Source of the DNA: Octopus sinensis
Lineage: Eukaryota
NCBI RefSeq assembly: GCF_006345805.1
Contig: NC_043025.1
Location: forward strand, 12,710,001 to 12,774,000
Direction of reading: 5' to 3'
DNA: 64,000 nt
Below, piece by piece: positions 1 through 64,000 of the stretch. The position numbers were made by a program, and so were the translations under genes. Within the stretch, counting starts at the first letter, position 1. Each line of letters begins with the position of its first letter. The notes under the pieces are model-generated. The model made no database searches and was not told the origin of the DNA. It was given only the letters and a program-made list of their open reading frames with translations.

Positions 1-27
1 ACTGTCAAAAATAAGAAAATTGACTTC

Positions 28-715
28 GTGCAGAGAGAAACCATAGAAAAATGTTTGAGGCCGATATGGCAACAAACTACATATATAACAAGGGGCAGTC
101 GCTTCGGAACGGTAGAGGTGCGTTTCCCTAGCGAAGAAATAGCTAGGGAACATTCAACAAGAACGTTGAAGTCGGAAGAAGTAGTTCTTTTACCATTTTA
201 TTTAGGAATGAGAACTAGCAGAATAACAGTTACGGACATTCCGCCTGAAATAGATGTGGACTTCATAACAGCAGCGATTCTCTTAGGCAAAAAGGAAGAA
301 ATTGCCATTCTTCAGTCTAAAAGATATCGCCCCACGACCTGGTATGGACAAGACTTAGAACTTGTGATCCAAGCGAACCCCTCGGACTTGGAAAAATTGC
401 CAAGCTCCCTCACCATTGGAGATAATACCAGCTTGATGGTAATAGTCGAGGGAAGAAAACCTAGGTGCTATAAATGTGGCGAGAAAGGCTACATAAGGTC
501 GAGCTGCAAGAAGAAGACAGCCAAAGAAAATAGTGCAGAGGCAAGCACGACGCCGAAAACAAGAACTACACTGCTAGAAATAGCAGCTGCATCGCATGCA
601 CAAAATACCAAAGAACAGCCAGCAGCGCAAGAAGGCAACAACTAGGAGTGGGTCACCGTGGGACCATCAAAGAGAAGACAGAAATGGAAAGACCCCACCC
701 TCTTCGGATACATAA
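28..715 (+). mobile_element. Non-LTR retrotransposon ORF1 (gag-like, RRM-like region + zinc knuckle; L1/Tx1-type) remnant
   Basis: GRKPRCYKCGEKGYIRSSC knuckle (His replaced by Tyr); homologous to the ORF at 2774; frame continues after TAG 643-645 as EWVTVGPSKRRQKW. Confidence 0.75.
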
Positions 716-946
716 GACTATGCAATCGTTGCATGAAAAGTGGGCAAAAATTCCGCAAAAGACAATCACAAAGATCCTCAGTTCAATGCCAAAAAGAGTT
801 TCTGAATTAAAAACTGCAAACGGAATGTCAACCAAATACTAAAGTACGTAGTCCTACCTATCGATTACATTGCAAATCTTTGCTTTGCGCATCAAACAAA
901 CGAGTTTGAAAATTACAGGTGTGTATTTACCTCTTGCACACCTGTG
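715..946 (+). mobile_element. Tc1/mariner transposon 3' end fragment
   Basis: LHEKWAKIPQKTITKILSSMPKRVSELKTANGMSTKY* is the typical Tc1 transposase C-terminus (W..IP...SMP.R....G..TKY). Followed by a TIR-like end cacacctgtg then TA. Confidence 0.75.
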
Positions 947-1400
947 TATATATATCTTCTATCTTTTACTTCTCCCTGTCATTAAACAGTGGCCACGCTG
1001 GGGCAACTCCTTGAAAAACAAATCGGCCCCAGTACTTATTTTTTTTGAAGCCTGGTACTTACTCCTTTTGCCGAACTGCTAAGTTACGGGGATGTAGACA
1101 ACCAACACTGGTTGTCAAGTAGTGGTGGTGGTCACAAAGACACACAAATATATACATATAATATAGACTGCAATCAGATGTGATCTCACAACTTCTGAAT
1201 ATAGCCCTGGGCTTTACTTTTAACCTTCTATCCTTACCATTAAGGACCTACTGACTCTCTGATGAAGCTTTCGAGTTCAATTTTTGTATATGTCAACTTT
1301 AGCACATTGGATACCCAAAGCAGAAACGGCTGTAAGACAAGAGTTGTATTTATCTATTCCCATGGTTGTAATGAATTGCCAGAGCAGCCAACTGGCTTCC

Positions 1401-2420
1401 GTGCCAGTGGCACGTAAAAGGGCACCATTCGAGCGAGGTCGTTACCAGAGTGGTCTTACTGGCACCTGTGCTGGTGGCACGTAAAAGGGCACCATCCGAG
1501 CGTGATCGTTACCAGAGTCGTCTTACTGGCACCTGTGCCAGTGGCACGTAAAAGGGCACCATTCGAGCGTGATCGTTACCAGAGTCGTCTTACTGGCACG
1601 TAAAAGGGCACCATTCGAGCGTGATCGTTACCAGAGTCGTCTTACTGGCACCTGTGCCAGTGGCACGTAAAAGGGCACCATTCGAGCGTGATCGTTACCA
1701 GAGTCGTCTTACTGGCACCTGTGCCAGTGGCACGTAAAAGGGCACCATTCGAGCGTGATCGTTACCAGAGTCGTCTTACTGGCACCTGTGCCAGTGGCAC
1801 GTAAAAGGGCACCATTCGAGCATGATCGTTACCAGAGTCGTCTTACTGGCACCTGTGCCAGTGGCACGTAAAAGGGCACCATTCGAGCGTGATCGTTACC
1901 AAAGTCGTCTTACTGGCACCTGTGCCAGTGGCACGTAAAAGGGCACCATTCGAGCGTGATCGTTACCAGAGTGGTCTTACTGGCACCTGTGCCAGTGGCA
2001 CGTAAAAGGGCACCATCCGAGCGTGATCGTTACCAGAGTGGTCTTACTGGCACCTGTGCCGGTGGCACGTAAAAGGGCACCATTCGAGCGTGATCGTTAC
2101 CAGAGTGGTCTTACTGGCACCTGTGCCAGTGGCACGTAAAAGGGCACCATCCGAGCGTGATCGTTACCAGAGTGGTCTTACTGGCACCTGTGCCGGTGGC
2201 ACGTAAAAGGGCACCATTTGAGCGTGATCGTTACCAGAGTGGTCTTACTGGCACCTGTGCTGGTGGCACGTAGAAGGGCACCATTCGAGCGTGATCGTTA
2301 CCAAAGTCGTCTTACTGGCACGTAAAAGGGCACCATTCAAGCGTGCTTGTTACCAAAGTCGTCTTACTGGCACCTGTGCTGGTGGCACATAAAAGGGCAC
2401 CATTCGAGCGAGGTCGTTGC
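1401..2420 (+). repeat. 67-bp minisatellite, about 15 units, matching a module of an RTE LINE 3' UTR
   Basis: Unit starts at 1401, 1468, 1535; same module occurs in RTE copies at 29.7, 30.6 and 37.3 kb. Confidence 0.92.
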
Positions 2421-2499
2421 CACACCAGGGAACAATGGAGTGAGCTACAAGGTATATAAATATTGCCCGAAAATACGTTTGCAGCTATTTGCACTGCTA

Positions 2500-2690
2500 C
2501 GAGAACTGTTGAGGAAAAAAGCTGTGATTGAAAAAGATTTAGAGCTTGTGATCCAAGCAAACCCCTCAGACTTAGAAAAATTGCCCAGTTCCCTTACAAC
2601 TGGAGAAAATACAAGCATGATGGTGGTAGTTGAGGGTAGAAAGCCCAGGTGTTACAAATGTGGCAAGGAAGGCCACATAAGGTCGAGCAT
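2500..2690 (+). mobile_element. Second short copy of the ORF1 zinc-knuckle region
   Basis: DLELVIQANPSDLEKLPSSLT..GRKPRCYKCGKEGHIRSS is nearly identical to the 28-645 ORF. Confidence 0.8.
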
Positions 2691-2773
2691 GCGTCGAGTT
2701 TTGACAAGGCGAACGGAATCTTTTGAGCTGCTTGCCAGCGGTTTCTCGGCGAGTGTTGTACTAGTGGAAGAGA

Positions 2774-3910
2774 ATGTATTCAGACCTTAGCGAGTATGAA
2801 CTATCCTCATCAGAGGAGGAGCTCGTTAAGGCGGTAAACAGAATGGACGAGCATTTGGAAAGAGCAAAGAGTTTTGCTGACGCGGCAGAGGTAAAGAAAA
2901 AGGAAGTAGACCCAACCGAACTGAAGGAGCTGTGTAAGATGACACTGGAGGTGGGAAGTGACGTAAAGTTATTATCCCGGAAAAGGGTTATGGTAAATAT
3001 GGAAAAGAAGACTATTACCTACATGGTGCACTCAGTGGAGAGTAGGAGTGTGGAGCGGATGAAGATGGAAAAAGTAGAAGCTCTGAAGGGGCTTTCGAAG
3101 GAAGTAAGATATATAGCAAAAGGAAGCGGATATGGGACGGTGGTTGTCCAGTTTGGGACAGAAGAGGAGGCAAAGAGGCTGGCAAGTACAACTGCAAAAT
3201 CTGAGGAACTAGTACTTCTACCCACTTACCTTGGAAGAAAGACTTCCAAGGTGAGGGTAGAAGGAATTCCACCTGATATAAAAGTGGCTTGGGTTGCGGC
3301 AGCCGTCCTCGTTGGAAGTGAGGAGGAGATGACTGTCCTCCAAGCCACAGAGACAGAGGAAGGAAGCTACAGAGGAAAAATACTGGAAATGATCATAGAA
3401 GCGGAGGCGAAGGAGCTGGAAAATTTGGCGGAAACGGTGACGATGAGAGAAATAGTATTGAGAGTATGGGTAGAGGGCAGAATCCCGCGATGCTTTAAAT
3501 GTGGCCAAAAAGGCCACATTAGAGCACACTGCCCACTACAGAAGAAAAAGATAGAGGAAAAAACAGATGAACCAGTTGTGGAGACAAAGGAGAGAAAATA
3601 GGATGAAAAGAAAGACGGACGAAAGGAGGAAGAATGGATAGTTGCAGAGGGAAGAAGAGGAAGAAAAGAAAGAACACTGAGTGTGATATCGTACCCCAGT
3701 CCAACTCCATCCCACCCACTCCCTTTCCCCCACAAGAAAAAAGAGCAGACACCACAGGATTTAGAAAACCCCTCCCCCGGTGAAAAAGGCAGCGAGAGAA
3801 TGTTGTCATTAAGCGATAGTGAGAGCGGAAATAGAAGGATCAGACCAGGGACTAAAGACGAATTCGGACTCAAAGGCAGCGACTGGTGTTACTCAGAGTG
3901 GGGTGAGTAG
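2774..3910 (+). pseudogene. L1/Tx1-type ORF1 with intact CCHC knuckle and one internal stop
   Basis: RIPRCFKCGQKGHIRAHCP. The same frame continues after TAG 3599-3601 without stops to TAG 3908-3910. No ORF2 follows. Confidence 0.8.
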
Positions 3911-4362
3911 CAAACTCTTCATATTTTCATTTTCAGATATCATGCATGTTATCATAAACTTAATTTATTTTCTCAGTATCCTTTTATATTTACATATTCT
4001 TAATTGTTATTACACACATGTGAGCGAGAACACTTTGAGATATTTTTGGTATCTAACATATGTCAGATACTGCGAGCGCTGCTTCTGATTGGTCAATCCA
4101 TGGTGATGACCCGAGGTCACGGTGACGGCACTACTTTTGTCATTCATAAGTTAGAACTAAACTTCATTCATTACTTTCACGAGCAGGTAGAATGTAGCCA
4201 TGTAATTAAACAAACATACTATCTTTTTTTATACCAGATATCACTTAAAGTCATATACACATAAAATATAAACATTTCTGGTGGTAATTCAATTTTTTGT
4301 TGCCCAAAAAATCCCAACATATTTCGTCTGCTCGTCGATACTCTTGCAGTGCAGGTAGATCT

Positions 4363-5155
4363 ATGAACGAGATGGCTACTGTTGTCGATATCAAGGTGAA
4401 TGATTTTGTTAAGATTGATGGTAAAGATGGGGGAAGAGTGTTATCCGTTGTTCAACCTCTTGGAACATACAGAATGTTCAAAGTGAAGATCAATACTGGC
4501 CAAGTTCGACAGGTTAACGAAGGTACCTGAAACAGTGTCATCGAACCCTAGATCTAACATCTCTGATGAGGTGTACAATGATCTTCTTCGTGACGATTTC
4601 TTTGATGAGAGCAATAATGAACTTGAATTTCAACCGAGGTATAATCATTCTGGAATAGACAAATTCATTCAAGGTAACCAAAATAAAAATACTCTTCGGA
4701 AAACAAACTATGATGTTAAACGATTGTTTGCTTTTATGGCAACACGCGTCCAATTGAATCTATCGACAAAAGTGAACTTTGTGACATTCTGTGTACTTTC
4801 TTTATCTCGTTACAAAAGCTGGACGGTAGCAACTATGAACCTTCATCTTTGAGGGGAATGTTATCCAGTATTGAAAGATATCTGAAGTCAAAACACTACT
4901 CGACGTCACTATTCTCCGACGGGACATTCGTGAAACTACGACGTACGAAAAACAAAGCAAAAGGTGTTGAAAAGTGAAGGAATGCGAAACCTACCTCGAC
5001 GTGCGGAATCTCTCTCCGACGATGATATCAACAAGCTATGGGAATGTGACCAGCTCGGTCCGAACACACCTGAATCCATCTTCAACACGCTATGGTGGAA
5101 CAACACCGTTCACTTTGGTATCCGGAGTGTCAAACCTCACAACGACATGCGCTAT
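4363..5155 (+). mobile_element. Decayed Crypton (DUF3504 / KIAA1958-QRICH1-ZMYM-like) tyrosine recombinase, frameshifted and 3'-truncated
   Basis: Collinear frameshifted pieces: NKNTLRKTNYDVKRL; RPIESIDKSELCDILCTFFISLQKLDGSNYEPSSLRGMLSSIERYLK; NLPRRAESLSDDDINKLWECDQLGPNTPESIFNTLWWNNTVHFGIR (catalytic Arg box at 5111-5125). Confidence 0.82.
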
Positions 5156-5344
5156 AAAGTCAGACTATCTTCCTGCGGCATGACATCTTTTACAGTTCCA
5201 CATTGTGACGTCACTGACGTGAAATCAAGCTGTATTCATGCGCGCTTCAACACGATGCTCAAAAATACCCTCCGTAATGCAAAACAGCTGTATGAAATGA
5301 ACGCGCAAAAGATTTTCAACCAAAAAATTGACAAAAGCCGGAGT

Positions 5345-5850
5345 TTAGCCTGCTAAATTTTAGGTTTATCCACTGGGGTGCGAGGTACACAACGGCGGCT
5401 GATTGGGTCAGGTCAAAAGCAATTTTGATATAGAAAACGAGTTGGTAGGATACCTGCCAAATTTTAGGTTTATCCACTGGTGTGTGAGGTACACAACAGA
5501 GGGTGTGCTTTTCAACACCCCTGCGGAGGCTCAAAAATTTGACCCTAACCCTAACTTTGTTTCTTCCCACCTATGGTGGGCAAAAATTGACAAAAGCCTG
5601 AGTGTGTGGGCTGCCACCCGGAATAGAAACTGAATGGATAGAAGATACTTATCTCTTGGGGTCAGGGTGGTGACCCTGCCAGGCTCTTAAATGTAAAAAT
5701 TTTGCCGGCGGCTGATTGGGTAGGGTCAAAAGCAATTTTGATATAGAAAATGAGTTGGTAGGATACCTGCTAAATTTTAGGTTTATCCACTGGGGTGCGA
5801 GGTACACAACGGTGGCTGATTGCGTCAGGTCAAAAGCAATTTTGAATTTA
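5345..5850. repeat. Dispersed tandem ~106-bp repeat (3 copies), unclassified
   Basis: ctgc(t/c)aaattttaggtttatccactgg at about 5350, 5455 and 5767. Confidence 0.8.
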
Positions 5851-8199
5851 TGGACTCAATCGGCAGTGTCTTAGGTCCTTGGCATCTCTCTACCCAACCA
5901 AATCTCAAACATCAGAGGACAATTGCTAGTGTTTAAGATTCAAAAGAAGAAATAAACTTTTTTTTCAATGAAGCCATCAGGGTTGGAGGAATACAAGAGA
6001 AAAATGAAAACCCTTCAGACAGGGAAACTTAATTAATGATAAACAATTATTGTTATATTTCAGGATGTTGATTCCCTCCTCCCAATTAAACACATGCACG
6101 ATATACTCCTTCACTTCAGATTTAATATAATTCTTATTTTAGCGTCCTTTGTCTGAAATCTTTCATCACACATCCTGTGACCTCTTCAACAGCTCTCCAT
6201 CCCATGTGTTTCCTCCAGTTCTGTTTAATCCATTATGTATTATACTGTTTGTATCAGTGCCTTTTGTTTTTCAAAACCTATACACACACACACAAAAGAC
6301 ACACATAAACATACTTAAGACGGAATGAGAAAGAAAAACAGAGAAATAAGAACCGTAAATCCTCGAGTATAATCTACTCTTAAGTATAATACTCGGGATT
6401 TTTAGGAGGCTGTACCTCTGAAAAACCTAAACTTTGTGTATAATATGCACCCGTTCTCTAACTTGAGTTGTGTGAAATTAAGCCATCAGCACCTAGTCGA
6501 ACAAAAACTTCTGCACATGCGTAATACAATAACGGTGATGTTCTTAACTGTTATATGGGAATGTAAATATGTTTGCAAATTGTTTTTGTTACATGTTATT
6601 CTGTATTCTGAATACTTTTATTTTAATAAACATTGCTTACTGCAAGTTATGGATGATTCTTTTATGACTTCTTTGCTTTTAGGCTTAGCTTAAGTATTTT
6701 CGAGCCCGACATCACAAAATGCATCTGAATAAATATTGCCGGACAGCAAATAGAGACTCGGACATTGCTTAGAAAATACTTTTCATTTTTAACCTCGTAT
6801 ATAGTACGCACTAGGGATTCTGACCTTTAAATTTTGGGGGGAAAATGCGGATTATACTTGAGGATTTACGGTAAATAATAAAAAAAACTAAAAGTTATGG
6901 GTACGAACAGTATAGTAAGTAAACCCATATACATATGCACAGGTAGAAATGCAAATGCATGCACAGATATAGAAAGATAGAACGGACTAAACAGAATGGG
7001 AGACACATGGGATGGAGAGTTACTGAAGAGGTCACAGGAGACGTGACAAAAGATTTTCAGACAACGGATATAAAATAAGAATGATAAGAAAGCTGAAGAG
7101 AAGAACAAATCCATAGGTGTGTGTTTATTTGGCAAGCACAAAAAAAAAAAAAAAAAAAAAAAAGACCACCCCCAAAATATAACGACACCCGTTTCGACAG
7201 GATTTCACATCAGTAATCTTGCGGAAAACAAATGCATAAATGTAACAATTAAACAATTAACAATGTCATATAATAAGGTTTGCAACAGGTTTTTATGTTA
7301 TTTCTTTTGTTTTTGCCACAATCCCACTGATGATGGCGGGACCCAACAAAATATGGTTTCACTTATTTGTCTGTGTGTGAACATATATACATAGCTATAA
7401 TATATACACATGCATTTATGTGTATATATAATAGATATACGTTTTCTGTGTGTATACATGTATGTATGTGTTATGTGCATTTGTTACTCTTACTCTTTTA
7501 CATGTTCCAGTCATCTGACTGTGGCCATGCTGGAGCACTGCCTTTTTAGTCGAGCAAATCGACCCCAGGACTTATTCTTTGTAATCCTAGTACTTATTCT
7601 CTTTTTTTCATTTGCCAAACCGCTAAGTTACGGGGATGTAAACAAAGACACACAAACATATATATATATACGACGGGCTTCTTTTCAGTTTCCATCTACC
7701 AAATCCACTCACAAGGCTTTGGTCGGCCCGAGGCTATAGTAGAAGACACTTGCCCAAGATGTCATGCAGTGGGACTGAACCTGGAACCTTGTGGTTGGTA
7801 AGCAAGCTACTTACCACACAGCCACTCCTGCGCCTATATATATATATATATATATATATATACGACGGGCTTCTTTCAGTTTCCGTCTACCAAATCCACC
7901 CACAAGGCTTTGGTTGGCCTGAGGCTATAGTAAAAGACACTTGCCCAAGATGTCACGCAGTGGGACTGAACCAGGAACCCTGTGGTTGGTAAGCAAGATA
8001 CTTACCACACGGCCACTCCTTCGCCTATTCTGTTAATAATAATTATAAGCCTTTTGGCTTATAAGTGTTTAGTCTGTATAATAATGTCTATAGAAAATAC
8101 TTTCTTTATTACCCACTAGGGGCTTTTTTCCGGGCTGCATCTAGGGACACGTGTTTCAGGATGATTGTCCTTCGTCGGCCTAAAGTAGCAGACACCGGT

Positions 8200-8409
8200 C
8201 TGGCTATAGAAAATAGTCTAACACTGAGGCATATAAGCCCTCGACAAAAAAAAAAAAAAAAAAAAAAAAAAAGGACTAGTGAGCATGAGAATTGAACCCA
8301 CGTTTTATTCTTGCTATAAGGGTGCTAATACCCAAACACATACTATCCATTTTTTTCCCCCCCATCATGGGCTTATATACCCCAATACTAGACTATTTTC
8401 TATAGCCAG
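8200..8409. mobile_element. MITE with ~41-bp imperfect TIRs
   Basis: ctggctatagaaaatagtcta (8200) and tagactattttctatagccag (to 8409) are perfect 21-bp inverted copies. Confidence 0.75.
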
Positions 8410-8671
8410 TATGATTGATTGATTGATTCTAGTTTCAGCTCATGAGCTGTGGCCATGCTGGGGCACCGCCATTAGTATGCAGTCAATGCTTAAAAGTTTT
8501 AGTAAATAATAATGATTATTTAGAAAATTTTCACTTGTCACCGGGTTTTTTTCATTTAACACACACATCTTATTTTGGGTTTTTGTTCCAATCACTGAAC
8601 TGTAGCCTTGCTGGGGAAACCATCTGGAATAATTTTAGTCAAATGAATTTGACCCCATTATTTTTTTTTAA

Positions 8672-8892
8672 CCCTTTAGCATTCAGATTATTTTGTCAAA
8701 TCTAATGCTTATTTATTCACCTTGTTTTGAATCAACCATGCATTGTCTCATGGCTTCAAGATTTCAATAATGGGATTGCATATTTTTCAGAATCACATTG
8801 TGGGATAGGTATGAAAAGTTGGATCTGGCCAATTTGGGCATAAAACAAGTAGAATATTTGGGCCGGAAATGGCCGGTTTGAATGCTAAAGGG
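8672..8892. mobile_element. piggyBac-like MITE (TTAA target sites); related copies near 18760-18972 and 59811-60030
   Basis: TTAA|ccctttagcatt ... aatgctaaaggg|TTAA. Confidence 0.82.
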
Positions 8893-10356
8893 TTAAAGCT
8901 TTACTCTTTTACTCGTTTCAGTCATTTGACTGCGGCCATGCTGGAGTACCGCTTTTAGTCGAGCAAATCGACCCTGGGACTTATTCTTTGTAAGCCCAGT
9001 ACTTATTCTATGGATCTCTTTTGCCGAGCCGCTAAGTTACGGGGACAAACACAGACACACAAACATATATATATATATATATACATACACACGACAGGCT
9101 TCTTTCAGTTTCCGTCTACCAAATTCACTCACAAGGCTTTGGTTGGCCCGAGGCTATAGCAGAAGACACTTGCCAAGGTGCCACGCAGTGGGACTGAACC
9201 CGGAACCCTGTGGTTGGTAAGCAAACTACTTACCACACAGCCACTCCTGCGCTTGGTAACTTATTCTATTGGTCTCTTTTGCCAAACCACTAAGTTATGA
9301 GGAAATAATCAGACCAACACACAAACACATATATATATACATATATACGACGGGCTTCTTTCAGTTTCCATCTACCAAATCCACTCACAAGGCATTGGTC
9401 GGCCCGGGGCTATAGCAGAAGACACTCGCCCAAGATGCCACGCAGTGGGACTGAACCCGGAACCATGTGGTTGCTTAGCAAGCTACTTACCACACAGCCA
9501 CTCCTGCGACTATAAACCAAAGATTAATTAATTTGGTATCATTCGTTTCTAAGAGCCTGTGTAACCATTTCTGGGGTGTTTGTCATTTGATGAGTCAAGA
9601 AGCGTAGTCAAGAGGGGTACCCAGCTGTATGAAACTCTGCCTCAACACAACACTCATCTAACCCATGCTGGCATAGAAAAGTAAACATGAAAAACCATAT
9701 ATATATACATTTACATCTTTTATCTTTTACTTGTTTCAGTCATTAAACCGTGGCCATGCTGGGGCAACACCTTGAAGAATTTTTAGTCACATAAATCAAC
9801 TCCAGTGCTATTATTGTTTTTTTTAAAAACCTGGTACTTATTGTAGTAAGCAATGGGGATGTAAACAAACCAACACCAGTTGTCAAGTGATGGTGTGAGG
9901 GAACAGACACAGACACAAAATGTACACACACGCACAGACAGGTGTGGCTGTGTGGTAAGCAGCTTGCTTACCGACCACATGGTTCCCGGTTCAGTCCCAC
10001 TTCATGGCACCTTAGACACGTGTCTTCTACTATAGCCCTGGGTTGACCAAAGCCTTGTGAGTGGATTTGTTAGACGGAAACTGAAAGAAGCCCACTGCGT
10101 GCATGTATATGCGTGTTTGCATCTGTGCCTCCTCACACACACCATCCTCTGATAACCGGTATTGGTTTATTGACATCCCCGTAACTTAGCAGTTTGGCAA
10201 AAGAGACTGATGGAATAAGTACCAGGCTTTGAAAGTCTTGCAGTCGATCCATTTGATTAAGAATTTGTCAAAATGGTGCCCCAGCATGGCTGCAGTGGTG
10301 GCATCATTTGAAAGCTAGAACCATATAAGAAAGCACACTGTGACCAGCGATATGTA

Positions 10357-10401
<45 letters not shown>

Positions 10402-10799
10402 CGCAGGCATAGCTGTGTGGTAAGAAGTCTGCTTTGCAACCACATGGTTTTGGGTTCAGTCCCACTTGGTGCACCTTACGCAAGCATTATCTACTATAGC
10501 CTTGTGAGTGGATTTGGTAGATGGAGACTAAAAGAAGCCCGTTGTATATCTGTCTATATACACGTGTGTGTCTTTCATGTCCCCCCCCCACCACAACTTG
10601 ACAACTGGTGTTGATGAGTTCATGTCCCCCCGTAACTGAGCGGTTCGGCAAAAGAGATTAATAGAATAAGTTTTCAGGCTTAACAATAAAAATTTTACGA
10701 GGGTTGATTTAGTTGACTGGTAATTCTTCGAAGTGGTGCCCCAGCATGGCCGCAGTCTAATGACTGAAACAAGTAAAAGATGATAGGTGTGTGTGTGGG

Positions 10800-10804
<5 letters not shown>

Positions 10805-10843
<39 letters not shown>

Positions 10844-11269
10844 AGTATATAAATATATGCAGATATATATATATTCATATACATATATATATACATATAT
10901 ATATATACATATATATACATATATATATATACACATATATATATACATATATATACATATATATATATATACACATATATATACATATATATATACACAT
11001 ATATATACATATATATATATACATATATATATACACATATATATATACATATATATATATACATATATATATACATATATATATACATATATATATATAC
11101 ACACATATATATATATATACACATATATATGCATATATATATACACACCATATATATATACACACACACATATATATATACACACATATATATATATAAT
11201 ATATATATATATATATACACATATATATATATATATATTCATATATGCATATATATATATATTCATATA

Positions 11270-11344
<75 letters not shown>

Positions 11345-11345
11345 G
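10805..11345. repeat. (TA)n/(TACA) microsatellite, probably inside the JADE 3' UTR or just downstream
   Basis: Visible dinucleotide tract starting about 190 nt after the JADE stop. Confidence 0.97.
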
Positions 11346-11531
11346 TACGCATATATAGACGCTATGGCCCGAACACACCCCAGGGTATGGCAGAAGACAA
11401 GTGCCAGAAGTGAAACCGGGACCATTTGGTCATATTCCAGTACCAACACCAACACCAACAAAAAACATACCCAAAAAACCGATGACGGTGGTATTACTTC
11501 ATACGTACGTACATACATACAGAGTTATACT

Positions 11532-13547
11532 TCAGCTGGAAGTGGACAGCGAGCGGTAACTCCTGCCTACTTCGGCCGGCTTCGATTTGGGGAACTGCTT
11601 CGATGAAGATGACTTGCCGCTGCTTTCGCCACCGCCGCCGTCATCACCGTTCCATTCGGTGGTGAGGCTGCGAGTGATTCGCCGTGGAATCGCGGAGAGT
11701 CGCCTGAAAGAGTCAACATATATACTGTGGTCAATATTCTCAGAGTCTTCGTCATCGTGTGGTCCCTCATGCGGCTGCGTCGCTTGTCGACCAGTTTTAA
11801 ATGTGTCAGTGTTATTATTATTATTATTATTGTTGTTGTTATTATTGTTATTGTTATTATTATTATTACTAGTGCTACTACTCACAATGTCAGCTTGAGT
11901 TTCAGATGAATTCTCCTGCAGTGGAGTGCAATTAACCAAGGGGTCACTCACCCGGCAAGCGTCCAAATCGTGGCTTAGCTTCCGTCGTACTCGACGCTCG
12001 AGTGACAACCTTGGACAGGTTTTACTGTGATCAGAGTTGTTCAAATGCCTCTGTTGTTGTTGCTGCTGCTGATGATGATGTCGATGTCGTTCCTCGCCCC
12101 CCAACAGCCGCGTCTGCTTGCCGTTGGACGTCGGAACGTACTTCGGAGCCTTGTAGTCGTCCGCGGCGCCCACGCCGCTGTTGTGGGCCCCCTCGTACCA
12201 ATCGTCGTGAACGTATTTGAAGAGGCCCGAAGACAACCGGTCGAAGACAGAGGAGGCGGTGCCGTTTTCCTGGTTCTCGAGAGCAGAGCAATCATCAGCG
12301 AGGTAGTCTTGGATGTGCTTCCGCGTCATTTTGGCAAACCTCCAATAAGAGGAATTGTAATCGGGAGGATGGCAGTTCTTTTGTAAATTACTCATGAAGC
12401 ACTGAATCTTCTTGGATTGCAATAACTTATCCTGTAGATTCTCCCTCAATTTCTCAGGCACCAACAGCTTAGATTTCTCCAACAGACCATGCAATTCAGC
12501 CTTGATGCGTTCCGAAACGTGGCCGGTCGCTTTCAAAGGTGTGACGGTGTACCGAGTCAGTTCATCGTCGTCAGAGTCCTGGCTCGGGACGTCATCAGTC
12601 TGCTGCGAGTTCTCCCGCTTCATCTTGTGATGACCGAACCGGCGCCTTTGTTTCAAGCTCAAAACGGGGCCACCCTTGTTTTGGTGGACACTCACATCCA
12701 GCAATACGTTCGATTTGTCCTTGTTTTCGTTAGCTTCCGTTTTCTCGACCTTCACATTCGATATCGGATAGTCGATCATCTTGAACTTCGGATATCTCTG
12801 CGACAAATGCTGGTTGTGGCTGAATTTATCGGCCAGCTTCTTTTTTAGGGCTTTTTTTTCAAATTTTAACTTATGAACTTTGATGATGCTCTTCAATTTG
12901 CTCTTCCGACCGCTGCTCGTCTTGTTCGGCGTCGTCAGCAGGGAACACTTGCGATCCTTCAAAACATTCCGACAAGGGCCGATTGTTCTCTTAATCATTT
13001 TCTTTGTCGGTTGCCGTTTCGGGAGCAAGTTCTCCGGGGCGTCGTTGTCCCCGGACCCCTGGCTCTCATCATCGTCATCATCAGACTTTGCATTCTCCTT
13101 GTTCTTGTGAGGGATCAACTTCTTAATGTCATACTTCGGCATCCCTTCTCGTTTACTGTTCTCGCTGGACGGAGATTGGCGCGCCTTCTTCCGCACGCAC
13201 CCTTTCACGGACATCGGCGTCCGCTGCGGGCTACGGTAGACCGACTGGTGTTTGCTGTCGGAGGCGCCAAAGGACAAGTGGCGCTTGATGAAGTCTTCGT
13301 AGCCTACCCGTGATATGCCCCAGTCGGACAGGACTGTCGTGTCGGGGTCGTGGTCTTGCATAAGGAACACGTTATAGATGCTGTTGTCTTCATATTTGGC
13401 AAGGATCTTGTTCACCTCCCGCGAGGTCATCAGTTGTTTGTCACTGGTGAGTAGTTCCACTTGGGCTTGAAACACACTCTCCTTCACTCGGTAATAGTGA
13501 CGCTTCATCTTCTCCCGGCGACTCACCATATAACACAGGTTACGAAC
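11532..13547 (-). CDS. jade: JADE terminal coding exon ([13 protein letters not shown].. then long low-complexity tail)
   Basis: ttgcag acceptor; 2016 nt open to TGA; starts with the conserved RNLxYMVxRREK motif. Confidence 0.94.
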
Positions 13548-16500
13548 CTGCAAAGAAAAGAAGAGAAAAAAAAACCGATAAAAACAATAAAATACAAGAA
13601 CATGTATCAAAATTTAATACAGGCGCAGGAGTGGCTGTGTGGTAAGTAGCTTGCTAACCAACCACATGGTTCCGGGTTCAGTCCCACTGCGTGGCACCTT
13701 GGGCGAGTGTCTTCTGCTATAGCCCCGGGCCGACCAATGCCTTGTGAGTGGATTTGGTAGACAGAAACTGAAAGAAGCCTGTCGTATATATGTATGCAGG
13801 TGTGGCTGTGTGGTAAGTAGCTTGCTTACCAACCACATGGTTCCGGGTTCAGTCCCACTGCGTGGCACCTTGGGCGAGTGTCTTCTGCTATAGCCCCGGG
13901 CCGACCAATGCCTTGTGAGTGGATTTGGTAGACAGAAACTGAAAGAAGCCTGTCGTATATATGCGTGTGTGTTTGTCCCCCTAGCATTGCTTGACAACCG
14001 ATGCTGGTGTGTTTACATCCCCGTCACTTAGCGGTTCGGCAAAAGAGACCGATAGAATAAGTACTGGGCTTACAAAGAATAAGTCCCGGGGTCGATTTGC
14101 TCGACTAAAAGCGGTGCTCCAGCATGGCCGCAGTCAAATGACTGAAACAAGTAAAAGAGTAAAAGAGCATTAGTTTCAAATTTTGGTACAAGGCCAGCAA
14201 TTATAGGGGAGAGGGTAAGTCAATTTACATTGACCCCGAAATGGATGAAAGACCAATTAGACCTCGGCGGGATTTGAACTCAGAACATAATAAAGGCAGA
14301 TGAAATGCTACTAAGCATTTTGCCAGCTCACCGCCCTATCAAAGCATTAACCCTTTCGTTACCATATTTCTGACCAAAATAGACCCCTCATGAGTTTCAA
14401 TTAAATACTAAAATAATCGTGAATTTAGACTAGTTTCATTAAACAACTGTAACATATACTTATCAATATATTAATGTGATACAGTCAACTCTCGCTACTA
14501 TGCCAGTTTTGCGCGGTCCCGGCCAAATAATAAGCAAAAACTTTTTACTATGCCACCCTCAACTCTTGCTACTATGCCACTTGTAAACTGAAGCGCACGC
14601 AACTTTCCGAAATTTTGTACTCCTACATTTTGTACATTTCGTATTTGTAAATCTTGCGGAAAAGTCCAGAAAGTAGCACACAATGTCAGCTCAGAAACGC
14701 AAGCGGACTGAGTTTACGCTGAAGGAAAAGAAGGAGATTATCGATGCTGCGAAAAACGTTATTGTCAGGCCCCTCGTATCATTAGTAATATCTGATACAA
14801 GTTACCGTCCCTTGTATCGTCCGACATGTTTCACTCTAGAAGAAATAGCAAAGGAGGTAATGCATAACGAAGAGCCGGTGGAAAGTGAAGACGACGAGGT
14901 AATTGTGGAAGAGGAATACGTTTCGTTTGCAGATGCCCAGCGAGCATGGAGCACTATCCGAAAGTTTATGCAGCAGCAGAGCAGCGGAAAACCCAGCGTC
15001 ATTCAGGCGTGTGATAGGCTAGACAACGAAATGAATGAAATCCGCTGAAGGAAGATGCGTCAGCCGACAATTTCTGAGAGCTTCGGGATTAACTAAAAGC
15101 AATCCAAACTTAATAAACATGGATGTCTTCTTTTTACCATTGCATTGAACTTCTTATTGGCCTTACTTCCCACCCTATGAATTTTTATTCGTATGTTCAG
15201 TAAATTTTTGGTTACGTAGTGTTTAGATAACAGACCCTCGGTACTATGCCACTTTGGCTCAGTCCCGCAGGGTGGCATAGTAGCGAGAGTTGACTGTATT
15301 TGGAACATAATTAAAGAAAGGGTTCTTAATCAAATTCTGTTGCATAACTTTTGACTCAAAGTGACTCTAATTACAGGTAAATCCAGGTAAACTAAGCAAA
15401 AGGTAAAAATATTAGAATTTTGCTTAAATATCCGCCTTACTGGCACCTGTACTCAAGACTGAAACAAAAGATAATCTAAAGAGAATGCTTACCCTTTCAA
15501 GATCCTGGCGTAGATGGACAAACATCTTCATGCGAGCTGCAAGACTATCTTCTTGTTGTCTCTCCAGGAGACTTGCCTCATCTCGCTTAGGTGTCAATAG
15601 GGGCCGGTCATAATTGGCCTGGAAAAAAAGAGACATTACATGAGAATGTGTGTGTGTGTGTGATAGAGAAAGTACCTTTGACACACTCTCAACTCTTCAT
15701 TCTCAGCCCCCTCTCTTCCGCTCCCTACTCTTGTGTAATCCCTCTCTTGATCAAGACGCTTTATTTCACGCTGCAGAAATGAGTTGTGATGTCACAGGTG
15801 CCAAGCTGTATCGGCCCCTTTGCCTTTCCCTTGATACCACTGGTGGCGTGCGTACATACACGCAAGTACTGTCCAAATCTCCGACTAATCACATACAGCT
15901 AGCTGGCATTCAATTGGCGTAGCAAGTTTCGGGCATTTTGATTGGGTTTTGGATAGAAAATTCCACAAAAAAGTCACTTCTATTGATATTTTGATGGCTT
16001 TGCGGGGTGACTGGAGAAATGTAAAGATGTGCACGACCACCCTTGGACGGTTTTGAATGATCATAGAAAGTGCAAGCCCTCTAACTGAAAAATTGTGGAT
16101 TTGTATAAAGGACATGCACACACAGACATTTTGCTGTTCATATATATATATTTAATGGCTTTGTGGGGTGACTGGGGAAATGTAAAGATGTGCACCACCA
16201 CCCTTGGGCGGTTTTGAATGACCATAGACAGTGCAAGCCCTCTAACTGAAAAATTGTGGATTTGTATAAAGGACATGCAGACACAGACATTTTGCCGTTC
16301 ATATATATATATTTAATGGCTTTGCAGGGTGACTGGGGAAATGTAAAGATGTGCACGATCACCCTTGGACAGTTTTGAATGACCATAGAAAGTGCGAGCC
16401 CTCTAACTGAAAAATTGTGGATTTGTATAAAGGACACACACACAAACAGACATTTTGCCGTTTATATATATAGAGATATCACTGGCAGGGGAGATAAGTC

Positions 16501-19500
16501 ACTGCTATCTCTAGCGGTCGGGTGTTCATCATTGACAAAACCAAGGAAGGTCAAAAATCACATGATCCGGTGGTCTCAGCGCTGGAGATGGTGGGGGATT
16601 TATCTCCCCACTAGCAATATAAACAAGAATGCATTTTACACCAAGAGCCAATATGAGAAGTTCACTCATGATTTCTCTTGCAGTATAGCTTGTTCTAACA
16701 CTGCATGCACATTTGGGTGATGATTAAATATTACCTCTCAGGTATTAATTTGTCGTTAAGATATCTATTACTAAACAGGTGTGTCGTAACAGGGTTGACC
16801 AGGGAATGATAACAACAAGAACAATCTCCAATGACCTACCTTTCGCTTCAACTTCCAGTAGACATACACCAAATCCACAACATCGTAGTCAATGTTGAAC
16901 TTTGTAGAGACTTCCCGCACATTGACCAGAGTGTAAAACTCCTCGTCAAGCTGAGTTAGTCTACAAAAGAAAAAAATAATAATAATAATTAATTCGTTCG
17001 TTTATTGGCCACAAGGGTTAACGAAAATCAATTAAAACATAAAGGGACAAAACACAAGATGAAAGTTACAAAGGGTTTTGTCCGTTTGAAAAAGGTCCAT
17101 GTACAAAAAAAGGATGGCAACAAATATAAGTAACAATTAAAACTCCCAATAGGGGGAGGCGCTTCGAAAGGGTTACTCGTGAGAAAACCCATAAAAGCCA
17201 CGGGAGCCTGGTCAAAAGTGGGGTAGAGAGCCCCTTTCTCCTTTTATAATACTTTTTTTATACTACATAATATCTAACCCATAAAAGACACGGGAGCCTG
17301 GTCAAAAGGGGGGTAGAGAGCCCCTTTCTCCTTTTATAATACGTTTTTATACTACATAATATCTAACCCATAAAAGCCACGGGAGCCTGGTCAAAAGTGG
17401 GGTAGAGAGCCCCTTTCTCCTTTTATAATACTTTTTTTATACTACATAATATCTAACCCATAAAAGCCACGGGAGCCTGGTCAAAAGGTGGGTAGAGAGC
17501 TCCTTTCTCCTTTTATATTACCTTTTAATTCTCACAGGTGTATCCTCAGAATTGGTCCGTTCATACTGGCCATTCTTGCGACATTCACCCACCTTTCAAT
17601 AAACTTGCTACCAGACATCACTTCCCTCTCTACTCTCATCTTCCTTTTCAAGGGAAACTTGAAAAAGTTGATGAGGCCTTGGCCAAAGAGGAAAGTGTCT
17701 GACCTTAGCCCTTTCAAATGGGTCCACCATATCACCTCTTTCGCTACAGCCACTAGGCAAAGGAAAACTGCCTTGCCCTCCCGGTTAATCCTCACTATGG
17801 ATTCAGCTGAATAATAAGTGAATGTTTGCGTATATTCAGTATATATTTCTTTACTACCCACAAGGGGCTAAACACAGAGGGAACAAACAAGGACAGACAA
17901 ACGGATTAAGTTGATTACATCGACCCCAGTGCAAAACTGGTACTTTATTTTATCGACTCCAAAAGGATGAAAGTCAAAGTCGACCTCGGCGGAGTTTGAA
18001 CTCAAAACGTAATGACAGACAAAATACGGCTACGCATTTTGCCCGGCGTGCTAACGTTTCTGCCAAATCGCTGCCATATCAGGTAATACCGGCGTCAAGG
18101 GGTTAAAGAAATTATCTCTTTCTCATTCTTACTAAAATGCTTCAGATCATCCTTGTAGAGCAAATGGTTAATTCTTCCCTTACTGCTTCTCAACTGGTCC
18201 CCTGCTTTTGCCTTCTGTAGAAACACTGCCAGATCGACTGGAGCCTGGTGCAGCCTCCTGGCTTCCCAGACCCCGGTCGAACCGTCCAACTCATGCTAGC
18301 ATGGAAAACAGACATTAAACGATGATGATGATGATGAAGTAGGAGTTTTTAAAAAAAACTTACCTTGAAGCCCGCATATTGGCTTTCTCCTCTACAGAGA
18401 GTTCCTTACGACAGTTTACAATCTCTTTTCTGGGAGATTCCAACTCGGAATCGGCTTGGCTGCGTTCACGTTTTTTACTGTGTTTAGGACAATATGCCTG
18501 GAGCAAAGGAAAGAGAGAGAAATATAGCGTGATATACATAAGCGAGTGTATTTAGGGCTGAGCTTAGTATTCTTAGCTCTTTCGGCCCTTTAAACCCTTA
18601 TTGTTCGCATTATTCTGCCAAAATTAATGCTTATTTATTCTCATTGTTTTGAACTAATCATGCATTATCTTGTGGCTTTGAGATTTTGGATGAGGAAGCT
18701 GTTCATTTTTAGAATGTCTTTAGGGCTGAGCTTAGTATTTTTAGCTCTTTTGGCCCTTTAACCCTTATTATTCTGCCAAAATTAATTATTTTTTTATCCA
18801 AATAGTTTTGAACTAATCATGGATTATCTTGTAGCTATGAGATTTTGATGAGGTAGCTGTTAATTTTTTAAACAATATTGTAGGGTTGGTGTGAGAGACC
18901 AGATCTGGCCAGTTTGACCATAAAACAGGCAGAATACTTTTGCCCGGATATGACCGGTTTAAATGCTAAAGGGTTAAACCAGTCATGTCCAGGAGAAAAT
19001 ATTTTACCTTGTTTTATGGTCAAGCTGACCAGATCCGGCTTCTCACACCTAACCTACAATGTGGTTCTAAAAATAAGCAATCATATTGCTGTACCCAAGA
19101 AGACCTGTTCTCTCCAGCAGAAATGTTAAGGGCCCAACCTACCACTCCTAATTAAGAGAACTGACTAACGAGTGTTGTGTGCCAGTGGCACATAACAGCA
19201 TTCGTGCTGGTGTCGCATTAAAAGCACCCAACACACTCTGTAAAGTGGTTGGCTTTAGGAAAGGCATCCAAATGTAGAAACCCATGCTGAATCAGAATGG
19301 AACCTGGTGCACTTCTCCTGCTTGCCAGCTTTGGTTAAACCATCCAACCCATGTCAGATGATGATGGACATCTGAGAGCTATGGAATAATGCATCATCAT
19401 CATCGTTTAACGTCCGCTTTCCATGCTAGCATGGGTTGGATGGTTCAACTGGGGTCTGGGGAGCCCGAAGGCTGCACCAGGCCAGTCAGATCTGGCAGTG

Positions 19501-21106
19501 TTTCTACAGCTGGATGCCCTTCCTAACGCCAACCACTCCGAGAGTGTAGTGGGTGATTTTATGTGCCACCGACACAGGTGCCAGACGAGGCAGGCAGACG
19601 GCCACGCTCGGATGGTGTTTTTTATGTGCCACCGACACAGGTGCCAGACGAGGCTGGCGAACGGCCATGATCGGATGGTGTTTGTTACATGCCCACAGCA
19701 CAGAGGCCAGTCGATGCGGTGCTGGCTACGGCCACGTTCGGATGGTTTTCTTATGTGCCACCTGCACTGGTACCACAAAGATACAAATTCCATTGATGTT
19801 CATCTATTTTGATTTGGTTTGATTTTGATTTTCACTTGCCTCAACAACAGGTCTTCACAAGTGTCACAAGAAGGAAGGTATGCACAGGTGGACTGACTAC
19901 GTCCCAGGTAGGGGCCACGGGTTATGGCCTCACTAGTCTTGCCGGGTCTTCTCACACACAGCATACTTCCATAGGTCTCGGTCTCTAGTCATTTCCTTGG
20001 TGAGACCTAAAGTTCGAAGGTCGTGCTTCACCACCTCGTCCCAGGTTTTCCTGGGTCTACCTCATGATTACCGAAAATCTTTGATTCAATGCTGAGTGGC
20101 CGAAACAGAAATATCGTTATAGTAAATATTCTGTTCAATACAACAGATTTGGTTGTCAGTTGCTTGACCGTAACCACTTGAGATTTTATGTCCCTTAGTA
20201 CCTGACAATATGTACATCTCTGATCATGAGCAAGAGTGGTGGGAGAGAGCAAAACAGCCATGTTTTGAGAGGGATTCTTTGAGGTTATAAATATAACAAA
20301 AGCAAAGTTTGAAGGAAATATTGACCATTTTTCATGCTTTCTAGGAGTCAGCACACAGGAAATAACAGTTACCAGCCAGGGACCAAAACCATATTACACA
20401 GTGTTAGTCGTCCCTCCTCCTCTCTCATTTCTTCTATTAACTGTTTTTTTTTTCAGCAAAAAAGTGCCGCAACGACAGTACAGTCGGCAGGAGACGGTAG
20501 AGACCGAACCACTGGAGCGACAGAGAGTATCAAGATGTTCTTCATTTTGCTCTCCAGATGGCGCTCCCTTTTCCAGACCGTCCCCATCGGTACCGCAACC
20601 ACTTGTGTCTAAGATGAACAGAGGCAGAGAGGATGTCCACCACTGAAAGGTACCTTACACAGGTTAATAAGCTCGGAGAGGGACAGAGATTATCTGGCAG
20701 CGCAACAAGAGAAGAGAAAGGAACATGTCCAGTTGTACGTACCTTTAATTTTACTCCGCTCTCCACATCAGATTCATCCAATATCGTTCGCATCTCCAGG
20801 TTGTTGTTGAAAGCACAGGTAACATGGAAGGCTGTCTTGCAGGTTTTCACTGAGCACTGAATGCATGCTCCAACGCGCTCCTTGCATAGACAACACACTA
20901 ATGCCCAACGACTTGGCTGCAACACAGAGAAAGAAATATTTTTTTTAAAATTCTTATATAAAAGTATGCGTGTGTATGTCTACATATATATCATCATCAT
21001 CATATATATATATATATATATATCTAACCTAATAATTACATGCTATTATTTTAATATTTATAGCTGTAATTTCAGTGTCACCAATCCTAAAAAGAATGAT
21101 TATATG

Positions 21107-21157
<51 letters not shown>

Positions 21158-21605
21158 AAGGGAAAGTTTACGAAAATAAACAAAAGACGAAGGCAGGTGG
21201 AGTACAAACAAACAAATGTATTAGTATGGCGCTCAGGAATAGAAATAGAACAAGTCTTTTACGTTTCGAGCCTACGCTCTTTGGCAGAAAGATACACAGA
21301 AAAGAAACACGGAGAGAAACAAGGAGAGAAAAAAATGCGTGTAGGAGCTAACGATCTAACATGGCGTTGAAAAATATATAAAATACAAAATGGGACAAGA
21401 ACGCAAAACATTCAAATAGATGACACAAAAAAAAAAAAAACGGACGGGTCATTTAAAGCCTCTAATCTTCAGTCAAGAACAGGATCATCCTCGCAATTTT
21501 GGCTGATTAATCTTGAGATCGCTCCGATTCGGCCAGCCCCAAGGAAAAACTAAGCTACGAGCATTAGATTTCTTGGAAAAAGGATTGAATGTATACGAAA
21601 CAAGG

Positions 21606-21650
<45 letters not shown>

Positions 21651-24600
21651 ATTAAATTAAATAAGGGTAGAAATTGATATTAATATTTAACAGGTTGTTA
21701 TTACGTTAAGAGATAAACTGACAGGCTTACAAAGTCAATTTGTTTGGCTAAATGCTTTGAGGTGATGCCCCAGCTTGGTCGCAGTCTAATGACAAACAAA
21801 TAAAAGATATATATATATATAAAAACAACACAAATAAATAAAGGGAGTCTAATTACCGGAATCTGTGATATTTTAGTTATTGGTTCCATCCGTTCAACGC
21901 AGCCAATGCTAACCTCCGGTATCCACAGAGAACAGTTCACGTGTGCCCATTTGGTACCGCTTCTGAAGAAATTCATAAACACAAGAACAATATAATATTA
22001 CACATTACTTACAGAAGTTCTTGGAATCATGCAGAAAGTTCTATAACCCTTTAGTTATTTTATTTCTGCTGAAATACACAGACTTTGTTTCAATTAGTTT
22101 GGAAAGTGTTGAAGAATTTTATAGGCGCAGGAGTAGCTGTGTGGTAAGTAGCTTGCTAACCAACCACATGGTTCCGGGTTCAGTCCCACTGCGTGGCATC
22201 TTGGGCAAGTGTCTTCTGCTATAGCCCCAGGCCGACCAATGCCTTGTGAGTGGATTTGGTAGACGGAAACTGAAAGAAGCCTGTCGTATATGTGTATATA
22301 TATGTATGTGTGTGTGTTTGCGTTTGTCACCCCTAGCATTGCTTGACAACCGATGCTGGTGTGTTTATGTCCCCGTTACTTAGTGGTTCGGCAAAAGAGA
22401 CCGATAAAATATGTACTGGGCTTACAAAGAATAAGTCCCGGGGTCGACTTGCTCGACTAAAGGCGGTGCTCCAGCATGGCCACAGTCAAATGACTGAAAC
22501 AAGTAAAAGAGAGTAAGTAACTGCCTATTTTTAAGCTAGGGATTTTGAAGAAATGACAACGAAGGATTTCATTTACATTAGTGTAGGGGCTGTTGCCATG
22601 TAAAGAGCATCCAGCCATAAAAACCCTGCCAAAACAGACACAGTAGCCTGGGTAGTCTCCTACCTGGCCCGCTCCTGTCAAATTGTCCAACCTAAATCAG
22701 AGAAAACTCTATATATAAAGCTGAAGTTGTCAGTGTGTGGCAGGTTTGGTAGCCTTCAACTAACACTGTCTCCTCCGAGACCCTGCGGCACAAGTTGACC
22801 AAAATTGAGAGTATGATAGAAGAAGGCTTGCTCTTCCTTCTGTAGAAGAAAAAATTCAAATCGGACCATGTTAACACCAAAAATTATTTACATCAAAAAG
22901 GTGCTTTTTTTCTATGTGAAGTTGTCAGTGTGTGGCAGGTTTGGTAGCCTTCAACTAACACTATCTCCTCCGAGACCCTGCGGCACAAGTTGACCAAAAT
23001 TGGGAGTATGATAGAAGAAGGCTATTATTTACATCAAAAAGGTGCTTTTTTTTTTTCTATGAAAATCCCTATTTTTTTACAATCTTTTGACTGCTGTGTC
23101 GCCAATTTTCGGTGTATTTCAACCAGAAAAATGTTCACTTAAAGAGAATGCAAAATTTTTACTTTTCAAAAATTCCAATTCTAAAGGGTCGAAACAAACC
23201 CGAGCAATGCCAGGCGATACTGCTAGTATACCGAAATAATATGAACCAGAAACACAATCTGTTGAGCCACACACACACATCACCAGTGCTTTTTATGTGA
23301 AACCATCACCAGAAGCACATGTAACACTTACAAAGCCATTTGAACCACACACATACCCTCTAACCCAGAAACTCACGCACAGCACTCTATGGTTCCAAGA
23401 GCTTAGCACATGTTTCTGGCTCATACAAAGCTCTTTGGAGGTAGACACAGGCACACAAAGCTCCGAACCAGACACGAGACTTTTTCAGTCACCCACAAAC
23501 ACAAAATTCTTCAAACCAGAAACATCAGTAACCCCTACTTACCGGGTACTCTTCATAGCTCCGTTTGTATTTGGGCACAGAATACAGACAGGTTTGACCC
23601 CTAGGGAACAAGGTCTACATAGCCAACTGCCTTCAGGTATTGCTTGTATACCATAACAGGCCTACAAGAAAACAAGGGAGGAACAATGAGATTAACAAGG
23701 GCAGAAGGGCAATATTTTGGCACACACATCATCATCAAAATCCTTTTAGTATTTGAGAAAATTTATTATATGATTATAATTTTGTTTTGTATTATTATCA
23801 GTTCCTATGAGGGTGGCAAGCTGGCAGAATCATTAGCATTTGTGGAGGAACATGGCCTAGTGGTTAGAGCAGCGGACTCGCAGTCGAGGGATCACGGGTT
23901 CGAATCTCAGACCGGGCGATGTGTGTTTATGAGCGAAACACCTAAGCTCCACATGGAAAAAAAAGGTGGCGAGCTGGCAGAAACGTTAGCACTCAGGGCA
24001 AAATGCTTAGCAGTATTTCGTCTGCAGCTACATTCTGAGTTCAAATTTCACCAAGGTCGACTTTGCCTTTCATCCTTTTGGGGTTGATTAAATAAGTAGA
24101 AGTTAAGTACTGGGGTTGATATAATCTGCTTAATCCCTTTGTCTGTTCTTGTTTGTCCCCTCTGCTTTTAGCCCCTTGTGGGTAGCAAAGAAATAGGTAT
24201 TTCATCTGATGCTACGTTCTGAGTTCAAATTCCGTCGAGGTTGACTTTGCCTTTCATCATTTCGGGGTCGATTAAATAAGTACCAGTTATGCACTGGGGT
24301 CGATATAATCAACTTAATCCCTTAGTCTGTCCTTGTTTGTCCCCTCTGTGTTTAGCCCCTTGTGGGTAATAAAGAAATAGGTATTTTGTCTATTTTTACG
24401 TTCTGAGTTCAAATTCCACTGAGGTCAACTTTGCCTTTCATCCTTTCGGGGTCGATTAAATAAGTACCAGTTACGCACTGGGGTCGATATAATCGACTTA
24501 ATCCGTTAGTCTGTCCTCGTTTGTCCCCTCTGTGTGTAGCCCCTTCTGGGCAGTAACGAAATAAGGATCATTAGCATGCCGGGCAAACTGCTTCATCTCC

Positions 24601-25689
24601 CTTTACATTCATCATCATCGTTTAACGTCCGTTTTCCAAGCTAGCATGGGTTGGACGGTTCAACCAGGGATCTGGGAAGCCAGGGGCTGCACCAGGCTCC
24701 AGCTGGATGCCCTTCCTAACGCCAACCACTCCACGAGTGTAGTGGGTGCTTTTTACGTGCCCCTGCACAGCATTCTGAGTTTAAAATTCTACCAAGGTCG
24801 ACTTTGTCTTTCCACCAAAATAAGGACCAGTTGAGCACTGGGTTAATATAACCAACTTCCCACCCCTGCTGAAATTGCTGGCCTTCTCATTGGTATGAAG
24901 GCAGCAAGCTAGCAGAACAATTACCAGGTCACATAAAATGCTAAGCGGCATTTCACCAGTTTTTACACTCTGATTTCAAATTCTGCCAAGGTTAACTTAG
25001 CCTCACAATCTTTCAGGGCCAATAAAATAAGGTCCAGCTGAAAACCGGGGTCGATGTAATTGACTTAACCCCTCCCTTAAAATTGCCGGTCTTGTGCCAA
25101 ATTTTGAAACCAATAAAATCATTATTTATTGGTGAATATTAGGGGCAGGTGTGGCTGTGTGGTAAGAAGCTTGTTTCTCAACCACATAGTTAAAGGTTCA
25201 GTCCCACTGCTTGGCACCATGGGCAAGTGTTTTCTTCTATAATCTTGGGCCAACCAAAGCCTTGGAGGGAAGGAGAAAAAGAAAGGGACAGAGACAAAAG
25301 ACATCAATTTAAAAGGGAAAATGTCATAAATTCTGTTCTGGCAGGAACGAAAGATAATTGGTTAATTAGTAATTAAAAATAATTACCTGGTGGACACAAA
25401 TATCACAGCCATCACAGAAAACCATTTCATTGTTCTCTTCACTATCAGGCTGAAATAGAGAGAGGGAGGATCATAAGAATACACACACTTATAATTTTCT
25501 AGATGGTGTAATTTAATTTTTCATTTTGAATTTATAAAAGGTGTTTTTTTTCTAATTTATATATATATATAACAGGAAGGTTTACAAAAATAAACAAAAG
25601 ACGAAGGCAGGTGGAGTACAAACAAATAATGTATTAGTATGGCGCTCAAGAATAGAAATAAAACAAGTCTTTTACATTTCGAGCCTACG

Positions 25690-25725
<36 letters not shown>

Positions 25726-28700
25726 TTTTTTTCTAATTTACATATATATACATATATATGTAAATAAGAAAAAAAAAACCCATTTATCAATTCAAAATGG
25801 AAAATTAAATTACGCCATCTAGAAAATTACATATGATAGAAAGATTAAATATAAGATAAAAAATATATATTTATCATCGTTATATATTTTTATATATTAT
25901 ATTTTGTGAAATTTGATTTAGTAATTCTAAATTGAATTTTTCCCTGTAAGTTTGGAATAATATTCCCTCATATTATATATATATATATATATATATCCTC
26001 ATCGGTTATACATTTATGTATTTGTTTTGCAAAGATTCTTGACATGAAAACATGACTTGAAACAAATATTTTTATAGGAGTGGCTGTGTGGTAAGTAGCT
26101 TGCTAATGAACCACATGGTTCCGGGTTCAGTCCCACTGTGTGGCACCTTGGGCAGGTGTCTCCTATTATAGCCTAGGGCCAACCAAAGCCTTGTGAGTGG
26201 ATTTGGTAGATGGAAACTGAAAGAAGCCCGTCGTATATATGTATATATATATATATAGGTGTAGGATTGGGTGTGTGGTAAGTAGCTTGCTTACGAACCA
26301 CATGGTTCCGGGTTCAGTCCCACTGTGTGGCACCTTGGGCAGGTGTCTTCTATTATAGCCTAGAGCCAACCAAAGCCTTGTGAGTGGATATCGTTTTCAC
26401 CTCAATAGACGTCATTGATTGGTTGAAATAGCCAAAATACAAGAAAAAACCCAACAAATATCTTACAAACTATAGAATTTTCTCATGAAAGCCAAGAGAA
26501 AAAGATGTTTTATAAACACATTCTACCAGTATACGAAGTTTAAAAGTGTTTAGTTACGTGGAAATTATTTTTAAAAAACTGCCGGTCAAACCGAAAAGAA
26601 CTTAGTATTATAATCTCTTACAGAACCTTTTTTTCCAAAATTTGGGGGTTCCTTACATACATTGAAATAGGGTAATTCGAGATATTCGGCTGCTATTTCT
26701 AGCACGTCTAGTGACCACTTAGCGGCTATATCGTTGCCTTGTTGCTGTCAATTATAGAGTTTTCTCAATAAAGCCAAGAGAAAAAGATTTTTTATAAACA
26801 CATTCTACCAGTATAGGAAGTTTAAAAGTGTTTAGTTACGTGGAAACTATTTTAAAAAACTGCCATTCAAACTGAAAAGATCTCTGTTTCTTAAACGAGG
26901 GACATATTCATACGGCACAGAATGTTTTCACCTCAATAGACGTCATTGATTGGTTGAAATTGCAGAAATTGAAGAAGAAAAAACAACAAATATCTTACAA
27001 ACTATAGAATTTTCTCAATAAAGCCAAGAGAAAAAGATGTTTTATGAACACATTCTACCAGTATACGAAGTTTAAAAGTGTTTAGTTACGTGGAAATTAT
27101 TTTTAAAAACTGCCGGTCAAACCGAAAAGATCCTAAATAACAGAGACAATTTCATATGACACCAGAAATTATTGTTGTTGACAACGCTCCGGAGAAATTG
27201 TATTCACCTCAATAGACATCATTGATTAGTTGAAATTGCCGAAATGCAAGAAAAAACAACAACAAATATCTTACAAACCATAGAATTTTCTCAATAAAGC
27301 CAAGAGAAAAAGATGTTTTATTTTGACACATTCTACCAGAATACGAAGTTTCAAAGTGTTTAGTTACAAAGAAATTATTTTAAAAAACTGCCGGTCAAAC
27401 GGAAAAGATCCAAAATGAGAGACGATAGGAAGGGGAGACTCACTGAATGACACACATCACATGTGACATCTTCATCGTACTCAATACCAAGACCTTCTTC
27501 GGTCTTTATGGTCTGCTGCATTGTATCGTGGCACTGAAAAAGACAAGGCAAAATATTAATCTTGATTGAGTCTCATGGCTAAAGTATAATGTCATACACA
27601 AACAACGATGAGTGGCTGTGTGGTAAGTAGCTTGCTTACCAACCACATGGTTCCGGGTTCAGTCCCACTGCATGGCACCCTGAGCAAGTGTCTTCTGCTA
27701 TAGCCTTGGGACGACCAAAGCCTTGTGAGTGGATTTGGTAGACGGAAACTGAAAGAAGCCTGCCGTATATGTGTATATAGGCGTAGCAGTGGCTGTGTGG
27801 TAAGTAGCTTGCTTACCAACCACATGGTTCCAGGTTCAGTCCCACTGCGTGACACCTTGGGCAAGTGTCTTCTATAGCCTCGGGCCGACCAAAGCCTTGT
27901 GAGTGGATTTGGTAGACGGAAACTGAAAGAAGCCTGTTGTATATATGTATGTATGTATATAGGCATAGGAGTGGCTGTGTGGTAATAGCTTGCTTATGAA
28001 CCATATGGTTCCGGGTTCAGTCCCACTGCATGGCACCTTGGGCAAGTGTCTCCTACTATTGCACTATCATCAGTGCTTTTTATGTGGAGAGACGGCATTT
28101 TGGAGTCATGCACAGCTGCAGTAGCAGTATGTTGCATGAAGACATGACATTACCCCTGTTTCGTTAAATCATATATCCAAACTGAAGGATATAAAAAGTT
28201 TTAGGATCTCAATTCTGTTGTAATGAGCAGAACTTCTTGAGTACAGCAACATGCCACACATCTCAGTCTTCCAACATTTGAGAATGGCCTTTAACACTTT
28301 GTCCCATGTCTTCCTGGGTCTCCCTCTTCCACAACGATGCTTTGCCACTGTTCATACGGTGTCTCACAGCAAAATTTCCTATAACCAGAAGTCAGTAGAA
28401 AAGCGGTTAGGTGTTCATATTTACCTGGTTTTCTAATTCTTCAATAATCCTTTCCATAATCCATTCGTCTATCAAAGTATCACCTACAAATAGACAGAGA
28501 AGGCATGAGAGAAATAAGAAAGGCTAAATAAGGCATGGCAGGTACCGATTCCGTACCATACACGAAGAGCACCGAGGGATAGATGAACGAAACATGTAGA
28601 CCCCTAAATAAGGGACACAAGGGCACCGACTTACCCATTTCTTCCCGTTCTTCATTCACCTTCGTCAGCCAACACACATCGATATCGTCCAGGTCGTAAC

Positions 28701-31700
28701 GGACCACCTGTTCTGCCAGTTGCTGCATGCCCGTCAGCTCATGGATGCTCTGCCTGTAGTTCTCGTCCTGGGTGGCGTGCAGCAGTTTACGCGGGTTGCG
28801 AGGGCTGAACAGAAAACAGAGGAAAAAAAAAAGTAGATTTCAGTAAATTCAAGATGGAATATAACAAAAAGATAATTAAGTTCTCTGGACATCGGCCATT
28901 TACTTGTCATGCACATAAATTTTATATGTGGTAGTGGGTAACAAACACAGATAAAGGTGGTGCTCCAGCATGACCACAGTCAAATGACTGAAACAAGTAA
29001 AAGAGAAAGATATAAACGTTGCCCTTTTCAAGCCTAGCCAGGCTCATGGGCCCGGTTTCCCGGTTTCTGTGGCATATGTGTTCCCCCCCAACTGAAGGGA
29101 CGTCAGTCCATCACAGCGTTACTCAAGAAACAGGAAGAGAGAGTAAGAGAAAGTTGGGGGCGAAAGAGTACAACAGGAGTCGCATCGACCCCCTGCCGGA
29201 GCCTCGTGGAGCTTTTAGGTGTTTTCACTCAGGCCATTGCACCTCCACATGCATATATATAGATATATATATATAATCGTTTAATGTCCTTTTTCCGTGC
29301 TAGCACGGGTTGGATGGTAAACCCATTGTGTGTGTGCATATTTGTACCCCACCACTGCTTGACAACAGGTGTTGGTGTATTTATGTCACTGCAACTTAGG
29401 CAGGAGCTAGATACACTACTTCTGAATAAAAGACAGGATGGTCGCAACTGGAAGACTCCCAGATCATAAACCTGTTGGAATCTGACTAAGCTGGGACTAA
29501 ACAAGGAGATACATTAGACCTGGAGCTAAGGACCTATAAACATCATCACTGTTTAACATCCGCTTTCCATGCTAGCATGGGTTGGACGATTTGACTGAGG
29601 ACTGGCGAACCAGATGGCTACACCAGGCTCCAATCTTGATCTGGCAGAGTTTCTACAGCTGGATGTCCTTCCTAACACCAACCACTCCAAGAGTGTAGTG
29701 GGTGCTTTTACATGCCACAGGCACGGGGGCCAGTCAGGTGGTAATGGCAATTACCTTGCTCGAATCTTTTTGCACAGGTGCCAGTAAGGCGACGCTGGTA
29801 ACAATCACGCTCGAATGGTGCCCTTTCACGTGCCACCAGCATGTAGGCCAGTTAGCCACTCTGGCAATGATCATGCTCGGATGGTGCTCTTGGCACCCTA
29901 CTAGCACGGGGCTCGAGTGCCAGTAAGGCGACGCTGGTAACGATCACGCTCGAATGGTGTCTTGTATGTGACTCTGGCACAGAAGCTGGTTAGCCACTCT
30001 GTCAACGATCACACATCTAAATAAAAAACAGGATGGTCACAGCTGGAAGACCTTTGATCATATGTCTGCTGACCTGGTACTAAACAACAAGGAAGGGACG
30101 TGGTCCTACACACATTATATCCGAATGGCCACAGCTGGTACTGACCTGTGGTTACAAAGACAAAAGGAAAAAACACAAGGAAGCAAAAGGCCAAAATACT
30201 TACATTTTGAAGTCGCCAGATTTGGGTTTCTCTCGCAAAACTCTGAAATATTCAAAGAACAACAATATATATAAGCATTTGTTATGTTTGTTTAAATCAT
30301 CTGATACTAACCAACTTGGACCCACCCTTAGCTCTATGATACAAACTTATTTTGAAATGATCCAAATTAAGACCTTTCATCAAAATTTCATGCTTATTTA
30401 CATCATTTACATTTGACACCAGCTTAATTAACCCTTTCGTTACTGTATTTATTTTGAGATGCTCTGTGTTTCTTTCAACTACTTTAAATATAACAGAGAA
30501 TTTAGTAAAATAACATTGTTATCATTGAGCTAGTGCTAGGAACATGGTGCCTTTTACATGCCACCGGCACAGAAGCCAGTTAGCCGCTCTGGCAACGATC
30601 ACCCTTTGATGGTGCTCTTAGCACCCTACTAGCACGGGGCATAAGTGCCAGTAAGGTGACGCTGGTAACGATCACACTCAAATGGTGCCCTTTTATGTGC
30701 CACTGGCACAGAAGCCGGTTAGCCGGTCTGTCAACAATCACGTTCGGATGGTGCTCTTTGCACCCCACTAGCACGGATGCCAGTCATCGAATTTGATTTT
30801 GATTTCACTTGCCTCAACAGGTCTTCACGAACAGAGTTTAGTGTCCAAAGGAAGAAGAGGTATGCATATGTGGGCTGCTTACGCCCCTGAAAAGGGTTAA
30901 AAAGATGGCAATCGTCTTTGGTTGGTCTAGGAATGTTGACTTGCTCAAAAATATCATATCCAAGTATTGAGAACCACTGATCGTCATTATAACCATCATT
31001 TAACATTTTTCTTGCTGGTATGGGTCGGATGGTTTTGAATTTTGACAAGAACTGGCAAGTCACAAGATTGCACTAAGCTCTACTGCCAGTTTTTGGCAGG
31101 GTCTCTGGCAGCTGGGTTCTCTCCCTAATGTCAACAGCTTTACAACATGTACAGGGAGTGAAGGGAGCTGGCAAGGGAGGGGGGGACAGAGCTAGAGAAA
31201 GAAACAGTGGAGAGAAAAACCTACCTGACATTTATCTCTGGAATGCTGGTAGGGTTCACTGGTACCTGAACCCCTTTCTCCCATTCCTGGCGCCAAGGGT
31301 CAGCAATCTCGAAGTATTCTTCAGGTTGGAGAGGATCAGAATCAGCCAATTTCATGGCACTTATAAGATCTTTCCGGAACAACTGCGGGGAGACAAGGTA
31401 GAGAATGAAGAGACCAATTATGTATGTGTGAATATATATACGTGTGTGTGTGTGTGTCTACACATAAATACGAGTGTCATCATCATCATCGTTTAACGTC
31501 CGCTTTCCATGCTGGCATGGGTTGGACAATTTGACTGAGGTCTGGGAAGCCAGAAGGCTGCGCCAGGCTCCAGTCTGATCTGGCAGAGTTTCTACAGCTG
31601 GATGCCCTTCCCAACGCCAACCACTCCAAGAGTGTAGTGGGTGCTTTTACGTGCCACCGGCATGAGGGCCAGTCAGGCGGCACTGGCAACGGCCACGCTC

Positions 31701-33197
31701 AAATGATGCCTTTTATGTGCCACCTGCATAGGAGCCAGTCCAGCGGCACTGGCAACGTCCTCACTCAAATGTGTTGTAGTTTCAAAAAAGATTCTTTTTG
31801 ATGTAAATAATTTTTGGTGTTAACATGGTCCGATTTGAACTTTATCTTCTACGGAAGGAAGAGCAAGTCTTCTTCTATCAAACTGTCAATTTTGGTCAAC
31901 TTGCGCCACAGGGTCTTGGAGGAGGTAGTGTTAGTTGAAGGCTACCAAACCTACCACACACAGACAACCTCAGCTTTATATAGAGAGAGATATACAGTGT
32001 AAAGATGATCGGTTCTTATCCAGTCTGGTAGTATGTACACATCCAGGAATAAGACACCTGATGACTACCACAGATTAAACCAATTGAAACAGAGTATAGA
32101 TGGAAATATTATAAATATACAGTGTAAAGATGGCTAGTTTTAATTCAGTTTGATACTTTGTACGCATCAGGCAATAAAGACACCGGATGACAATAACAAC
32201 AACAAAACGACAATACTTACTTCAGCAGGTTTATTGTGCTGTGAGCCAAACGTTGGACTCCGCAGACCATTAGGACTCATTTTACTGCCTGTATAATAAA
32301 AAAAAGAGAAACAAAGATGATACAGACAAGGAAACAGAAAATGACAGACTCTACTTAAGTTAATTTTTTGGCTCAAAAAGCAAAAAGCAAGGCCATGTAG
32401 GGGGACATGGAGTTATGTACAGGGTGGTGTTCATGCAAAGAGTTCAGGCTATTTCTGGTCAAGGGAGACTTTGAACTGAGCGGTCGTTGGCATCTTCACC
32501 ATCTCGTCCGGCAGCTTATTCCACGGATTGGCAACCCGGACGGAGAAAGCCCCTCTCCTTCGATTGAGATGAAATTGTCGCAGAGAGAGCTTTTCGGAAT
32601 GACCCCGCAGCCAACGCTCTGGAGCAGGAGTGAAGAACAGCTCTTTCGAGAATTCACACTTTCCGCTTATGATGCTGTGAGCAAGAATGAGATCACCACG
32701 GCGTCGTCGTTTTTCTAGAGAATAAAGGTCGAGCGTCTTCAGCCTTTCTTCATAAGACAAATGCTTGAGACCAAGAATTTGGCACAAACCAGCAATTTTA
32801 AGGGAGTGGGAGTTAAGTCAATTACATCGACCCCAGTGCTAAATTGGTTTTTTAAATTAATCAAGACCCGAGAGATTAAAAGGCAAAGGTGACCTCTGTG
32901 GAATTTGAACTCACAACACAAGGATGGACAAAATGGTGCCAAGTATTTTGCCTTGGTACAGAAACGGCTTCAAATATTGGAACAAGGCAAGCAATTTCAG
33001 GGTAGGGGCTAAGTCGGATACATTGATCCCAGAGCTCAACTGGTATTTATTTCATTGACCCCCACAAAGGATAAAAAGCAAAGTCGACTTCAGTGGAATT
33101 TGAACTCACAACACCAAGATTGATGAAATACTGCCAAGCATTTTGCCCGGAGCAGGAGTGGTTCTGCCCCCTCATTACCTTACTACTACTACTGCTG

Positions 33198-33230
<33 letters not shown>

Positions 33231-34013
33231 ATAATAATAATAATAATAATCTCTTTTTCTACTCTAGACACAAGGCCTGAAATTTTGGGGAGAGGGGGGC
33301 TAGTCAATTTAGATCGACCCCCAGTACGCAACTGGTACTTAATTTATCGACCTCGAAAGGATGAAAGGCAAAGTCGACCTCGGCGGAATTTGAACTCAGA
33401 ACGCAACGGCAGACGAAATACTGCTAAGCATTTCGCCCGGTGTGCTAACGATTCTGCCAAAAGCACCATCCAAACGTAGTCGATGCCAGCCCCCCTTTCG
33501 GCTCCCGTGCTCGACGCTCTAACCACTGAGCCATGCGCCTTCACTACAATATAGTACTCCCTGATGATGGAAGCACTCCGTCGGTTACACGATGAGGGTT
33601 CCGGTTGATCCGAATCAACGGAACAGCCTGCTCGTAAAATTAACGTGTAAGTGGCTGAGCACTCCACAGACACGTGTACCCTTAACGTAGTTCTCGGGGA
33701 TATTCAGCGTGACACAGAGAGTGACAAGGCCAGCCCCTTTGAAATACAGGTACAACAGAAATAGGAAGTAAGAGTGAGAGAAAGTTGTGGTGAAAGGGTA
33801 CAGCAGGGATCACCACCATCCCCTGCCGGAGCCTTGTGGAGCTTTAGGTGTTTTCGCTCAATAAACACTCACAACGCCCGGTCTGGGAATCGAAACCGCA
33901 ATCCTATGATTCCCCCACTGCTAATAATAATAATAATAATAATTACTTACTCCGTCGATCCTCTTCTTCATCACTGCTGAGGCGTGCTCGTTTCTCACGA
34001 AAACTTTCATTAT
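11532..34013 (-). CDS. jade: JADE family PHD finger protein (JADE1/2/3 = PHF17/15/16, Drosophila rhinoceros-like); 14 exons identified, HBO1 acetyltransferase complex scaffold
   Basis: Hand-spliced exons all have GT-AG ends and matching phases. They give [64 protein letters not shown]1, Zn knuckle, PHD2 ([23 protein letters not shown]) and [23 protein letters not shown], collinear with human JADE1 as recalled. 3396 nt from ATG 32280 to TGA 11532. Confidence 0.96.
13620..14170 (+). mobile_element. SINE family A with tandemly duplicated head
   Basis: Two near-identical heads at about 13620 and 13795, one tail. Confidence 0.92.
14482..15296 (+). mobile_element. Internally deleted Tigger/pogo (TcMar) element
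   Basis: TA|cagtcaactctcgctactatgcca ... tggcatagtagcgagagttgactg|TA TIRs. Encodes the N-terminal [20 protein letters not shown] (psq/CENP-B HTH start) and the acidic C-terminus only. Confidence 0.9.
15493..15618 (-). CDS. jade: JADE exon ([22 protein letters not shown])
   Basis: ttccag / gtaagc; 126 nt; HLRQDLER motif. Confidence 0.96.
15994..16470. repeat. 161-bp tandem repeat x3
   Basis: atggctttg(c/t) starts at 15994, 16155 and 16316. Confidence 0.9.
16840..16960 (-). CDS. jade: JADE exon ([25 protein letters not shown])
   Basis: ttgtag / gtaggt; 121 nt; EEFY and YWKLKRK motifs. Confidence 0.95.
16985..17815 (-). mobile_element. L1/Tx1-type LINE 3' fragment (ORF2 C-terminus + 3' UTR with ~90-bp tandem x4 + AATAAA)
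   Basis: [35 protein letters not shown] resembles Tx1 ORF2 C-termini; ccataaaagccacgggagcc repeats at about 17189, 17279, 17369 and 17459. Confidence 0.72.
17850..18078 (-). mobile_element. tRNA-derived SINE family B (Nin/Deu-like domain)
   Basis: Reverse copy of ggcagaaacgttagc..gagttcaaa..ctttcatcctt.gg.gtcgataaa.taagtaccag. Confidence 0.85.
18100..18225 (-). mobile_element. Reverse transcriptase fragment (Dong/R4-like)
   Basis: [34 protein letters not shown] matches the INHLLYMDDLKL RT motif. Confidence 0.7.
18364..18497 (-). CDS. jade: JADE exon ([28 protein letters not shown])
   Basis: ctccag / gtaagt; 134 nt; last Zn ligands of PHD2. Confidence 0.93.
19400..20060 (-). mobile_element. 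5'-truncated RTE (BovB-like) LINE: ORF C-terminus, 3' UTR with ~62-bp modules and (gat)n tail; further 3' UTR copies at 18.25, 24.6, 29.55-30.0, 30.55-30.9, 31.48-31.77, 37.16-37.46 and 60.38-60.57 kb
   Basis: Reverse strand reads [42 protein letters not shown], then the UTR ending gcggacgttaaacgatgatgatg. Confidence 0.85.
20743..20916 (-). CDS. jade: JADE exon ([41 protein letters not shown])
   Basis: ttgcag / gtacgt; 174 nt; PHD2. Confidence 0.97.
21857..21962 (-). CDS. jade: JADE exon ([35 protein letters not shown])
   Basis: ttcag / gtaatt; 106 nt; PZP knuckle. Confidence 0.97.
22123..22515 (+). mobile_element. Full-length SINE family A (other plus-strand copies at 25.15, 26.08-26.39, 27.61-28.06, 34.3, 42.43, 43.03, 49.29-49.85, 50.37, 51.57, 60.6 kb; minus-strand at 36.36-36.52 and 54.89-55.29 kb)
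   Basis: A/B boxes, CORE-like block and diagnostic tail shared by all copies. Confidence 0.92.
22708..23226 (+). mobile_element. Non-autonomous Helitron-like element (partial copies at 31790-31985 minus and 42050-42391 plus)
   Basis: Starts TCTATATATAAAG and ends ..gcaa(t/c)gccaggcgatactgCTAG|T in two copies; no TIR or TSD; internal ~190-bp duplication. Confidence 0.65.
23543..23661 (-). CDS. jade: JADE exon ([40 protein letters not shown])
   Basis: ttgtag / gtaagt; 119 nt; end of PHD1 and Zn knuckle. Confidence 0.96.
23810..24610 (+). mobile_element. Tandem SINE family B copies (about 3) with an embedded SINE family D head
   Basis: Repeated gttctgagttcaaattcc..cctttcatc..ggggtcga..gccccttgtggg units about 185 bp apart. 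Confidence 0.88.
25387..25449 (-). CDS. jade: JADE exon ([21 protein letters not shown])
   Basis: ttcag / gtaatt; 63 nt; PHD1. Confidence 0.96.
26394..27415. repeat. Four tandem or partial copies of a ~210-270-bp unclassified repeat
   Basis: cacctcaatagacgtcattgattggttgaaat..ctgccggtcaaaccgaaaaga recurs at about 26395, 26925 and 27205, with a partial copy near 26755. Confidence 0.85.
27444..27533 (-). CDS. jade: JADE exon ([30 protein letters not shown])
   Basis: ttcag / gtgagt; 90 nt; start of PHD1. Confidence 0.96.
28425..28483 (-). CDS. jade: JADE exon ([20 protein letters not shown])
   Basis: ttgtag / gtaaat; 59 nt, phase 1-0; matches the recalled ELDEYTMERVLEEFE segment. Confidence 0.92.
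28635..28804 (-). CDS. jade: JADE exon ([40 protein letters not shown])
   Basis: EPL1 YDL motif; ttcag / gtaagt; 170 nt, phase 2-1. Confidence 0.95.
31225..31382 (-). CDS. jade: JADE exon, EPL1 N-terminal part ([44 protein letters not shown])
   Basis: Signature JADE motif; ccgcag / gtaggt; 158 nt. Confidence 0.96.
32221..32288 (-). CDS. jade: JADE exon ([22 protein letters not shown]), contains ATG at 32280
   Basis: Poly-pyrimidine+acag acceptor, gtaagt donor; KPAE matches the KPSE preceding the conserved VFRTDL exon. Confidence 0.82.
32420..32780 (-). mobile_element. CR1-clade LINE ORF2 C-terminal fragment
   Basis: [46 protein letters not shown]. Confidence 0.92.
32780..33910 (-). mobile_element. 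Cluster of SINE B and SINE D copies with (TAC)n/(TAA)n microsatellite
   Basis: Reverse SINE B bodies at 32.8-33.46 kb; SINE D (ctccacaaggctccggcagg) at 33.7-33.9 kb. Confidence 0.8.
33951..34013 (-). CDS. jade: JADE candidate upstream exon (phase 1-1, [20 protein letters not shown])
   Basis: ttgcag acceptor, gtaagt donor, 63 nt, reads in frame into the next exon; basic/acidic peptide resembles the JADE N-terminus. Could instead be 5' UTR. Confidence 0.6.
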
Positions 34014-34664
34014 CTGCAATATAAGGAAAAATAGAAAAATTAGCAAAATAAAACCAAAACGTTTTTTTGTTTGTTTCATGTAAGTTGCAAATCCTTCATA
34101 AAACCACCTAATTTTGATGACATACATATAACCTGTAAAGGGGCTGCACAGTCTAAGAAGCCCTCTTCTGAAAGTCCCACAGCGTGACACCTTGGGCAAG
34201 TATTTTCTATTATAGCACCAAACCAATTAAAACACTGCAAGAGGAGATATATAGACACACACATACATATATATATTCGTGTGTGTTTGTATGGATGTGT
34301 GGTAAGAAGCTTACCTCTCAACCACGTGGTTCTGGGTTCAGTCCCACTATGACACCTTGGGTAAATATCATCTAGCCTTGGACCAAGTAAAATGTTAAGA
34401 GTGGATTTGGTAGGTGGAAATTGAAAGAAGCCTATCATATATATATATAATAATTAGTTATCGCCATACTAATATGGCATTCTTATAAAAATAAGAATAA
34501 AGCTGTCCGCTTATTAGCTCCATGAGGCCATCGCCTTAAGTTAGCTATTTGATACACAAACTGTATCCATATAACCTTTGAACAAGGGAGGTCAGTCGCT
34601 CCACACTACTTGACCGGCAGCTACAGACGCGTTTCGGGGTATTGTCCCTTTTCAATGCAGCGTA

Positions 34665-34970
34665 TATATATAATATATATATACATATATATATACAGCG
34701 TATATATACATATATATATATACATACATATATATATACATATATATACATAATATATATACATATATATATACATATATATATACATATATATATATAC
34801 ATATATACATATATAATATAATATACATATATATATATATACATATATATAATATATATATATATATATAATATATATATAACATATATATATATATTAT
34901 TACATATATATACATATATATATACATATATATATACATATATATATATATATAATATATATATACATAT

Positions 34971-35003
<33 letters not shown>

Positions 35004-35313
35004 CATTATATATATACATACATATATATATATACATATATATATTATACATATATATATATACATATATATATACATACATATATATATATATACATAT
35101 ACATATATATATACATATATACATATATATATATAACATATACATATATATATACATATACATATATATATACATACATATATATAATACATATATATAT
35201 ACATATATATATATATATACATATATATATACATATATATATATACATATATATATATACATACATATGTATATACATACATATATATATACATACATAT
35301 ATATATACATACA

Positions 35314-35348
<35 letters not shown>

Positions 35349-36007
35349 TATACATACATATATATATATACATAATATATATATACATACATATATATAT
35401 ACATACATATATATATACATACATATATATATATACATACATATATATAATACATATATATATACATATATTATATACATATATATAGATACATATATAT
35501 ATATACATATATATATATACACATATATATATATACATATATATATATACATATATATATTACTATATATATATATACATACATATATATGTACATATAT
35601 ATATACATATATATATATATATACATATATATATACATATATATATATACATATATATATATATATCATATATATATACATATATATATATATACATATA
35701 TATATATACATATATATATACATATATATATATACATTATATATACATATATATATATATATACATATATATATACATATATATATATATACATATACAT
35801 ACATATACATATATATACATATATATACATATACATATATATACATATATATCATATACATATATATACATATACATATATATACATATACATATATATA
35901 CATATATATACATATATATATATATATACATATATATACATATATATATATATACATATATATACATATATATATATATACATATATATACATATATATA
36001 CATATAC

Positions 36008-36060
<53 letters not shown>

Positions 36061-36272
36061 CATATAATATATATACATATATATATATATACATATTATA
36101 TATACATATACATTATATATACATATACATATATATACATATACATATATATACATCATATACATATACATATATATACATATATATACATATACATATA
36201 TATACATATATATACATATACATACATATACATATATATACATATATATACATATACATTATATATATATAT

Positions 36273-36305
<33 letters not shown>

Positions 36306-36327
36306 ACATATATATACATATATATAC

Positions 36328-36359
<32 letters not shown>

Positions 36360-36360
36360 G
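34665..36360. repeat. 1.7-kb (TA)n/(TACA) microsatellite
   Basis: Continuous AT/AC tract. Confidence 0.98.
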
Positions 36361-38133
36361 TACGACGGGTTTCTTTCAGTTTCCGTCTACCAATCCACTC
36401 ACAAAGCTTTGGTCGGCCCGAGGCTATAGTAGAAGACACTTGCCCAAGGGGCTACGCAGTGGGACTGAACCCGGAACCATGTGGTTGGTTAGCAAGCTAC
36501 TTACCACACAGCCACTCCTGCGCCTTGTAATTCATCCCTTATTTTTTAACTCCTTAACCTCAATACAAGTGCAGTTTCCACACTGGTAGCTCAACATCAA
36601 ACCCTGGCATCAATCTTTTATAACTTTTCAACTTGTCACTACAACCTCTTTCACTCTATAAAACCATTTCATATTTATTACCTTCTGTATTTTGGGGAGT
36701 AGAAATAGGGAGTTTTTCACTTGTTTTTGTCAGAAAAATATTTTCTACCCAGTTCCTGCATACTCTTCCCTGAGCTTTCAGTGTACCTCAGGGGCTTGTC
36801 TAAGATAAATCCTCCCAAGGTCTCTTGAAGATTTATACTTACATATAACTCTATCAACACACTAAACCTTTTTATTTCATTTTCTGTAACTGATCCTGAA
36901 TTCTGCCAGTCTTTATGCAAATTGCTTTTTACTGTCTCGGCCTTGTTGCAAAGTGATTATCAACATGAACAGTTCAGCTGTGAATTATCATATCCTATTT
37001 CTTTACTACCCACAAGGGGCTAAACACAGAGGAGACAAACAAGGACAGACAGACGGATTAAGTCGATTACATCGACCCCAGTGCGTAACTGGTACTTAAT
37101 TTATCGACCCCGAAAGGATGAAGGCAAAGTCGACCTCAGAACGTAGGGGCAGACAAAATATCTTATCCAAGACCACTTGCGAAGACCTGTTGAGGCAAGT
37201 GAAATCGAAATCAAATTCAATGACTGGCATCTGTACAAGCGGCGCGCTAAGAGCACCACCTGAGCATGATCGTTGTGCCAGAGCGGTTAACTGGATTCCG
37301 TGCAGGTAGCACATAAAAAGAACCATTCGAGCGTGATCATTACTTGCATCGCCTTACTGGCATGTGAAAAAAAACATTCGAGCAAGGTCATTGCCAGTGC
37401 GGCTGCACTGGTCACCTTTGCAGGTGGCACATAAAAAACACCATTTGAGTGTGGCCGGACTTCCCAAGTACGGCAAATCACCCAAAAGCCTCAATTCCCT
37501 GTCTGGCTAGCATAAAAGTGAGAGAAGTAAGAGAGAGAGAGAAAAAAGGGTCTTTCGGTTCCTAACCTGGACTTTGTTCCATCCAAAATGTTCTTTTACT
37601 GCGAATGGACATTGTGATGAGTCGATGACAACTGAAAGAAAACAGAGGAAATATTTTAATAAATATTCAGAATTCAGGGGTCAGAACAGTTTTATGTGAG
37701 TCTCATAAGACAGGGGGGAAAAAAGGGAAAATATTGTGCAGGATTTCTATAAGCTTACTCTGCAATTTGAAATCAATATTCTAGCTCTGAGAATAGGAAA
37801 AGGTGGTTTTGAGGGGAGGGTCAAGTATTCTTTTATTTCATAAAGGAAATTATAATACTGAAAAAATTGGTGATCTTTCATCTTAGGTGTTGTGATTACC
37901 TGATTTTGATTGCCTCGATTGCTGTTATATGCCCGCAGTGCAACTGCGCGGAGTTCTGTTCTGTTTGCGGCACGACATGTTCAGTGTTGGTAGCAACTCA
38001 CTGCATAAAAATGTTATTGCGTCGAAGTTTGGTTTTGCTTTGTTTGTATTGCATATTGCAGTATTTTTAGTTGATTACAACATTTTAAACTTTGATATTC
38101 GATTCGAGTTTGGGTTTATAACGTTAGGCACAG

Positions 38134-41100
38134 GAGAATTCATCTACTAAGCAATTGCCCCAGCTTCCCTTCAGGGTTGGCGAAAGCGATGTGGTGGACA
38201 ATGAAAAACCTGGCTGATGACAGTCAAGGCTGATCTGGAACCCAGCCCACGAAGCAATTGCCCCAGCTCCCCTTCAGGGTTGGCGAAAGCGATGTGGTGG
38301 ACAACAAAAAAACCTGGCTGATGACAGTCAAGGCTGATCTGGAACCCAACCCATGAAGTAATTGCCCCAGCTCCCCTTCAGGGTTGGCGAAAGCGATGTG
38401 GTGGACAACAAAAAACCTGGCTGATGACAGTCAAGGCTGATCTGGAACCTAACCCACGAAGCAATTGCCCCAGCTCCCCTTCAGGGTTGGCAAATGCGAT
38501 GTGGTGGACAACGAAAAACCTGGCTGGTGACAGTCAAGGCTGATCTGGAACCCAACCCATGAAGTAATTGCCCCCCAGCTCCCCTTCAGGGTTGGCGAAA
38601 GCGATGTGGTGGACAACGAAAAACCTGGCTGATGACAGACAAGGCTGATCTGGAACCCAACCCACGAAGCAATTGCCCCAGCTCCCCTTCAGGGTGGCGA
38701 AAGCGATGTGGTGGACAACGAAAAACCTGGCTGATGACAGTCAAGGCTGATCTGGACCCAACCCACGAAGCAATTGCCCCAGCTCCCCTTCAGGTTGGCG
38801 AAAGTGATGTGGTGGACAATGAAAAACCTGGCTGATGACAGTCAAGGCTGATCTGGAACCCAACCCACGAAGCAATTGCCCCAGCTCCCCTTCAGGTTGG
38901 CGAAAGCGATGTGTGGACAACGAAAAACCTGGCTGATGACAGTCAAGGCTGATCTGGAACCCAACCTATGAAGCAATTGCCCCAGCTCCCCTTCAGGGTT
39001 GGCGAAAGCGATGTGGTGGACAACGAAAAACCTGGCTGATGACAGTCAAGGCTGATCTAGAACCCAACCCACGAAGCAATTGCCCCAGCTCCCCTTCAGA
39101 GTTGGCGAAAGCGATGTGGTGGACAACGAAAAACCTGGCTGATGACAGTCAAGGCTGATCTGGAACCCAACCCACGAAGCAATTGCCCCAGCTCCCCTTC
39201 AGGGTTGGCGAAAGCGATGTGGTGGACAACGAAAAACCTGGCTGATGACAGTCAAGGCTGATGTTGAACCCAACCCACGAAGCAATTGCCCCAGCTCCCC
39301 TTCAGGGTTGGTGAAAGCGATGTGGTGGACAACAAAAAACCTGGCTGATGACAGTCAAGGCTGATCTGGAACCTAACCTACGAAGCAATTGCCCCAGCTC
39401 CCCTTCAGGGTTGGCGAAAGCGATGTGGTGGACAACGAAAAACCTGGCTGATGACAGTCAAGGCTGATCTGGAACCCAACCTACGAAGCAATTGCCCCAG
39501 CTCCCCTTCAGGGTTGGCGAAAGCGATGTGGTGGACAACAAAAAACCTGGCTGATGACAGTCAAGGCTGATCTGGAACCTAACCCACGAAGCAATTGCCC
39601 CAGCTCCCCTTCAGGGTTGGCAAATGCGATGTGGTGGACAACGAAAAACCTGGCTGGTGACAGTCAAGGCTGATCTGGAACCCAACCCATGAAGTAATTG
39701 CCCCAGCTCCCCTTCAGGGTTGGCGAAAGCGATGTGGTGGACAACGAAAAACCTGGCTGATGACAGACAAGGCTGATCTGGAACCCAACCCACGAAGCAA
39801 TTGCCCCAGCTCCCCTTCAGGGTTGGCGAAAGCGATGTGGTGGACAACGAAAAACCTGGCTGATGACAGTCAAGGCTGATCTGGAACCAACCCACGAACC
39901 AATTGCCCCAAGCTCCCTTCAAGGTTGGCGAAAAATAGTGGTGGACAACGAAAAACCTGGCTGATGACAGTCAAGGCTGATCTGGAACCCAACCTATGAA
40001 GCAATTGCCCCAGCTCCCCTTCAGGGTTGGCGAAAGCGATGTGGTGGACAACGAAAAACCTGGCTGATGACAGTCAAGGCTGATCTAGAACCCAACCCAC
40101 GAAGCAATTGCCCCAGTCCCTTCAGAGTTGGCGAAAGCGATGTGGTGGACAACGAAAAACCTGGCTGATGACAGTCAAGGCTGATCTGGAACCCAACCCA
40201 CGAAGCAATTGCCCCAGCCCCTTCAGGGTTGGCGAAAGCGATGTGGTGGACAACGAAAAAACCTGGCTGATGACAGTCAAGCTGATGTTAACCCAACCCA
40301 CGAAGCAATTGCCCCAGCTCCCCTTCAGGGTTGGTGTGAAAGCGATGTGGTGGACAACAAAAAACCTGGCTGATGACAGTCAAGGCTGATCTGGAACCTA
40401 ACCTACGAAGCATTGCCCCAGCTCCCCTTCAGGGTTGGTGAAAGCGATGTGGTGGACAACAAAAAACCTGGCTGATGACAGTCAAGGCTGATCTGGAACC
40501 TAACCTACGAAGCAATTGCCCCAGCTCCCCTTCAGGGTTGGCGAAAGCGATGTGGTGGACAACGAAAAACCTGGCTGATGACAGTCAAGGCTGATCTGGA
40601 ACCCAACCTACGAAGCAATTGCCCCAGCTCCCCTTCAGGGTTGGCGAATGCGATGTGGTGGACAACGAAAAACCTGGCTGATGACAGTCAAGGCTGATCT
40701 GGAACCCAACCCACGACGAAGCAATTGCCCCAGCTCCCCTTCAAGGTTGGCGAAAAAATGTGGTGGACAACGAAAAACCTGGCTGATGACAGTCAAGGCT
40801 GATCTGGAACCCAACCTATGAAGCAATTGCCCCAGCTCCCCTTCAGGGTGGCGAAAGCGATGTGGTGGACAACGAAAAACCTGGCTGATGACAGTCAAGG
40901 CTGATCTGGAACCCAACCCACGAAGCAATTGCCCCAGCTCCCCTTCAAGGTTGGCGAAAAAATGTGGTGGACAACGAAAAACCTGGCTGATGACAGTCAA
41001 GGCTGATCTGGAACCCAACCTATGAAGCAATTGCCCCAGCTCCCCTTCAGGGTTGGCGAAAGCGATGTGGTGGACAACGAAAAACCTGGCTGATGACAGT

Positions 41101-41816
41101 CAAGGCTGATCTGGAACCCAACCCACGAAGCAATTGCCCCAGCTCCCCTTCAAGGTTGGCGAAAAAATGTGGTGGACAACGAAAAACCTGGCTGATGACA
41201 GTCAAGGCTGATCTGGAACCCAACCTATGAAGCAATTGCCCCAGCTCCCCTTCAGGGTTGGCGAAAGCGATGTGGTGGACAACGAAAAACCTGGCTGATG
41301 ACAGTCAAGGCTGATCTAGAACCCAACCCACGAAGCAATTGCCCCAGCTCCCCTTCAGGGTTGGCGAAAGCGATGTGGTGGACAACGAAAAACCTGGCTG
41401 ATGAGTCAAGGCTGATCTGGAACCCAACCCACGAAGCAATTGCCCCAGCTCCCCTTCAGGGTTGGCGAAAGCGATGTGGTGGACAACGAAAAACCTGGCT
41501 GATGACAGTCAAGGCTGATCTGGAACCCAACCCACGAAGCAATTGCCCCAGCTCCCCTTCAGGGTTGGCGAAAGCGATGTGGTGGACAACGAAAAACCTG
41601 GCTGATGACAGTCAAGGCTGATCTGGAACCCAACCTAGGCCCCCATATCTACGGCGTTCGCCGCTGGAATAAGGAGTGGTTGGAGATCACGCGGTTGTTA
41701 GCCTCAAATCGCCAGGCCTGGTCGGCGTTTGTGAGAGATGCAGCATTGAGGATGAATGAAGCCAGCTCAACCCACCCCGGGTGAATGCTGTCTCAAGACA
41801 AGACAAGAAGAGGAAA
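38134..41816 (+). mobile_element. 5'-truncated RTE-clade LINE whose ORF C-terminal segment is amplified as a tandem array
   Basis: After the array the frame continues ADLEPNLGPHIYGVRRWNKEWLEITRLLASNRQAWSAFVRDAALRMNEASSTHPG*, then a (caaga)n tail. ttaggcacag at 38124-38133 and 41817-41826 is a candidate target duplication. Confidence 0.88.
38148..41637 (+). repeat. 103-bp satellite-like array, about 34 units
   Basis: Unit spacing 39001 to 39104; unit encodes EAIAPAPLQGWRKRCGGQRKTWLMTVKADLEPN. Confidence 0.97.
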
Positions 41817-42575
41817 TTAGGCACAGATTACCTGCAGAACTAATAAAACCAAAACAATCCAGAGGAACATATAAAAATAGAATTGGATATCTTGAGTAAG
41901 CGAAACGAATACATACAAGCTTAAAAACCACTTATTATATTTTGTTTTAACTTGTGTCAGTCATTATGGACAGACAGACTGAGATAAGCTTCTCTGTTAT
42001 AATACAAGACTACCAAAAAAAAATAAATAAATCACCTCCTAAACATATCTTCAACTAACACTATCTCCTCCGAGACCCTGTGGCGTAAGTTGACCAAAAT
42101 TGAGAGTATGATAGAAGAAGGCTTGCTCTTCATTCCGTAGAAGAAAAAATTCAAATCGGACCATGTTAACGCCAAAAATTATTTACATCAAAAAGGTGCC
42201 TTTTTTTCTATGAAAATCCCTATTTTTTACGATTTTTTGACTGCTGTGTCACCATTTTTCGGTGTATTTCAACCAAAAAAATGTTCACTTAAAGAGAATA
42301 ACAAGCTACAGAATGCAAAATTTTTGCTTTTCAAAAATTCCAATTCTAAAGGGTCAAAACTAACCCAAGCAACGCCAGGCGATACTGCTAGTATATTTAT
42401 AAAGTCAGTCTATAAAATTTAGATTAACTAGGCGCAGGCGATGTGGTTGCTTCCCAATAACATCGTTCCGGGTTCAGTCCCACTGTGTGGCACATTGGGC
42501 AAGTGTCTTCTATGGCCTCTGGCTGACCAATGCCTTGAGTGAATCTAGTAAATGGAAACTGAAAGAAGCCCGTCG

Positions 42576-42616
<41 letters not shown>

Positions 42617-42834
42617 CCTCCACCACTGCTTGATAAGCAGTGTTGGTATGTTTACATCACTGTAGAGAGATCGATGAAGTATCGCAAGCCTTAACAAACA
42701 ACTAAAAATTTTTCAAGGTGGTGACCCAGTGGGGCCGCATTCTATACACAGGAATTCATACCATTATGCAAATACCAAACAAAAGATTGGGTAATTTAAG
42801 GGCGATTTAACTTATTTTTTTAGCATAAATCACG

Positions 42835-43189
42835 ACCAACTGACACCTTCCTCGTTTCTTTATTAATATATTTCTCCCCATAAACACATTTAATGGAATA
42901 ATGCGCCTAGGGGTGGCCCATTGCTGGCATTTAAGCAAAGAATTCAGACTGTCCTTCTTTTAATCTAATTACAAAACAGTAATTCGAAAAAGAGTGCAAA
43001 TTTTAGGATTTAGGGGGTGGGTATCAACAGGAGTGGCTGTGTGGTAAGTAGCTTGCTTACCAACCACATGGTTCTGGGTTCAGTCCCACTGCATGGCACC
43101 TTGGGCAAGTGTCTTCTACTATAGCCCTGGGCCGACCAATGCCTTGTGAGTGGATTTGGTAGACGGAAACTGAAAAGAAGCCCGTCGTA

Positions 43190-43228
<39 letters not shown>

Positions 43229-43625
43229 TTGTGTGTCTGTGTTTGTTCCTCTAGCATTGCTTGACAACCGATGCTGGTGTGTTTATGTCCCCGTTACTTA
43301 GCGGTTCGGCAAAAGAGACCGATAGAATAAGTACTGGGTTTACAAAAGAATAAGTCCCGGGGTCGAGTTGCTCGATTAAAAGCGGTGCTCCAGCATGGCC
43401 GCAGTCAAATGACTGGAACAAGTAAAAGAGAGTAACCATCACCTTCCTTGTTTCTTTATCAATATTTTTCTCCCCAGAAACACATTTAGTGGAATAATGC
43501 GCCTAGGGGTGGCCCATTGCTGGGATTTAAGCAAAGAATTCGGACCGTCCTTATTTTAATCTGATTCCAAAAAAGTAATTCGAAAAAGTGTGGAAATTTT
43601 AGGGTTTAGGGGGTGGGTATAAATT
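42835..43625. repeat. ~185-bp direct repeat pair flanking a SINE A
   Basis: caccttcc..gcgcctaggg(g)tggcccattgctgg..ttagggggtgggtat at 42845-43025 and 43440-43620. Confidence 0.82.
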
Positions 43626-43788
43626 TTTATTTTTTTTTATTTTTAAATAACCGTATGAATTCCCGTGTGTGCTAAAAACGACAGCTAAATCACCCTTAAC
43701 TCACACACTTTGAAAAAACTTTGAAAAGACTTTTTATTGCATAATCGTATGAGTTCCCATATAGAACACAAATTCGCAAAAACTTTTC

Positions 43789-44068
43789 GGCATTCTTTCG
43801 ATATAACTCGACAAAAAATCATAACATTTCACTCCGGGTATTTCCGTGGAAGCAAATGACAGTTCGATTCTGTTTTTCTGCTTGGAAATTTGCGAATTCT
43901 ACATAAACACACATGAAACAGGGAAGAACAAATATGCAAGGCTTTCTTTTTATTCAAGTATAAATCGAGACATTGCTGGCATAATTTCGTTATATCTCTA
44001 CTCCAAAATCCACGGAAACACCCGAAGTGAAATGTTTTGGTTTTGTCGAGTTATATCGAAGGGATGCC
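43789..44068. mobile_element. Mutator-like MITE (second copy 52113-52381)
   Basis: TIRs ggcat..ttcgatataactcgacaaaa; flanks aaacttttc / aaacttttt form a 9-bp TSD with one mismatch. Confidence 0.78.
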
Positions 44069-44129
44069 AAACTTTTTGAAAATTCCAAAAAATAAATTTA
44101 CGAGGAGTTATATAGGGCGCTTAAATTAG

Positions 44130-44610
44130 AGCAATCTTTCGTCTCTAGTAGACCTTTCCGTCGATTTCCGTAAATTTTTTTTTTTTTATATATATATGGG
44201 CTTGCGGGAACTTTTGAAGTAATATACATACATATACACACACATAGATACATACACACACACATGCATACATACATACACACATACACCGAGTAAAAAA
44301 TGTCAGTTATCTCTCTCTTTCACACATTACTCTGTCTCTTCACACACACTAACAGAAGCACTTCACTTACACAACATACTGTCTGTCTCCCACACCCCAT
44401 CAAACACACACACACACACACACACATGTCCATCAATGCTTGCCATGCACGGTAACTTCAAAAGAACTTCCCTCGTCATACGATCGCTTTCTCTTAGTCT
44501 CTTTCGCTCTCATTACTTCAAAAGTTCCCGCAAGCCCATATGTAGAAAAAAAAAAAGAAGTTTTTTTTACGGAAATCGACGGAAAGGTCTACTAGAGACG
44601 AAAGATTGCC
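44130..44610. mobile_element. Foldback MITE with ~90-bp TIRs (second copy 54278-54722)
   Basis: atctttcgtctctagtagacctttccgtcgatttccgtaaa..gggcttgcgggaacttttgaagtaat mirrored at the right end; internal sequences of the two copies near-identical; no clear TSD. Confidence 0.88.
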
Positions 44611-45289
44611 TAAATGGCGAATTCCGCCAGCTAAATATACGAATTCAAGTAAGGTTATGCCATATCTGAACAGCATATCAATGAAAATGATATTTTAGAT
44701 AAGTTATAGAGGGGTATTTAGCGGTCATATTGGTAATCAGAATTAAAAGTGAGGCGAAATTGAGAGCAAAAGCACTCGAAAAACACTAAATGATGACAAC
44801 AGGGAGAAGGGAGTCGAGAAGGCCTTCGTTAGGGGTTTTATGTATATAAGAAATGTAAACGGCGGTTAGAGAAACCGGGAAAAAACACACGTGGTCATGT
44901 CCCAAGGTCTGTCAGGGACGAAAAGGGAAAACCGCGCCATAAGAGATAAGATCGCTTTGACCTCAATTATACACACTGGATAATGTAGGTCAGGCGTTGT
45001 GTTTGTCTACACACACAAACATACATACATACATACATGCATATACACAAACACACACAGACAAACGGCTTTTGTCTTTTACTGGTTTCAGTCACCGGAG
45101 TGCACGGCCATGCTGGGGCACCGCCATAAAGAATTTTTTTAGTCGAACGAATAGACCCAGGTACGGTACTTATTTTTAAAGCCTGGTACGGTACTTACAT
45201 CGGATTCTTTTGCCGAACCGCTTGTTACAGGGAAGTAAACACACCAACACCGGTTGTCAAGCGGCGATAACGGACAAATACAGGAACAA

Positions 45290-45351
45290 AGATAGAAAGA
45301 TAGAAAAATAGATAGATAGACAGATATATATATAGATAGATACAGACAGAC

Positions 45352-45386
<35 letters not shown>

Positions 45387-45429
45387 TAGACAGACAGATA
45401 GACAGACATAGATAGACAGACAGACAGAC

Positions 45430-45472
<43 letters not shown>

Positions 45473-45519
45473 TAGACAGACAGACAGACAGATAGATATA
45501 TAGACAGACAGACAGATAA

Positions 45520-45555
<36 letters not shown>

Positions 45556-45636
45556 GTAGATAGATAGGTAGATAGATAGATAGATAGATAGACAGATAGA
45601 TAGATAGATAGATAGATAGATAGGTAGATAGATAGG

Positions 45637-45683
<47 letters not shown>

Positions 45684-45688
45684 GTAGG

Positions 45689-45732
<44 letters not shown>
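45290..45732. repeat. (GATA)n/(GACA)n tetranucleotide microsatellite
   Basis: Directly visible. Confidence 0.98.
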
Positions 45733-47229
45733 CTGACGATAGGCTTCTTTCAGTTTCCATCTACATAGGTGTGGCAATATAGGTAAGAAAATCGATATGC
45801 AACGAAAGCGTCTGAGGGGCTGACCCGGGCACCAAAACAAAAAAAAAATAGTGTAATATGTGTAAAACAACTTGCTCTAAACGAATATGACAAAAAAAAA
45901 TGCGCTCTCGAGAAAGAGGGGTGGGGGAGAGATAATGATGATAAAGAAATGAGTTGGATTTGAACTCAGAATATTGACTAACACAACTACATACTACAGA
46001 CTCAAAATATTCAGCCAAGTCACCACCCTTAACTAGCAATAATAATAACATCAATAACATAACAGCCAAAAGATTTATTTGTTCTGAAAATAACAATCAT
46101 AGTAAATAAATATGTTCTTTAATATCACATTCATGTGCACAGTTAAACACACTTGCATACAAACAGTCACGCATGCATAATACAGAACGGAACACATAAA
46201 TGAAGGATGCATTACTTAGTATATATTACATCTAGAGAATTTTGATTAATAAGTCAAATATGCAAATTATAAAGATAATTAATTGCTTTACTAAACAGTG
46301 TTGTAAAGGTGAAAGAATAAATTTGGGAAAAAAATACACGCCAAAACTAATTAATAAAGGATAATTAGGGAAGGATTGACACAAAATAATAATTTTTTCT
46401 GTCTCTTTTTTCTTAATAAGTGAGAAGAATTGCATATATCTGAACTATTTCAAAGAAAAGCATAAATTTAATGTTTAAAATAGCTTTAACCAAGGAATGA
46501 GATCCAACATTTCTTCACACTTTTTCCAGAATTTCTTCTCTTTATTTTTTTTTTTTTGCGAAATACGGAGTTTATGATTCATGTGTGAGTGTGTGTTCTT
46601 GATACTCGTTTAGAACAAGTAGTTTTACAACACCATTACACTATTTTTTCTTAGTTTAAAGGCCGTGGACTGAAGATGTGAAATTTCCGAAGCCTCTCCC
46701 CCACCCCTCTTTCGCGAGCGCGCATTTTTTTCATGATAGTCGTTTAGAGCAAGTTGTTTTACACATTACCTATTTTTTTTTTGTTTTGTGTGCCCGGGTC
46801 AGCTCCTCAGACGCTTCGGAACTTCCCGATGTGAATTTTCCGAGGCCTCTCCCCCACACCCCTTTCGCGTGCGCGATTTTTTTTTCATATTCGTTCATAG
46901 GAAGTTGTTTTACACCTATTACACACATTCTTTTTTTGATTTTCTGATATTTGTTACGCCCTATATTAACCGAGACGTGTAGATATAGACCCCAGAGACG
47001 TGTAGATATAGACCCCAGAGACGTAGATATAGACATAAATATATTGACAGACATATATTCAAACATTAAGACATAGACATGTATATTTTGGTGGCTAATC
47101 AAAGTGCTAGGTGCAGATATATACGAAGTTCTCAAACCCTGGAGTCACTTTGCAATAATTTTTGCTTCTATAATGAATACTATACGGTTATATAAACTAA
47201 CAAGTATTAGAGAGCAACGATCGAAATAC

Positions 47230-47600
47230 CTACATCTACAGCCATAAATCCAAAGCTATCGTTTCATCCCAGGCCAATGGTAGGAGATCAAAGAAGGAGC
47301 CACAAGTTCGCCCCTTTTGCACAACGAAACACACAATAAAGCCGTGACAGGAAATGAACATTTTTAAAAAAGTAAATAAATAACGCGCCATTTCCAGCCA
47401 AGTGTTCGGTTACAAAGTGGGGGACCAGCTGGGGAACTCCCGCCTCTTTTGTTCCGGGCTGAGTTTTCCTTATTTTCATTGGGTTTTTTAAAAAAGGGTT
47501 TTCGAATTACGTAGGATGACACTACTGCGACGTTCGGTAGTCTTGTCTCCGATTTTTTCATTAATAAATTGCGATTTTAACGGCAATTCTGAACGACTAA
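47230..47600 (-). promoter_or_regulatory. Candidate JADE first (non-coding) exon / promoter region
   Basis: Unique CpG-containing sequence, YY1-like AAATGGCG motif (cgccattt near 47386), donor gtag|gtattt at 47230/47229. Inference only. Confidence 0.3.
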
Positions 47601-48149
47601 GTTCTCCAAAATAGTTGATCACATACACACACAAACACAAGTATAGGATCTTTTCCTTTTGATAGACAGAATTCAACACAATTTCTAGCTAACTAAACAC
47701 ACTCTTGTGACCATCACTTTTAAGGGTTCGCAAGACATGGTCCCAAAACTCATTTTAAGTGTGGACCAAACGTAAGCTGTGTATAAATACACACGCACAC
47801 ACACGTGTGTGTACGCATAGACACGGGCCTATAAAATAATAATTTTTGTTCTCTCCTTTAATATTGACACAAAACGTTTAACAATTAGGGTTCGAACAAC
47901 CCCCACCTCTCCTCTGGAATATGTGAATGAGGGGAAGACCCTGGAAGAATTTCTGATATCTTAAAGAAAATGAATTTTAAATGAACTTCAACACTTAATG
48001 GGGTTTTCAACATTATTTTTGTTTTAATTTTTCAAACACACAGTAGGGCGTTCCTTTAATTAAGCTCATTCTTGTGATTAGGGTTATTATATATTAAATT
48101 ACGTAAATTAAAGTAATATTTTACATCTCAGAGAAGTAATCATAAACTA

Positions 48150-48525
48150 CAAACAATAACTCTGAGCACCTTTTCAAACTCCACCCATCTAACACATGTG
48201 GACATATTTACAAAGTAAGAAAACAGCACAGCTCCTTCCATGGCTTTAGTAAACATTTTTTCACGCTAAGAGTTGCTGAAGCATGGAACAAACTGCCGGC
48301 ATCAGTTGTTGGTTGTCGGAGCATTGCATCCTTGAAAACTTCCATGCTTCTTGAGATTCGCCAACACTACACCTGATCTTCTCCCCTCCATACACACACA
48401 CACAAGCATCTATCTGACTCATACACTGTTCACTTCCCAGACATTTCTACATCACTGCATATACTCCGACAAGTTGTGGTGCACCTGAGCACTGTATATA
48501 ATCATTTCATTATTATTATATTATT
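48150..48525 (+). mobile_element. CR1 LINE 3' fragment, single-copy version of the 123-bp array unit
   Basis: FFTLRVAEAWNKLPASVVGCRSIASLKTSMLLEIRQHYT* then 3' UTR and (att)n tail. Confidence 0.9.
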
Positions 48526-50869
48526 ATTATTATAACAAAAATTAATTAAAAAGTGCTTTTTTCCCCCTGCTAAATTGCCCTCAAATCACACTTTTTTTTC
48601 CCAATAATGGTATGAATTCCCATGAGTTTAACACAAATTTGCAAAATTTTCTGAAAATACCAAAAACTGAAGACCTTAAACTGGAATCCTCTTCAGAACT
48701 AATCAGAACCTACTGAAAGGTATTTACAGAAAATTCCATTAAAAAATATCTACTTTTCTACGACAGAGAGAGAGTAAACGAACTTTGGGTAAGCCCCGAT
48801 TCGTTTCGGTAATTCTGGAAAGCCAAGTTAGTTTTTTATGACATCTCTCATCATTAACTGAACACCAGTATCAATTTTTAATTGCGCAGCTTTCGTCCGT
48901 TTTACTTATATTTTTTTTTTTTTGACCTAAAGTTTCTCACAAATTCAACCCCGAATAGATCACACCAACACTCAATCCTCTCCGGAATAATTAAATCACC
49001 TCTAAATTAGGTAAATCGTGTTTCACTTACAACTTTTTCATTCAACAAGTGACCGACTTTTTTTTTTTAATTTCTGTGCAGACCTAAAACCTGGCGTGGC
49101 GCTTAAATTGAAGCCACGTTGAGGTTTACAGCGAAGAACATTTCATACAATGGTAATAGGGACATGAAAAGCAGTATTCCAAGGGGAAATGCAGGAGAAA
49201 CACGGGAGTACCCAAGAGTTTCTTGGAGGCATTGGCTGGAATATTCGTCTTAATCACGAACATTAAAAATACTAAATAAATATACATAAGAGTGGCTGTG
49301 TGGTAAGTAGCTTGCTTACCAACCACATGGTTCCGAGTTCAGTCCCACTGCGTGGCACCTTGGGCAAGTGTCTTCTACTATAGCCTCGGACCGACCAATG
49401 CCTTGTGAGTGGATTTGGTAGACGGAAACTGAAAGAAGCCTGTCGTATATCTGTATATGTATATTTATATATGCGTGTGTGTGTGTGTTTGCCCCCCTAG
49501 CATTGCTTGACAACCGATGCTGGTGTGTTTATGTCCCCGTTACTTAGCGGTTCGGCAAAAGAGACCGTTAGAATAAGTACTGGGCTTACAAAAGAATAAG
49601 TCCCGGGGTCGAGTTGCTCGATTAAGGGCGGTGCTCCAGCATGGCCGCAGTCAAATGACTGAAACAAGTAAAAGAGTAAATATACATAAGAGTGGCTGTG
49701 TGGTAAGTAGCTTGTCTACCAACAACATGGTTCCAGGTTCATTCCCACTGTGTGGCACCTAGGGCAAGTGTCTTCTACTATAGCCTCGGGCCGACCAAAG
49801 CCTTGTGAGTGGATTTGGTAGACGGAAACTGAAAGAAGCCCGTCGTATATATATGTGTGTGTGTATATGTATATATAGGGAGAGTTTACGAAAAAAAAAA
49901 GCAAAAGGCGAAGACAGGTGGAGTACAAAACAAACAGATGTATTAGTATAACGCTCAGGAATAGAAAAGGTCTTTTACGTTTCGAGCCTACGCTCTTCTA
50001 CAGAAAGGGACACAGAAAGAAACAAGGAGAGAATATATATATATATATATATATAGGCATTCTTTCGATATGAGTCCCATTTTACCTCACGTGTATTTGT
50101 TTACATTTGAAGAAGATCGTCACTTTCCATAAAATGTTTGATTTTTTATATATATGGGGTTAGTGGTGGGGGGAAGATTATCTTCTTTTCTTCAGAAATG
50201 TAAATAAACCCACGTGGGTTTATAAGTGACAGTTATGTTACTAGTACCGAATGATCGCCTATGTATGTATATATATATATATATATATAATGTGTGTGTG
50301 TGTGTATGTATGTGTAAATGAAAACATTACACCATTTGAAAGAAAACGTTTGACATGGGTACAGGATTGGCTGTGTGGTAAGTAGCTTGCTTACCAACCA
50401 CATGGCTCCGGGTTCATTCCCACTGCGTGGCACCTTGAGCATGTCTTCTACTATAGCCTTAAGCCGACCAAAGCTTTGTGAGTGGACTTGGTAGACAGAA
50501 ACTGAAAGAAGCCTGTCGTGTATATGTATATATATATATAATGATAAATCTCATATATATATATATATATATGTATGTATGTGTATATGTTTGTGTGTCT
50601 GTGTTTGTCCCCTCAACATCACTTGACAACCGATGCTGGTGTGTCTACGTCCCCGTCAGTTCGGCAAGAGAGACCGATAGAATAAGTACTAGGCTTACAA
50701 AGACTAAGTCCTGGGGGTCGATTTGCTCGACTAAAGGCGGTGCTCCAGCAAGGCCCCGAACTCAAATGACTGAAACAAAGTATGCATTGCTTTCGAAACT
50801 CCTTCTGCCAGAGATACAACAACAGAAACGATGTAAATATTTTGAGTTCCATTATTGATGTGAATATGT

Positions 50870-51525
50870 TAACATCATCATCATTGTTCGACCGTGGTCG
50901 AGACAATGGAATTTACCATGCTACGCCAGACTTCACGGTCCATCATGGCTCTACGGAGGTCCTGTTGCTGGATGCCTGTATCCCTGGAGATTACATCAGG
51001 GTAGGAGAGTGTGTGCCATCTGGTATTGCTTGCAGATGGCTTCCAGAGGAGAAGAGTAGAGATTACCTCTTTTTCAGCTCTACAACAGTGTCCAGCAAAC
51101 TGGACTCTCCTACCTTTCACAAGAGATGACACAGGTGGTAGTTTCCTATATATTTGTACTTTGGTTGGATGACGCTTCCACAAGAGAACCCTAACCCTAA
51201 CTATCATCATCATCATTGTTTGACAGTGGTCGAGACAATGGAATTTAACTTGCGACGCCAGACTTCATGGTCCATCATGGCATTACGGAGGTCCTGTTGC
51301 TGGATGCCTGTATCCCTGGAGATTACATCAGGGTAGGAGAGTGTGAGCCCTCTGGTATTGCGAGCAGATGGCTTCCAGAGGAAGAGAGTAGAAATTACCT
51401 CTTCTCCTACCTTTCACAAGAGATGACACAGGTGGTAGTTTCCTATATATTTGTACTTTGGTTGGATGGTGCTTCCACGAGAGATTTTGAGCTCTCATAA
51501 GGAGGCGAGTGTACGTTCCATCCAA
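50870..51525 (-). mobile_element. Two head-to-tail RTE-clade LINE 3' ends (~335 bp each)
   Basis: DGTYTRLLMRAQNLSWKHHPTK..RRVQFAGHCCR..LLLWKP..MMDREVWR..*, each followed by a (tga)n tail. Confidence 0.88.
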
Positions 51526-51731
51526 CCACCTCTCAAGCTTCTTTGATAACGTCCAGGTTAAAACAGTGCAGGAGTGGCTGTGTGGTAAGTAGCTTGCTTA
51601 CCAACCACATGGTTCCGGGTTCAGTCCCACTGCGTGGCACCTTGGGCAAGTGTTTTCTGCTATAGCCCCGGGCCGACCAATGCCTTGTGAGTGGATTTGG
51701 TAGACGGAAACTGAAAGAAGCGTGTCGTATA

Positions 51732-51788
<57 letters not shown>

Positions 51789-52659
51789 ATATGTGTTTGT
51801 GTGTCTGTGTCTGTCCCCCTAGCATTGCTTGACAATCGATGCTGGTGTGTTTACGTCCCCGTTACTTAGCGGTTCGGCAAAAGAGACCGATGGAATAAGT
51901 ACTGGGCTTACAAAGAATAAGTCCCGGGGTCGATCTGCTCGACTAAAGGCGGTGCTCCAGCATGGCCGCAGTCAAATGACTGAAACAAGTGAAAGAGAGA
52001 AAAAAAGAGAAAGATAGGTATCCTTTATATTTGAAGTCTACGCTGTCATCTGATGAGAACGGTTTCTATCAAATGATGCAATATCTTCATTAATCAATTA
52101 AAAGAATTGCTTTATAACTCGACAAAACCAAATCCCTTCACTTCGGGTATTTCCGTGGAAGCAAATGACAGTTCGATTCCTGTTTTCTGCTTGGAAATTC
52201 GTGGATTTTATACATCCACACATGAAACAGATAAGAACAAATATGCAAGGCTTTCTTTTTATTCAAGTTTAAAATGAGACATTGCTGGCATAATTTCGTC
52301 ATATCTATACAACCCCACAAACCCACGGAAACACCCGAAGTGAAATGTTTTGGTTTTGTCGAGTTATATCGAAGGAATGCCCATACATTATATAAAACAC
52401 ACATTTACACATCCATGCGTATATGAATTCTAAAGGGACGGGGTTTAACCAAAGAGATCGTGGCTGTTATTTAATCAAAGACCAAGCCAAGCCTGTCCTA
52501 GCAACATGGAACCGTCAAAGACTTCCCCAGCGCCAGGACAATCCCATCTTTATTTCAGATATTGCTTGTTTTTCCCTTTCCTATTTAAATTTTGGTTTTT
52601 TTTTAAATACATGCAAGGGTACACCTTCAGAATTTGAAAAAGATTTGACTGCTATTTCG

Positions 52660-52856
52660 GTTAATTCGTAACGAAGGATCGCCGTTTGTCGTTATGAATG
52701 GTCGGGGTTTTTGTTGTTTTTTGATTAATTTTGTGAGATTAATTATTTTTAATTTCTCGATACATGAAAGATTACAGAATGGTGAAAGAAATGTGGAGGC
52801 AGTAAAAGTTTTGAAAAATATCCGACTTACGAGATTATCCTACGGGTACGGCCGAG
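52660..52856 (+). promoter_or_regulatory. Candidate first (non-coding) exon of the zinc-finger gene
   Basis: Unique CpG-containing stretch ending in a strong donor gag|gtatgt at 52856/52857, followed by T-rich intron-like sequence. Inference only. Confidence 0.3.
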
Positions 52857-53134
52857 GTATGTTTGTGTATTTTTCGTGTTAGTTTAATGGACGAAGAGTG
52901 ACGGATGATGAACTCGGGTGGTTTCGGTATGTGATACTTTTTTTTTTTCGTGAGACTGAAGGTGAAGAATGACCAGTTGTGGTCAAGTTAAGTTAGTAGG
53001 GTTTACATGGTCGTATTACTTTGACCTTTTTAAGTAGAGTGAAAGGGAAAATATTATTATGGCAGACGATATACGATGTGCTGCGTAGCGAGCCTCTTTG
53101 CTACTACTACTGGCACGCAGCGACGAATGGGCAT

Positions 53135-54175
53135 GCAGGCAGTCAGCCATACAGACTGAAGTGTTTGAGAGAGGAGGGAGAGAGGCATGAGGAGAGGTGG
53201 GAAGATACATAGATAGATAGATATGGAAACGAAGGGAGGAGAAAGGAGCGAAAAGGACAAATGGGTTTTAAAGAGAGAGAAAAAATGGTGTGGGAGGAGG
53301 AGAGGTAGAAAGAGAGATAGATATAGAAACCAAGGAGGAGGAAGGAGCGGAAAGGACAAATAGATTTTAAAGAGAGAGGAAAAATGGTGTGGGAGGAGGC
53401 TACGAACGGTCATCCAGTCAGCCATACAGACTGACGTGTTTGAGAGAGGAGGAAGAACGGGATGAGGAGAGGTAGAAAGAGAGATAGATATGGAAACCAA
53501 GGGAGGAGGAAAGAGGAAAAAGAACAACTAAATTTTAAAGAGAGAGAAAAAATGGGATGGGAGGAGGAGGAGGCTACAAACGGGCAGCCAGTCAGCCATA
53601 CAGACTAACATGTTTGAGAGAGGAGGGAGAACGGGATGAGGAGAGGTAGAAAGAGAGATAGATATAGAAACCAAGGAGGAGGAAGGAGCGAAAAGGACAA
53701 ATAGATTTTAGAGAGAGAGGATATTAGACTTATTGTAAGAGAGAAAAAATGGTGTAGGAGGAGGAAGAGGAGAAAAGGGGAGGCTACTAACGGGCAGCAG
53801 TCAGCGATACCGATTTGAGTATTAGAGAGAGGAGGGAGGAATGACGAGAAAACAAAAGGATACATAGGGAAACGAAGGGAGGAGGAAAAAGAGAAAGTGA
53901 CAAATATAATTCAAAGAGAGAGAGAGGAGATGAGTGTTGGCAGAAATGAGAACGAAAGAGGAAGAGGAGGAGGAGGAGAGAAATGGGTAAGACAACGATT
54001 CAGATGACGTTGTAAAGAGAGGGAAGAAAAGCGAGGGGGAAAGGGAGAGTAACCAACAAATACGTTTTGTATAGAAAGGGGAGGAGAGAAGATACGGCAA
54101 AAGGGAAAAACAAAGAAAGCATGAGAGGTGGAGGAAGAAGAAGGGGAGAAGACCAAATGAGGAAGGATGAGGGAG
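53135..54175 (+). repeat. Purine-rich (GA) region with 3-4 degenerate ~180-270-bp tandem units
   Basis: cagtcagccatacagact..tttgagagagga recurs near 53140, 53415 and 53590, degenerate near 53800. Confidence 0.8.
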
Positions 54176-55289
54176 ATTTTTCGATTTGGCGCCATCGTTT
54201 ATCTCTCTGCAGTGAAGATGTTAGCGCGGGATGTCAACCTTTTTGGGTTTTTACATCCGCTTGAAACAAAATATAAGGGCGATCTTTCGTCTCTAGTAGA
54301 CCTTTCCGTCGATTTCCGTAAAAAATTTTTTTTTGTTACATATGGGCTTGCGGGAACTTTTGAAGTAATATACATACATATACACACACATACATACATA
54401 TACACATACACCGAGTAAAAAATTCCAGTTATCTCTTTCTTTCACACACTACTCTGTCTCTTCACACACACTAACAGAAGCACTTCACTTACACAACATA
54501 CTGTCTGTCTCCCACACCCCATCAAACACACACACACACACACATGTACATCAATGCTTGCCATGCACGGTAACTTCAAAAGAACTTCCCTCGTCATACA
54601 ATCGCTTTCTCTTAGTCTCTTTCGCTCTCATTACTTCAAAAGTTCCCGCAAGCCCATATGTAAAAAAAAAAAAATTTTTTACGGAAATCGACGGAAAGGT
54701 CTACTAGAGAGGAAAGATCGCCGAAAACTTTAAAACTTCGTATACTCGTAGAATGTGTCAAAATAAAACATTTGTAGAAAATTTCTTTAAAAAGCATCAA
54801 CTTTCCCGAATGTTACAAGACAACACAGTAACAAAGCAACAAAATAGTTGGGGGCCCTATTGTGTAGTTATGCCTAAATTCATAATAATACTCTACTCTT
54901 TTACTTGTTTCAGTCATTTGACTGCGGCCATGCTGGAGCACCGCCTTTAGTCGAGCAAATCGACCCCGGGACTTATTCTTTGTAAGCCCAGTACTTATTC
55001 TATCGGTCTCTCTTTTGCCGAACTGCTAAGTAACGGAGACGTAAACACACCAGCATCGGTTGTCAAACAATGCTAGGGGGACAAACACAGACACACATAC
55101 GTACATATATATATATACATATATACGACAGGCTTCTTTCAGTTTCCGTCTACCAAATCCACTCACAAGGCATTGGTCGGCCCGAGGCTATAGCAGAAGA
55201 CACTTGCCCAAGATGCCACGCAGTGGGACTGAACCGGGAACCATGTGGTTGGTTAGCAAGCTACTTACCACACAGCCACTCCTGCGCCT

Positions 55290-57600
55290 AATAATAATGA
55301 AATTATTGTATACAGTGCTCAGGTGCCCCCCAACTTGTCCAAAGTGCGTATAAAGCATCTGCAGTGATGTAGAAATGTCTGGGAAGTGAACTCTCCTACC
55401 CTGATACATGCTTGCTTGTGTGTATGGAGGGGAGGAGAAGATCAGGTGTAGTGTTGGTGAATCTCAGAAAGCATGGAAGTTTTGAAGGATGCAGTGCTCC
55501 GACAACTAACAACTGATGCCAGCAGTTTGTTCCATGCTTCAGCGTGTGTATGGAGGGGAGAAGATCAGGTGTAGTGTTGGCGAATATCAGGAAGCATGGA
55601 AGTTTTGAAGGATGCAGTGCTCCGACAACTAACAACTGATGCCAGCAGTTTGTTCCATGCTTCAGCGTGTGTATGGAGGGGAGAAGATCAGGTGTAGTGT
55701 TGGCGAATCTCAGGAAGCATGGAAGTTTTGAAGGATGCAGTGCTCCGACAACTAACAACCGATGCCGGCAGTTTGTTCCATGCTTCAGCGTGTGTATGGA
55801 GGGGAGAAGATCAGGTGTAGTGTTGGCGAATATCAGGAAGCATGGAAGTTTTGAAGGATGCAGTGCTCCGACAACTAACAACTGATGCCAGCAGTTTGTT
55901 CCATGCTTCAGCGTGTGTATGGAGGGGAGAAGATCAGGTGTAGTGTTGGCGAATCTCAGGAAGCATGGAAGTTTTGAAGGATGCAGTGCTCCGACAACTA
56001 ACAACCGATGCCGGCAGTTTGTTCCATGCTTCAGCGTGTGTATGGAGGGGAGAAGATCAGGTGTAGTGTTGGTGAATCTCAGAAAGCATGGAAGTTTTGA
56101 AGGATGCAGTGCTCCGACAACTAACAACTGATGCCAGCAGTTTGTTCCATGCTTCAGCGTGTGTATGGAGGGGAGAAGATCAGGTGTAGTGTTGGTGAAT
56201 CTCAGAAAGCATGGAAGTTTTGAAGGATGCAGTGCTCCGACAACTAACAACTGATGCCAGCAGTTTGTTCCATGCTTCAGCGTGTGTATGGAGGGGAGAA
56301 GATCAGGTGTAGTGTTGGCGAATCTCAGGAAGCATGGAAGTTTTGAAGGATGCAGTGCTCCGACAACTAACAACTGATGCCAGCAGTTTGTTCCATGCTT
56401 CAGCGTGTGTATGGAGGGGAGGAGATCAGGTGTAGTGTTGGTGAATCTCAGAAAGCATGGAAGTTTTGAAGGATGCAGTGCTCCGACAACTAACAACTGA
56501 TGCCAGCAGTTTGTTCCATGCTTCAGCGTGTGTATGGAGGGGAGAAAATCAGGTGTAGTGTTGGTGAATCTCAGAAAGCATGGAAGTTTTGAAGGATGCA
56601 GTGCTCCGACAACTAACAACTGATGCCGGCAGTTTGTTCCATGCTTCAGCGTGTGTATGGAGGGGAGAAGATCAGGTGTAGTGTTGGTGAATCTCAGAAA
56701 GCATGGAAGTTTTGAAGGATGCAGTGCTCCGACAACTAACAACTGATGCCGGCAGTCTGTTCCATGCTTCAGCGTGTGTATGGAGGGGAGAAGATCAGGT
56801 GTAGTGTTGGTGAATCTCAGAAAGCATGGAAGTTTTGAAGGATGCAGTGCTCCGACAACTAACAACTGATGCCGGCAGTTTGTTCCATGCTTCAGCGTGT
56901 GTATGGAGGGGAGAAGATCAGGTGTAGTGTTGGTGAATCTCAGAAAGCATGGAAGTTTTGAAGGATGCAGTGCTCCGACAACTAACAACTGATGCCGGCA
57001 GTTTGTTCATGCTTCAGCGTGTGTATGGAGGGGAGAAGATCAGTGTAGTGTTGGTGAATCTCAGAAAGCATGGAAGTTTTGAAGGATGCAGTGCTCGAAA
57101 AACAACTGATGCCGGCAGTTGTTCCATGCTTCAGCGTGTGTATGGAGGGGAGAAGATCAGGTGTAGTGTTGGTGAATCTCAGAAAGCATGGAAGTTTTGA
57201 AGGATGCAGTGCTCCGACAACTAACAACTGATGCCAGCAGTTTGTTCCATGCTTCAGCGTGTGTATGGAGGGGAGAAGATCAGGTGTAGTGTTGGCGAAT
57301 CTCAGGAAGCATGGAAGTTTTCAAGGATGCAGTGCTCCGACAACCAACAACTGATGCCGGCAGTTTGTTCCATGCTTCAGCAATTCTCAGCGTGAAAAAA
57401 TGTTTCCTAAAGTCATGGAAGGAGCTGTGCTGTATTCTGACTTTTTAAATATGTCCACGGGTGTTAGACTGGTGGAGTTTGAAAAGGTGCTCAGAGTTAT
57501 TGTTTGTAAGATGGTTAATAATTTTATGGGTGTCTGCCAAGTCAGCTGCCAGACGTCGGAGTTTCAATGTGTCCATATAAGCAGTGGCATGGCGAGGTGG
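55290..57600 (-). mobile_element. CR1 LINE 3' fragment containing the 123-bp array
   Basis: 57600-57385 reads MDTLKLRRLAADLADTHKIINHL..SNTRGH..FFTLRIAE. The 3' UTR and (att)n tail resume at 55417-55290. Confidence 0.9.
55418..57381 (-). repeat. 123-bp satellite-like array, about 16 units
   Basis: Unit gtgtgtatggaggggagaagatcagg..ttccatgcttcagc; 41-codon periodicity in the ORF track. Confidence 0.97.
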
Positions 57601-57894
57601 TCCACAGTTAACTTCCAAACCACATGGTTCCGGGTTCAGTCCCGCTGAGTGGCGGTACTACTAGCGAAGACTGGACCCGGTGCGCGCACACGCACGTGTG
57701 CCCTAGCTAGTCGTAAGTAGTCGATCATACAATATATAGTACCTATATATTTATATTGGCATAATGATTTTCCCAGACACAACAAAATATATGTTTGTGT
57801 CTATATTTGTCCCACGCCACTGCTAGACAACCGGTGTTGGTGTGTTTACGTCCCCGTAACTTAGTTATTTGACGAAAGAGGCTAATCGAATAAG

Positions 57895-58545
57895 GCGGCG
57901 AGCTGGCAGAATCGTTAGCACGCCGGGCGAAAAGCGTTGCCGTATTTCGTCTGCCGTTATGTTCTGAGTTCAAATTCCGCCGAGGTCGACTTTGCCTTTC
58001 ATCCTTTCGGGGTCGATAAATAAAGTACCAGTTACGCACTGGGGTCGATATAATCGACTTAATACCTGTGTCTGTCCTTTCTGTGTTTAGCCCCTTGTGG
58101 GTAGTAAAGAAATAGGTATTTCGTCTGCCGTTACGTTCTGAGTTTAAATTCCGCCGAGGTCGACTTTGCCTTTCATCCTTTCGGGGGTCGATAAATTAAG
58201 TACCAGTTACGCACTGGGGTCGATGTAATCGACTTAATACCTATGTCTGTCCTTGTTTGTCCCCTCTGTGTTTAGCCCCTTGTGGGTAGTAAAGAAATAG
58301 GTATTTCGTCTGCCGTTACGTTCTGAGTTTAAATTCCGCCGAGGTCGACTTTGCCTTTCATCCTTTCGGGGGTCGATAAATTAAGTACCAGTTACGCACT
58401 GGGGTCGATGTAATCGACTTAATACCTATGTCTGTCCTTGTTTGTCCCCTCTGTGTTTAGCCCCTTGTGGGTAGTAAAGAAATAGGTATTTCGTCTGCCG
58501 TTACGTTCTGAGTTCAAATTCCGCCGAGGTCCACTTTGCCTTTCA
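57895..58545 (+). mobile_element. SINE family B with tandemly repeated body (~185 bp x 3.5)
   Basis: One head ggcggcgagctggcagaatcgttagc, then near-identical repeats. Confidence 0.9.
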
Positions 58546-58952
58546 CCCTTCCCCCACCCCTAACCCTAACCCTAAAAACAGATTGAAATGCAATAGATCG
58601 ATACAAGACACATACACACACACACGTGCTCGAATCCAAAGGGCAATAACTCTTGCAAATTAGTTTTCTTCTCTTTGTGGCTTGCCGTTACACCGTAGCC
58701 ACTCTCGTTCGTTCGGAGTACAATTTGTAAGAATGGCTCCAAGATGGTCGTGTTTACAAAATGTGACCATCACCAATGTCAATATTCTTCGCTATTTGGT
58801 CCCTTCCGATCACTTCACCGGCTAGAATTCGCCTCACTCCTCACAGACGGACAGATCTACCCCTTAAGCTATACAGGTTGTTTTAGTTTATTTACTAAAT
58901 CTATATATTTGTCTCTTTGTTTATCTGTCTTTGTTGTTTGTATACGATAACT

Positions 58953-58995
<43 letters not shown>

Positions 58996-60139
58996 CCACA
59001 CCTGTGTTTGTAAATATATACATTCAAGTTATTTACATAGGGAAGCTGTTCAGCTAACATGAGATCTTTAACATGATGCTCAAAGTAATGTTAGTAACAA
59101 CAAAATCTCGCTTTAAACAAACAACACCAGCTTAAAAACGTTGCATCATGTAGTGCAACATATTCCTATAAAGACGGGATAGTCATGGCCGGAATGCCTT
59201 AATCTACACAGACAGGTTAACTTGGGGGTTAAACCACAACTACACTCACGCACAGATTGTATGTACGTTCAGATATATATATATAAAGTAAATGCACCCT
59301 TTTAAAGCCTAGCTAGGCTCATGGACCCCGTTTCCCGGTTTCTATGGCGTATGTGTTCCCCAGCTGGACGGGATGCCAGTCCATCGCAGCTTTACTCATT
59401 TTTGTCAGCTGAGTGGATTGGAGCAATGGGAAAATGAAGTGTTTTGCTCAAGAACACAACACGTCACCCGGTCCAGGAAATCGAAACCACAATCTTACGA
59501 TCATGATGCTGACACTCTAACTACTAAGCCACGCGCCTCCATATATATGTATATATATGTGTGTGTATGTATATAGTCTTTGAGCCATGAAGGAAGCCTG
59601 GTTGATAAAAAAAACATTAAATATAGCAGCCAAAATCCCTCCGAAGACACATGTGGAAAAACATGGTGTATACAGGGGTATTTGAACTTTAGACGGGCTG
59701 TGATTGATGCAATGAAGAGAGACGACGAATCACAGCTTTCTGTTTTGTAATCAGGCCTGTGTAACAGGAACAATCTTTATTTTTTTTAAATCTAAAGTGT
59801 TACTGCTTGACCCTTTAGCATTTAAACTGACCATATCTGGCTAAAAGTATTCTGCCTGTTTTATGGTCAAACTGGCCAGATCTGGTCTCTCACACCAACC
59901 CTACAATATCGTTTTAAAAATTAACAGCTACCTCATCGAAATCTCATAGCTACAAGATAATGCCTGATTAGTTCAAGGCAATGTGGATGAAAAAGGATTA
60001 ACTTTGGTAGAATAATGCAAACACTGAAGGGTTAACAGTCGTCTTTGTTATTAATACACTACTGTAATGGGTGGGTTGTTAACAGTACAGGAAGGGTTTT
60101 AAAAGTCCAAATACACGTTAAATAAATACTGTAAATATG

Positions 60140-60216
60140 GTGTCCCGACTTCGCGGAAATTCAGTTATCGCGGCCGGCCTCGGAACCAATCTACCGCGAT
60201 AAACGAGGGATCACTG
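60140..60216 (-). mobile_element. Tigger-like TIR fragment
   Basis: Reverse of TA|cagtgatccctcgtttatcgcgg. Confidence 0.55.
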
Positions 60217-60234
60217 TATTCATCTAAATTTATC

Positions 60235-60267
<33 letters not shown>

Positions 60268-61014
60268 ATTTGTAAAAAAATACAAACTGGGACAAGAACG
60301 CAAAACATTTAGAAGACGATACAAAAACACGGACGGGACATTCGAAGCCTTCAATCTTCAGTCAAGAACTGGATCATCATCATCATCATCATCATCGTTT
60401 AACGTCCGCTTTCCATGCTAGCATGGGTTGGACGGTTTGGCCGAGGATCTGGGAAGCCAGAAGGCTGCACCAGGCTCCTGTCTTATCTGGCAATGTTTCT
60501 ACAGCTGGATGCCCTTCCTAATGCCAACCACTCCGTGAGTGTAGTGGCTGCTTTTTACGTGCCACCGGATCATCCTCGCAATTTCGGCAGATATATACAG
60601 GTGTTGCTGTGTGATAAGAATAAGTGCAGGCGTCGCTGTGTAGTAAGAAGCTTGCAGTCCCACTGCGTGGCACCTTCGGCAAGTGTCATCTACTATAGCC
60701 TCGGGCTAACCAAAGCCTTGTGAGTGGATTTGGTAGACGGAAACTGAAAGAAGCCTGTCGTATATATGTATACATATATATATCTATGTGTTTGTGTCTG
60801 TGTTTGCCCCCCATCATTTGACAACCAGTGTTGGTGTGTTTATGTCTCTGTAACTTAGCGGTTTGGCAAAAGAGACCAATACAATAAGTACTAGGCTTAC
60901 AAGGAATAAGCCCTAGCGGGTCAATTTGTTTGGTGAAAACTACCCTTAAGTGGGTGCTCCAGCATTGCTGCAGCCAAAACTGAAACAAGTGAAAGAATAT
61001 ATATATATATATGG

Positions 61015-61278
61015 TGGAGGCACAATGGCCCAGTGGTTAGGGCAGTGGACTCGCGGTTTCGATTCCCAGACCGGGCGTTGTGAGTGTTTATTGAGCAAAA
61101 ACACCTAAAAGCTCCACGAGGCTCCGGCAGGGGGTGGTGATCCCTGCTGTACTCTTTCACCACTCTTTCCTCTGCTCGCTTAGCCAGCGGGGTGACGTCA
61201 TTTGAAGGCTAAAAAGCAATGTGAACGCATTGTGACCAGCGATGTGTAACAACATCTGATGGTCTGGTCGGTCACATG

Positions 61279-61280
<2 letters not shown>
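61015..61280 (+). mobile_element. tRNA-derived SINE family D
   Basis: Head tggcccagtggttag..ggtttcgattccc; same body in reverse at 29.05-29.25 and 33.7-33.9 kb. Confidence 0.8.
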
Positions 61281-61312
<32 letters not shown>

Positions 61313-61434
61313 ATTTATAACAATAACAAAACAGTCATGATTTGAATATATGTTTTTTAATGTTTGTTTTATGTTTTCTTGGCGTCTAGGTGTTTTTTGG
61401 CCCAGTCGAAGTCCGGTTGTCAGCACAAGCTACT

Positions 61435-62165
61435 GAGACACCACTCAAATTCCTGAAATGCTACTCAAACTTCTGGAGTATCAGTCAAACTTCTGAGACA
61501 TTGCTCAAACTTTGGAGTACTACTCAAATTCCTGGAACCCCATTCAGGTTCCTGGCACATCATACCAACTTTTGAAGCACTCCTTAAAAGCCTCTTGGAG
61601 TACCACTCAAATTCTTTGAACAAAGTACAAACTCCTGATACATTACTCAAATTCCTGAAGCGCCACTCCGATTTTGGAACACCACTCAACCCAACAAAAG
61701 CTCTTGAATGCCACTCAACTCCTAGAGTGCTGCTCAAATTCCTGGAACACTACTCAAATATCTGACTCATTACACAATTTCTTGAAGCTCCACTGAAACT
61801 CTTGGAACATCACTCAAACATCTGGAGCACCACTCAAGTCTTGACACACCAGTCAAATGTATGGAGCACCACTCAAACATCTGGAGCACCACTCGAGTCT
61901 TGACACACCACTCAAACATCTGGAGCACCACTCAAGTCTTGGCACACCACTCAAATTCTTGGAAGACAACACAAATTCTTGGAGCAACACTCAAAAACTG
62001 GGTACCCCATTCAAACATCTGAAGCACCACTCAAATTTTGGAAAGATAATACAAACTCCTGGAGCGCCACTCAAACCTTTGGCAAACCACTTCAAACTCC
62101 AGGAATGCTACTCCTCAAATTCCTGGGTCATCACTTAAACTTCTGGAGTGTCACTCAAACTAATC
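61435..62165 (+). repeat. Highly diverged ~20-bp minisatellite (core CACTCAAA, roughly 35 units)
   Basis: Core recurs at about 61443, 61463, 61482, 61503, 61521 ... 61604, 61644; consensus about cactcaaa(c/t)ttctggag(c/t)ac. Confidence 0.8.
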
Positions 62166-62321
62166 TTAGTGAACACGTTTCTGAAGAACAGTAAAGGGGT
62201 TGAAGTGAACCCCTCACCAATTCAACTACACAACACTACTGCCACACAACGCTATCTCACAACACACCATCGACATCGCGTAAACGCAGCACCACATCAC
62301 ATCGCATCACAGCGTCGCTAC

Positions 62322-64000
62322 ATGGAGACAGTCCTGCCGGCTGACAGCATTGACATCTGTTTCGGAGCGATGAAGGAAGACTTTCTGTTGCCAAGTGCCA
62401 TCTCCAACGCCGACAGCCTCGACGACAACAATAACAGCAACAACAATAACAACGACAGCAATAGCATTGACAACGGCGACACTGACAAATATGGTTGCTC
62501 CAGCATTGCCTCGCAGTGCAACGAGTCTTCAAACCCCAACACTGATTCCGTGACCGATTTGTTTGTGATTTCCGCAGTCATCCCTGAAGATTCGGATGGT
62601 ACTGCTTTGGAGGTGAGTGCAGCTGGCAATGCTTACGAGGGATATGTTGTTGACAATGATGATGATGATGATGATGACAATGGTGGTGGTGGTGGTGATA
62701 ATAATGGCAGCAGTGGTGGTCAGCCAGTGACCATCAATGTCTTGAAGCCCAACATCGTAAATAACTTGCCTTGTATTTCATCGTCTGTAGTGGCTGGCAT
62801 CGTTGAAGAAGAGAGTTCTTGCGTGGATGGCACCTCCAAAGTTGTTTTTGAGAATGGTGGCACGTCAAATGACAACGACGGTGTTGACAATGACAATATT
62901 AATCAGGATGACTTGACGGCTAGAAATGTCATTGTCGTTGGCAGTCCTGTCGAATCTCAGGACAATACAGACGCAGGAAGCAACAATTTGATTTCTGATT
63001 TTCTATCTTTGAAAAAAAAAGGCCTAAAGTTGTCTGATGTGGGTGACTCGTTGGCCCTGGAGGGACTTGCTGCACCAGAAGATGATGCAGTTGCACCCAC
63101 TGCAGTTGTTAAGAAGCTCTTTTTTGTTTCTGGCATCTGCTCTCAACCGTCATCGATGGTGGTTTCGGTGCCAGAAATGGACTCTCTTGTGATGAATTCA
63201 ACAAGAGTGACAACGATGATGACAATGTCATCTTCAACTTCTACACCATCATTGTTATCATCATCATCATCAGTGTCGTTGTCATCATCGTCATCGCTTG
63301 CACTGCCGCAACAACGACAACAGCAGCAAAATAAGCAGCGTAGGCACTCGTGCAGCTGGTGTCCAAAGTCATTCAGCCGAAGCTGCGATTTGCAGCGCCA
63401 CCTGAGAATACACACAGGTGAAAAGCCATACAGGTGCTCACACTGCGGGAAAACCTTCTCGCAGTCGGGCAGCCTCTCTTCCCACCGTCGCATCCACACA
63501 GGCGAAAAGAAAAAGCTGTTTGAGTGCCGCCAGTGCCATGCCTCGTTCGCTGTGAACGCCGAGATGCTCGCCCATTCCAAGTCGGTACACCAGCATCACA
63601 ATAATCTCTCCGGGGGCGCCAACAATACATCCATCAAGTGTACATACTGCCAGAAGACGTTTGTCTCTCCGAGCACGCTTGCGACGCACCTGCGCGTGCA
63701 TACAGGTGAGAAGCCCTTTTCGTGCTCGATGTGCGCAAAGTCGTTTGCGCACAAGAGCGACCTCACGAAGCATGTGCGGTCGCATACGGGTGAGAAGCCG
63801 TTTCGCTGTGAAATCTGCCAGAAGTTGTTCTCGCGTTCCACCAGCCTCACTGTGCACCGGCGCTGCCACACGGGGGAGAAGCCGTTCTGCTGCATCTGCT
63901 GTTCCAAGTCGTTTTCCTGCTCCAGTTACCTCACCAAGCACATGCGCACACACACCGGCGAAAAGCCGTACGTGTGCAAGCACTGTGACAAGTCGTTCCG
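62322..64000 (+). CDS. C2H2 zinc finger protein, 3'-incomplete (about 340 aa acidic/low-complexity N-terminus, 7 complete fingers plus a partial eighth)
   Basis: I translated an open frame from ATG 62322 (METVLPADSIDICFG..) to the window end with no stop. CxxC..HxxxH fingers with TGEKP linkers start at 63351. Missing from the ORF track because there is no stop in the window. Confidence 0.95.
   Translation, partial: METVLPADSIDICFGAMKEDFLLPSAISNADSLDDNNNSNNNNNDSNSIDNGDTDKYGCSSIASQCNESSNPNTDSVTDLFVISAVIPEDSDGTALEVSAAGNAYEGYVVDNDDDDDDDNGGGGGDNNGSSGGQPVTINVLKPNIVNNLPCISSSVVAGIVEEESSCVDGTSKVVFENGGTSNDNDGVDNDNINQDDLTARNVIVVGSPVESQDNTDAGSNNLISDFLSLKKKGLKLSDVGDSLALEGLAAPEDDAVAPTAVVKKLFFVSGICSQPSSMVVSVPEMDSLVMNSTRVTTMMTMSSSTSTPSLLSSSSSVSLSSSSSLALPQQRQQQQNKQRRHSCSWCPKSFSRSCDLQRHLRIHTGEKPYRCSHCGKTFSQSGSLSSHRRIHTGEKKKLFECRQCHASFAVNAEMLAHSKSVHQHHNNLSGGANNTSIKCTYCQKTFVSPSTLATHLRVHTGEKPFSCSMCAKSFAHKSDLTKHVRSHTGEKPFRCEICQKLFSRSTSLTVHRRCHTGEKPFCCICCSKSFSCSSYLTKHMRTHTGEKPYVCKHCDKSF

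What the first reader, a model, noticed from the sequence alone, without database searches (positions are those of the whole stretch)
1401..57381. Repeated conversion of LINE 3' ends into tandem satellite arrays across several retrotransposon families
Five independent tandem amplifications in 64 kb each trace to the 3' part of a non-LTR element: RTE 3' UTR 67 bp x ~15, Tx1 3' UTR 90 bp x ~4, RTE ORF end 103 bp x ~34, RTE end+tail ~335 bp x 2, CR1 stop-codon region 123 bp x ~16. SINE bodies are also repeatedly tandemised (13.6, 24.0, 27.6, 57.9 kb). TE-derived satellites are known in general. What stands out is the density, the bias to LINE 3' ends and the intact parent context. Possible mechanisms (inference): repeated RT template jumping during target-primed reverse transcription, reverse transcription of a small circular RNA, or eccDNA rolling-circle reinsertion, versus ordinary post-insertion slippage or unequal exchange.
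Basis: partly seen in the sequence, partly recalled or inferred. Interest (0 to 1): 0.72.

Follow-up and report, generated by a model that had tools for sequence, protein, structure and literature searches.

The report
Retroposon-tail minisatellites in cephalopod-like DNA
A gene-bearing stretch of cephalopod-like DNA holds several tandem arrays built from the 3' ends of decayed LINE copies, and they look like ordinary stepwise DNA-level minisatellite growth of a kind already described, not a new reverse-transcription process.

Summary
Homology confirms three parents. The 123-bp unit is the last 33 codons, the stop and 21 nt of UTR of a CR1-like ORF2. The 90-bp unit lies 6 bp after the stop of an L1/Tx1-like (zf-RVT) ORF2. 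The pair is two RTE-like 3' ends. The "RTE" label is unverified for the 103-bp and 67-bp arrays.

- The four multi-copy arrays carry multi-site variants shared by blocks of units, so they grew by stepwise DNA-level duplication, not in one burst.
- The 67-bp repeat is a variable repeat built into a dispersed retroposon family, with 2-4.5 units at five other loci in the window.
- The "335 bp x 2" is two separately 5'-truncated RTE copies, each with its own tail, joined by a TTAGGG-containing filler. That indicates tandem insertion, not amplification.
- No RT or endonuclease domain was found in the 64 kb. All LINE DNA here is extreme 3' end, so the "3' bias" cannot be separated from 5' truncation.
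- SINEs and anonymous DNA are tandemised too.

LINE-3'-derived satellites are already published. Interest is low to moderate.

The parts
1376..2422 (+). 67-bp array (~15 units, two 52-bp deletion variants). It starts with a half unit of the second subtype. It lacks the family's ~180-bp tail and abuts a gag-like fragment at 2423.
   Evidence: TRF; sequence; unit table; family alignment
19392..19781 (-). Sister copy of the 67-bp family: ~4 units of 63-65 bp followed by a ~180-bp tail ending ...GACGTTAAACGATGATGATG.
29541..30030 (-). Sister copy of the 67-bp family: ~4.5 units plus tail.
30544..30850 (-). Sister copy of the 67-bp family: 5' leader (GAAGACCTGTTGAGGCAAG...) plus ~4 units, no tail.
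31477..31790 (-). Sister copy of the 67-bp family: ~2 units plus tail.
37170..37457 (+). Sister copy of the 67-bp family: leader plus ~4 units, no tail.
17535..17867 (-). C-terminal end of an L1/Tx1-like ORF2 (111-aa open frame, stop at 17532-17534).
   Evidence: Matches residues 275-358 of the 360-aa zf-RVT protein P0177, E 2e-41
17186..17526 (-). 90-bp array x 3.8 in the 3' UTR, starting 6 bp after the stop. u1 = u3, and u2 and u4 share variants, so a dimer was duplicated.
   Evidence: single-copy in relatives L001 and L002
16975..17185 (-). Rest of that 3' UTR, with AATAAA and an (ATT)n tail.
   Evidence: Sequence; the end aligns with L002
38124..38133 (+). Left copy of the candidate target-site duplication TTAGGCACAG, followed by a 15-bp filler (38134-38148).
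   Evidence: 10/10 match, empirical P 0.018
38149..41635 (+). 103-bp array x 34 made from the coding end of a LINE-like ORF. It has block duplications of ~10-11 units and of 2 units.
41636..41816 (+). Continuation of the same ORF (48 codons, stop at 41782-41784) plus a 32-nt UTR with (CAAGA)-like repeats. The right TSD copy is at 41817-41826.
48148..48545 (+). Single-unit paralogue of the CR1-like 3' end (ORF end, stop, UTR, (ATT)n tail). It serves as the 'before' state for the 123-bp array.
50870..51187 (-). RTE-like 3' end, copy A. The open frame runs into its own (ATG)n tail.
51188..51201 (-). Filler (sense strand TAGTTAGGGTTAGGGT) between the tail of copy B and the 5' end of copy A.
51202..51565 (-). 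RTE-like 3' end, copy B. It is less 5'-truncated, has a 35-bp deletion and its own (ATG)n tail.
55291..55417 (-). 3' UTR and (ATT)n tail of the CR1-like copy that carries the array.
55418..57381 (-). 123-bp array x 16. Each unit holds the last 33 codons, the stop and 21 nt of UTR of the CR1-like ORF2, and contains an 11-12-bp inverted repeat.
57382..57621 (-). Upstream CR1-like ORF2 sequence of the same copy.
   Evidence: tblastn; translation
32434..32817 (-). Another CR1-like ORF2 C-terminus with no array. It is a LINE 3' end that was not tandemised.

Best explanation
The window is intron and intergenic DNA of a cephalopod-like genome, packed with 5'-truncated retroposon copies. In this DNA, short internal segments of many kinds of sequence have been duplicated in tandem and then expanded step by step. 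The likely processes are replication slippage and unequal sister-chromatid or homologue exchange, that is, ordinary minisatellite dynamics.

Three arrays are locus-specific expansions inside old LINE 3' fragments: the 90-bp, 103-bp and 123-bp arrays. The 67-bp array is a local 15-fold expansion of one unit of a variable repeat that a dispersed RTE-tailed retroposon family carries in every copy long enough to span that region. The ~330-bp pair is two RTE 3' ends placed head to tail by insertion, not by amplification.

The apparent preference for LINE 3' ends follows from 5' truncation, because 3' ends are the only LINE DNA present.

Shown: the arrays, their parents, the single-unit relatives, the block-wise variant sharing, and the absence of RT/EN sequence.
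Inferred: the molecular process (slippage or unequal exchange) and its timing after insertion.
For: **Stepwise growth.**
- In the 103-bp array, 22 variants are shared by two or more units against 40 singletons. They form linked multi-site haplotypes at fixed spacing: units {4,15}, {5,16}, {9,19,31}, {12,22,23} and {18,26,28,30}.
- In the 123-bp array, units u2 and u3 equal u4 and u5. The edge unit u16 keeps the bases of the single-unit paralogue, while central units share derived bases.
- In the 67-bp array, a 2-unit alternation runs over u9-u12, and there are two 52-bp slippage variants between internal TGGCAC repeats.
- In the 90-bp array, u1 = u3, and u2 and u4 share variants.
- One burst of unit-by-unit copying would leave mostly singleton variants.

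**Single-unit relatives.**
- The CR1-like paralogue at 48148-48545 aligns through both flanks of the 123-bp array.
- L1-like relatives L001 and L002 carry the 90-bp region once.

**Junction microhomology.**
- ATGCTT lies near both breakpoints of the 123-bp unit.
- CTA(C) lies at the 103-bp junction, and that junction appears to include 2-3 nt of the left filler.

**Family-borne repeat.** 63-67-bp units occur at five other loci in the window, 2-4.5 units each.

**No LINE body in the window.**
- Pfam on all non-SINE ORFs of >=70 aa found no RVT_1 and no Exo_endo_phos.
- An RTE-family HMM and tblastn hit only C-terminal pieces.

**Tandemisation is general.** SINE arrays cover ~3.7 kb and anonymous arrays ~3 kb.

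**Different ages.** The mean difference between units varies among arrays: 3.4% for the 123-bp array and 5.8% for the 103-bp array.
Against: - The 103-bp array sits at the very 5' end of an insertion bounded by a target-site duplication, and its first unit is in phase with the unit junction to within a few bases. Under random post-insertion duplication that is a coincidence of a few percent, whereas RT switching at the 5' end of the template would predict it.
- The three highest-copy arrays in the window are all LINE-derived, while SINE and anonymous arrays have only 2-3 copies. With n = 3 this is anecdotal.
- There are no reads, no second haplotype and no orthologous locus. Timing relative to insertion and the exact copy numbers are therefore not verified.
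- Block duplications show later DNA-level growth. They do not show how the first duplication arose.
Confidence: 0.7

Rival explanations
1. Reverse transcriptase made the repeats during target-primed reverse transcription. The enzyme either switched back on the RNA template, giving internal arrays, or jumped from the 5' end of one RNA to the 3' end of another, giving head-to-tail copies. The repeat was therefore born with the insertion.
For: - RTE pair: copy B's tail is followed by a 16-nt filler (TAGTTAGGGTTAGGGT) and then a differently truncated copy A with its own tail. This is the 'tandem insertion' junction type reported for R2 protein, which also template-jumps in vitro (PMC11371274).
- The 103-bp array lies at the 5' end of a TSD-bounded insertion, in phase with the unit junction.
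Against: - Block-wise shared haplotypes in the four multi-copy arrays need several DNA-level steps.
- All 33 junctions of the 103-bp array are one junction plus point mutations, not 33 independent jumps.
- The 90-bp and 123-bp arrays are internal, so they would need repeated precise back-switching.
- Relatives carry single units.
- Copies A and B differ by ~7% and by a 35-bp deletion. A second, tail-targeted insertion explains them equally well. RTE priming is thought to depend on the 3' microsatellite (PMC6007223).
Confidence: 0.12
2. The arrays were already present in the transcribed source elements and were spread by retrotransposition. In that case each family carries a built-in variable repeat, as SVA and Ogre elements do, rather than each locus gaining one.
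For: - This holds for the 67-bp family: 2-4.5 units at five other loci, with two unit subtypes in alternating order.
- It would also explain why the 103-bp array reaches the 5' end of its insertion, if truncation fell inside a pre-existing array.
Against: - The CR1-like paralogue and the L1-like relatives have one unit.
- The 15-unit array at 1401-2422 is built from one subtype only, so it is a local expansion.
- No second copy of the 103-bp unit exists in the window or in the searched collections.
Confidence: 0.1
3. Extrachromosomal circular DNA, or a small circular RNA, of unit length was copied by rolling circle and reinserted.
For: None specific. Only the regular periods are consistent with it.
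Against: - The arrays are in register with parent sequence on one or both sides.
- The 103-bp array lies inside a TSD-bounded LINE insertion that keeps the ORF end and tail.
- Local blocks of different sizes (2 and ~11 units) do not fit one circle.
Confidence: 0.03
4. The arrays, or their copy numbers, are assembly artefacts.
For: This could not be tested, because no reads are available. Copy number in 2-3.5-kb arrays of 94-97% identical units is the feature most open to error.
Against: - Units carry structured, non-random variants, edge decay and deletion variants. Collapsed or stuttered assemblies do not produce these.
- Flanks join cleanly to parent sequence.
Confidence: 0.05

Closest known systems
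Satellites and minisatellites derived from LINE 3' regions: the common cetacean satellite (L1 3' end), the chicken HinfI repeat (CR1 3' UTR plus partial ORF2) and Drosophila 18HT (HeT-A 3' non-coding region). Reviewed in PMC9659126.
   Same: The unit is an internal piece of the 3' UTR or ORF2 end of a non-LTR element, amplified head to tail. The chicken case even involves the CR1 ORF2 end plus UTR, like the 123-bp array here.
   Different: Those are abundant, often heterochromatic satellite families. These are single-locus arrays of 0.3-3.5 kb in genic DNA, still embedded in their parent copy. Whether they occur elsewhere in the genome is unknown.
Variable tandem repeats carried inside retroelements: the hypervariable 3' UTR repeats of Ogre LTR retrotransposons (cited in PMC9659126) and the SVA VNTR (own knowledge).
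   Same: In the 67-bp family, every copy long enough to span the region has a variable number of 63-67-bp units just upstream of the 3' tail. One locus has expanded to 15.
   Different: This family has an RTE-type (GAT)n tail and no coding sequence in any copy seen. It is unclassified (SINE-like, or the UTR of an unseen LINE).
Classical minisatellite and satellite evolution by replication slippage and unequal crossing-over, with higher-order repeats and divergent edge units (own knowledge; reviews PMC6947457, listed but not read, and PMC9659126).
   Same: Multi-unit block duplications, homogenised centres with ancestral edges, deletion variants between internal short repeats, and short microhomology at the founding junction.
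   Different: Nothing material.
Head-to-tail 'tandem insertion' by non-LTR reverse transcriptases (R2 template jumping; PMC11371274), and microsatellite-dependent priming of RTE elements (PMC6007223).
   Same: The RTE pair: the tail of one copy, a short filler, then a 5'-truncated second copy with its own tail.
   Different: Shown experimentally for R2, not for RTE. Here the two copies differ by ~7%, and the events cannot be ordered.

Membership tests
TE-derived minisatellite (tandem amplification of an internal TE segment) | Head-to-tail units of constant period, far beyond chance | tested here: met
   TRF scores 619-6233
TE-derived minisatellite (tandem amplification of an internal TE segment) | The unit is homologous to an interspersed element that exists with a single unit | tested here: met
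   - 123 bp: paralogue at 48148-48545.
- 90 bp: relatives L001 and L002.
- Not met for 103 bp, where no relative was found.
TE-derived minisatellite (tandem amplification of an internal TE segment) | Growth by DNA-level multi-unit duplication (higher-order structure) | tested here: met
   Shared multi-site haplotypes at fixed lags
Satellite DNA family (dispersed or large arrays genome-wide) | The same unit forms arrays at many loci or makes up a sizeable genome fraction | not testable with these tools
   The source genome is not available. The metagenome scans found nothing.
CR1-clade LINE (parent of the 123-bp unit) | ORF2 C-terminus homologous to CR1-type reverse transcriptases | tested here: met
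   The peptide matches the C-termini of ~120 bird and turtle RT proteins, with profile E 4e-17. That bird LINEs are CR1 is own knowledge.
CR1-clade LINE (parent of the 123-bp unit) | RT and endonuclease domains upstream; phylogenetic placement of the RT | tested here: not met
   The copy is 5'-truncated, and no RVT_1 or EN domain is in the window. The clade is therefore inferred from the C-terminus only.
L1/Tx1-clade LINE (parent of the 90-bp unit) | ORF2 C-terminus of zf-RVT-bearing proteins, followed by a 3' UTR with AATAAA | tested here: met
   P0177 and P0179 (PF13966) match with E 2e-41 and 1e-33, ending at their C-termini. UTR.
L1/Tx1-clade LINE (parent of the 90-bp unit) | Tx1 subgroup specifically (RT phylogeny, site-specific insertion) | not tested
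   No RT sequence in the window. L1-Tx1 families are reported as active in Octopus vulgaris (PMC13282606).
RTE-clade LINE (parent of the ~330-bp pair) | Single ORF of ~1000 aa with APE endonuclease plus RT; ORF ends in or next to a 3' microsatellite, with almost no UTR | tested here: met
   Homologues of 911-1011 aa; the 911-aa P0027 has Exo_endo_phos plus RVT_1, and the match lies at the extreme C-terminus. The stop lies inside the (ATG)n tail here and in L003 and L004.
RTE-clade LINE (claimed parent of the 103-bp and 67-bp units) | Homology to an RTE ORF or UTR | tested here: not met
   - 103-bp peptide: no hit in the word-indexed search, none in the metagenome scan, and none against the RTE profile.
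- 67-bp family: it shares only the last ~25 nt, including (GAT)n, with the RTE copies. The RTE relatives have no UTR that could hold it.
RT template-jump concatemer | A tail-to-5'-end junction with filler, inside one target-site duplication | tested here: inconclusive
   The junction type is present in the RTE pair. No significant TSD was found around the pair.
RT template-jump concatemer | Units born together: star-like variation with no block structure | tested here: not met
   Block structure is present in the four multi-copy arrays
Rolling-circle / eccDNA reinsertion | An array not in register with parent flanks, and no TPRT hallmarks | tested here: not met
   Parent flanks are in register. 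There is a TSD around the 103-bp insertion.

The most novel reading that the evidence does not exclude
Some of these repeats were founded by the LINE reverse transcriptase itself. The 103-bp array would have begun as a template switch at the 5' end of a truncated RNA during insertion. The RTE pair would be an end-to-end template jump that picked up a telomere-repeat-like filler. If so, TPRT errors would be a regular seed of minisatellites in cephalopod genomes, with DNA-level exchange only expanding them afterwards.
Probability: 0.12. Interest if true: 0.6.

Novelty: new member of a known kind. Interest (0 to 1): 0.27.

Why it matters
If the ordinary reading holds, the window is a clear worked example of how decayed retroposon tails in cephalopod introns become minisatellites. 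It has 'before' states (single-unit paralogues and relatives) and 'after' states side by side. That is useful for repeat annotation. Such arrays will be mislabelled as LINE copies or inflate LINE counts, and family-borne repeats will split consensus sequences. It does not change what is known about how satellites arise. It would matter more only if a genome-wide test showed 3' enrichment beyond 5' truncation, or if young insertions were found to be born with arrays.

Tried and rejected
- **Hairpin-driven slippage as a general cause of a 3' bias.** Only the 123-bp unit folds better than shuffles (z -2.5 and -2.0). The 67-, 90- and 103-bp units do not (z -0.3 to +1.9). Rejected as a general cause.
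- **A shared 5' end for the two CR1-like copies (a discrete short element).** Rejected when tblastn showed that ORF homology continues upstream in the array copy.
- **Homologue searches for the 103-bp peptide.** The word-indexed protein search, the RTE and CR1 profiles and the metagenome scan found nothing.
- **A metagenome scan for the conserved tail of the 67-bp family** found nothing.
- **Identifying the source genome.** The exact look-up of the host exon found nothing. Homologues are at most 41% identical over the full length. The only named one is from Argonauta hians, at 64% over 7% of the query. Orthologous-locus comparison was therefore impossible.
- **Rfam** had no family at gathering score.
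- **Cluster names** for the RTE hits were absent.
- **Target-site duplications** for the CR1 copies, the RTE pair and the 67-bp array were not significant.
- **A fuzzy-regex unit splitter** timed out and was replaced by BLAST-based splitting.

Full report
**Observation.** Tandem Repeats Finder reproduces the arrays at the stated places:
- 1401-2422: period 67, ~15 units, with two 52-bp variants and 134/201-bp higher-order periods.
- 17186-17526: 90 bp x 3.8.
- 38149-41635: 103 bp x 34.
- 55418-57381: 123 bp x 16.

The '~335 bp x 2' is the pair 50870-51187 and 51202-51484, found by self-comparison. SINE multimers at 13.6, 24.0, 27.6 and 57.9 kb are also real. Roughly 24% of the window lies in arrays of period >=50 bp. 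LINE-like sequence accounts for ~8.5 kb of this, SINEs for ~3.7 kb and anonymous sequence for ~3 kb.

**Setting.** The window is genic.
- A large terminal exon at 11535-13613 on the minus strand belongs to a JADE/BRPF-like gene. PHD-like (zf-HC5HC2H) exon pieces lie at ~20.5-22.0 kb and an EPL1 piece at ~28.5-28.8 kb.
- The full-length homologues of the terminal exon are unnamed. The only named homologue, matching 7% of the query, comes from the octopod Argonauta hians.
- A C2H2 zinc-finger ORF starts at 62139.
- Several of the repeats discussed here therefore sit in introns.

**123-bp array.**
- The LINE sense strand is the minus strand.
- A single-unit paralogue at 48148-48545 aligns through both flanks of the array.
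- The sense frame reads ...NTRGH..FFTLRVAEAWNKLPASVVGCRS.ASLKTSML.EIRQHYT*.
- This peptide, and a third copy at 32434-32817, match the C-termini of about 120 bird and turtle reverse-transcriptase proteins, with profile E 4e-17. Those are CR1-type by own knowledge.
- The unit is the last 33 codons, the stop and 21 nt of UTR, so 'CR1 stop-codon region' is right.
- ORF homology continues upstream to ~57621, and UTR plus an (ATT)n tail lie downstream. The parent context is therefore intact.

**90-bp array.**
- It starts 6 bp after the stop of a 111-aa frame (17535-17867, minus strand).
- That frame matches the C-terminal ends of two zf-RVT (PF13966) proteins with E 2e-41 and 1e-33.
- Their contigs, L001 and L002, align through the ORF end and the UTR but hold the 90-bp region once, and TRF finds no such repeat in them.
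- 'L1/Tx1-like 3' UTR' is supported. Tx1 itself was not tested.

**The ~330-bp pair.**
- Both copies match the last ~110-125 residues of proteins up to 911-1011 aa long; the 911-aa one scanned with Pfam has Exo_endo_phos plus RVT_1.
- In the window and in relatives L003 and L004, the ORF runs straight into an (ATG)n tail with no UTR.
- The two copies are truncated at different points, and each has its own tail.
- They are ~93% identical apart from a 35-bp deletion, and are separated by the filler TAGTTAGGGTTAGGGT.
- A simple tandem duplication would not place a filler at the junction only.
- The structure fits either a second RTE insertion at the microsatellite tail of the first, or an end-to-end template jump. 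RTE priming is thought to depend on such repeats (PMC6007223). R2 protein produces exactly such 'tandem insertion' junctions (PMC11371274).

**103-bp array.**
- No RT or ORF lies upstream. After the array the frame continues for 48 codons to a stop at 41782-41784, followed by a 32-nt UTR.
- The peptide has a LINE-like C-terminal pattern, but no homologue was found by any search. 'RTE' is therefore unverified.
- A 10/10 direct repeat, TTAGGCACAG, brackets a 15-bp filler, the 34 units, the ORF end and the UTR (empirical P 0.018). The whole is thus one retroposed insertion with the array at its 5' end.

**67-bp array.**
- Related 63-67-bp units occur at 19.6, 29.7-30.0, 30.5-30.8, 31.6-31.8 and 37.2-37.5 kb, with 2-4.5 units each.
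- In three of these copies the units are followed by a ~180-bp tail ending ...GACGTTAAACGATGATGATG.
- The repeat is therefore a feature of the family. The 15-unit array is a local expansion of one unit subtype.
- The array lacks the tail, has no ORF next to it, and abuts a gag-like fragment.
- Similarity to the RTE copies is limited to the last ~25 nt.

**How the arrays grew.**
- The four multi-copy arrays carry variants shared by sets of units in linked, multi-site combinations.
- In the 103-bp array, 22 variants are shared against 40 singletons, with haplotypes {4,15}, {5,16}, {9,19,31}, {12,22,23} and {18,26,28,30}. These indicate duplications of ~10-11 units and of 2 units.
- In the 123-bp array, u2 and u3 equal u4 and u5. 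The edge unit u16 keeps the paralogue's bases, while central units share derived ones.
- The 67-bp array shows a 2-unit alternation and two deletion variants between internal TGGCAC repeats.
- In the 90-bp array, u1 = u3.
- All 33 junctions of the 103-bp array are one junction plus point mutations. That junction shows CTA(C) microhomology between the left filler and the right breakpoint. ATGCTT lies near both breakpoints of the 123-bp unit.
- These are the marks of stepwise DNA-level slippage and unequal exchange. They do not show how the very first duplication arose.

**The claimed 3' bias.**
- No RVT_1 or endonuclease domain was found in any non-SINE ORF of >=70 aa.
- The RTE profile and all LINE proteins recovered hit only C-terminal pieces.
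- SINEs and anonymous DNA are also tandemised, though at 2-3 copies.

**Comparison with published work.**
- Satellites from the L1 3' end (cetaceans), from the CR1 3' UTR plus ORF2 end (chicken HinfI), from the HeT-A 3' region, and from the hypervariable 3' UTR repeats of Ogre elements are all reviewed in PMC9659126.
- RTE, CR1, L1-Tx1 and Dong-R4 are the LINE groups reported as recently active in Octopus vulgaris (PMC13282606).
- The finding is a new example of a known kind.

**What remains open.**
- The position of the 103-bp array at the 5' end of its insertion.
- The origin of the RTE pair.
- Whether a genome-wide, coverage-normalised test would still show 3' enrichment.

Noticed in passing
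window 51188-51201: Two telomere-type repeats (sense strand TAGTTAGGGTTAGGGT) form the filler between the tail of one RTE copy and the 5' end of the next. They could be untemplated, or copied from a telomere-repeat-containing template during insertion.
   Followed up: partly
window 11535-13613 (-), ~20545-21997 (-), ~28483-28839 (-), ~31240-31420 (-): Exons of a JADE/BRPF-like PHD-finger gene (zf-HC5HC2H and EPL1 domains). The terminal exon is only ~41% identical to its best database relatives. The only named hit is from Argonauta hians.
   Followed up: partly
window 62139-63998 (+), and 61422-62139: A C2H2 zinc-finger ORF runs off the window end. Just upstream is a nested 20/39/59/98-bp periodic array (CACCACTCAAA...TCTTGGA) with open frames encoding LEHHSS..PLK-type repeats. 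This may be a repetitive coding 5' part of that gene.
   Followed up: no
window 1-645, 2440-2700, 2765-3598 (+): Three gag-like ORF pieces with a CCHC zinc knuckle: two long paralogues and a fragment that is 84.5% identical to 350-504. They surround the 67-bp array. A Tc1/mariner-like transposase C-terminus (...SMPKRVSELKTANGMSTKY*) lies at ~660-840.
   Followed up: no
window 4288-5353 (+): Broken ORFs with DUF3504 and QRICH1-type domains, often seen in Crypton-derived or domesticated genes (own knowledge).
   Followed up: no
window 7658-8028, 9068-9514, 13625-13963, 26076-26389, 27610-28062: The commonest SINE (~400 bp, with a head that reads as tRNA-like by eye) often carries two or more copies of its ~170-190-bp head before the body. 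This is multimerisation of the head, not of the whole element.
   Followed up: partly
window 24013-24563, 57942-58550: A second SINE-like family of ~184 bp occurs as 3-unit tandem arrays at two loci (87% and 95-97% identity) and as single units at 17844-18079, 33309-33461 and 36992-37139.
   Followed up: no
window 55399-57006 (-): A 536-aa open frame runs through the 123-bp array because 123 = 41 codons. It is not the CR1 frame, which has a stop in every unit. It is an artefact of periodicity that a gene caller could mistake for a gene.
   Followed up: yes
window 34663-36359, 10803-11339, 45290-45732: Very long microsatellites: (TA)n of 1.7 kb, (AT)n of 0.5 kb and (AGAT)n of 0.44 kb.
   Followed up: no
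window 43802-44614 versus 52113-52381 plus 54273-54726: Two copies of a repeat with internal inverted-repeat hits (foldback or MITE-like). One copy is split by ~1.9 kb of purine-rich sequence that includes a 174-bp x 2.5 array (53292-53719).
   Followed up: partly
window 15986-16472 and 26393-27422: Tandem arrays of anonymous sequence (161 bp x 3, and ~250-270-bp repeats) with no other copy in the window and no LINE or SINE features.
   Followed up: no
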